Assembly (NCBI RefSeq): GCF_001194135.2
Contig: NC_068997.1
Span: 6,294,670-6,352,948, forward strand
Direction of reading: 5' to 3'
Length of the DNA: 58,279 nucleotides
Source of the DNA: Octopus bimaculoides
Lineage: Eukaryota
Shown here: in pieces, positions 1-58,279 of the stretch
Layout of the letters: each line of letters starts with the position of its first letter
Position numbering within the stretch: the first letter of the stretch is position 1
Translations under genes and position numbers: made by a program
Notes under the pieces: generated by a model
Database searches by the model: none
The model's input: only the letters and a program-made list of their open reading frames with translations
What the model was told of the DNA's origin: nothing

Positions 1-78
1 GAAGGAGCGTGGACATATTTTTAATAAGGTAAAAAGTAATAAGGATGAAAGATTTGATGGAGATAAGTAATGATGATG

Positions 79-135
<57 letters not shown>

Positions 136-1661
136 GTAATAGTGACTGTTTCTAACATAGGCTCAGGGCCAGCAATTTGAGAGAGAAGTTAATCAAAATT
201 TATTGATCCCACTAATTGAATGGTAGTTTATTTTGTTAACCCCAGAAGGCCGAAAGACAACACTAATTTCTGTAGGATTTGAACTAAGAACGTAAAAATT
301 TGGAACCAATACCACGAAGTATTTTGTTTGATGTTTGATACAAGGCCAGAAACTTTGGTCATAACTTAGTTGTATTGACCTAAAAGCAAAACTTAAAATT
401 AGAGTTGAGGCTAAAAAAGAAAAGCCTACTTTTCATGCGTGGGGTGGGAGTATATCAATTTGATCTACCACCTCAATATTCTAATATAATCAATGTTTCT
501 TCTTCTCTTCGTTATTCTTGTTATAGTGCCTACTACTCCACTCTACGGCGCTTATCGTCATTATTTTTTGCATAGACAGCTTTACAATTATGTACTAATA
601 GCATAGATCAAATAGACTGGTTACTTTCTTTTTGTGCTTGCTCTATTATATAATAAATGTTGATCTGGATTATCCTTTGTTAACCTGTCTGCTAAGAATA
701 TATTACTTCTAAAGGATATTTTATCAAACAATGTTCACTTTATATTTATATTTGCATTCAGACGTTATCTTTTGTGTGGTATATAACTACGTCAAGTAAA
801 ACAGAAAGTCAGTTCTAGTTATTGCAATAAACTTGAGAATAACTGATATTGAAAGAATGGAGTACATCGGCTATATCCAATGTTGCGTGTAAGCGCAAAC
901 TATACGGAATTTCTATAAAATAATTTTGTATTCAAAATACGTCAACAATAACTTCAAAATCAAAGTTAAATGTAAATACGTTCCCTGAACATTGAACTAA
1001 TTGTAATGGGTTTGATTGCAGTTGGGTTTAATTATACTGACAACGAAACTGGTTCTATTCTTCACAGTCCTCTTGAATGTTGTTGATAATCATTTAGCGT
1101 ATATCAAATTACAGTCTTTACCACTTTTAACGAACATTAATTAATTATAAACTGTTTCTAATGCAAAATGTATCCGCTTTAATAGTTTCACTACACCAGA
1201 AATGATTATAATAACAAAGAGGAGGAAGTTAGTGAAACTAAGTGTTTCTCTCAGTGGATTTGTCAGAAACGGTTTTGTTAGAGAGGATGTAAAAGTAAAA
1301 ATATATTTATTGTTTTATTTATTTATTTAAATATATGTATATATAAATAGACAGACAGACAGACAGATAGATAGACAACGGCAGATAATATGGAGAAATA
1401 TTCACAAAGCTGCCAATAATCTTTGTTTCGTGAACAAATCCAAAGCTGGACTCGGCTTTTATCAGGAGCATAAAAGGAGGAATATTAAGTTGTTTAGAAT
1501 ATCAGTGCAAAGTTAAGTCTGCTATACATTTTTGTCACAAACTTAATGACGTTCCCCCATCATGATGAGCCAGAAGTTTCTATCCCTAGCTCCTCCTCCT
1601 CCTCCTCCTTTTCATACTTCTTCTTCTCCTTCTTTTTCTCGTTACTATATAGTTCCTCGGT

Positions 1662-2046
1662 GGAGACGCAATGGCCCAGTGGTTAGGGCAGCGGACTCGC
1701 GGTCATAGGATTGCGGTTTCGATTCCCAGACCGGGCGTTGTGAGTGTTTATTGAGCGAAAACACCTAAAGCTCCACGAGGCTCCGGCAGGGGATGGTGGC
1801 GAACCCTGCTGTACTCTTTCACCACAACTTTCTCTCACTCTTACTTCCTGTTTCTGTTGTGCCTGTAATTCAAAGGGTCAGCCTCGTCACACTGTGTCAC
1901 GCTGAATATCCCCGAGAACTACGTTAAGGGTACACGTGTCTGTGGAGTGCTCAGCCACTTGCACGTTAATTTCATGAGCAGGCTGTTCCGTTGATCGGAT
2001 CAACTGGAACCCTCGACATCGTAAGCGACGAAATGCCAACAAAACA
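1662..2046 (+). mobile_element. Full-length tRNA-derived SINE, family B (tRNA-Arg-like head; possibly an octopus OR-type SINE)
   Basis: Pol III A box TGGCCCAGTGG (1672) and B box GGTTTCGATTCC (1715), about 300 nt body, and a tail ending gcgacgaaatgccaacaaaacaaaa. Confidence 0.8.
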
Positions 2047-2076
2047 AAATATATTTCCTCTTGTTATTTGTATTTA

Positions 2077-2730
2077 GGGCGGCGAACTAGCAGAGTCGTT
2101 AGCACGCTGGGCAAAATAGTTAGTGCCATCTCGTCCGTCTTCACGTTCCAGTTCCACCGAGGTCGACTTTACCTTTCATCCTTTTGGGGTCGATAAAATA
2201 AATACTACTTAAGTACTAATGTTGATGCAATCGACTAACCCGTTCCCCAAAATTGCTGGCTTCGTGGCAAAATTTGAAATCAATATATTTGTATTTAGGG
2301 CGGCGGTGAGCTAGCAGGATTGTTAGCATGCTGGGCAAAATGCTTAGTGGTATTTTGTCCGCCTTTACGTTCTGAATTCAAATTCTGGCGAGGTCGACTT
2401 TGCCTTTCATCCTTTCGGGATCGATAAAATAAGTACATGTTGAACACTGGGGTCGATTTAATCAACTTAGCCACCGACCACCAACCTGACGGCCTTCTAC
2501 CAAAATGTAAACTAATCTGTGTCTTTCTTAAGGCGGTGAACTAGCAGAATCGTAAGAACACAGGGGAAAATACTTAGCGGCATTTCGTCCGTCTTTATGT
2601 TCTGGGTTCCAATGCCACCGGAATTGACTTTGCCTTTCATCCTTTCGGGGTCGATAAAATAAGTACCAATTGAGCATTGGGGTCGATGTAATCGACTGAC
2701 CTCCAAGTCTCTTGGGCCAAAATTTGAAAT
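2077..2730 (+). mobile_element. Three head-to-tail copies of tRNA-SINE family A (about 2077-2285, 2298-2510, 2531-2730)
   Basis: Each begins ggcgg(c/t)ga(a/g)ctagcag..tcgttagca and shares gaggtcgacttt(a/g)cctttcatccttt(c/t)ggggtcgataaaataa and ggggtcgat..aatcgact. Confidence 0.85.
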
Positions 2731-3499
2731 TGATATGTATGTATTTATTAATTAATTTCTGAGGATTCGTAAATTAAAAAAATAAATCTAGGATGTTTTC
2801 CAAAGACCAGTTACCCCCCCCCCCCCAATAATCCTTAACGTTGTTTCCAGTTTGTCTAGAATATATAGAAGTAAATTCTGAAGAAGTGGCATTACAACAT
2901 TTTGTTAGATTGCATTAGATTAACATTAACTGTGGATGGCTATCTCATATATCATAACTTTCTTTGGAAGAATACCATAGAATAGTTTTTGTTGCCTTCC
3001 TCTGGTACGCATGCTGAGCTATTATTATGCTTTCTTTCTCTCTTTTTCTTTTCTAGAGATGCCATATCATATTAACTTCTGTCTGTTTGCAAGTGGATAT
3101 ACTATCTTCTTAAGACGAGCAGCTTAGATAATAAAACAGAGGATTGTTTAAGTTATCTGTACACACAGATAGCGCCCGTAACGACATTCAAAATATCAAA
3201 TCAAAGAAACTAGTGAATCGCCATCGGCAATTTGCAAATCATTCAAAAAATGTTAAATGAAATGGTTATTAGTTACGGTTATAATGTCAAAAATTGTTTT
3301 AGTTTTCTTCGTGACTTATGGAGGCTTAAAAAAACAAAATACTTGTAATTACCTGACACAACTAAAAGTATTATTTACGCATCAAACAATTTTTACATAT
3401 AGAGCAAAAATGATATAAATAAGAAGAGGTAAAGAAAACAAACGGAGTGTATTAGGTTGCTCAGGAAAAATACGCTGTTCTACAGAAAGAATTGACGAG

Positions 3500-3760
3500 G
3501 ACAGAAAAGTAGAGAGAGAAAAGAACGAACATGTCTCGAAAAGACGGCCATCACCTACTGAAATTATTGGAAGTAGGAACGTGGTGAAGTAATGTTGTCG
3601 ATGGCGGAGAGATTTGAGATCAGGCATATTAGTAGGGCAAGTGAGGGGAAAAATAAGACAGAAAGTAGAGAAGGGAAGGAGTCGGGGAATGGTGGTGGAT
3701 TGTTGTGATACAAATCAACAGAGCACAGGTAAGATGCAGGAAGGTAATGATCGAAGCAGT
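3500..3760 (+). mobile_element. Possible decayed RTE-like 3' fragment
   Basis: HVSRKDGHHLLK and ILVGQVRGK echo the RTE GHV.R....L.K...G.V.GKR motif; many stops. Confidence 0.3.
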
Positions 3761-3985
3761 GTTTCACTAGTAATCCAAGTCATTGAGGGGCTGAGATAGT
3801 CTAAGAAGTGAGGTGGTCCGAGAGAGAGAAAGAAGTTCAGTCTCGACAGAATCCAACTGGGGCGACCCACGTGAGCGTATATTATATACGGTGCAAAACT
3901 TACAAAAATATCAGGAAGACGAGGAGAGAAAAAGTGGAGAGAGGAAAGAACAAACATGTTTCAATTAGACTGTCACTGCAAAAGA

Positions 3986-4042
<57 letters not shown>

Positions 4043-4619
4043 NNNNNNNNNNNNNNNNNNNNNNNNNNNNNNNNNNNNNNNNNNNNNNNNNNNNNNNNNN
4101 NNNNNNNNNNNNNNNNNNNNNNNNNNNNNNNNNNNNNNNNNNNNNNNNNNNNNNNNNNNNNNNNNNNNNNNNNNNNNNNNNNNNNNNNNNNNNNNNNNNN
4201 NNNNNNNNNNNNNNNNNNNNNNNNNNNNNNNNNNNNNNNNNNNNNNNNNNNNNNNNNNNNNNNNNNNNNNNNNNNNNNNNNNNNNNNNNNNNNNNNNNNN
4301 NNNNNNNNNNNNNNNNNNNNNNNNNNNNNNNNNATATATATATATATATATATATATATATACGCACATATGAGTACACAAACATGCGACGCCCGCCTAT
4401 GTAGGCATTGTATGTCTGCATGTACATATTTATATATGGATTTGTGAATGTACGTATTTGTGTCTGATGGATGGATGGATGGATGGATGGAAGGATGGAT
4501 AACTGCTCTTAATATTTTTCCACTTCAAGAAACATGCAACAGTCGCAAACTGTAGCGTCCGTAGATATTTTATGTTTTAAGAAATTAATTTAGATATTCT
4601 TTAGGATATTCTTACTTAC

Positions 4620-4912
4620 CCGTTTCACTGTGAATTAATTTGTGGTGAGAAAATTCCAGCCGTATGATCTCTTTCTTTTTACTGTCTTTAAATATTTCAA
4701 ATGTATCAACGTAATCTCCGAATGATAGACGGTCCACCGTAGTACCAGAAACCAGGAAACAATTGGTAAGATTCACCGTATACCTTACACTATGGCCGGA
4801 CATCAAAGCTCCTGCCAGACTAACCAAATCACGTAACTCCCAGGGTCCTATATACAGATTAGCTAACTTCGGTGAATCTTTCTGAAATTTTCGTGATCTG
4901 CCAAAACGTAAT
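4620..4912 (-). CDS. Exon 4 (293 nt): end of linker and N-terminal part of a probable VirK-like domain
   Basis: Acceptor ttattctgttgatttatgttccag|A and donor ACG G|gtaagt (phase 2 in, phase 1 out). 97 open codons: LRFGRSRKFQKDSPKLANLYIGPWELRDLVSLAGALMSGHSVRYTVNLTNCFLVSGTTVDRLSFGDYVDTFEIFKDSKKKEIIRLEFSHHKLIHSET. The pattern L..AL..G.SV...VNL..C ... F.I ... FSH.KL recalls the VirK family (PF06903). The domain call is from memory and less secure than the exon itself. Confidence 0.8.
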
Positions 4913-4974
4913 CTGGAACATAAATCAACAACAGAATAAGATAAAAATGCAAAATATAGTTAAACGTCTAAATA

Positions 4975-5145
4975 TTGGTTTCAAATTTTGGCACAAGGCC
5001 AGCAATTGCGGGAAAGGATACCCAATGTTCATCTAGTACTTATTTTATCGAATCTAAAAAGATGAAAGGCAAAGTCGACCTGGGCGTAATTTGAATTCTG
5101 AACGTAAAGACTGACAAAAAGCCGCTAAGCATTTTGCTCTCCGCC
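4975..5145 (-). mobile_element. SINE family A copy, about 60 bp upstream of the exon 4 acceptor
   Basis: Reverse complement of the family A core (gatgaaaggcaaagtcgac..ggcgtaatttgaattctgaacgtaaagac..ccgctaagcatttt). Confidence 0.8.
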
Positions 5146-5444
5146 TTAGTTAAACGTTTAAATATTAGTATATGTAATTACATAATTACATAATTACATA
5201 TTAATACATATAGTTACATATAATTACAAATATTGGTAAATCATATCTCTAGACACGAATGCTATCTAAACTGTTGTATGTAGTGCGTCACAAATATGAA
5301 GTTTGCAAGGTATTGTCACCTCTAACATGTTCATATATATATATACCGGAGTAAGCACATAAATGTGAAACAAGGTGGAAAAAAGAGTATTCAAATACCA
5401 GAGGTAGAGTAATATGCTTCATTTAAAAGCAGCAAAAATATAAC

Positions 5445-5491
5445 AAAAGCTGTTACTCAGAGTTTCTCGTTCCCGTTCGTCGGACAGTTTT
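5445..5491 (-). ncRNA. Decayed minimal type-I hammerhead ribozyme motif
   Basis: Minus strand AAAACUGU-CCGACGA-ACG GGAA CGA-GAAA-CUC U GAG-UA-ACAGCUUUU: stem I, core with U4>C, GNRA-capped stem II with one mismatch, minimal stem III and GUA cleavage triplet. Confidence 0.6.
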
Positions 5492-6614
5492 GTCAAAATA
5501 GAACAGAAATAACGATATGATCAAAACTAGTTAAAGAAAACACCTTTAAAAATGAATTTGTTTCATTGGTCCTTTCAATTAACGGTCTTGAGCATGCAAT
5601 GAACAAAATGAAGGAATTCAATATAAATTCATCCTTTTATAAAAAAAAAAAGGAAATAAAAAGTGAAGGATCAACCAGCATCAACAAAAGAGCTCAATTT
5701 CGTCTAATTTTCCTTCTCTTTATTTCAAAATATTGAAATTTCTTAAATATTAAATCATTTCCTTAGTTTCGTAGTTTAAAACTAATTCACCAGACTCATC
5801 TGCACTATTGCCCGACATATTGTTTTATTTTCAAATTGAAATTTTTGTGTAAATTTATTTTACGCGGTTTCACTGAGCTAATATCATGTTTCACCTAACT
5901 CACCGTTCCAAAGAACTCTAGCACTGTTTGCTAAGTTCTTACACTCTACTCTCCCCATTGCACTAAAATGATAACAGAAATCTTAGATAATGTTTTCGTA
6001 AAATAATAATATTTAGTTGAAACGAATGGACAAAACTTGTTGGCAAATAACAAACTGAATGTTTATCTTCAAAAGAACATTAGTTTGTTATTTTTTTTAA
6101 TCAACACCCCGTTGACATTTCCGTTACTTTTCGTTTTCCTAACCAAACGAAAATTCCAGGCATGTACATTTGGCATCAGTATTGTAAAATAAATTCCAAC
6201 AAGGAGGAGGAGCAATGTGATCTTTTGTATATGCAATAAAAATATCCTACAGACTTTATAAATAATTACGAAGGGCATCATGTAACAAGTGCAGTGCTTG
6301 TTGTCTCAGATATTTTGCAATAGAAAAACCTAAACTTTAAGAAAGAAATTTGAGATTGCTTATGAAATAGGAAAATACTAACTATGCGTACGATATATCA
6401 ATCATAATATGGCCAGAACTAGAGTGAAAGGACTAAAACACAGTTAAGCTAAGGCTGCAACTGAATAAGAAAAGCTTTGCGAAAAGTACGATCATCAGAA
6501 TTTTGCATTGACTTTCACTTAAAATGTCAGAAGCCATTGAATCAGTTGAGTGACAAAACATTACACAGAAAAAATAAAATATTAGGAAAGGTGAAGTTGA
6601 ACAAAAGCATTCTT

Positions 6615-6838
6615 TTCTTATTTCTTTACTGCCCACAAGGGGCTAAACATAGAGGGGACAAACAAGGGATTAAGTCGATTACATCGACACCAGTGCGTAA
6701 CTGGTACTTAATTTATCGACCCCGAAAGGATGAAAGGTAAAGTCGACCGCGGCGGAATTTGAACTCAGAACGTAACGGCTGACGAAATACCGCTAAGCAT
6801 TTCGCCCGGCGTGCTAACGTTTCTGCCAGCTGGTCACC
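6615..6838 (-). mobile_element. Well-preserved SINE family A copy
   Basis: atcgacaccagtgcgtaactggtacttaatttatcgaccccgaaaggatgaaagg..ggcggaatttgaactcagaacgtaacgg..gctaagcatttcgcccggcgtgctaacg; A-box and B-box-like motifs read on the minus strand. Confidence 0.85.
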
Positions 6839-7285
6839 CTCCTTTCTGCCTGACGTCGCTCTTCTAACCTAATAAAAGTTGTTGAATGAATGATCGTGGC
6901 GCTTTTATGAGGTTTCCAAAGCTGCAACTATCACGCAAGTTTCTTCTTGTCAAACCATATCAAAGACTTTTATAAGGCTTATGAATTCTACCGTCAGATC
7001 CATGTTCTATTCAGATTGACCTGTGTCCTTTTGAACCAACAAGGGAGTCACCACGAGAAGGTTTCCATATTCTGACCATCAAAATGAATAACGCGTTATA
7101 TGGTAGAAAGCGTCACACACTTCACTAGCGTCGTTCTTTGAAGAAAAACATCAGCAGCTGTCTAGAAAATAAAAAACCAATAGTTCTCTTATCAACTCTC
7201 CAAAACAGTTTGGACTTGAGTACGAATGTTCATGTACATCAAACTATTAATACTACAGCCACATGTTCGAAACATATCTAAGTTT

Positions 7286-7362
<77 letters not shown>

Positions 7363-7959
7363 NNNNNNNNNNNNNNNNNNNNNNNNNNNNNNNNNNNNNN
7401 NNNNNNNNNNNNNNNNNNNNNNNNNNNNNNNNNNNNNNNNNNNNNNNNNNNNNNNNNNNNNNNNNNNNNNNNNNNNNNNNNNNNNNNNNNNNNNNNNNNN
7501 NNNNNNNNNNNNNNNNNNNNNNNNNNNNNNNNNNNNNNNNNNNNNNNNNNNNNNNNNNNNNNNNNNNNNNNNNNNNNNNNNNNNNNNNNNNNNNNNNNNN
7601 NNNNNNNNNNNNNNNNNNNNNNNNNNNNNNATTGCAGACAAACTCGTCTTAGGGCTTCGAGTTCTTGTTCACATTATTGATGGAGCGGTTGATTTCTGTA
7701 TACGTATCGTTAAATGTGGACGATTTTCAAATAAGAGTTTTCTCAGCGAGGGAACAGGATGCGCCTCTAATATGCTAACTACGGAAATATCGAAATATGA
7801 GGCAACTTGCAAGCTGTTGTTTTATCTTCTTTACGTTTCGTTTGGTCCTTCCACTTTAAATATGTTGTATTACCTTTTAAACAACCTGATATATATATAT
7901 ATATTGAAAAAAGTCGTCAGAATTTTGGAAAAAACTTCTTTCATTTATTTTATACTTTC

Positions 7960-8145
7960 ATTTCGATATTAGCACTTTCGTTCGTCTTTACGTTCTGAGT
8001 TTAAATTCCGCCGAAGTCGACTTTGCTTTTCATCCTTTCGAGGTCGATAAATCAAGTACCAGTTACGTACTGAGATCAATCTAATCGTCCCTCTAATGGT
8101 CCCTCCCCCAAAACTTCGTGCCTTGTGCCTTTAGTAGAAAAGAAT
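7960..8145 (+). mobile_element. 5'-truncated SINE family A copy
   Basis: ttacgttctgagtttaaattccgccgaagtcgactttgcttttcatcctttcgaggtcgataaa core. Confidence 0.75.
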
Positions 8146-10097
8146 AATTACTAACGGTTAGATATAATACTTTTTTCGCTATATTGTGTATTTGTTTCTC
8201 TTTGTATCTGATATTTGTTTTTGACCTTCTGTTATAATGAAGCTGCATCCCTTAATTTGCTGCCTTTGTGTACAAATACCGAGAAGAAATTTTGTGGAGC
8301 AGACGTTATTTTAACGGTATAGAACTTGTAATCACCTGAGGAGATACATCTACATCAACGGATACATCTAAGCCAGAAGTTCGATGAGTGATCGATGCTA
8401 GATGGGTCGCCACAATTGTAGTGATCAATAAACTTTCTCGTATCTTCCATCTTCCTCATTAATCGAATATGTGTGTGTGTATTTTATTTTTTTACTTGTT
8501 TCAGTCATTTCACTGCAGTCATGCTGGAGCACTGCCTTAAAGGGGTTTTAAGTCGAAGAAATCGACTCCATGACTTATTTTTTGTAAGCCTAGCACTTAT
8601 TCTATCGGACTCTTTTGCCGTACTGCTAGATTACAGGGACGTAAACACACCAACATTGGTGGCCAAGCGATGGTTGGGGACAAACACCAGTTACGTACTG
8701 GGCTCGATGTAATCGACTTATCCCTTCCCCCTAAATGTCAGGCTTTGTACCTATAGTAGAAAGGATTATGTATAAAGATGCACACACACACACAGACTCA
8801 CATGCATGGCGAGGTCGGGGCTGTGCATGTATTTCCCTTCTGCTGATTTCTTACCCCTCCCACCCCTCATTCTCTCCCGCTTCCTGCTTTATGTCTATGT
8901 ATGAGTGTCTGTCTGTCTGTCTGTCTGTCTGTATGTATGTATGGGTGGCTGGCTGGTTTGAGGGATGTAATCACAGTCTACCTTATAGCTTTCATCAATT
9001 CTCTTATCTCCTCACTTTCCTTCTTCCTCCCATGTTACGCTCTGAAATCTGTTGAGATGGGTTTTATATTATCAAGACAATTTGCTAAATACAAGACATC
9101 ACACACAATGTTATCACCCTGAGACGAAATACTTACAACTCTGGAATGCTTCACATTTTTCTGTTTGTGATCTTGTATAATTGTTTGATATTTTTTTATC
9201 TTCTTGTTTATTTCTTCTAGCACTGCTGAGCAATCTTGTAAAATTCCCAGTGGAGACTTAGACGAGAGACAAAATTGCTCATTCAGTACTCTCCAGCTAT
9301 ATCTATATATCTGGTTTTTTTTTTTTTTTCATAGGCTTCTTTTCTATAAAGAAATATTTTACGTATGCATGCATACATACAAAAACTTTACTTCGCAATC
9401 ACGTGTTCAATGTTTGATTGTGCTAAATACCTTGTGCTTCGCGTTGCTCAGAACACGAATACTCTCTCCCCCTCTCCTTCTCTCTCTCTATATGTGTGTG
9501 TGTGTGCGTGTATATATATATATATATATATATATAAACAATATATGAGTATATGCATATATATGTACATGTATGTATATACGTTCATCTACATGTACAT
9601 ACAGATACATNNNNNNNNNNNNNNNNNNNNNNNNNNNNNNNNNNNNNNNNNNNNNNNNNNNNNNNNNNNNNNNNNNNNNNNNNNNNNNNNNNNNNNNNNN
9701 NNNNNNNNNNNNNNNNNNNNNNNNNNNNNNNNNNNNNNNNNNNNNNNNNNNNNNNNNNNNNNNNNNNNNNNNNNNNNNNNNNNNNNNNNNNNNNNNNNNN
9801 NNNNNNNNNNNNNNNNNNNNNNNNNNNNNNNNNNNNNNNNNNNNNNNNNNNNNNNNNNNNNNNNNNNNNNNNNNNNNNNNNNNNNNNNNNNNNNNNNNNN
9901 NNNNNNNNNNNNNNNNNNNNNNNNNNNNNNNNNNNNNNNNNNNNNNNNNNNNNNNNNNNNNNNNNNNNNNNNNNNNNNNNNNNNNNNNNNNNNNNNNNNN
10001 NNNNNNNNNNNNNNNNNNNNNNNNNNNNNNNNNNNNNNNNNNNNNNNNNNNNNNNNNNNNNNNNNNNNNNNNNNNNNNNNNNNNNNNNNNNNNNGTG

Positions 10098-10147
<50 letters not shown>

Positions 10148-11422
10148 ATGTGTGTGTGTGAGTGTGTGCCTGTTCGTGCGTATGTGTGTAAAACACACGC
10201 ACTCATGTTTACACATGTATGCGTACGTTCCTGTATAGACGTATGCTGTGGCTATTCAACAGCCGAAAGCCTACCAGGTATTGGGTTAGCCGTAGCTGTA
10301 CATCAGCTGTAGATCGGTGAGAAAATCGATCAAGCAGTGCTTTCGGACCAAGTTCCTTGCGATATTTATTCTGCTCAAATTGCACAAGCAATCTCTTGTC
10401 ACTGCCGTAAATGCAGTGAACCAGTCCTTAGCTCGTTAAAATCATGTAACCAACAGTACCAGTGTTCACAGTATGCGATATAAATAAATAAAACATGTGT
10501 TATTTGTTCTTATGTTTCGATACGAATAACATATATCAAAAAATGGGTGTAGAAAGATTGTAGAAAAATTTCAACCATTTGTTACAATTGAAGAACAAGA
10601 ATTTCTTATCCACCAAAAGAAGAAAGTAGTCCAAGGAAATGGCAGTACAAATGTCAGCGCCGTGTGTATATGTTTATTTCTGTCTAATTTTAAATTACTG
10701 ATTTAAAGTATGTCGGGTAGTAGCACGTGTACGTGAAAATAAGCCAATCCTTATCAGATGTTGTTAGTTTTTTGCTGACACTGGGGAAAATGATAAACAA
10801 CAAATTATTATATAATTACCACCCTAGCATTATCTTAATAAGGCTAATATTGTGATATTAAATCCCAATTCATACACCCACTTTCTAAATATGTGTTGAT
10901 AGTTATCACATGTGCAATCTCTACATGGTCCCTCACGTATATTTTGGTAGTTGTCTGTTTACATAATATCCATATTTCCATCTATGTATGTCAGTAAACG
11001 TGCTTGTGTCTACATACTCTTTTACTGTTGTCAACCACTGGACTGCGGCCGTGCTGCAGCTTTCAGTAGTTGAGCTGATCAGATCAGCCCCACTACGTAT
11101 TCCGATCCGATATTTATTCTATCACTTTACTGACCTAATCGCTAAATTACACATTTGTCACAAACAGACGCAGCTCGTCATTGATCTGCACCGAGAAACA
11201 CAAACACACAGAAACACAAACACACAGAAACACACACACACACACACACACACACGCGCGCGCTCACAGACATACACACTCACACACATACATTCAAAGT
11301 CAGGCACCTCAGATTTCTGCATAGTTTCCATCAGCAGTAAAGGATCCCGACTGGGATTAAAGTTGGAGCAAAGGGTGTTGACGTTTATGATATAATACAG
11401 TAAGTGTGCGTGCGTGCGTGTG

Positions 11423-11491
<69 letters not shown>

Positions 11492-11739
11492 CGCATCGCA
11501 TTTTACTTCCAACTCCGCACGCTCCTCCCAATCTACATTTTTCGATTCAATTTGCACTCCCCCACTCCCACCCCCTACATACCTCACACGCACACGCACA
11601 AATGCTCTACAATTATATAGTTACGAGCTGCAAAACATTTCTCTATTTAAAAGATGTGGAATTGTGTACATTATTTACATTATTTATTTTTGATGGATAT
11701 TTGTCCTCATCTTGTTTGTTGTTAACACAACGTTTCGAC

Positions 11740-12080
11740 TAAAACCACCAATAGAAGAGAATATGACCAAAGACTGCGTGTACTCCATCCCATGCAGCTG
11801 TTGTAGGTTATACAAAGGGGAAACATGTCGACTCCTCAAAATAAGGGTAGAGGAACATCGCAAAGCTGTGACACGAAGATATTGATAAATCGGGTATAGC
11901 TGATCACGCATGGAAAAATGGAGACCACCTCCCCCTGTGGGATGAAATTAAAATAATAGACAGAGAACACCACTGGAAAATACGAAAGCTAAAAAGAAGC
12001 AGCTCATATGCTAGGACACAACAACCTCCTAATCAGACCAAGTGCAGATATGAATAACATGGGAACCGGTATTAAGGAAG
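11740..12080 (+). mobile_element. Penelope-like element, GIY-YIG endonuclease region (frameshifted relic)
   Basis: KDCVYSIPCSCCRLYKGETCRLLKIRVEEHRKAV / IDKSGIADHAWKNGDHLPLWDEIKIIDREHHWKIRKLK / EAAHM: the PLE pattern VY.IPC..C...Y.GET.R.L..R..EH and S.IA.HAW; two frameshifts. Confidence 0.85.
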
Positions 12081-12124
12081 GATAGGAAAATATTAGATTT
12101 ATAAGCCCTAAAATTCACTCCATG

Positions 12125-12210
12125 ATTGCCCACGGGTATATGGTGTAGTGGTTAAGAGCGCGGGCTACTAACCCCAAGTTTGATTCCAGGAAGTGACCTG
12201 AATAATAAAG
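12125..12210 (+). mobile_element. Short tRNA-like SINE or tRNA pseudogene inserted just after the Penelope fragment
   Basis: tggtgtagtggttaagagcgcgggctactaacccc..gtttgattccagg..aataataa: A box, eroded B box and AT tail. Confidence 0.5.
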
Positions 12211-12699
12211 TAAATTGACAAAATTAATTATTTTTTGAACCTGTGGAAGACGCACAAGATATCGAAATATCGTTCACTAGATGACAATGGCACTCTTCTT
12301 TTAATTTGGAGTTTTGCAAGTCTTTCAACGGGTAAACGACAATCTCCTCGCTTCTAGCAGTACCAAAGCATTATGGCTAACAGATTAAAAAAAAAATGTT
12401 GCGACACTTCGAACTCTTTACGAGCAATACATTTAAATCCCTCAAACTTGCCAACAATTCTCACTAAACCATTGGATGCAATCACCTCTTTCCCATTGTT
12501 ATCTCTATGTTTTTACTCTCAAAACTTCCCTCAATCATTCCTCGGTTCCTGCATGGATCAACCTATCTATAAAAACCGATTCAATTTGAATTTCTGCATC
12601 GATCTCATCCGTTTAGGAGCTGCAGCTGTCTTGAGCATCTGGAACCCAATAAATAACAGAAAATAAATAACATATGCCATAACGCATGTATGTTAATGA

Positions 12700-12759
<60 letters not shown>

Positions 12760-13204
12760 AAGAGGGAGAGAGAGAGAGAGACAAAGTTACCGTAATCAGA
12801 GAATTAAAAAGACCATTCAAACAAGGAAGGATTCAGTACATTTGAATGTCGGGTAGAACCATTATGAATTATAGAACGTCCAACTATTGTAGAAGGAGCT
12901 TTGAAACTGATAGCCTTTCAAAACATCTCTACAATCGTCGGACGCGCACTGTATTTAATATCTATGTGGTGTGTGTATGTGTGTGTTATTTACACACGTG
13001 TATATTGCTACGTTTATTAATGTATCTGTCTGATTAATTGTATTTCTAATGATGTATTTGAAATTCTAACCTCAAGTTAGTTTTATGTCACAACAATGCT
13101 ATGAAATAAAGAATCTGTATCTGTTTGATGATAGGGAACATAAAATGATTCTAAGAAAAGCAAAATTAGATTTGTGAGAAAATGTATATATATGTATTTG
13201 AAAC

Positions 13205-13272
13205 AAATGAATATGGAAAAGATAAAGGTAAATGAATATGGAAAAGGTAAAGGCAAATGAATATGGAAATGG
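13205..13272. repeat. 25-bp minisatellite (about 2.7 copies) immediately downstream of microexon 3 in transcript direction
   Basis: Units aaatgaatatggaaaag(a/g)taaagg(t/c) start at 13205, 13230 and 13255. Confidence 0.85.
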
Positions 13273-13298
13273 AGAACATACACGCTCATCATACATAC

Positions 13299-13349
13299 CT
13301 CGACCTCCTGCCTCTAGATGACGTGACACGAGGTGTCGGAGCGAGCAGT
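13299..13349 (-). CDS. Exon 3: 51-nt symmetric (phase 2-2) microexon encoding a basic linker, (K)LLAPTPRVTSSRGRRS(R)
   Basis: Acceptor tttctctgttcatcggccgtttctgttgcag| and donor TCG AG|gtatgt. Its phases join exon 2 (AA|A = Lys) to exon 4 (AG|A = Arg) without stops. No homology support, and the gene also stays in frame without it. Confidence 0.65.
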
Positions 13350-16300
13350 CTGCAACAGAAACGGCCGATGAACAGAGAAAAATAATTATATGGAAAAGAG
13401 CAAATGAAGATGAAAAAGATGTCACACACAGAGAGAATTGAAAGATTCACACGTGAGATGGAACTGTTGACTACGGGATTGAACGTAGAAGGGATCATTC
13501 TCTTACAAGGGACATTATCACGTCTGTACTGTTCTAGTAACTACAAAATAAGACATTATTTCATGCTGTCAGGATATATCTGTTGAACTCAAGAGAAGAT
13601 AATTGTTTATTAGCAGTGGACATTTTCGTGGAGGCTACATTGGAGGGCCGCAAGGCAAATAAGTCTGTCAATGAGGCAGGTTTTTCCGCGACTATGTTAT
13701 TGCTACACAATTCTAAGTCTCACACAATTTTATAACAAATTGCTTCATGCAGGTTTCAGTGGTTTTAGTTACATTCAGTTTTTTTAAGAAAATGGAAAAC
13801 AAAATAGAAAAAGAAAAAAACACTACAGAGTATGAATTGGAAAATAACTTTTTTTATTTTCATTCATTCATGTGTGAATGTACATCTCTGACAGATATAA
13901 AATGGAGAGATGAAGATAAGAGAGGACTAATATATGATACAAAAGGTTAATAACTGATCTAAGAAATGTAAAGGAAGCAGGTGACTATAAACATCGTCAG
14001 TATTTTTCAAAAATATTTCAAATTTAACCGGCAAAACAAAGAGCATCAAAATTCGTTATATTTTGGAATAAATTGCTTTTAAAAGATGATGTTTAACTTC
14101 AGAAAGTTAATTGAATGAGAATTTTTGTCAACCAGTTCAGAAGATGGTTCATGTTGAAATCCTCACATGATGAATTTAATAAAAATGTGCAAAATTAAAA
14201 TGAAATATAAACAAACAGTTGCAAGACCTAAAATAAAATTAAATATTTCAAAATTTTAAAAATTTGATGAGAAAAGCAACTAATACCGTACTGTACAAAT
14301 TCTGTCCTAATTTATAAAATTGCTTTAAATCAGTTACTTTTCTTAGCATTAATTTCTTTCAATGTCTATTGCTAGGATGAGAGAGAAATGCAATTTTTTT
14401 AATAAGATTATATTAGAAATAGTACATACACTACAGTCTTATGAAAAGTTTCACTTAACTAACTGTGACCTACAACCTGGAATATACATACATCGTTTCA
14501 CTTGTATATGTGAAGATGCGATCAAATAATTTGCATTAATTATCTCACGCCATTCAAGGCAGCGAGCTGGTAGAATCGTTGCAACGTAGAAAAAATTCTT
14601 GAAGGCATATGTTATGTAGTGAGCAAAAAAAAAAAAAAAAAAAATCACTCAAAATTACACACGTAAGGAAAACATATCGTTAGCCCAATGTTATTTCTTA
14701 TCAAGAAAGACAGTGGATTAAACTCTTGCGAGATTAATATTAAAAACTGAATGAGGCTTTTTCTGGAAGTTCTCCCATGGCATTATAATTTCAAATGACA
14801 AAACATTAGATGTATAAATTTTAACTATGCTCTTTGAATTAATATACATTAAACAAGTTTAACAGAGTAACTTTCATAAAATTAGATTATAGTTTCACAC
14901 TATACTTTTTTTTTCATACTTATCCATTTATTATTCTGGCAGATTATACAGGAAAACGAACTTACTGACGTTTCATATTTTCTACTAAGCATTTGCAAAT
15001 CTCGTGATGAATTCTCTCCAACTGATAATACTTGATTACGAACACAGAGAAATTATGTGTATTGTAGGACATATTTGGTACAAAGTATCGACAACTGATT
15101 AAGTAATATCTAAAAAGGAATTTCTGAAGCAAACACCAATTTTATTATTGATTTAATTACCGTAATCATCAAACAATATCGCTTTTCTAATAATGAAATA
15201 GAGTTCTCGAAATCGAAATCAGAAGAATTTGCTTTTCTTTCTTTCCTTAAAATAATATATGTTCTGAGTATACGTAGCTAGATATCATTGACCTTCGATT
15301 TACAAGTAAAAATTGATAGCATCGATATTTCCGCAATGAAACGTATTAAATCACAAGGAAATGAATAGATCAAATGAGTATAATAGATACTAAACGGTTA
15401 AATATTTTCGTCAGAAACAATTTAACTAAAAATAACTACAAAACATCTCAGAATCTCAAATTCAAGTAAAATCTATATTAATTCAACCAAACGGCAGAAT
15501 TTCAATAGTTTCAATAAAACTTCCGAGCACTGTAGCAATCCAACGATTAAACATTTCTATATTTTATATAAGGGTGATATTCTTATCCAGACGGCCTTTG
15601 TTTTACCGAGGGAATATGTTCGATTGAATAAACCCTCTGTATATTATTAGATTTAATGATTAAGCAGAACAACAATACACAATGATAGATACATTACGCT
15701 ATCTAGCATCGTTATTCTGCCTCTACCATTCTTCTATTTCCTTTGTTGAACTCTTCATATGTTCAAGGATTTTATTGTTTGAATATTTGGACTTTTGACT
15801 GGTATAAATCATTATCATCCCGCACGAGACGGTAACTAAACTCTGTTTCTATTGTAGAAGTTGATGTTGTAGTTGTTGTTATTGAGAAACCTCCAACCAT
15901 TGCTTCAACTGAGAAGGCACATCATACAAAGATGACCAATTAAGCTCAGAAGAAGTTTTTGTTGATGTTATATTCTGTTTTTGTTGCATTTCAATCTGGT
16001 TTCGAACCACACATTACAAATATTATGACTTTTAATGAGGTAGTTAAGCCGTGTTGTAATCATTTAAGTATCTGAAATTTATTTTCGAAGAGTTTGGTGA
16101 TCATCGTAGCATAGACGGCTTAAGAAGATTTTGTGATACTAATAATCTCAATTCTTTGGTTGTTAATACAGAATATGAGTGTAGAAAGGCATTTGACATT
16201 GTAAGTATTTTAGTGTTTGCATCGGACTTGTCTAATCCCGAAGTGTTCTATATAATACCTAAATCACACCTTGAAACTGAGGTCAGAAAGAGGCTTATAA

Positions 16301-18969
16301 CATTTCCCACGAAGTTTCTACAGTTAAAAGAACATCAATGAACATAAGTTTGCTGTGGGTAATGTTCAGAGTGCTTTGAGTTTACAGTATCTAATTTAGA
16401 ATGTCTTTTTTTTTTTTTTGTAATGTGTACGTCAGTGCCTTCACCCACACTTCCGATATTAAAAATTTGATAATGTAATTCTAATCTTCTTGACAAAGTA
16501 TTGAGTTCTCAGAAATAATGACGCCAACTTCTTCATCCTAACAAAACAATTAGCAACCTTCTAGTTCCTCTAGCAATTCAGACATGTACTAATGACAGAT
16601 TTCCCTGAGTAAGAACTCCTCCTACAATGTCCTAGATTTCAATGAGGTCAACATATTTTGAACAAAATAAATTCTGGTAAGGATACTACAACTTCAGAAA
16701 GGATACAAGTTGAGAAAGAGAATGAATTTTGGATGCGAGAAACATTTATGAATATATTTACTGGCTCAAAGTAGTTGCAGATTTAAGAAAATCAAATGAT
16801 AATTGTTTGATACAAATGAGATAACTTTAAAAGATGCTATAGCACAAAATTGTTGTTTCCATGATTTGATTCGGAAAGATTTCGATACAAGCCACCAAAA
16901 CCTCAAGTGTTGTCAATATCCATTATTTAGATTCTCTACAGAAAAGGCGGTTTGTGTAAAAAAGCTAAATCGACAAGACTGTTCTCAAATTCTTCATCGA
17001 GTATCATCTATGTCACTATAGTGTCAAAAATAATTCTTGATAAATGGCTTTATTTAAATGTATTAATGAAGATGATATATATACGACTTCACCATTCTAC
17101 AAATCACTCGTTTGCGTACCCACGGTAAAGTTTAAATAATTGCAGAAATAACTTGAGAAGTGTTCACTTCAATACTGGTGATACTGTGTATATATGTTTT
17201 TGCTTAAAATAATTTTTCTGAAAACTTTATTAAAAAGGAAAATAAAGATCCGAATGAATATTTAGGAAATATTTAAGAGCGAATATTACAGAAGAAATAA
17301 ATAAACAGCAGAAAATTCCTTTTTAAAAAATTGGACTTAATATAATGTTTTAACGCCACTGTCTCCATGCTTCTAGTTTCCTGTATTTATTTAAGCATGC
17401 AAAATTATTCATGCATGGGAGCAAATACATGCACATATATTTAAACATGGAGGACAACACAAAGAAACCGCAATCAAAATGTTTTTGATATAATAATTAT
17501 CATAAATGTCAGATTTCTTGTACTGTAACAGTGACGGAAATTGTCAAACGCTAATATTCTGCTTGCGCAATGAATATCCACGGAAACCATTCACTGTTGA
17601 AAGAATATTCAGTTACGAACACTATAATTCAATGAATAGTTTTGTTGATCAAATAATTAGTAACATTCATCGCTAACACTGACGCGACATTCACTATCAT
17701 CATCCGCATCATCATATAATTAATACCATACCGTAGTTTCACACATATGTAATATAAGCTATATAAAGCAAAGCTAAGAATGCAGCACACATCTGCTTCC
17801 CTTCTACAAAATATCTGTAGTATATTGCTGGATGCCTGCATAGAACCGTGGCGCATTTTTCATTTTATAGCTAAAATTACGCACACATTACGAACTCTAC
17901 ATATTACGGTATTCCAACATAGTCTTAACATGGATAGCTAAAGTTTACTACAAAACTATTGGATCAGAATTGTTTATATACTTAAACTACAATATATAGC
18001 ATCTATCTATCAATCTATCTATCTGTCTTATCTATCTATTTATTTATCTATTTGTCTGTTTGTACCTATGCATATGTATACACAAAGACAACAGATACGT
18101 AATATAAATCAAATGTTTAATTTAGAATAATTCAATAGGAAACTATCTGGTAATACAATGGATGAAAATCTAAAACCTCTTTAAAATGCAACTCTAAAGC
18201 AGTTGAGGTCATTTATTAAACGTCCAATAATATCAAGATTCAAACATAGACTTCCGAATGATAAGTATTTAAAAAATGTATTAATGTATCATTCCTTTGA
18301 CACTATAAATATATAGGCATCCCTTTAAGAATAAAACACACTTTGAATTTTTTCAAATCCTAGTAATCAATATCCACAATTAAGTTTCGTATTTGCAATA
18401 GCAGAAATTCTAAAACCAAACTTCTTTGCACAGATTATGGTAATATAAATGTGACAATTCAATAGAGACGTTAGACATTTTAGACATCACATTTCCAAAC
18501 AACAGTGTTGTATATTACTACATTTCAAATGGCCATAAGGACAAGCGATTTCCTATGCAACAGTGGTGGAACAAATAACAGTTTATAGACATTCTAAATA
18601 TGCTTCATTTTTCGCCGAAACACAAACACACACATATGACAAGCCTCTGTACAGTTGCCGTGGACCAAATTGCTTCTAAAAAGCGATTGGTCGATCTGAG
18701 GCAAAGCTAGAAGATCTGTCCAATGTGCTGCGCTTTGAAATCGAACCTTGAACCAATGGACATAAAGCAGACTCAGTCATACTTGCAAATAACTTCACAC
18801 AACAAATTGTTTCTTCGTGTTAGTTTAGTTATTACAAATTTATCACAAGGAATACAAATTTACTCATTCAGTAAAGCTTTGCTGCTATTTCTATATACTT
18901 TTTTTTTTTTATCAGAATCTATTTATTTTGGACTCTAAGTGTCATTTGATTATATTTAATTGGTCTTAC

Positions 18970-19109
18970 TTTTGTTTTATCTTCTTTATCTTCATTAGTT
19001 TATAAGGTACTCCGATCGCCGTGATTTTACTGCCGTCTGACACACGATACCATCCTTCCTGAGTGTTGATGTATGTTGGAGTCAATACAATTGAGACAAG
19101 AATTCGAAC
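18970..19109 (-). CDS. Exon 2 (140 nt): C-terminal strands of the CpcT/CpeT domain
   Basis: Strong acceptor tttttgttttttaatgttttccgctttatttactag|GTT and donor CAA AA|gtaaga. Phase 0 in matches exon 1; phase 2 out. Open frame VRILVSIVLTPTYINTQEGWYRVSDGSKITAIGVPYKLMKIKKIKQ aligns with the CpcT C-terminus (TYLDSEFEI..FISLDRGRD..IWGS..GPFYFVR). Not in the supplied ORF track. Confidence 0.85.
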
Positions 19110-19898
19110 CTAGTAAATAAAGCGGAAAACATTAAAAAACAAAAACACGTGTAAGCATATTTTGGCAATATTAAAACTGCTATTTAAAGAAATGATGTGA
19201 ACGAGCAAGTTCATAGAATTGCTTAATTCATCTTTACTTCTGCAGTAGTGCTTGAATAAAAGGTGTTTTTTTTTAGGGATGTGAAAATGAAAAGTAAAAA
19301 TGTCACAGAAATGTTGTTTAAGAATAAATCTACGAGAAATGATTTCTGACATCAGATTGCTTTTTTTTTTTCTTGACCAAAACTGTCGAGATGCCAAGCT
19401 AGTTATAGCAAGCACTACAGTCTATCACTCATAACCACAGCAAATAGTGACTAAATTGTAAAATCATTTAAGAGGATCAAGTTGCACATAGTTTCATACA
19501 CTCTAGTCAAAGGAAATTCAAATAATTTAATCACAAGAAACAATCTAAGCTGCACATCTGTAAAGTACTGTTATAACAAACTAACAAATTATAGCCACTA
19601 TGATCTGCCTTTACGCATTAAACAATGACACTTGCATGAATGTTGTTTATTTTAGGAAGAAGCAAGTTAGTAGCTCCAGATTTTAATCTCGTCTGTGGAC
19701 TCTCTTTCTATCTCTCACTCACTCTCTCCCCTTCTCCCCCCTCTCTCTCTCTCTCATTTACCTACTTCAAAAACAATATTTCAGCACTTTGTTTTTTAAC
19801 AGAACATAAGATGAACTGTTATTTTTGTTGTTAATCTGCTATAATGTATATAAACGTATTCACTCATACACACCCATATATATATACATACATTTCTC

Positions 19899-19961
<63 letters not shown>

Positions 19962-22176
19962 CCAAAGAATTTGTTTACTTGTTGAGCGGCTGTCTTCATT
20001 CTGTTCATCGGTTCTGTTGATGTTGTGTCCAGCCATTTTGCTTGTTGTAGCTCTGTGAATGCTAGATTCAAGTTTCAGTCGAAAATCTCTACGATTGTGA
20101 ATAAAAGGCTCCCTCAGTTAATTCATCTGAAGATTAAGCAGTTATTTAACGGCCGATAGTTGGGGCTCTAAAGTTGGGGATAGTATTCATCGTATTTTCA
20201 ATAAATAGTCTCTCACGCCAAATATGCGACTTGTCGCTTCGGTTTATTTCAAGATTTCTTGCCAATAGAGAAAGAACCGGTTTCTAACCAAGATCCAAGG
20301 TTCCTTCAATGGAATTTCAACATCAGCAAAAGGGTATGTATGTATGTATGTATGTATGTATGTATGTATGTATGTATGTGTAGATTTGTATGTTTTATGT
20401 ACGTATTCTCATGCATATAGTTACATATCTAGACATGCTCAAATATATTTAAATGATAAACTTCTGGAAAGTTTTACAGATTTTTACAGTTCCAGTGATG
20501 GATTGGATCTGTAGTCTTCAAATTAGCTTTCTCCTTTCTGGCATTTAGGCAGTGTGTATTCCATATGTATGTATGTATGTATTGTTGTTATCTACATAGG
20601 AGAATAGAAAATGATAGCCGAATGATCTGACTGTCAACAGAAAACACAGTAACTGCATCATTTCATAAGGCCAGGCATATTGTCAAATAAAAACAATTTC
20701 TGATGTGTATCGTGTGTGTCAGTGTGCACAACCTACAGGGAAAAGAACCGAGTAACGCTTTCTGTTCAATGCTAGAAATATCGCAAAATATATTTATCTT
20801 CATGAATAGTGGTAAAGAATTTAAAAAATTTATTCATATCAACATGCATATCATAAAGATAAAGGTAACCATACATACACCACGAGCCTGTATACAGACA
20901 TCACCAGAAACAGACATTTCTTTTTATATATGTTTGTATATATGCATGTTTACTTGCATGTACATATCTCAAGCAGCTTGGGTTGTTTTCATATTTTAAA
21001 AATATTACATAGTCATTAAAGAAACTGTTGTTAGACGAGGTATATTTATCTGCTGTGAAGATAAACTGGAAGAAGGCATCAAACGTAAGATACCAGCTAT
21101 CAAAGACAAACAGATTGGATATAATCTTGATTACAGTTCTGATATAAGCACAAACGTTTACATAAATCCAACAAAGTATTCAACCACATTTCCCTTTGCT
21201 TTCCGCCTATTTGTATTGCAAGAGCCCTTAAAAGTTTGAAAACTATTATATACTTTATTATAAACAATCACGATAATACCTTTGGTTAGGGGACATCCTT
21301 CTATAAAATCTACTCAACGTCCCAAATATCTCTATCTTTCAGTGTTCTACATATATATATANNNNNNNNNNNNNNNNNNNNNNNNNNNNNNNNNNNNNNN
21401 NNNNNNNNNNNNNNNNNNNNNNNNNNNNNNNNNNNNNNNNNNNNNNNNNNNNNNNNNNNNNNNNNNNNNNNNNNNNNNNNNNNNNNNNNNNNNNNNNNNN
21501 NNNNNNNNNNNNNNNNNNNNNNNNNNNNNNNNNNNNNNNNNNNNNNNNNNNNNNNNNNNNNNNNNNNNNNNNNNNNNNNNNNNNNNNNNNNNNNNNNNNN
21601 NNNNNNNNNNNNNNNNNNNNNNNNNNNNNNNNNNNNNNNNNNNNNNNNNNNNNNNNNNNNNNNNNNNNNNNNNNNNNNNNNNNNNNNNNNNNNNNNNNNN
21701 NNNNNNNNNNNNNNNNNNNNNNNNNNNNNNNNNNNNNNNNNNNNNNNNNNNNNNNNNNNNNNNNNNNNNNNNNNNNNNNNNNNNNNNNNNNNNNNNNNNN
21801 NNNNNNNNNNNNNNNNNNNNNNNNNNNNNNNNNNNNNNNNNNNNNNNNNNNNNNNNNNNNNNNNNNNNNNNNNNNNNNNNNNNNNNNNNNNNNNNNNNNN
21901 NNNNNNNNNNNNNNNNNNNNNNNNNNNNNNNNNNNNNNNNNNNNNNNNNNNNNNNNNNNNNNNNNNNNNNNNNNNNNNNNNNNNNNNNNNNNNNNNNNNN
22001 NNNNNNNNNNGGTCGTCAGAATTATGAGAGTTTGTGGCTCAGTTCCCATGGTTGATGTTGTGCACATTATTTTTCAATCTTGGATTCATACTTAAACATG
22101 ATTTAATTTAACGTTTGTATACGGGGTTTCAGTCATTAGTGAGACACTCAAATGATTTTCTAATTGATCTAAAGAG

Positions 22177-22366
22177 CAGAGGCGTAGCTGACAGAGGAGC
22201 AAAGAGGGCGACCACTTCCCTTCCCACCCAGCACATTTTTCAAAATTGGCGCCTTTTATTAAATGTATAACCAATGAGTTAAACATTGTTTGGTATGCGC
22301 CACTGAGCCTTTTTTTATTATGTACTCGTCCCCCCCCCCCAATTGTAGAGTCTGGCTTTGCCTCCT
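22177..22366. mobile_element. Possible decayed MITE
   Basis: Imperfect terminal inverted repeats: gaggcgtagctgac versus the reverse complement of gtctggctttgcctc. Confidence 0.3.
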
Positions 22367-23894
22367 ACTAATGACCCCAGTATTTAAATTTGACCTTTAA
22401 TTTATCGTCCTACATTTTATTAAGTGGCTGAGTTACCTTTGTAACTCTAATTTTTATCTTCGATCCGGTGTTACACGATACATAAATCCGTAACCACGTC
22501 ATTTTCGATGTCAACTCCTTAACTCGTCCATTCTCGCTTCTATAAATAACCGACCTATTTTTCTGGGTTCATTCATCGAAACTTTTAGAATGCAGTGACT
22601 AAACAATATCGTATCTCACATATTGAATAATGAATAAATGAAAATGTTATATTCTGCTGTGATGCTAAACAATTTTCGGGCAATATCTTGAGCAAAATTT
22701 AAAACAGTTTAAGATCAATGTAATGAACTTTTTCCGTTGCTGCTGTTGTTTTTGTCGTCGTCTTTGTTGTTGTTGTTGGCGTTTAGCCCCAAGTCATCCC
22801 TTGCCTAGCAAATTTATAATTAAAGCTGTTCCAGTTATCACTATCCCGTTTTCCCCACGCATGTTTCTAAGTCTACATCAAGTATGCTTTCCCTTTTTAA
22901 GGTAATAAGTCTGTCGTTCTCAAGTTTTGACTTTGTGACAAATTGGGGATCAACTATATATTTACTAGCAAAAACTATTTCAAAGCAAAAAAAAAAAAAA
23001 ANNNNNNNNNNNNNNNNNNNNNNNNNNNNNNNNNNNNNNNNNNNNNNNNNNNNNNNNNNNNNNNNNNNNNNNNNNNNNNNNNNNNNNNNNNNNNNNNNNN
23101 NACTAAAAAGAAATGGAATACTCTGAGGAAAAAAAAAGGTAAGAGACCGTAAAAAGAGATCGGCCAGGAAGAAAGAATATAAAAGCATTTGTTGAGTGAA
23201 GTTTAGAAGACGTTATAAGAGCAGAAGGCAGGGAAGCGTAGCAGTCAACTAGAAAGGAGAAAGCTATCGTTATCTATGGAGAACGACTCGCTTCAGTTAT
23301 TTAATAAGGGACCATTAAATAGTTACAAAATTCTTCACCGTCATAATTAGAAAACCAGACACAACACCTGACTGAAGTTAGATCAACCTTAATAACTAAA
23401 TCTCGGAATTTCAGACCTCACAAACACAATCCTACAAACATCTCAGAATATGTGTTAGCTACACGTAAAACAACTTCCAAAAATGAAATATAAGACAAAA
23501 CTATTATAGTTAACAGAATATTACAAAGAGAATTTTTTTTATATACTAACAAGAATAAAAAGAAACATTAAGAATAAAAGAAAAATACTAACAACACCTT
23601 TTCATTGCCTGCTCGACTGAAGGGAAAATGGCAAGAGGAAATTATCTTCAAAGAGGGGACCATATTATTAGAATACTTACAAGAATAGACTTTGCTAACG
23701 GTACCCAGGGTCAGGTGATAGTGTTAAGGTGGGTGTCGAATTAAGTTTACTATCACGAAGGTTTCCATACAAAATTCACTCTCAAGGCTTTGGTCGACTA
23801 GGTACATCGTAGTGGGATCGATCCCAGAATCACGTAGTTACAAGCAAAGTTCTTAACTAAACAACCAGGCCTACACACCTACCCCTACATTATC

Positions 23895-24133
23895 TTTTCT
23901 ACTCTAGGCACAAGGCCCGAAATTTTGGGGAGGCGGCCAGTCGATTAGATCGTCCCCAGTCGATTAGATCGTCCCCAGTCGATTAGATCGACCCCAATAC
24001 GCAACTGGTTCTTAATTTATCGACCCCGAAAGGCAAAGTCGACCTCGGCGGAATTTGAACTCAGAACGTAAAGACAGACGAAATACTGCTAAGAATTTCG
24101 CCCGGCATGCTAACGATTCTACCAGCTCGCTGC
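23895..24133 (-). mobile_element. SINE family A copy with an internal 19-bp triplication
   Basis: Family A core on the minus strand; (cagtcgattagatcgtccc)x3 at 23938-23995. Confidence 0.8.
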
Positions 24134-25280
24134 CTTCAAACAGTTAGTAAATATGGGACTTTTCCTTGTTTAAGACACCGTGAAGTGAAAGTTGAGAGGA
24201 ATTTTGTTATTATTTCAAGCAGATCAAGCATGTTGAGGCACCCTTGGTGTTACTCGAAGTCAGAAATGAAACGTGGTGTATTCTTGCCACCGAGCTCCCA
24301 CTGAGATAAGTGCTAACTCTGAAGTCCTGTATTTCTATATATATATATATAGCATTATAATTCTTGCAACTTGTATGCCACATCAGTGCTACCATTCATA
24401 ATCGATCAAAAGTTAAAGGTCACCTACTTAAGTCCTTTCAAAAGAAATAAGAAATTAATTAAAAAGAAATAATGTTTCGTCAGCAGGCGGCTGTAAAAGC
24501 TATCAGTCACATTTGACTTCACTCTTAAAATCAATGTCACCGATGTTCAGATTGAAAATCTGATTTTCTGTGGGCCAAAACTTACAGGGAAACTTAAAGT
24601 TCCAAAGATCGCAATTCAGAAGAGAAATACTTGGTGGAAGTATTTCGTGAAGATTTTCTGTGGTGTCCTACGCAAAGAATCACAAAAAGCAGAGATGAAG
24701 ATTGATTTCAAGGGTTTAAATAAGGAAGGTGCAGTTTGCTAGTTCAGAACCGTACTAACAGTAAAAGAGAGATCGAAGTGTGACATTATGAAATGCCGCA
24801 AAGCATTTTGTCCGGTGTGCTAACAGTTCTGTCAGCTCACTATCTTAATAATAACAATAATCCTTTCTATTATAAGCACAAGACCGGAAATTTGCGGGGA
24901 GGGAGTAAGTCGATTTGTTTTGGAATGCAGTTAAGGTATGTATAGCGGTTGCTCCAGCCACACATATGAGCAGTACTGACTTACGTGACTGGCATTTGTG
25001 CCTTTATAATGTTACATTCCTGTTCTGATATTGAGTACCTCCTTGCCGGGGAGAGAAGGTGTAGCGTTTTAGCTATGTTATAGTTATTTACTGAAACTGT
25101 TCACCCAGGAAGTGTACCGCAAGTGAAAAAAAAACCTGCAACATCACCACTAAAATAAAAAAAAAATTGGAAACTGTACGAATAGTAGCATTAACAATAC
25201 AATAGTACACGCAATAGTTTTTTTTTTTTTTTTCACTACACATCACACTTTATTGTATGCCAATAATTTTCGTTCTACCA

Positions 25281-25670
25281 GGCGGCGAGCTGGCAGAATA
25301 CTTCGCCGGGCGAAATACTTAGCGGTACTTTGTCTGCCGCTACGTTCTGAGTTCAAATTTCCGCCGAGGTCGACTTTACCTTCCATCCTTTCGGGGTCGA
25401 TTAAATAAGTACCAGTTACTCACTGGGGTCGATGTAATCGACTTACCGCCTCCCCGCAAATTTCCGGCCTTGTACTTATAATAGAAAGGATTATTGTTAT
25501 TATTAAGACGGTGAGCTGACAGAACCGTTGGCACACCGGACAAAATGCTTCGCGGCATTGCATTCGTCTTTACATTCTGAGTTCAAATAATTTTCACCTT
25601 TTCGGAGTTGATAGAATAAGTAACGTTTGAGCACCGGGGTCGATGGTCTTCTGCCAAAATTTGTAACAAT
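25281..25670 (+). mobile_element. Two head-to-tail SINE family A copies (about 25281-25490 and 25507-25670)
   Basis: ggcggcgagctggcagaa..gttctgagttcaaatttccgccgaggtcgac, then gacggtgagctgacagaaccgttggcacaccgg..ctgagttcaaa. Confidence 0.8.
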
Positions 25671-26414
25671 TATTATTGCTTAATGTTTTTTTTTGTTTTT
25701 TGTTTTTGCCAAATCTTCTATAAATCTGTATTCAAAATTTATAAGTTTATCTATCATACATAGATCAAAAAGAATATATTCACTTCAAATATTTAATCCT
25801 GACTAATTCACAGAACTATTCAATGATCAAAAGATAACGGAATGACTGATTTCCTTTCACCGTTGTGAGAAAAGGTTTATAAGGGAAGTGTAAACTAAAC
25901 TGAAAAGACCTCAGTATATTACTGTCATTTCCTTGCCCAGGGAAAGAAAAAGGTGATTCAGCTGTTAACCCCTGTAATTTTAAGAATGAAACTAACCAAG
26001 CTAATGCTAAACAAGCTATTCATACTGTCTTCTCTCATTTGTCTCACCGCCTTAAATTAGATATTTTAAAGTACATTTATTATTAAGGAAAAGGAAAATG
26101 TTTCGACTGGGAATATAAACAAGATCGTAGACTCAGATAAGAGGAAACTGCTTTCCTCTACAACAAGAGCGATGGCCCTAATAAAGGAATTAATAAACCT
26201 AAAAGATGAAACTTGTCTTAGATCCCGGTGCTTTGGTGCTATGCTATCTGGATTTTGTTTTCCCCGTAACCTTCAAAACTATCAATTATAACATTCATGA
26301 GAAAGTCATAACCTTCAAAATATTGCTATTTACCAATTGGTACCAAATTGAGGTCAAATAGATTGACCCGAAGTAGTAAAATAAAAGTTTTCTTTCGTGA
26401 AATATCTACTTCAT

Positions 26415-26622
26415 AAATCCCTGTCAAAATTAAGATCCTCATGGGAGGGGACAAGTCGATTATATTGACCCCCAGTGCTCCATTGGTACTTATTTTATCG
26501 ACCCCGAAAGGGATGAAAGGCAAAGTCAACCTCAGCGGAATTTGAACTCAGAATATAAAGATGGACAAAAGGCTGCTAAGCATTTTTTGCCCGGCGTGCT
26601 AACGATTCTGCCACTTCACCGT
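26415..26622 (-). mobile_element. SINE family A copy
   Basis: gtcgattatattgacccccagtgctccattggtacttattttatcgaccccgaaagggatgaaaggcaaagtcaacctcagcggaatttgaactcagaa. Confidence 0.8.
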
Positions 26623-28399
26623 CTGAGATAAATTTAGTATTAGATTCAAGTATTTATATTTAAAATAACTATTTTTCTGAGATACAAAATCATCATTAAC
26701 CCCAGTATATTGCTGCTATGTAAGACTCCTTGACATGAATGCAATTTCTTTTTTAATTTAATTTTTTTTTATTCAAGAGCTGAATGGCAGAATTTGTAGA
26801 ATGTCGGACAAAGTAATTTGTAGCATTTGCATCCCTTCACGTTATTGAAGGAAGCATAAACATACCATTTATTCCTTTTCTTCTGCAAATCTAAGATACT
26901 GAAACTAAGTAGAAATAAACATAAATTACATACTATCGGATAATTTCGGAAAACAGATGACCCATTTATATCACGCACGCGCGCACAGCTAGTTGAAGTA
27001 TTACTTCTGCTCAATCTAGAGCGTCATCATCATCATCTACCTTATCTGATGAAGGAAAGTCAAAAAAACTTGCTCTTACATTTGTGATTTGAATTCTCCC
27101 ATCGTCAAGAACTGCTGGCGTTTGGGCGCATTTGACATAGAAGACGCACAAATGGCGAGGGTCGTAATTATGTAAAAGGTTTGAAACCTCTATTGATGAT
27201 GTCCACCGTTTCTGGGTTTGTGCGTGCGTGTGTGCGTGTGTGCGTGCGTGTGTGTGTGTGTGTTCGTAAGCGAATACAAGACCCAGAGGTCTATAGAGTT
27301 AATATTTAATTCTAGATTATCAACATCTAAATGGAGAAGGGTTAATCCTGGATCACAAAAACTTTAGAAGTATTCTCTGTAGCCGAGTTATTATAATCCA
27401 GATTGAAATATTCTAAAGTGGGTGAGATAATCCTAGGTAGTTTTAATCCATTAAATACAACAATCACTATTAAATACAAGTTTTGATTCATTAAATAAAA
27501 CAGTCCTTGTAATAGCTGTGGAATCGTCAAAGGACCCACATCCGTAAGTTTTCATTTAGACATCACATTCCTACATCTTTCCATACATACGTAGAAGTTC
27601 TACAGTATTATTGTTTGTTGTTGTTGGTTTTGTTTGTATGTTTTTTTTAATATATATTTTAGGCAATCCAGTCACTGAAACTGCGTGCTTTGTAAACCTG
27701 TGACGAATCCGATAATTGAAACTACTGTAACTTTTTAAGTCAAACTAAAATTCGCTGTCTGTTAGGTTTCAGTTGAATGCTACCAAATCCAAGCAATATC
27801 CACGCATTTGTCATACAAGAAACTCATACAGACAAACAGCAAACTGCCGGCATTCCAGAATAGCACACCTATTACAATAGCAATATTCAAAAGTGATAAA
27901 TTACACCAAGCAACTTAACAACAATAACAATAGAAATGTTTAATAAAAACAAATGCAAGCAGAAAAATGCATAACATCATGATAGAAATGAGCAAAATAT
28001 CAAGAAAGGTTTAAAAAACTTGGATTATGGGTTACGATGTGAACATGTTACGACTATTGGTTTTTATCTACATTAACATTAGAAAGTAGAGAAAATTGAT
28101 TTCCGTTGGTCTTGAGGATGACGACTGATCGAATCCTGCCATCAACTGAATTACCAGCGTATTAGTGAAAGCATGAGTAGTTCATATGCTAAGATTCATG
28201 TAGCTTTACTGTGACGACGACGCAGACTCAATCCGGTTTCCATCTTCCCAGTTTCACTCACAACAATAATGAGAAAACATACGCAAGATGCCATGCACGA
28301 CTCTATATATATACTGTAATATATATACTGTATATATATACTGTACTTATTGTCAATTTTTAGTAGGGAGTAAGTGTTATCATAGTATAAAAATTCATA

Positions 28400-28435
<36 letters not shown>

Positions 28436-28759
28436 NNNNNNNNNNNNNNNNNNNNNNNNNNNNNNNNNNNNNNNNNNNNNNNNNNNNNNNNNNNNNNNNN
28501 NNNNNNNNNNNNNNNNNNNNNNNNNNNNNNNNNNNNNNNNNNNNNNNNNNNNNNNNNNNNNNNNNNNNNNNNNNNNNNNNNNNNNNNNNNNNNNNNNNNN
28601 NNNNNNNNNNNNNNNNNNNNNNNNNNNNNNNNNNNNNNNNNNNNNNNNNNNNNNNNNNNNNNNNNNNNNNNNNNNNNNNNNNNNNNNNNNNNNNNNNNNN
28701 NNNNNNNNNNNNNNNNNNNNNNNNNNNNNNNNNNNNNNNNNNNNNNNNNNNNNNNNNNN

Positions 28760-28807
<48 letters not shown>

Positions 28808-29635
28808 CTCCGTTAACCTTACCGGCCATCTATTAATATTAGTTTTCCAAGAACGCAAAATTATTATATTTTTGTTTGAAAGCTGTGAAGACAAGAAAAG
28901 GTATGAGAAGTCTATTAATAAGAGAAACTATAAGGAAAAGAAAAGGTAGGAGAAATCTATTAATCTAAAAATAACCACAGACACGTTGGGTGTGCCCTGC
29001 TATGAGCTGTGTACGTAAGCAAAACATTGCCAGAGTATTATAACATGTAGGCAATAGCCTGGCTTGCTTGCAAGAGCACAGACGTACCTTAATTAGAATC
29101 ATATTGTTGAAAATAATCTAAATTGTTGAAAGAACTATCAGATAGTTGCGAAGTCCAGTCTCCTTTCGATGCTAATATTAAATTATGCAGTTTAAATGCT
29201 TAAATGTCATTAATTTTTTTTTATTATATTCATTTCCATTGTTAATTAAGGAGTGTTTTCCTCCCCTCTAATGTCACTGAGAATATTTGCTATAACGTAA
29301 AGCAATTGGAAAGACGAGAACTAAGTCTATATATTTCAATATCAATCCGATAAAGCTGAATGCTTTACTTGCGAATATATTGTAATATCCAACAGCGATA
29401 TGGCGTGCCTGATTCGTGTGCCCACCTACTGACAGGCTGACTGCCATTTTAAGCATATGAATTGGAATGCATATTTTAGGTATACATACATACACACACA
29501 CACACACACATTATATATATATATATATATAACACATTTATATTCCTGTCTCAATCATTTGGACTGTAGCTATGCTGGGGTACCGCCATGAACGCCAGTA
29601 CTTCACACACACGCGCACATATATATACATGTATG

Positions 29636-29670
<35 letters not shown>

Positions 29671-29897
29671 NNNNNNNNNNNNNNNNNNNNNNNNNNNNNN
29701 NNNNNNNNNNNNNNNNNNNNNNNNNNNNNNNNNNNNNNNNNNNNNNNNNNNNNNNNNNNNNNNNNNNNNNNNNNNNNNNNNNNNNNNNNNNNNNNNNNNN
29801 NNNNNNNNNNNNNNNNNNNNNNNNNNNNNNNNNNNNNNNNNNNNNNNNNNNNNNNNNNNNNNNNNNNNNNNNNNNNNNNNNNNNNNNNNNNNNNNNN

Positions 29898-29933
<36 letters not shown>

Positions 29934-30719
29934 CAAAGTTATTTTATTCCGCACGGGTAGAAATATAGGAAAATTAGAAGTTGAAAATGCATCGAGAATA
30001 GTTAAAATATTTTCTGGTAAAAGTTAACGATTTAACAGGTTTCACTGCTTACACTGATTTTCAAAAAGTTGAAATAACAACATAGTTATTTGTACATTTG
30101 TACATTACTCACACAAAACTCATTCTCCACTTAACATGAGGAACCTAAACAACTAACAACCTAAACTTTAGCCACTGGACTATATACAAACGACTCTTGT
30201 CCACTCACCCACCTGACAGATTAAATTTAGAGTGTCCTGATTATAACTAAATATGTTCGCTCAACCGTGTCGGCCTTCATTTTAGGCACAAAATATACTA
30301 TCACGTGACACTAACGCACGGACGTAGCAGGAAACGTACAGAAGGTTCTAAAGTTTATCACGAGTTCATTCTCTACAAACACTTGACAGAAAACATTCAG
30401 AGCACTGACTGTGTGGTACTATCACTAAACATGTTCAGTCAATCGTATCAACCTTAATTTACGACGCCAAACAATGTCACTTGATACTAACACACGAACG
30501 TAGCGGGGAACCTGCAAAATTTTTTAAGACCAGTCATGTGACTATCCTCTACCAATCAAGTCCTATGCAAAGCATATACAAATTTGAGCCATGGACTCCC
30601 TATAAAAATAGAGCAAGCTTCAAACACGAGTCAGAAGCAAGCCATCTTGATGAGGGTCGCCTCGCAGTTTTTGGCTGTTGATTTCTTTGGAACGTTAAAT
30701 GGTTACACACTGTTATTAT

Positions 30720-31212
30720 ATATCATTGTAGGTTTCCCCGTGCTCAAGTCTACTGTCAGCAATTAGAGCGTTTGAACCAAGCTTTGAAGAAGAAAAAAAC
30801 CTGCTTTAGTGAAATGAATAGGAGTGATGTTTCATCAGGACAATGCGCGACCCCACACTGCAAAGATCACATCACAGAAGGTCGAAGAGCTTGGTTTGGA
30901 AAAAATTCCTCATCCACCTTATTCTCCCGACCTTGCTTCTTCAGACTACCATTTGTTTCGTAGTTTACAGAATCGTTTGGGGGACATAACTTTCGCAAGC
31001 CAGGAGGAGGTCGAAACTGACATTTCAGAGTTCTTCGCTTTGAAACCTAAAGAGTTTTACATTGATGGGATTAAAGAGCTTGTAAATATATGGAAGGAAG
31101 TCATAGATAATCAGGGAAAGTACATTGATGATTAAATTTCAATTAAATATAACATTTGATCACTTGTTTTCTTTGTTCAAAATTCGGACAGAACTTATGG
31201 GATGACCTGATA
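30720..31212 (+). mobile_element. 5'-truncated mariner transposon: catalytic C-terminus plus right TIR
   Basis: FHQDNARPH..HPPYSPDLASSDYHLFRSLQ..GKYIDD* (mariner DD34D motifs), followed by a TIR-like end cggacagaacttatgggatgacctgata|ta. No left TIR seen. Confidence 0.9.
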
Positions 31213-32409
31213 TATATGTTCATCTACATACACCTGCATACACCAGGTTCAGCAGTTCGTAAGTTGCATCTGATATTTCCCTCTGTCTATGTCCTAGAAT
31301 CCTCGCTTTCAAAGAGTTTCATTTAGCTGTGAATATGAGTCACTTAGTAATGTAATGTAACACTGTAAATAAATGGGAAACTAAAATATATACTCATGTT
31401 TAAATATCCGTACTACCGTTATACATCAATAGTACAAAGTATACCGAATTTCTGCACAAGAATATTTTGCTCTGTTTATGAAGCAAAGGAAACAGTCTTC
31501 AGTACATTGGCATCAGAAGTTATAATTGATTTCATTAAGATGAGACGTTCGTTCCCTTTCAGAGCGCTAAAGTTTCACTGCCATTTCTGACAAGCTTCCT
31601 TTTTAGTCAACAACAAAAAAAGTTAATGTACTGTGCGTTTGTCTTATTAATTATATTAGTTCTTAACTTGAGAAAACCATAATCTTAAACATCCGTATAC
31701 GATCAGTAAAATAGATTTCTCTTATAACCACACACCCAAGTTTATGCAGTCGAGGAAATCAATTGGTGTTACAGTTATGTCTTTCTCGTGGACATTAGTA
31801 ACATTCACGAAGGGAAATGATTGAAAGGAAAATCAAACCGGAAATTGAAAATTGATATCAGTTCACAGGAATCTTGTTTCCTGTTGTAAACCTAATAAAC
31901 ATGTACATATACTTTCAAAAACAATCCCATAAATCATTTGGTTGTTGAGTTAAATCTGAGGGCGTCATCTTTATATTAAATATCTGACAAGTCATCTTGG
32001 TGAGTCCCTCTGCAATTCAGACTGAACTCAGTATTGCACGCCAATGAAACTTAGGTCCCGTTTTCAGTGTTACCACTTCTGTTAGAAGCTACCCAACAAG
32101 GGAGCCTCTGCACGATCAGTTGATCAAATTTCTTTTAGTTCATAAACTATTATTTTACGAACGAACTTATAGAGTGTATTCCAAAGTACATGCTACCTAG
32201 GCAAAGATCTGAATAGTACCTTAAACATAGGTCTCCTCGATCAGGACTCACCAGAAGTTAAAGAGCAACAACCACTACACTCAGTATCAAATTTTATCCA
32301 GCAGAGTCAGTGACTGAAGTTTTTGAGAATCAAGTACATGTATCAAAATACAACTTATTTCGCCTCAGCTATTTCCGGTATATGAATGTCTTCAACAGTT
32401 CAATATTCT

Positions 32410-32795
32410 TTTATTTGTTTCAGTGATTTGACTGCGGCTATGCTGGAGCACCGCCTTTAGTCGAACAAATCAACCTCAGGACTTATTCTTTGTAAGCCTA
32501 GTACTTATTCTATCGGTCTCTTTTACCGAACCGCTAAGTTACGGGGACGTAAACACATCAGCATCAGTTGCCAAGCGATGGTGATAGGACCTACACAGAA
32601 CAAACATACACATACACACACACACACATACATATGTACGATAGGCTTCTTTCAGTTTCCACCTACCAAATCCACTCACAAGGCTTTGGTCGACCCGAGG
32701 CTGTAGTAGCGGACACTTGTCCAAGGTGCCACGCAGTGGGACTGAACCCGAAACCATGTGGTTGGTAAGCAAGCTACTTACCACACAGCCACTTC
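32410..32795 (-). mobile_element. Near full-length tRNA-SINE family C (fragments also at about 8490-8690, 11020-11130, 18620-18800, 23730-23870, 29560-29600, 57690-57790)
   Basis: Minus-strand head agtggctgtgtggtaagtagcttgcttaccaaccacatggtttcgggttcagtcccactgcg with A box TGGCTGTGTGG and B-box-like GGTTCAGTCCC, an internal CA/TA microsatellite and tail ..ctccagcatagccgcagtcaaatcactgaaacaaataaaaag. Confidence 0.8.
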
Positions 32796-33009
32796 NNNNN
32801 NNNNNNNNNNNNNNNNNNNNNNNNNNNNNNNNNNNNNNNNNNNNNNNNNNNNNNNNNNNNNNNNNNNNNNNNNNNNNNNNNNNNNNNNNNNNNNNNNNNN
32901 NNNNNNNNNNNNNNNNNNNNNNNNNNNNNNNNNNNNNNNNNNNNNNNNNNNNNNNNNNNNNNNNNNNNNNTATATATATATATATATATCAACTGATGCA
33001 TTTTGCAAG

Positions 33010-33245
33010 AAAGACTATGCTAAAACAGCCATACTCTCTTCCTTCAGGGGAATCACACACAGCGTCTAATAATATCAGGGACTTAGGAATAATTGTTGAC
33101 AACAATCTCAGCTGGAGAGCCCACATCAACAATAAGGTTGCTATAGCTCGTAGGATGAACTCCTGAATCCCAAGAACCTTCCGGTGCCGAGAACAGGGTG
33201 TCATCTCCTTCTTTGCATGGCCACACCTCGAATACTGCTGCCTAG
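33010..33245 (+). mobile_element. CR1/L2/Jockey-group LINE RT C-terminal fragment
   Basis: IRDLGIIVDNNLSWRAHINNKVAIARRMNS*I.RTFRCRE...PHLEYCC. Confidence 0.7.
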
Positions 33246-34862
33246 AGAGAATAAAAAAGCGTGTGGATTTAGCGATGAAGCACGGTGACTGTTTGGGAAA
33301 AAATGGTTTGACAGGAGAGATAGAAAGAAGAGATAATAAAGTATTGGTGATCCCAAAACGAAGATACGCATGAAAATGTTTAAGTGTGTGTGTGTATGGA
33401 CGATGGTGTGTTTGTGTGCAGATAGTGGTGTGTGGTATGGGTGCTGGGAAGTGGTCAGTGCTAGTGTGTTTAGATTGGTGTGAGGTGGTGTGATGTGGTG
33501 TGTAGGTGTTGTGATATATGTGGCGTTCGATCATATAATAATATAAATAATATATAAATATATGCATATTAGCGGTTGTAGTAACCGAATAAGGGATAAA
33601 AATATCCGTATTTACTATCGGTATCAGTTACCTGTACTATCGCAGTTACCTGTGCTATAGGGGTCCAAACAAATTGGACCCCTATCCGTAGATTATTTTT
33701 TAATATAAAACATGACATAACATTTCTTACAGCTGTTTCCGCTTCCAATACCAATCGGGGTTTACGAAAGAATTTCGAAATTAATATTCGTAATCTTCAT
33801 AGGAGATTTGATCTAGTTCGTAGAGCTTCATCAGAGTGAATACAAATGCGTAAAATTAAATAAACGAAGGGAAGAGGGAATAGGAAAGAACAGGCGCTAG
33901 AGAAGAGGCCAGAAGGTTCAATATATCAAAATCATACCATCTCCCAGCGTGGAGCTTTGAAGTCGGTAGATAGCTAAAAGTAAGGTGATATATCCAAACG
34001 CCAAAGGATTTTTATCTGATGCTCCACCGATTCTGCTTTCCACTCACCATTTTCATTCACAACTAATCATTCCGGAAAAGCATATTATTCTGGAGGCTAA
34101 ATCTGCGAGTTTTTGGCGCAATGATTTTTGTTTTTGTTGGCGAAATGATGAAACACACATGAAATACAGTTCATTTCTGTCTGCTAAGATCAGAAGAAGA
34201 ATTAAAATATTTATTACATATCTATTTCTGGTGACTGCTGGGAATACGAATGCTTTAAAATAGACTTCGTACAAAATACTGAGTTACAAAACAAAAATAG
34301 AAATCATTCGTTGCTCAGAAGTTACACAAAGCTTCATAAAACATCAGAATACAATTAGGGAAAATGAAAAAAAAAAAAAAATTTACAGTAAAAAAATCGG
34401 TTGCAAATCGACCGCAATAATAATATTTCTTTAAATACGTTGAATGGTTCTTATAAAGGTGTTTGATACAGAACGAAAAGTAAAGTTTGAAGGTCATCGA
34501 TTCTTCACATTACATGCAGGGAAAGGAAACATCGCTTATGTAGTGTATAAAAAAAAACAACTTGGTGTTGGAAACAATACAGAGCATACGACACTACACA
34601 TAAGACTATAGCAAGATTTACTAAAAAAAAATACTATCTCTACGTTTATATTTGTGAATTGATAATATTAATGTGAGTAAAAAGTTAAAACAAAAATATA
34701 ATGAAAGAAAAAAAATGATTGAAATACGACGAGAGAATATGACAACAACTCACACAAGTTGTAAATAAACACTTACCTGACGTCCAACAAGATTGAGAAC
34801 GTTATCCTTGAAAGAGAATTGGATTAATGATATTACATACTGGTGTATGTCTATATACATAA

Positions 34863-34913
<51 letters not shown>

Positions 34914-35259
34914 AGATTCACCAGGAAGCAATAAATTACAGAACTCTATACGTAAATGCAGAGAATTCTTTAATACGTTATAAATGAAAGCTTTGTGATT
35001 CCAGAACTCCGACTTACACGTTTCTAACCTTTCAGCCTGAAATATATTCAAACAACAAGTTGTTGAAGAGAAAACAGACTCCAGTCACCAGTTGAATGAT
35101 CGGAAGTATGAGACTCGGAGTTCTGCAATTACGATCTTTTCAGTTAGCATATATACACATATTCATACATATATAATATATACATATATTCATTTATAAT
35201 ATATACATATATTCAGTTATAATATATACATATATCCATACACAAATAGACGGACAGAC

Positions 35260-35321
<62 letters not shown>

Positions 35322-36443
35322 GATAAGGGATGATAGAGAGATAAAACAGGTTAACGAAAATTGAAATACTTGTACTGTATTTTTCTCTACTTGTATAATA
35401 CAGAGAATTTTTACAAAAATAACATGAAGTAACATTATGAGAAAGACAGGGATAGAGAGATGGTATACGGAGAAAGAGATAGAGGAAGTGGGGAGACAGA
35501 GAAGTCTGGTAACTTTATGGAAGTAGTTTATCAGTAATATACCATCCCATTCCTTGTCTCTTTTCAACTGAGATTTTTATTCTGGAAAACTGACAGGTAA
35601 GTAGAAATCCTTACAATGATTCATTGAAGTATTCAACAGCCTTTATTGGTAAAATAACTGAAAATCGTGAATTTGGATTCGTTTGAGCCATGTTCTGGAC
35701 AATAATATTTCTTCATATTCCTTCTCGACCTCTTCTAACTACAGGTCGGTATCTCGTAAAACATTGAGGTGTGCTCTGCTAGACTATGAAAACATTCCAG
35801 AGGCATTAGCTGTCTCAACTAAAGTTTCATAGGATCTCGTTAAATTCTAATTAATGCTTGACAATAGAGTTGACACCTGTCCTGAGAAGTTTAGGAATAG
35901 AATAACAAACCACTATTTAAAACCAATTTACTTACATTCTATCCTAAAGTGTATTTTATAAGTGAAACTGTTTAGCTTCCCGTTCGGTATGTTTCCGGCT
36001 CTACAAAAACAGAGCTGTGAAACAATTATCATAAAAAAAGTTATTTCGGACAACTATAATTTATTAAAACATTTTGTTGTACTATTATATAGTGTTGGCT
36101 GAACATAAAGTATATTACTGATACTCAAATAACTTTCAAAGGAGACGCCGAGGTATTTTTGATCTCAGAAAAGTGTAAGCGAACTTTTAACGGCGTGAAG
36201 TACCGATATGGTCATCTGCTCTTCAACAATAATTTTGTTAGTGATGAGGACATGAACTAAAATATCTGAATGACATTAATGTTAAATACCAGTGTCAGGT
36301 ATGTTTTCAAAATGATCGTTCTGTTTAGCCTAATTACGTTGCAATAGATATGTTGAAATAAGGTAGAATACAACATGCAATACGTACATACACACACACA
36401 CACACTCTCTCTCTCACTCACTCACTCGCGCGCGTATAGATAA

Positions 36444-36482
<39 letters not shown>

Positions 36483-36483
36483 T

Positions 36484-36532
<49 letters not shown>

Positions 36533-36533
36533 C

Positions 36534-36589
<56 letters not shown>

Positions 36590-36739
36590 CAGCTTGCTCC
36601 CGTTCTTCCCGTAACAATTACACTCACCCCCACCCCCCAATCACTACCAGATAAGACAAACAGCTCGCGTGAATAGCCGTTTGCCGTAAGATTTTGTCCT
36701 GAGGCAACAGCCCAAACTAAAATTAAATAACAACCCTAG

Positions 36740-38327
36740 TAATAAGCAACATTATCATTGTCACCCTATATAAGAACAAAAGGGACGAAAGCGACTTTAA
36801 TAACTACCGAGGTATTATTCTGTAAAGCATCGTTGGGAAGGTCTTTGCTCGGTGATCCTAAACAGAATACAGAAATTCGCTGAGAGGGTATAGCCCGAAT
36901 TTCAGTACGGTTTCAGATCAGAACGCTCCACCACCAACATGATCTCTCTTCGACAGCTACTGAAGCGCCGAGAGCAAAGGCAACTTTTTATCACCTTCAT
37001 CTACCTCGCAAAGGCTTTTGACTTAGTCAGTAGAGACGGCTTATTCAAAATCCTTGCCAAGATTGGCTGTCCTCCAAGACTCCTCAAGATTATCCAATCA
37101 TTTCACGCGGAAAAGTGTCGTTCAACTTGATGGCTCTTTTTCCGGAAGCATTTAACGTACGTAGCGGCATGAAGAAGGGCTGTGTGCTTTCCCCCACTCT
37201 GTTTGGCATCTTCTTTGCAGTCATGCTGAAACATGCATTTTGGACATCAACTAATGGTGTTTACCTTCAAACCAAATCAGACGATAAATTGTTTAGTCCG
37301 TCGAGGCTGAAAGCAAAACACAGGGTGCGTCAGGTATTTGTCAGAGAAAGGCTATTCGTGGACGACGCAGCACTGACAGCGCACTCTGAAGAGCAAAGGC
37401 AGCACTTCGTGGACAAATTTTCAAAGGCCTGTCAGGAACTCAGCCTGACTATCGGTCTGAAGAAGACCCAAAGTCTCAAGTACTCACCACCCACCATCAC
37501 CAACTACAACCTGGAGGTAGTCCATCAATTCACCTATCTCAACTCTACCATCGCTGATTACCTCTCGCTGGATCCTGAGATCAGCAGGCGAAACGGACAA
37601 GCATCTCCCACATTTGCCAGGCTCACAAAGAGGGTCTGGGAAAACAAAAAAAAACTGGCTGCAAACACCGAGATTACTGTCTACAAGGCGTGCGTCCTTA
37701 GTACGCTACTTTACGGCAGTGAGATGTGGAGCCTCTACTCCAGACAGGAGCGGCGTCTCAATCTCTTTCACCCGCGTAATTTGAGACGCATCTTGGATGT
37801 CAAGTGGACCGACCACATCCCCAACACCGAAGTCCTCAACTGAGCCGAGGTACCCAGCATACTCACCCTGCTCCAGCAGCATTGTTTGCGCTGGCTCCGT
37901 CATGTACATCGCATGCTGGACGGAAGGATTGGAAAAGACTTCTTGTATGGGGAATTTACCACAAGCACAAGAGCACGAGGACGACCTCATCTTCGTTTCA
38001 AGGACGACTGCAAGAGGCATACGAAGCCGCTTCATCTAGACGTCCTAAGATAGGAGGAGGTTAAAAACGATCACCCACACTGGAAACAAATACTGCAAAA
38101 GGGGATGAAACGAGCGGAAGCAAAACAGGAACTCGCCACCAAAGAAAAGCGCACTCAGCGGAAGGAAAAACAAATGGCGCGGCAGAGAGCTCCTTCAAAT
38201 ACAGTTGGTGTATGCGTGACTACCACTCCCGTATGGACTTCTGCAGCTACAGCAGACGCTGCACCACCAGTAGCTGATACGATTTCTTCGGGCGCAGATC
38301 CATGGCCTCTCGAGACCGACGGATGCC

Positions 38328-38330
<3 letters not shown>
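36740..38330 (+). mobile_element. 5'-truncated RTE-clade LINE: reverse transcriptase to 3' end, decayed
   Basis: LYKNK.D.SD.NNYRGI, FIYLAKAFDLVSR, GMKKGCVLSPTLF, LFVDDAAL, FTYLNS, LLYGSEMW, RWL.HV.RM, degenerate C-terminal C..R.CHSR..L.S..RRC, and 3' end ccatggcctctcgagaccgacggatgcctac followed by (TA)n(TG)n. Confidence 0.92.
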
Positions 38331-38422
<92 letters not shown>

Positions 38423-40117
38423 CTGAATATATGTATATATAATTCATCGATATTGTATTGTTTAATAACAACAGAAAGTGGAAGACAGGTTATTTATCAA
38501 CTTGCTTCTACTGATTTGACAAACTTTATTGATAAGGAGAGTGTTGCAAAAAGAGAAGGCAGGTTGCCCAATGTTTTCTGCTAACGAACAGAGCTGGAAC
38601 TAAGTATTCGTAGTAACAATAGTTGTTTATCTGTAATTATATTTGTAACTCAACGTAGACAATACCTTCTCTTGGTCATTAAATATTTAATCAATGAAAT
38701 CAAGGAAACGAGATGAAAAGAGTGTGTAATATATCATTAGGTTCGATAATGTGTACATGGGTCGATTTACTTGAATGTAAACTGGAGAAAGAGAATACAA
38801 GAATATTGTAAACTTAAGAGGAAAGTGTGTATTAATTATAACAACTTCGACGGGGTCTTTAATTATTTTATTGTAATATGATAATGAAAAGCATTCTTAC
38901 AATCTTGGTAGCTACCAGTCTCATTCCTATCTTAGTTTTTGAAAGTTATTTTTATTTTTTCCATAATTTTAGAAATCGAAGAATTGATAACAGAACGCTA
39001 CAAATAGATTGTAGTGTTAGTGTCCTTCCAAAAAGAAAAGAAAAACGTAAATAAATTAAATTTGAATTTTTCTTTTTGTTTCTCAATTGTTTGTTTTCCA
39101 GTCAATGAGACACAAAATCTTAACTTAAAACCCTCCAAAAAATAAAATGACTCTTCCGAGAATATAATAATTATTATTCTGTCTCTAATTTTACAGAGCG
39201 TGTCTATTATTCTAATTGCTTAGTGTTCAATAGTAGCAATGAGAGAATCAGAAAGATGTTTTATAAAAATAGCTCACGCTACAAATGTTTATGTTTTAAC
39301 AATTAAATCTAAATTGCTTGCCAATAATCCAGCACTTAGATGTAAAAAGAGCTACAAATCATTACAAATTATTTAGCAGAAGTTTCTAAAAAGAAAAACT
39401 TATAGATACTTACGGAATCATTCTTATTTCTTCGGTTTTAAAAACACACAATATTTTGAAAATGTAAACCATAAAAGCTCAATACATACAAATAGACAGG
39501 AATTAAGAAACGATAACCAAGATAAAAGTTGTGGGTTAAAGTTATTAATTTACAACTTCTACTAATAAATCGAATGTTTTCCATGAATAAAGACTCTGTC
39601 TTTCAGGCAAGAAGACTTGAGTGTCGCAATTTTTATTTCTTTTCCAAACACACAGTTAAATAGACATGAAATGTCTTCATTGACGGACACTAATTTCTAC
39701 CCATCTTTCATCATGCCAATTATCTCGAAGTGTTGTGCATGTCATAAGTCATAAAGCACTGAATTAAATGTCGTGAATTACTTGTTATCTTTCTACATTT
39801 TGCATTCAAATCCCATCAAATCTCTTGTCTCAATCCTGCTTCACTTTAATAATACCATCGGTTGTCTCAACGTTTGTGCTAATATGGAAAAGTATTTCTA
39901 ATTAGATATGCTTAAAGTAAATATATATATATATATACATANNNNNNNNNNNNNNNNNNNNNNNNNNNNNNNNNNNNNNNNNNNNNNNNNNNNNNNNNNN
40001 NNNNNNNNNNNNNNNNNNNNNNNNNNNNNNNNNNNNNNNNNNNNNNNNNNNNNNNNNNNNNNNNNNNNNNNNNNNNNNNNNNNNNNNNNNNNNNATATAT
40101 ATATATATATAATAATA

Positions 40118-40169
<52 letters not shown>

Positions 40170-40449
40170 TATGAGGGACAAAATCCAAAATTACAGGTAA
40201 AAACTCATTAAAATCAATTTATAAAAAATTAAAATTAAATTGAGCTTTACAGATTAAAATATATATAAATATATAGTTTTAGGGAAAAGAACCAAGTTTC
40301 ATGAACTCATCAATGAAAATCCACTATCACATATAGAAAAATTAATAATTAAAAGCACAATAAACGAGTATAATATAATACAAAGTAAATATCATAAGAT
40401 AAAGACAGGGGACTGTCACAGTAAGTTGACAGCATACAACTACTTCATT

Positions 40450-41650
40450 GTGAATATTATCTCCAACTTTGAAGCCACTACAATCAGCCTTGTTAAATAA
40501 CTGGTTAATCTTCAGATGAATTAATTGAGGGAACCTTTTATTCAAGATCGTAATGATTTTCGACTGAAACTAGAATTTACCATGCAGGGAGTTACTACAA
40601 GCAACATGACTGGACACGACATTAACAACAACACACCCGACGAACAGAACGAAAACAACAGCTCAACAGGTAAACAGAATCTTTCTAGCTGTTTTTATGG
40701 AGGATCCGTAATTACAAAACTCATTTTTCTTAGAGTTATGAATTGAGTACTGATTTATTTAACTGTTATAGGAGAGTGAAACAAAACCGCGCTGTTGGGT
40801 ATATGAATAGACTGAAATCATATTGGGTCTATCTGCACCTAGCACAAAATCATTTGACTGTAAAACAATTACGTCAACAAGTAAAATTTGTGGAACATAG
40901 GAAGAAAGTTAGTGATTGTAACTTTATTAAAAGAAGATCTCAAGTTAGCCTTCTCCCAAGCAAACAGTGAACAATGTTAGAACTCCACACAGTTTCACAG
41001 TTAACAACATTCCAACAGATTCTATACTGCCTACCAGCCAAGCTACATTGCAGGTTAACGCAACTGACCATTGTCCCTCTAAAGATCATTGTAGTAGTAA
41101 TCAGGGGGGGGGGTATATCCGTGAAATATGCACTAAGTAAAATTTTTAAAGAAAAAGTAACTTTAGCTCTGAAGTACTCCCTCGAAGAGAGAGTATTCTT
41201 TGCCAAAGTAAGGAAAGACTAACAGACACGGTATTAAAAGCTGATAATGAAATTGGAGAGGGGTATTTACAGCAGTGTAATCAGCCCTCTTTCTGGCAGA
41301 TTAACGCCTGTCTATAAGCTTTGCCTACTACCGCAAAACAATAGACAAAGGACCCTCAAAAAGTAAATAAAACCGAAGCAACAAAGAAAGTGTCATCATG
41401 GGTTTTAACAACAGAGGAAAGGACAGCTGACTTACAGAAGACCATCAGCCGTGTAAGATATAGACCCCTTCTGGAGGAAAATCTAGAGAAGATATAGACC
41501 CCTTCTAGAGGAAAATCTAGAGTGAAAAGATGGAGTTTAACCGAGGTGCTCTGTGACTGAAAGAAATTTGAAGAAGTTATTGCCCCTGTGGAAGTCGCGA
41601 AGTTCTCCGTTTTATGATTCAATACTACATATACCTATTGCACTTACTAT
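40450..41650 (+). mobile_element. Probable 5' region of an R4/Dong-like non-LTR element; inverted sister copy at about 19960-20190
   Basis: CYRRVK....GYMNRLKSYW..LH....HLTVKQLRQQ resembles the R4-clade ORF N-terminus. Block 40450-40685 is visibly homologous to the reverse complement of 19960-20190. 34-bp tandem duplication at 41455-41522. Confidence 0.5.
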
Positions 41651-41747
41651 TTCTCTATTTTTAGAANNNNNNNNNNNNNNNNNNNNNNNNNNNNNNNNNN
41701 NNNNNNNNNNNNNNNNNNNNNNNNNNNNNNNNNNNNNNNNNNNNNNN

Positions 41748-41797
<50 letters not shown>

Positions 41798-43717
41798 CTG
41801 TGTTTGTGCGTGAGTGTGGGTGTATGAGTGCGTGTGTGCGTATGTAATTTCGAATATTACTAATTTGAACAAGTTTTCTTGTCGACGCTAAATAGACAAA
41901 TTCTCTGTCGGATTGTTAACAGATAAGTCTTAGTACGTGAGTATCTGTTTGTAGTCAACGCTAAACACTAGACTATTATATCACTGACCAAACATAACAA
42001 GCTTCACATATCAACAACAATTTTTCTGTCTTCTTTTAATTCAAACATTCAGTAGTTTTTTGTTCACAAGTTTCTGAATTTGGAAACAGTAGAACAGTTA
42101 CTGTTTTTAAGATTTTACTTGAATAACTCTTCTCTTAAACTTTGTTCTGTGAACCTGCACTAGATCTACGTGGTGACCAAATAGATTAGCATAATAAATG
42201 AAAATCGCCTGTTGTGTTAGAGGTGAAGTGGGCTATATGTCTTTAATAAGGTTGTCATTTCTTTTATACAAAACGTTTATTATAAATGAAAAACAAACTA
42301 TTGCACTATAGAAGTTGTGTCTTCTCACATAAGCACGAGGTTTATATCAAATATGATGCTGTAGTACGTTCATACCTTTTCCGTGGTGTTTAGTAACTAA
42401 ATTCAAGAGAAGTAACTCGAACCACGTAACCAATGTACACTACAGATAAAGTATTTCTTTACAACGTATTACATTACGTCATACAAGAGAAAAAAGATAC
42501 ACACACACAGATATAATATAACTCGATGCTTTAAGAACGAATTCCTTCGGTCTATTTGTTCTGCGGTGAATTACAGACGCCAATGAATAAATATCTAATC
42601 AGCTCTACCTCTTTCCCCAAACTGGAATCGTGTTTCTTAAGTTTAAAATCATCCTAACTCTACAGTCAGTATTATAACATGGTTTTCAAAAGGATTTTTT
42701 TAAGCTATTTAAATTTTTTTAAAAATTGCTCTCATATTCAAATTGGTATCAATCAAATCACACCCGACAGTGCAGTTAATTAGTGTAGAAATAGATCTGT
42801 AAAAACTAAGGAGACAAAGAACTCTCAGATATTCATATCATCTGTGACAATGGCATTCGGAATGGATCATAGGAATCTTCCAAATATTTCATTTCATTTC
42901 AAAATCTAACTGTAATTCTAAAATACCCTTTGTTAAAATAAATCCTTTAAGAGTAACTAATTATAATTAAATAACTTGATTGACCAGAAAAATATAATTC
43001 AGTTCAGAAAATGGATCGGATAAAAGCCTAAAAGTAGTTAAACAACAGATCAAACTGTCTTCTTTGAATTCTAATATGAATTAATTATTAATGATGAAGA
43101 AGATGAGGGATAATAGAGTGAGCTTGTCCGTTCCAATTTCATTCATTTAAGAGTTAATATGAAATAACAGGATTCATACAATATTTAAACAAGAAAAGGG
43201 GGAAAGCAGTGCTTATCAGAAAGAAAACTTTTAATGAGTAAAATAATTATATGCTTTTAATGTGACTTGTTTTTTGGGTTTTTTAATTAGTAATTATTAT
43301 CATGACTTTGTTAAAATATCTATTATTATTTCAATGTTAATCTTCTTTCACATTTAATGTTTTAGTATCGCAAATGTTTCAGACTCTTGTTATTAACTCC
43401 TTTGTTGATGTTTGTCTGTTGATCTAACTGCTCCCATAAAATACAGCTATAATTCATTAACGGGCATTTACACATACAGATCGCTTAATACTCACACATG
43501 AAAACACACACAGATATATATATACACAAATATACAACAATACATATGTATGTATGCATGTATGAATGCATGTGTGTATGCATGTATGAGTGTGTATGAA
43601 TATATGTATCTATGTGTGTATGAATGTATACATGTAAGAACGTATATGGCTGGTTACACTTTGTTAAATGTTTCATACATCTTTATAGTTTTTTTTTTTT
43701 TAATAATAGTGTCTTAC

Positions 43718-44245
43718 CTTTTCTCCTTTCATATTTGCTACACACTGCGGTCCAGTAGCAGCCGCAAAAGTTCGCATTCCTAATCGTCTCCAAAACATGT
43801 CACATTCTCTGTTGGAATAGAGTTCAGCACTGGTCATGTTGTGTAACTGAAATCTTGCTGCACGTGAATTACGGATGTCACCAATCTCTTCCAATTTATA
43901 AACTTCCATTCGGATAGAATTTTGAACTGGATCATGGAGGAAACTGTATATCTTTTGCTGAGCTGGTTTAATTGATTTGTCCATAAAATGTTCCACATAA
44001 AAGTTTGTAGTATCATCGTCCAAAGATGGCAGTTGAATCGGTGTATAGCGTGACCAAAAGAAGATATGTCGTTCTCGTGTGGGTACAGCATTTGACAAAT
44101 AAGCGTCATTGTGATACTGTTTTAGGTTGCTATACTCTCCGGGAAGTATTCGAGCCAAAATTCGCAAATCACGCCTTAAAGACGCTAGCGCCACTCGCGT
44201 AATCATAAGAAGAATGAAGCATATAATCTTTTTGAACTCGGCCAT
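43718..44245 (-). CDS. Exon 1 (176 aa) of a secreted CpcT/CpeT-domain protein: signal peptide plus most of the T-type bilin-lyase-like barrel
   Basis: ATG at 44245 opens MAEFKKIICFILLMITRVALA, with basic n-region, hydrophobic core and A-x-A site. Collinear matches to cyanobacterial CpcT as remembered: DLRILARILPGEYSNLKQ ~ DIATLARWMAADFSNQAQ; RHIFF ~ AHIRV; NFYVEHFMD ~ GFFVEQAYD; IRMEVYKL ~ IHIENYTV; ECDMFW ~ GCNMIV; PQCVANMKGEK ~ KGCIVVRKGQK. Ends GAA AAG|gtaaga, a phase-0 donor at 43718/43717. Confidence 0.9.
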
Positions 44246-44941
44246 AGATATGTGTTATTTGTAAATCACTCAGACATCCAAAACCAATTTCAGGGAAATT
44301 AAATATGCATATTTTAAGCATTTAATCAAAATTCTTTTTGTTATAATTCATTGTCGAAATCATTTTTCTCTACCTGGACTACTTTGACACTTCATGCTAT
44401 CATTGCCATAACTGTTTACATCAGCAAGAAACGATTGTTCATTTTATGAAGGAAGTTTCATGATAGCGCCCGTTAAAACAATTTCATAGCAGATATGTGG
44501 TTCCCGTTCATGTACATTATTGTTGGTGCATCTAAAAAATAAAATATAGCATTCACTTAACGTTGTTAATACGATTTAAGTTAATGATTAGTTTAACTAA
44601 ATTCAGCCCTTATAAAACAATACTTATTAACAAAAATTGTCTGTACAATTTCTTTGCGGACAAAAATAACAAAACAAGCAAAATATTAACGTTTTATGCA
44701 GAAATATCTTCACATGTAAAGAAAATCATATCAAACTATTTCACATGCACATCACACTATCATCAATTTATCGTAGATAATCAGGCTGAAAAAATTAACA
44801 TCACACGCCCTAGCATTTGACAGAAAGTCAATTTACACTCAATTATGGGGAAAACTTTGAATCAATTCATTCCATATGCCCATTCATTTAAACACACATA
44901 GAAATAAACACAGAGGCTCAAATGTGTATGTATTTATGTGA

Positions 44942-44974
<33 letters not shown>

Positions 44975-45288
44975 TATGCACATGTATAGTTATGTGTGTG
45001 CGTAAACACGTCTACTAAATAATTTGACTATTGTATAACCATTAAGTAACCGCTTAAGAAACCAGCTAGTGATGCGATAACGACTTTGCCAAAACAAATT
45101 ATTTATCATAACATCACAGACAGAAACGTAAACTTTGCTTTTGGCGGGAAACCAAGAAAAAAACATATGTTCACAATTTTTCCGAAACGATTATGAGTCA
45201 ATCGACATTGCAAGAATTGGTCAATTATGAAGAATAATTTCAGTGAATAACGAAGTAACCAACAATACCTTGCGTTCAAATTATCTTT

Positions 45289-45320
<32 letters not shown>

Positions 45321-46079
45321 ATAGTAGTAGTAGTTCGATCTAGGTGAAATAATTCTGCTTTCAGTGACTCAGAACGATATCTATTTACAAAACAAAATAT
45401 ACAGGGCGTTATGTGGTTAAGAACTTCGCAAACAGGTCCTTCCTGCTTCGATTACGTAGTGTCTTCTGATTCTGTAGCCCCGAATTGGTCAATGTTTCCT
45501 TCGCTGGAAAAACATTAATGACTTCCTCTCACTGCATTTCGCTTGTGTATCAGCGGTTTGTGTAAAATAAGCGTATCATACTAACCAGAGATGGTTGTTT
45601 GATTAAGGAATTCCTTTCACAAGTACGGAGTTTCAGCTTTAATTGCACTAATTTGTGATTCCACACAATATATATCTGTGTTTTAACTTGATGGTTGTTT
45701 TAATTTTCAAGTTCCACCAATAGTCTTTTGACCTAACGGTCTGAATACGGTCAACTTCATTTGTCGGTATTTCCTTTTTTGTTATCCTGTTCTAGACCAT
45801 TTTGGCAACCGCATTATGCCTCATGGCAAGATAATAACATTCTTTCACAGTTGGCAATAATGTGGTTAATGTCTTCAGTCTTGAGCTTGCAAAACCTAAA
45901 TCTGTTGTCTGTCAACATTTTCTGCCTTTTATGTTGTAATGAGTGAGGATCTCTTGTTTTTGGAATGCATCGATGTAGCCTTCAAAGTGGGATATATGTA
46001 TATATGTATGTATGACATTTCCATGAGTAAAATGCACCGATTTTGCCTTAGAGGATAAGCAATTAATTATGAATTTTAA

Positions 46080-46420
46080 CCTCGTGGTATATAACAAAAC
46101 AGAGATAAGAGAAATCACAAACAAACATTAAGGAATCAATCAACATGAATGAAAGAAAATTTCAGGAAGTCATAATAAGGACGTACTAAACACTTTAAAC
46201 AGGATTTAATGAGAAAAGAAAAGCTAACAGGCACCAATAAACTGGCAGTTCCAGTAAGAAATGAGTGTTTTAATATTCTCAACTGGACGCCGAATCAATT
46301 AGGAAGAGTTGATATGAAAGGCAGAGAAATATAATGCTTTAAGAATACACCACCCAGAATTTTAAGAAAGAAAGATTATATTACCACGAGTATAGGATGA
46401 TAGGGGTCTTATTTAATTAG
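46080..46420 (+). mobile_element. R4/Dong-like LINE RT fragment, heavily decayed
   Basis: Readable remnants of AINKLAVPV..ILNW...R.D.K.R...IHHP....RLYLPR...RGL. Confidence 0.55.
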
Positions 46421-46664
46421 GAAACTATTATAAAAGGAATTTCCTGTAGTTGTGCGAACATATCTGTAAAAACAACGGAAGATTGATATTGATGGCTTCA
46501 GAATACAAACAAAAACCCTGTTCTTTACATTCAAATAAACCAACAGATATTTAAACAATTGAAATGGTTGGCATTTGCGAGGAAACAGAGAAATAAAACT
46601 GAAAATTGTAAAAAGAAAATGCCTACATATATTATATACAAACAAACATACATACATACCCCCC

Positions 46665-46724
<60 letters not shown>

Positions 46725-47582
46725 NNNNNNNNNNGAGAGAGAGAGAAAAGTCGTCAGAATTTAGGGGAAAAAATCTTTTTATTTCTTTATTATTATTAAC
46801 GCTTTTGTTCCTTTCTTGAACTTGTCAAATAAAATTTTGGGAATTTACAAACAGCTTGTTCATTATATAAAACAGATGTTTTTTGGGGAGTTTTGTCTAG
46901 AAGAGAAAATTGTTTTTGTTTTTTGGGGTGAGTTTCCATGACAATGGAGATGGATAGATAGAAATATAGGTAGGTAGATAGGCTAATAGCAAAGAAAGCC
47001 CAATCCCGCCCAGAAAATTTCTTATTAAAGTAACAAGTGATTCACTGGAAGAGACAAGGATACGTTCGAATTTAGCTCTATGCTGACTGGAAACAGAAAT
47101 CGCTCTTCTACAATCACGGAAAATAAGACACGAAGAAAAAGTCAAAAATATTGTCGCAGTTATGTTCGCTGAAATTGCTGAGCGGAGTGACAATGTCATG
47201 AAAAACTACAAAATCTATGGAAAGAAGACACAAAGCGGGAAGAAGAGAAATCCATAAAAATGTGGGAAAAACAACAAAAGTAATTCACTAACTATGAAAA
47301 AACTATGGAGACAAATCCATTATGAAAACAAAACCATAACAACAACGAAATACGAGGAAATCGAAAACAAACATAGACACTAACCCCAGAGGAACCGGAT
47401 TGAGGTATTGAACCTCTAATTACCCACTTTTTAATGATATATTTCTTGTACTCCTGATCAAAAGTTTTTCTACTTCCTCATGGGTATGGGGGGGGGGGTC
47501 TTGGCATCTGAGGCTACTCCTTGTGGCCCAATGTTAGGATTCTTTTCTTTTCCAACAGTCTAATCTGTTGAGTGTATATCAA

Positions 47583-47626
<44 letters not shown>

Positions 47627-47740
47627 ATCTTAGGGACATGAAATATTATTAGAAGGGTTCTGTGCACTTGAAAGACTATTGAAAGCAAGTGGTTACCCAC
47701 ATAAATCCTACCAGAAATAAGATCAAACCTGAGTCAAATC

Positions 47741-47786
<46 letters not shown>

Positions 47787-47799
47787 GATGCAGTACCAA

Positions 47800-48150
47800 T
47801 TCCCTTATGCAATACCAATGCCATGACGCAGTACCAGGCAGTGGCTCTTTTGGCTTTTGATCTTAACTGACTGGAAGTATTATCCATGTACATTGCTTTG
47901 TCTTGGTATAAAAGAGGAATTCTTTGGGGTTTGAATGATTCACCTCTGGAAAACAAACTTTATTCAGGGACCTTTTGAGCGGGATACGCTACTCAACCTG
48001 AAGAAAATTCTGAGTCCCAACTGTAAGGTCGTGCGCTGTTTATCTTAAGTTCACCATGCCGCGCACATGTGGCTGTGATGCATGTACTGGGTGTACCCTT
48101 ATCAGACGGGTAGTCATGATGAGTGTACTGGGCTTCGTATATTTGTACCC
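47800..48150 (+). mobile_element. Non-autonomous repeat ending in (AAT)n; second copy at about 50880-51095
   Basis: Both copies share ctactcaacctgaagaaaattct..tcgtgcg(c/t)tgtttatct..ggctgtgatgca..ttatcaga(c/t)gggta..ggg(c/t)ttcgt(a/g)tatttgtaccc. Confidence 0.6.
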
Positions 48151-48151
48151 C

Positions 48152-48180
<29 letters not shown>

Positions 48181-48182
<2 letters not shown>

Positions 48183-48345
48183 GATTGATACTACTAGAGT
48201 TGCATTGATTTAGAAATCTGCTCTATTGGGAACAGCAAGGATTGTAAGAAAAGTTTTCAGTATCTAAGGAAACTGGTTGTGATCCGGTATCAAGTTCACT
48301 GATTTCGAATATAAAACACTCGTGCATGCCATGGGTAATAATAAT
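48181..48345 (+). mobile_element. R4/Dong LINE 3' terminus between (AAT)n tracts; a second 3' end at about 47620-47700
   Basis: KSALLGTARIVRKV (R4-clade C-terminal LLGTARILRKVL motif), short UTR and (aat)n tail; second copy reads ILGT*NIIRRVL. Confidence 0.7.
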
Positions 48346-49004
48346 AAAAAAACAATAGTAATGAATATTTTCCTAGTGATCCACATAATATAGGTTAACA
48401 ATCAACCTATATTATACGTTATATAGTTTGATTCTTGTTAATTTATAGTTAATTAAATGGTGTCGCCTAATAATTACGTAGAAATATTCCGACAGTGAAT
48501 ATCAGTTGGGCGTTGGAGTGAAAATATTTTGATGGGTTTAAATAGTTATTAACACATGAAAAAATCTTCAAATGTATACAAACTGCCTGCCCTAATCATA
48601 TTTTCTAATATACTGCCAGCTATAATGATGTATATCTTCAAACGGAATATTCAAATCTGTATTAATCTTTTCCATATGGTAGTCTTCCAGAGAAAATTAG
48701 TTTCATGCATAGCTTTAATACATACACAACACAAACCAACCTAGAATATCTATATATGGTCCAGTGTTTCATAGCTGCTTAAATAAACAATCGAAACCTA
48801 AAAGACGGGGTAAAAGTGAGAGCATATAGAAATCGAATCGTAATCCTTTGGTTAAAACCATAACACTTCACCATAAATCAGTTAGTCATCACCATTTCTC
48901 ACTCACCGGTTTTTATTGGTTGACGTACCAACTACCCCGACAATTCCATTGTGCTATTAGAAACAGCATACAGCAACCATCTTACTTGACTTTCGTTCTT
49001 AACT

Positions 49005-49039
<35 letters not shown>

Positions 49040-49112
49040 CGCACGCTCTTTGAAATATCCTCTTTCATTAATCAATGTATTAGAGACGGACAGACAGACA
49101 GTCAAACATACT

Positions 49113-49166
<54 letters not shown>

Positions 49167-49529
49167 GAAAGGCAGAGATGGGAAAAGAAAGAGAATAGCA
49201 TTTCCTTATTAGAATGAGCTTATGGTATTTTAATGGGATTTGCAAAGCACTCATTACTACAGTTGGAAAAGACATCGTTTACTCCATTGAAGTAAACTGC
49301 TCACCCAGATATTCTAACGGAAACAATATAACATCAGATTCATATTCACCGCATCTCGACCAGTTACAGAAAGGTAACTTCATTCAGATAGATGTACCAA
49401 TTAAGTAATACTGTCTTAATTTATTTTCGTGCTTGAGGAGAAATCTGATCTATACTTGCAGACAGAGACAACTATAAACATGCTTTAGTATTACATGACC
49501 TCATCAACATGGTGTGTAGTTTACCATTA

Positions 49530-49605
<76 letters not shown>

Positions 49606-49699
49606 GGATGGAATAAAATCTAAGCAGTTAATACGTGGGCGATAGCATCACTTTGGTATGGAGCGGGAATTGTAAGATGGCAAAAGAGAGAAATGCTGA

Positions 49700-50330
49700 A
49701 AATGGATACCCCAAGACCAGAAAAATGTTGACAGTACACGGAGCCTTCCACCGTAAGAGTGACACCGATAGGCTGTACTTGTCCAGAAGAAAGGGTGGGA
49801 CAGGTTCGATCAGTTGCCAGGATTTATCGAAGCAGAAGAAAACACTGTTGAAACACACGAAGAAGGCCGGCGTCATCAAAACTGAAAACTGTGTAACTAA
49901 AGAAAAATTTAAAGAAGAAATGAACAAAAAAATAGAAAAAGCATGGAAGGAAAAAATGTACGGTGAGTTTGCAAGAGATGTGAACGCCAAGACAGATGCA
50001 GAGGACCGGTGGCTATTGATGAGAAGGAGTGACCTGAAGATAGAGATAGAAGCATTCATATGTATATGAGCAGCTCAGGAACAAGCGTTAAGAACCAATC
50101 ACAGGAAGTGCAGAATTGACAACACTACCGATAGCGGCAAATGCAGAATGGGTGGTGAGAGGGGTGAAACAGTATGACACATCGTTCTCGAATGCCCGAA
50201 ATTGCACAACGCGAATACAAACGACGCCGTGACAATGTTGCAAAAAAGATCCTTTGGGAACTCTGTGGAAATCACGGTCTACAAAGAGCAAAGACGAGGT
50301 ACGAACAGCTGACACTTTCCATCATACCCA
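49700..50330 (+). mobile_element. R4/Dong-clade LINE fragment: RT end, CCHC zinc knuckle and start of restriction-like endonuclease
   Basis: HGAFHRKSDTDRLYLSRRKGGTG, MYGEFARD, DLKIEIEAFIC.AQEQALRTN, CRM.GERGETV.HIV..CP.., REYKRRRDNVAKKILWELC; directly preceded by about 26 AAT units. Confidence 0.85.
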
Positions 50331-50367
50331 GAAAAATAAGCTGTGAGTTTTCATATAATAATAATAT

Positions 50368-50410
<43 letters not shown>

Positions 50411-50880
50411 AACTAACAGGACCCGTGAATATTTCACGGAATTAATGGTAAATTTAGTTCTGAAAACTTTATCCAAAAAAACCTGAAAGTGTAGCCAGTG
50501 TTGTGTCTGTATGGAAAGAGAGTCTCTCATCTGCTAATTATTGAAAAGTGAAAGAAATTGGAATACGATGATTACTTAATACACTTTATATATACACCTC
50601 ATACACTTTATGCAGAATTTTAGACTTAAGATACAGTACTCTCACTCTTCGCCTTACTCTCTTTTTCCCTCTACTTCTTATTTCGCTCTTCGCCTTTCCC
50701 TTCAACTAATCACGTAAAAGTGTTACAGACGGGCTAAATAACGGAGGAAAAAAACATAGTTAAAAAAATTACACATTTTACTCGCCACTACCCCTTCCTC
50801 CCCTTATCGCCCCACCCCCTCCCATTCCTCTCAACTCTTCCATCCGTCTCATCCCCCTCCCCTTCAGCTAACCACATGGA
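50411..50880 (-). mobile_element. Possible non-autonomous Helitron with its 3' end at 50411
   Basis: Minus strand ends ccgtgaa-ata-ttcacgg hairpin, gtcctg, TTAG|T, close to the hairpin plus CTRR Helitron 3' signature. The 5' boundary is a guess. Confidence 0.4.
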
Positions 50881-51093
50881 CTTCTGAGCGGTATAAGCTA
50901 CTCAACCTGAAGAAAATTCTAACCGAGCCCCACCTGCAAGATCGTGCGTTGTTTATCTCGATACAAGATCAACATGTCGTGCACATATGGCTGTGATGCA
51001 CGTGCCTGGTGTACTCTTATCAGATGGGTATATTGGGTTTCGTGTATTTGTACCCTAGTGTCACCTTGATGGTATGCGCTGCTCTCTCACTCT

Positions 51094-51133
<40 letters not shown>

Positions 51134-51356
51134 TAATAATAATAATAATAATCTTCCAGATGTGGAAGAAAGTAAAGAATTTGGGGTGGAACAGGCTGGC
51201 GAAACAAGGCGCAGAGTAACCAACAAGAGCGGAAAGACAACTTGCAACTGTACCAAGACAAAAGGATATCAGAATTCATCTACGAGGGGATGTTCATTAA
51301 ATATTTACCCTGACCTACTTCCCACGGAATGGGATAAACGAAACTCGACATAATCA

Positions 51357-52250
51357 TTATTCCTTCTCTACATAGTCACCACCAATGTTGACACACTTTT
51401 CCCATCACTTTATGCAGCTGTGAAGACCTCTTCTGTAGAAGTCAGTAGGTTGTGACTTTACCTTGGAAATAAGTTCATTATCATCCGAAATGTGCTTCCC
51501 CTTCAAAAAAGCCTTCATAGTTGGAAAGAGGCAGCAGTCAGATGGTGCAATGTCAGTAGAGTAAGGGGGGGAGGATTTCATAGCCACGGGAGTGTGCTTT
51601 CATCTGGGCAACATGCGCATTGTGAACTGGGCGTCGTCTTGGAGGAAGCGAACTCCTTTGGTCAGCATGCCGCGTCTCTCTGCTTTGACAGCGTCCTGCA
51701 ATTTCAGCAGCAGAAAAGAACAATATGCCCCGCTAATTGTGGTTCCCTTTGCCAGAAAATCCATCATCATTACTCCGCGCTGGTCCCAAAAGACTGTAGT
51801 ATTCACCTTGCCCGCTGAGGGTTGGACACGAGCTTTCTTTGGAGGTGGTGCATGCTTCCATTGCTTCGACTGGACTTTAGTCTCAGAATCATAGTGATAG
51901 ACCCATGTTTTATCTTGTGTGATAAGTCTGCCGAAAAAGTCCTCCTCGTTTTCTTAGCACAGTGCCAAAAGAGCCTGGAGACAATTAACTCGTTCCTGCT
52001 TCTGAAAAGGTGTGAGCGCCCGGGGAATCCATCGTGCAGACAACTTCCGCATATGCAAATGGTCGTGAATGATTTTTTTTTCCACGGACCCTACACTTAT
52101 CTCCACTCCTTGGGCTAGTTTACCGAATAGTTATGCGGTGATCCTTCAAGATGGCGGCTTCAAATTTATGGACGGTGTCGTCATCAATGGCAGGATGTGG
52201 TGGTCCAGGAATAGGAGCAGTTTCATAACACAAAAATTATTTACTGAAAA
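51357..52250 (-). mobile_element. Degenerate mariner transposase of a different subfamily from the 30.7-kb copy
   Basis: Motifs across stops and frameshifts: ARWIPRALT (WVPxxLT), ITQDKTWVYHYD, QS.QW, NTTVFWDQRGV, FLQDDA, PPYSTDIAPSDCCLFP, WEKCVNIGGDYVEKE*. Confidence 0.88.
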
Positions 52251-52860
52251 GTGACGAATAATTATTGGTCAGTATAATCAAAAAATAATAAGGAATAACT
52301 CAAGTGAATTAATGTCATGAATTTGGTTTGAAATTATTTCCGCTTACTTTGACACTTGCTAACATTTTTTACTAAATTTCAAATTTCATTTTCCAACTAA
52401 AAGGAAGATTCCAATTCATTGAAAAACTTTTGAGTTCATTATTCAGAACAGCTTATCTAAATTCATGTCATTGTCTCTTTTTAGTTATATCCCATAGTTC
52501 ATTATATTTGAACACTTTTCAGCTTATCGTACTTCGATACGAAAACAATTCATAACCTTCGTCTCCGTAAACCATTATTGTCTCTAAAAGTTGTTTCTTT
52601 TTATATATTTACTATGGATTGCTTGACGCTAACTTTCTTCCTACACCTCGATCCCTGGATCTTTATATATATATAGAGAGAGAGGTAATTCCATACTTGT
52701 TGTACTTATTCAATATCCGCATTTCATTCTTCCAAGGGATAGCTTTCTGCCGCTACTTAAAGAATGCGGCTATGTTCTCAAGTGAGTAAGTTTGAATGTC
52801 TAGTGATAGTTTGGCAACAGTTAAGAATTCTCTACACACAAAACTAAAGAGAAGAAGGTA

Positions 52861-52936
<76 letters not shown>

Positions 52937-53738
52937 TCTTACTGCACAGGTACATAACAATTACGGGCTTTCGTTTCTGTTTATACCCTACAAAATTAGT
53001 GGGTTTACATTCAGTATATACAACTGTATATATATGCATATATTTATATGCGTTTGTATTGTATTGATAGACGGATAAATACATTTGTCTATGTAGATGT
53101 ATTTCATTATGTTTCTGTATTTATTTGTACATTTATTCCACCTTCAAAGTCCTCAACTTTCAAGTCACAAGAGTGCAAGTTTGTTACATATTCCAGTTGA
53201 TTCTCAAACATACACTTTATAACATTATAACGATTCAACTAACTCGATATCACATATTTGTTATAACGGTACACTTTACAGGCCTCTGCTCTTGTTTGGT
53301 ATCAAAATACACAGAAATTCTGAATGGTTGGCATGCGTGGATTATCAAGTTTACTATACGATAGTTTATTATGCTTTATATGAGTTATTTCTATCTCAGT
53401 TCCAATAACATATGGAAATTATTATAAACTGCAAAGTATGGTTTTTAGCTTCAGTTTATTTCCTGGAAGTAAAAGGCTTTGAGATAAAATTCAAAAATAC
53501 TAAAGCAAACATGTCTGAAGTCAAAACTCAAGCTAAATCTGAAAAAAGAACCATTGTGTACAGTTTTATTATTTTTTGTTCTTATAATCATGTATATACT
53601 TGTACATAGAAACATATGCTTGCTCTACATCTTGGAGATTATTACACGAATACATACACATCATAGATTCGTTGACATATGGTGACTTACAAAAAATACT
53701 CATCTTGACTGAAATAAATAGAATATTTTATGTATGTA

Positions 53739-53771
<33 letters not shown>

Positions 53772-53855
53772 GACGGGTGTGCATGCATATGTCTGTGGGT
53801 GTGAATGTTTGTATTGCATTTATGTGTGTATTTACATACATCTGTATGTGTGTGC

Positions 53856-53930
<75 letters not shown>

Positions 53931-55879
53931 TATATACATACAGACATGTACAGATACATATATAGACATGTATACTGCTTTTTTATATGAATGTGTTTAT
54001 ATATAGGTATATAGATCACAAATACATGCATGTATACATATATCACACACACACACACACGCAAATATATACACACATCACCGTGTGTGTGTGTGTGTTA
54101 AAAATGGTAGTTTATAATCATAAAAATAGGCAAGCATTATCCTTTATAATTAAATTTAGCTGAACCCGGTGCAGCAGTGTTTGTATTTCTAAAGTATATT
54201 TTTAAATCTATAACATTTGGAAACAATGAAAAATTTAGAAAACAGGTTGTAGTCTTACATCCTTTCTTGTAAAACATAACATTGTTCCCGGAATATAATA
54301 GTTTAGTATTATCCAGTTCATAATACTAGTCAGAGTTACTAAAGTTTATTTGTATGTGAGGATATTCTAAAACGTCTTCATCGGCAAATTTGTGTAACTT
54401 GTACAACGTATTTTCCGTGAATTTAATATATATCCTGACTGATGATAGCTCACATTTATTCCATACATAAATATCATATTTATTTAATATATTCTACAAC
54501 TGAGTAAAACAATTATCTCGTTTGTTTAACTTCTAGAAATATATATTCAATGTGTGTCTGTGCATATGTATTTAAAGTCAATACAATCAAGCTTGTTGCC
54601 GTGAATGGTGATGATAGAAAAATAGATATGTTTCTCCAATTTCTTTTGATGAGACAAAGGCAAACGCCTTCTAAGTTAAACATGTGATTAAAGATAGTCC
54701 TAATGTGAATTGCTTTACTCAATTGTTAGAGAGTAGTAGCAGGCCTGAAAGGGTGGGCTTTCTCGGATTTCGGCATAACAAGTGTTGGGTTGCAAAACAC
54801 GAATAACAGAAACAGAGATACAGTTGTCAGTGGGAGGTAAATCCCTTGGTTTCGATGGCCTCTGTCCAACAAGCTGTCGAGATACGCGCTTGACTTGTTC
54901 GGTTGTCAGATTAAATGCCTACAGAAAGGAACTGCTTTGTCTGTGAGTGCTATTCTTCCGCACTACTTCGGAATATGTTGCTGCTCTATCTCATTGCCTT
55001 TGTACGTGTTAACTCTTGAACAACTATTGAAGAAGTGAAATATGTTTGGGGACATTTCTTTTGAACTGATTCGCGAGAAAGCCCTGTCGAAATACCGAGA
55101 CGGTATCCAACAACACTAAAAATGAAATAGTGTTGTACTAAAGGAGTACAAGGTGATAGAGAAGCACGAATTTATCCTGTTAAATCGGTGGTCTTGTAGC
55201 TTGGCATCTAGAGAGACCAGTGCATTCTGGCCAGCTTCATAAGTCGCTAGTCGGAAGAATATGCTAAGATATTCGGGGTCTGGTAAGTACCACCAGTTCT
55301 GGTAAGTACTACCACTTCCTAGGCAACTGGTTACAAAGCGCGAAGCCTTTTATATGAAGATATCAAGGGTGACAGAGGTGGAGCAAATTATTCAAGTGAG
55401 ATATGTACTGTGTTGAAGTATTTGGTCTGGCTTTTTGATTCTGGGGTCAAATCTCGGGTTGATAAAATAAAGTACCAATCAAGTACTAGAGTCGATAGTA
55501 CTGACTTTATCTTTTACTTTAAAACTGCTAGCCTTGTGGCTAAATCATCATCGTCACCATCATCATTATCATAATATTAATCGTCGTCGACGACGTCATT
55601 ATCGTCATCATTATTATTATTATTATTGAACTTTGATAATTAAATTAACGTGCATGGGAGCTGTTCATAAGGAAGAGACAAACTCAACTAGAAATCTCTT
55701 GCACCAGAGGCCGATTTGCTGCTCACACGTCACTCTCAGCAATAAGTAACGTCTATACAATGTTGTGCAGAGGTGAGTGGAAAGCAAAGACCTTATACTA
55801 ACTTAACTACTGAATTGCAGTAAATAATGTATCTATAATCCCATTTTCGTAAAACAGGAATTACATATTCGAGTGGTGT

Positions 55880-56010
55880 TCAATTGGTACATATTTTTTC
55901 GACTCCGAAAAGATGAAGAGCAAAGTCAACCTCGGCAGAATTTGAACTAAGAACATGAAGACGAACGAGTACGGCTAAGCTTTTTGCCCGACGCGCTAAA
56001 AGATTGTTAG
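55880..56010 (-). mobile_element. Decayed SINE family A copy (another fragment on + at about 55390-55545; a very decayed one on - at about 150-355)
   Basis: gatgaagagcaaagtcaacctcggcagaatttgaactaagaac..gctaagctttttgcccgacgcgctaa. Confidence 0.65.
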
Positions 56011-58279
56011 CTCCCAACTTTTCATTTCCCTACAAGGTGTTGATGTACTCTCAAAGAGGATCGGGCCAATCCAATTCCAAAACCACATTCTGGTCAGGCG
56101 AAATAAAAGGATCAACCTCCTCACCATGCTCGTCTTTCATGAAATTTGTTGGAAGAAGTAGTTCTGTCTTAAACTTCACTTCCTGCCTTAAGAAAAACTT
56201 GAAGTTTTGACCGAAGCCCTGTTTTCAGTCCTTTGAACATTTCCTAACTTCGTCCACCGTACTAGCTTTTTCGTTATAGTTACCAAGCAGGGGAAAACAA
56301 TTTACTCTTCCTTACCAAAGAAGGCTCTGGGTTGAACTCAGTGGTTTCTGTACAAAGCTAGATACCTATTACGCACCCTAACAGCTATTCTACACGATTT
56401 CATAAATTGACATACCATGAGCACCAAACGACTGAGTGTAGGAGGGTTTCGCCATCTTCCTTACATTTTTACAGGTCAGGTTGACACCAATGTTGTTCAG
56501 TGCATCCTCGTCGACTCCCAGAACAACCACAAAAACTTCGTTGTTCATAATCTGCATTAATACTTATTGAAATCCAAGGTTTAACATTGCGTCATCCATT
56601 CTGTCCAGTAATTAAAATGCTGTGAGCGCCTGATGTTACTCTAGATTCCGAGAATCCATTAGCAATATATGCTTGACCAAATTTTGCAGCTTAGTTATAA
56701 GAGTGAGGTATAAGGAACGGGTGTCTGGCTATCGATGACCATATCGGCAGAAATCTGTTTTGATGAACCAGCTCAGCATATCACAGCATTCTGAACACCG
56801 TTGTGGGTATTAGCAATAGATGAGTTTTCTGATGAAAAAAAAACTTCTCTCTTCAAGAAACAGAATAACAGATGCTCTGATCTAGGCAGTCATTTCCTGT
56901 GGTTGGCAACGTTGGGAACAAATTTAAGAGGGAAATAGACACATGAAAAGTGGAGAAACGGTTTTAAAAGAAAAATTGAAAGAACTAACAAAAGTAAAAA
57001 GAAGAGAAACACACATCAGAACAGTCGACAGTGAAGAGATAAGAAGTAACATAAAAAAGGAAAAAGAAATGAAGATAAAAAAAAACACCGAACCAAGGTA
57101 GCCAAATCGTAGCCTGAAGTGTCGTTACTCCTTGGGGTTACTGTAGATATGCTGACATTTGATATAAATGAATAACATTACATGAGCTTTTTATAATTAA
57201 TATGATTTGCATTGACAGGGAAGTTTTCCTGACCATGTAAATACTCAAGTTTACTTAAACCAATATGACCTCATTATCCTAACAATATATTGAAATTTGT
57301 TCATGTTTTTAACGTGAAAAAAAAAATGTTTAGCATCGGTTGCAGGTCGGACAAGTTAAACATTAATTTGTTTTAGTGTATGCAGTACAGAAGTTCAACA
57401 GTAACTAGAATAGTGAGAGATAAGAGGAGACACATTGCCAGGGAAGCAATAGAAAATATATAAATACTTCAGTTAAAACCGTTGTTTTTTTTTTATGATC
57501 TTACATTTTCGTAGAAACTTAGAAACGCAATGGTTCTTCTTTCATTTAACATTTACACAACCTATAAATATTTGCCGAAACCTGGCAATTTTAATAGAAT
57601 TACTAAACTCGATTACTTCAGGGCATATCACGTAAATGTTGTACACTAATTGTCAAAAGTATGTTAGTATAGACATAACTGTGTGTTTAAGTTTCCCACG
57701 AAACTACGCAGTTTCGGGTTCAATTCCTCTGACCGTCTTCTACCATAGCCTTGTTTCAACCAAAACATCGTTAATTAAATCTAGAAGACAAAAACAATAC
57801 TGAATCCCATCACAAGTACTGTTCTGCCGTTCTGTTCCTTCTGTGTCTTTAATGGAACCCACTTCGACATCAGTTTTGAAGGCGACAGTCTAATAACTTC
57901 CTCCCACCGGTCTTGGGAGCTTCCTTTTTTTCTGACTAATGTCAGAAAATTTGTTTTAAAACAACAAAAAATGAATTGCAGATATCATCTACACAGGATA
58001 GAACGATTAAATAATGGTGACTCTACTGAAGTGGATGATCTTTAACCGAGTCGAAATTATCTTTCCATTATTAAATACATCATACTCGTACATCAAAACA
58101 TTGTTTAAGATCAACATTTAATAACTCTACATTGTTATACTCAGCTACATAACTATTTTGTCATTTCGAAGGTTGTCATTACATAATTTCCTGACAATGA
58201 TTGATTAAAATAAGCATTTTTGGAACTATATATGTGTGAGTGCATGCGTATGTATGTATATATATATATATATATATAT

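Follow-up and report, generated by a model that had tools for sequence, protein, structure and literature searches.

An octopus gene for an apparently secreted CpcT/CpeT-like barrel joined to VirK-type domains, with orthologues throughout the molluscs

What would a relative of the cyanobacterial bilin lyase CpcT be doing in an octopus, an animal that, to our knowledge, has no phycobiliproteins? The question is raised by a 58,279-nucleotide stretch of Octopus bimaculoides DNA (the window), in which a first-pass annotation, made from the letters alone, had placed an animal gene for a secreted protein fusing a CpcT/CpeT-like domain to a VirK-like domain. We find that this gene belongs to a known fold family, as part of an animal branch that is undescribed and widespread in molluscs.

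Read directly from the window, four minus-strand exons, each preceded by AG and followed by GT, join with cumulative phases of 0, 2 and 2 into an open chain of 337 amino acids. The gene and its surroundings are laid out as follows.

Exon 1: 43718..44245, minus strand; 528 nt, residues 1-176, with the ATG at 44245-44243 and a GT donor at 43717; matched by tblastn to residues 1-176 of the orthologues.
Intron 1: 19110..43717, minus strand; 24.6 kb; besides the micro-exon it holds a piece of a reverse transcriptase and seven assembly gaps.
Micro-exon: 34777..34806, minus strand; an alternative 30-nt cassette (DNVLNLVGRQ) in phase 0/0, with AG before and GTAAGT after.
Exon 2: 18970..19109, minus strand; 140 nt, residues 177-223, the strands that complete the CpcT-like barrel, with the nearly invariant E194 and W196.
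Exon 3: 13299..13349, minus strand; a 51-nt cassette exon (LLAPTPRVTSSRGRRSR) for a disordered basic linker, with a furin-type RGRR at residues 235-238.
Intron 3: 4913..13298, minus strand; 8.4 kb, interrupted by assembly gaps at 7363-7630 and 9611-10094.
Exon 4: 4620..4912, minus strand; 293 nt, residues 240-337, which finish the linker and run halfway through VirK-like domain 1, taking in sequon N287 and C291.
Intron 4 (start): 1..4619, minus strand; with a gap at 4043-4333 that has (TA)n on its flanks.

Exon 1 thus encodes the signal peptide (about residues 1-21) and most of the CpcT/CpeT-like barrel, and carries the GxYSNxxQ motif, sequon N136 and cysteines C148 and C168. The introns, of 5-25 kb, are canonical and lie in AT-rich animal DNA that is rich in microsatellites and LINEs. 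The four exons, their phases and the 337-residue chain had all been proposed in the first-pass annotation, and the canonical splice sites together with an ungapped match to an orthologue bear them out. The chain is nevertheless not the whole protein. Exon 4 has no stop codon and closes with a phase-1 GT donor, so the gene must run on past the window, and the chain is open because the window cuts the gene short. Only the first two-thirds of the gene are present: orthologue residues 338-521, which comprise the rest of the first VirK domain and a second one, are absent and have no match in window positions 1-4619. These residues are expected beyond the start of the window, a location within the gap at 4043-4333 being less likely. 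None of the 11 runs of N, all of them intronic or intergenic, lies closer than 287 nt to an exon edge, and most have (TA)n, (TG)n or (GA)n repeats at their flanks. As the alignment with the orthologue lacks no residues, no constitutive coding exon for residues 1-337 is hidden in a gap.

The orthologue in question is the protein of Octopus sinensis LOC115220992 (521 aa), from whose isoform X2 the window chain differs by 16 substitutions over 337 residues with no indels (ungapped, 95% identity). This agreement is far above chance and shows that the window gene is the octopus orthologue of LOC115220992. An exhaustive profile search gave 103 hits, and every named full-length hit with a CpeT+VirK+VirK arrangement that was looked up came from a mollusc, whether cephalopod, gastropod or bivalve; the named species comprised 14 molluscs besides O. 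sinensis and Argonauta, or 16 in all. Most of them have an apparently single-copy orthologue. One protein of this arrangement, P0003, is encoded on intronless, transcript-like contigs of 2-3 kb from three separate sequencing runs, with all three domains in one open reading frame. It could be argued that bacterial contamination, a chimeric gene model or a pseudogene had produced the locus, as both domains are mainly bacterial and the assembly is rich in gaps. Such an artefact is refuted by the long canonical introns in LINE-rich DNA, the ungapped O. sinensis match, the orthologues in 16 named species, the whole reading frame on transcript contigs and the open frame of the gene itself, and is so improbable that we reject it. 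This is, as proposed, an octopus gene with spliceosomal introns. The suspicion that it might already be annotated as an uncharacterized protein was also correct: LOC115220992 is annotated as "uncharacterized", the database records hold no more than this, and our literature search found no paper on this mollusc protein.

The full protein of about 521 residues consists of a signal peptide, a CpcT/CpeT-type calyx beta-barrel (residues ~24-222), a linker of about 40 residues that is disordered and highly basic, and a tandem pair of VirK-type beta domains (residues ~262-392 and ~398-521). An AF2 model has a mean pLDDT of 78, falling below 50 in the linker (residues 223-261). Evidence for the barrel is consistent across methods. 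Pfam CpeT (PF06206, DUF1001) matches residues 30-197 of the window protein (63.1 bits, cut-off 21; E 4e-17) and matches the four cephalopod orthologues with 48.6-61.9 bits; a profile of 27 CpeT domains finds Nostoc CpcT (All5339, 4o4o) over its full length (E 2.5e-18); and Foldseek aligns the AF2 barrel with 4o4o and 4o4s over ~200 columns (E 1e-8, target-normalised TM 0.77, rmsd 3.0-3.1). A CpcT/CpeT-like domain with a barrel fold over about residues 24-220 had been predicted, and this prediction holds for Pfam, for the profile search of PDB sequences and for the predicted fold. The VirK assignment required the full-length protein. The 337-residue fragment scores 18.5 bits with Pfam VirK (PF06903), below the cut-off of 23.7, and contains only half of domain 1, whereas the complete O. 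sinensis orthologue scores 34.8 bits in two stretches and the other three cephalopods 26.2-31.2. A profile of 31 lophotrochozoan VirK domains finds Legionella Lpg1832 (5xta) with both cysteines aligned (E 2.2e-7), and the predicted VirK-type fold matches the same structure over 124 columns (Foldseek E 3e-6, TM 0.83, rmsd 2.2). Both domain types of the original proposal are therefore present in the protein, but it has three domains (CpeT + VirK + VirK, 521 aa) and not two.

Several features suggest that the protein leaves the cell. By eye, its N-terminus (MAEFKKIICFILLMITRVALA followed by SLRR) reads as a signal peptide, with KK in the n-region, then a hydrophobic core, and A-L-A in positions -3 to -1. 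The two N-X-T sequons noted initially, N136 (NMT) and N287 (NLT), are conserved in all four cephalopod orthologues, and each domain has one cysteine pair that is invariant or nearly so (C148/C168, C291/C376 and C426/C505). From these sequence features we infer export through the secretory pathway, N-glycosylation and one disulfide per domain. The linker is subject to alternative splicing. Exon 3 is skipped in the cephalopod isoforms P0002 and P0004, which use the 30-nt micro-exon instead; this micro-exon lay outside the earlier exon model, is intact in the window, matches residues 178-187 of P0002 with 100% identity and occurs in P0004 and the Argonauta hians isoform. Because inclusion or skipping of exon 3 adds or removes the RGRR proprotein-convertase site, some isoforms may be cleaved. 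Of 13 orthologues scanned, however, only 5 have a furin-type motif in the linker.

The mollusc barrel shares with CpcT the motif G36-x-Y38-S39-N40-x-x-Q43 (aligned to F18-S19-N20..Q23 of CpcT), the pair C148/C168 (C116/C137) and an acidic residue, octopus E194, at the Asp163 position. The cysteine pair is invariant in 17 of 17 mollusc sequences and the N-terminal motif is present in 16, the exception arising because the Bradybaena model lacks its N-terminus. Similarity is otherwise low (17% identity), and the mollusc protein, unlike CpcT, looks secreted and glycosylated and is fused to two VirK domains. We take Tyr65, Arg66 and Arg68 of CpcT to be pocket residues, and Asp163 has also been given a role; the roles of Tyr65, Arg66 and Asp163 reportedly go back to work by Zhou et al. 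in JBC in 2014. The octopus has S95, Q96 and K98 at the Tyr65, Arg66 and Arg68 positions. Tyr65 is absent from all of the molluscs aligned, which have S, A, F, K, D or I instead. The Arg66 position is Q in cephalopods but R or K in other molluscs, the Arg68 position is K in cephalopods, and equivalents of both arginines are kept in Haliotis, Lottia and Batillaria. Given the scaffold residues held in common with CpcT and the R or K at Arg66 outside cephalopods, a bilin-type pocket or catalysis is conceivable; nonetheless, the sequence comparison suggests that the mollusc protein is not a phycobiliprotein lyase.

Outside the molluscs, the nearest relatives are not the bilin lyases. They are uncharacterised secreted bacterial proteins of ~320-350 aa from Cytophagales, Bacteroidota and Acidobacteria, annotated as 'chromophore lyase CpcT/CpeT'. 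A mollusc-only HMM scores the bacterial ~330-aa proteins at a median of 97 bits versus 26.5 for CpcT, and the barrel is thus much closer in sequence to these proteins (22-28% identity) than to the characterised lyase. They share with the mollusc barrel a signal peptide, a C...W...C motif and the CpcT fold (model pLDDT 94, TM 0.78 to CpcT). Their genes directly adjoin a TonB-dependent receptor in seven of seven loci. Amine oxidase genes and genes of the citrate-synthase, PrpD and aconitase types also occur in the loci examined, which showed no genes for heme or bilins, and no VirK gene lay within 8 kb in 16 loci. A place beside a TonB receptor is typical of extracytoplasmic ligand-capture partners. 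There are also differences. The bacterial proteins keep Y-R-Q-R at the Tyr65/Arg66/Arg68 site (Y98, R99 and R101 invariant and Q100 nearly so, at least 90%, in 43 sequences), where the octopus has S-Q-Q-K, and they end in another all-beta domain (...IGINLRW.Q.G.T), where the octopus has VirK. This C-terminal domain had no PDB match, and a VirK profile aligned to it with an hhalign probability of 0.5%. Since the bacterial relatives carry a different C-terminal domain, the TonB-receptor association may not transfer to the animal protein.

Our best explanation, which we put forward tentatively although it may quite possibly be right, is that the product is an extracellular, disulfide-stabilised, non-enzymatic binding or carrier protein with a small ligand in its calyx. 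The indicators of an extracellular location, taken together, are the signal peptide, the cephalopod-conserved sequons, the six cysteines, one pair per domain, that vary little or not at all, and the type II secretion of the VirK-like protein NttG/Lpg1832 (PMC6617341). Once exported, N-glycosylated and closed by one disulfide in each domain, the protein would take up a small ligand, probably one that is hydrophobic or bears a carboxylate (a linear tetrapyrrole is among the candidates), while the VirK pair would dock it to a partner or surface. Splicing of exon 3 would add or drop the RGRR site, and cleavage may thereby separate the barrel from the VirK pair in some isoforms. Binding rather than lyase activity is favoured by the HMM scores, by the TonB-dependent receptors beside the bacterial genes, by the changes at the Tyr65 and Arg66 positions and by the plant homologue described below. 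An extension of this reading, which we consider improbable, is that molluscs acquired, perhaps through an old transfer from bacteria, a ligand-capture barrel of the kind found with TonB-dependent receptors in bacteria, fused it to a VirK pair and now employ it as a dedicated extracellular carrier of bilins or porphyrins. If so, it may supply the protein that is missing from accounts of how tetrapyrrole pigments move to mollusc shell, ink, skin and eggs, and a splice-controlled furin site might set the release of the barrel from its VirK anchor.

Other readings differ mainly in what the calyx does. Shell pigments of molluscs include bilins and porphyrins, and phycoerythrobilin is the source of Aplysia ink. 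An extracellular handler of biliverdin, dietary phycobilins, porphyrins or heme, along the lines of the first-pass annotation and serving pigment transport, detoxification or coloration, would fit this background, the predicted CpcT fold and the retained N-terminal motif, cysteine pair and acidic residue, as well as the Arg66 and Arg68 equivalents of Haliotis, Lottia and Batillaria. CRUMPLED LEAF (CRL), a plant homologue that is not a lyase, can still bind phycocyanobilin (PCB), yet its function in the plant does not depend on that binding (PMC11606413; bioRxiv 10.1101/2021.04.25.441383). Set against the loss of Tyr65 in all molluscs aligned, the Q/K at Arg66/Arg68 in cephalopods and the metabolic genes, with no heme or bilin genes seen, in the closest bacterial loci, this reading appears unlikely. 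The same PCB-independent function of CRL, together with the pull-down of DUF490 by the DUF1001 domain of rice SSG7 in vitro (PMC11606413), favours a scaffold or protein-protein interaction module, comparable to CRL/SSG7 with the TamB-like DUF490 of TIC236/SSG4, in which the calyx holds no small ligand. The bacterial relatives do adjoin outer-membrane beta-barrel proteins; however, CRL is membrane-anchored in the plastid whereas the mollusc protein is predicted to be soluble and apparently secreted, and our profile finds CRL weakly and only in part (E 4e-4). We consider this interpretation somewhat less probable still.

A role in immunity or microbe interaction, by binding a microbial product or by mimicking and sequestering a bacterial nutrient such as a TonB-receptor substrate (nutritional immunity), is suggested by the usual occurrence of both domains in proteins that bacteria secrete (VirK/NttG and the TonB-receptor-linked CpeT-like proteins) and by separate, apparently secreted paralogues in lophotrochozoans. 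An apparent single copy in most named species is not typical of fast-expanding immune families, and such a role is doubtful. An active T-type bilin lyase, whose task would be to attach a phycobilin to Cys-153/155 of a phycobiliprotein beta subunit, or a reverse 'de-lyase' working on dietary phycobiliproteins, would agree with PF06206 membership, the CpcT-like fold and the acidic residue at Asp163, but Tyr65 and Arg66 are not conserved, the CpcT score of 26.5 bits compares with about 97 for bacterial relatives from non-phototrophic phyla, octopuses have no phycobiliproteins of their own, and the family also occurs in cephalopods, which are carnivorous, octopuses included. Lyase activity is accordingly a very improbable function for this gene, and the non-enzymatic carrier is the reading that we retain.

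Among described systems, plant CRL and rice SSG7 (DUF1001, PDB 6LIX) resemble the octopus protein in being CpcT homologues in a host without phycobilisomes. They differ in that CRL is an anchored protein of the plastid outer envelope that acts together with TIC236, and the mollusc/bacterial profile finds CRL only as the weak partial match noted above. CRL homologues have been said to be absent from animals (PMC11606413). The VirK-type domains have their counterpart in Agrobacterium VirK and in Legionella NttG/Lpg1832 (PF06903, PDB 5XTA), a VirK-like protein that is type II-secreted (PMC6617341). The predicted folds agree closely (TM 0.83, rmsd 2.2), and C291/C376 and C426/C505 align with the two cysteines of Lpg1832. 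Nevertheless, identity to Lpg1832 is 14%, and in the octopus protein two such domains follow a CpcT-like barrel in one chain, encoded by a eukaryotic gene with introns. Both domain types also occur apart in lophotrochozoans, as tandem-VirK proteins (Lingula XP_013386055, Dreissena XP_052233131) and as CpeT-only proteins (Aplysia XP_005101804, Elysia RUS80587, Bradybaena BFZ12768); these stand-alone paralogues have signal-peptide-like N-termini, and one has a mucin-like region. Hence, the three-domain fusion found here is one of the ways in which a broader, undescribed set of lophotrochozoan proteins arranges its CpeT and VirK domains.

The gene lies on the minus strand of the window, where the first-pass annotation had joined four exons, at cumulative phases 0, 2 and 2, into an open frame of 337 codons. 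This reading is borne out by AG/GT boundaries and an initiating ATG, and a micro-exon can be added after exon 1.

Coding features of the gene in the window
44245-43718, minus strand: exon 1, ATG at its start, GT after it
34806-34777, minus strand: micro-exon encoding DNVLNLVGRQ, AG/GT sites, phase 0/0, perfect match to the peptide of Argonauta and of P0004, another cephalopod relative
19109-18970, minus strand: exon 2, AG before, GT after
13349-13299, minus strand: exon 3, a 51-nt cassette exon, AG before, GT after
4912-4620, minus strand: exon 4, AG before, GTAAGT after at phase 1, without a stop codon

As exon 4 runs without a stop codon into a phase-1 GTAAGT, the coding sequence in the window is incomplete. 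Residues 338-521 of the full-length protein had no match in window positions 1-4619 when four orthologues were used as tblastn queries; we place the 3' third of the gene beyond the window start, the assembly gap at 4043-4333 being a less likely location. The window has a G+C content of 35% and abundant dinucleotide repeats, and its eleven N-runs (e.g., 4043-4333, 28436-28759 and 29671-29897) all fall within introns or upstream of the gene, none closer than 287 nt to an exon edge. Long (TA)n, (TG)n or (GA)n tracts border most of them on at least one side, which suggests that assembly broke at unresolved microsatellites and not at doubtful joins; the reading frame is unaffected. Intron 1 also carries, antisense to the gene, a LINE-type retroelement fragment (37115-37843, plus strand; a 242-aa ORF with a reverse transcriptase match, RVT_1, 31.4 bits), and a second ORF resembling a reverse transcriptase tail, with no Pfam match, is present at 49635-50069.

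The 337-aa window protein differs from isoform X2 of the Octopus sinensis protein LOC115220992 (521 aa) by 16 substitutions and no indels, so that no constitutive exon of residues 1-337 is concealed in a gap. Further matches are an Argonauta hians protein and two other cephalopod proteins; a word-indexed search with a 17-sequence mollusc alignment as query recovered only the same four cephalopod proteins. In these four, exon 3 and the micro-exon occur in opposite combinations, one in and the other out: the Argonauta and P0004 proteins skip exon 3 and carry DNVLNLVGRQ after exon 1. Another relative, P0003, is encoded on intronless contigs of 2-3 kb from three independent sequencing runs, with the CpeT region and both VirK regions within one ORF, and we read these contigs as transcripts. 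They argue, for a related cephalopod but not yet for O. bimaculoides, against the possibility raised in the first-pass annotation that exon 4 belongs to a separate transcript. This is, then, a real gene with a three-domain product and orthologues in three mollusc classes.

The proposed fusion of a CpcT/CpeT-like domain to a VirK-like domain stands, with a qualification for the second. The window protein scores 63.1 bits against the Pfam CpeT model (PF06206; cut-off, 21). For VirK (PF06903) it reaches 18.5 bits, below the cut-off of 23.7, because the first VirK domain is only half contained in the window; the full-length orthologue scores 34.8 bits over two stretches. Profiles of 27 CpeT-type domains and of 31 lophotrochozoan VirK domains were searched against PDB sequences. 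The former matched Nostoc CpcT, the cyanobacterial bilin lyase (4O4O), over its whole length (E value, 2.5e-18), followed by plant CRUMPLED LEAF (CRL; 6LIX; 4e-4) and a phage CpeT (5HI8; 0.011), and the latter matched Legionella Lpg1832 (5XTA; 2.2e-7), whose two cysteines line up with those of the profile. In an AlphaFold2 model built with the 17-sequence alignment (mean pLDDT, 78), the O. sinensis protein forms three beta-rich domains, and residues 223-261 make up a disordered linker; the only confident PDB matches of this model by Foldseek were CpcT (TM score, 0.77; rmsd, 3.0) and Lpg1832 (TM score, 0.83; rmsd, 2.2). Sequence and fold together place the N-terminal domain in PF06206 and the C-terminal domains in PF06903. 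Lpg1832 (NttG), the best-studied structural member of the VirK family, is type II secreted but of undefined activity (PMC6617341), and the VirK domains are therefore no help on function.

Several features suggest that the protein is secreted and glycosylated, with one disulfide per domain. The predicted signal peptide reads as expected from the sequence (a basic n-region, then a hydrophobic core of 13 residues, with A-L-A just ahead of the predicted cleavage point), and the two sequons already noted, N136 and N287, are kept in four cephalopods, as is N351. Six cysteines are invariant or nearly so in the 17-sequence alignment, one pair per domain (C148/C168, C291/C376 and C426/C505); the first pair corresponds to C116/C137 of CpcT and the VirK-domain pairs to both cysteines of Lpg1832. 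The variable linker is strongly basic. In octopus, exon 3, the cassette, brings in an RGRR furin-type motif, and the protein has no other R-x-R-R site of this type; similar R-x-K/R-R motifs are present in the linkers of 5 of 13 orthologues scanned.

When 1.84 billion representative proteins were searched exhaustively by profile (E ≤ 1e-3), 103 matched, many of the short ones resembling exon-1 fragments of CpeT+VirK+VirK genes. The three-domain architecture was molluscan in all named proteins looked up, with carriers in Sinanodonta, Potamilus, Mactra, Mytilus, Pinctada, Physella, Aplysia (XP_005090508), Haliotis, Bradybaena, Lymnaea, Batillaria, Lottia (XP_009058008), Plakobranchus and Bulinus, as well as Octopus and Argonauta. 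All of the mollusc proteins looked up are labelled hypothetical or uncharacterised, as the first-pass annotation had anticipated. Tandem-VirK proteins without a CpeT barrel, listed as secreted, were seen in the brachiopod Lingula anatina (P0059, XP_013386055) and the bivalve Dreissena (P0083, XP_052233131), with P0053, P0061 and P0063 as further examples; the Pfam VirK model fails to detect some of these, among them P0059, for which it gave no match. Their presence in a brachiopod and a bivalve indicates that VirK-type domains belong to a wider lophotrochozoan repertoire. CpeT-only gastropod proteins with signal-peptide-like N termini also occur (P0033 from Aplysia, P0043 from Elysia and P0036 from Bradybaena, the last with a long mucin-like N-terminal region rich in Ser, Thr, Gln and Pro; also P0077); a rough tree groups them with the three-domain proteins.

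Homologues of CpcT and CRL (DUF1001) are said to be absent from animals (PMC11606413, 2024), and our literature searches found no paper on the animal proteins. What is known already is database entries with automatic Pfam labels; what is new is an undiscussed animal branch, conserved in cephalopods, gastropods and bivalves, of a family described as lacking one. The observation is sound and moderately surprising; the functions proposed below are predictions.

The closest relatives outside animals are bacterial. An HMM of the mollusc barrels alone scored 112 bacterial proteins at a median of 97 bits, versus 26.5 bits for Nostoc CpcT. These proteins, of about 320-350 aa and annotated as "chromophore lyase CpcT/CpeT," have N termini resembling signal peptides and, where labelled by organism, come from Cytophagales, Bacteroidota or Acidobacteria, non-phototrophic phyla. 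In all seven loci examined (within L001-L009, fetched with P0129, P0227, P0237, P0143, P0184, P0231 and P0210; Cytophagales, Acidobacteria and other bacteria), a TonB-dependent receptor gene directly adjoins the CpeT-like gene, whose product has ~320-380 aa; DUF1838 is a neighbour in four and a flavin amine oxidase in two, and citrate-synthase, PrpD, aconitase and CoA-transferase genes lie around them. One further locus, L011, also has a TonB-dependent receptor. This arrangement looks like an undescribed module for uptake and catabolism, and for these proteins "lyase" is probably a misannotation. Marine Flavobacteriaceae (L012-L023) have a conserved run, an apparent operon (e.g., L021:4900-14495), of peroxiredoxin, FGE-sulfatase-like, flavin amine oxidase, CpeT-like, cytochrome c, glyoxalase-type, two MFS transporter and aminotransferase genes, with two or three CpeT-like paralogues inside 8 kb at several loci.

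A model of the bacterial protein P0129 (mf0e43f5def19; pLDDT, 94) again has the CpcT and CRL fold, plus a C-terminal all-beta domain (residues ~225-322; pLDDT about 95-98) that matched neither a PDB fold nor a Pfam family. Were this domain a diverged VirK, the fusion would be ancestral; this reading was rejected (hhalign probability, 0.5%; no PDB match). A search for VirK-like ORFs up to 8 kb away from the CpeT-like gene in 16 bacterial loci found none. P0047, a bacterial-looking protein of 461 aa with a VirK-like N terminus followed by CpeT and the bacterial C-terminal domain, has the reversed domain order; it was dropped as a link because the VirK-like match is weak (hhalign, 76%; 62 columns; no cysteines). 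Searches of genome_contigs and metagenome_contigs found no relative of its N terminus, and the bacterial-type VirK P0089 had no match in a metagenome scan. In a rough neighbour-joining tree, the mollusc barrels formed one group (bootstrap, 51), with protist-like sequences as neighbours, bacteria next and CpcT far away; this support is too low to separate ancient horizontal transfer from vertical descent.

Zhou et al. in 2014 reportedly assigned roles to the CpcT pocket residues Tyr65, Arg66, Arg68 and Asp163. The bacterial group keeps the first three as Y-R-Q-R (Y98, R99 and R101 invariant, Q100 nearly so). In molluscs the Tyr65 position is S, A, F, K, D or I; that of Arg66 is R or K in non-cephalopods and Q in cephalopods; Arg68 is kept, among the molluscs aligned, only in Haliotis, Lottia, Batillaria and P0005; and E194, at the Asp163 position, is nearly invariant. 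Since Tyr65, which we take to be the key, defining pocket residue of T-type bilin lyases, is replaced, these residues would set the octopus protein outside that functional class.

We prefer a binding or carrier role over catalysis, as we know of no phycobiliprotein substrate in the host, the presumed key tyrosine is missing, and the closest relatives occupy the genomic place of the ligand-capture partners of outer-membrane transporters. In such a role the calyx would hold a small ligand, the VirK pair would provide docking, and splicing of the linker would add or remove a convertase site at which the two halves could be cut apart. A tetrapyrrole is a reasonable candidate ligand. Without any ligand, this would be an ordinary uncharacterised secreted protein; if one is identified, it would be a starting point for how molluscs move tetrapyrroles or small pigments outside cells and for the role of VirK, a family of unknown function even in bacteria, as well as a lead on what the large group of TonB-receptor-linked "chromophore lyase" proteins of non-phototrophic bacteria bind.

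Plant CRL, which has the same fold and retains the bilin pocket while doing something else (PMC11606413; bioRxiv 10.1101/2021.04.25.441383), likewise favors binding. The TonB-receptor-linked bacterial proteins combine the Y-R-Q-R motif with a C-terminal beta domain of their own, whereas the octopus protein has neither and carries the VirK pair instead; it thus falls outside that subgroup.
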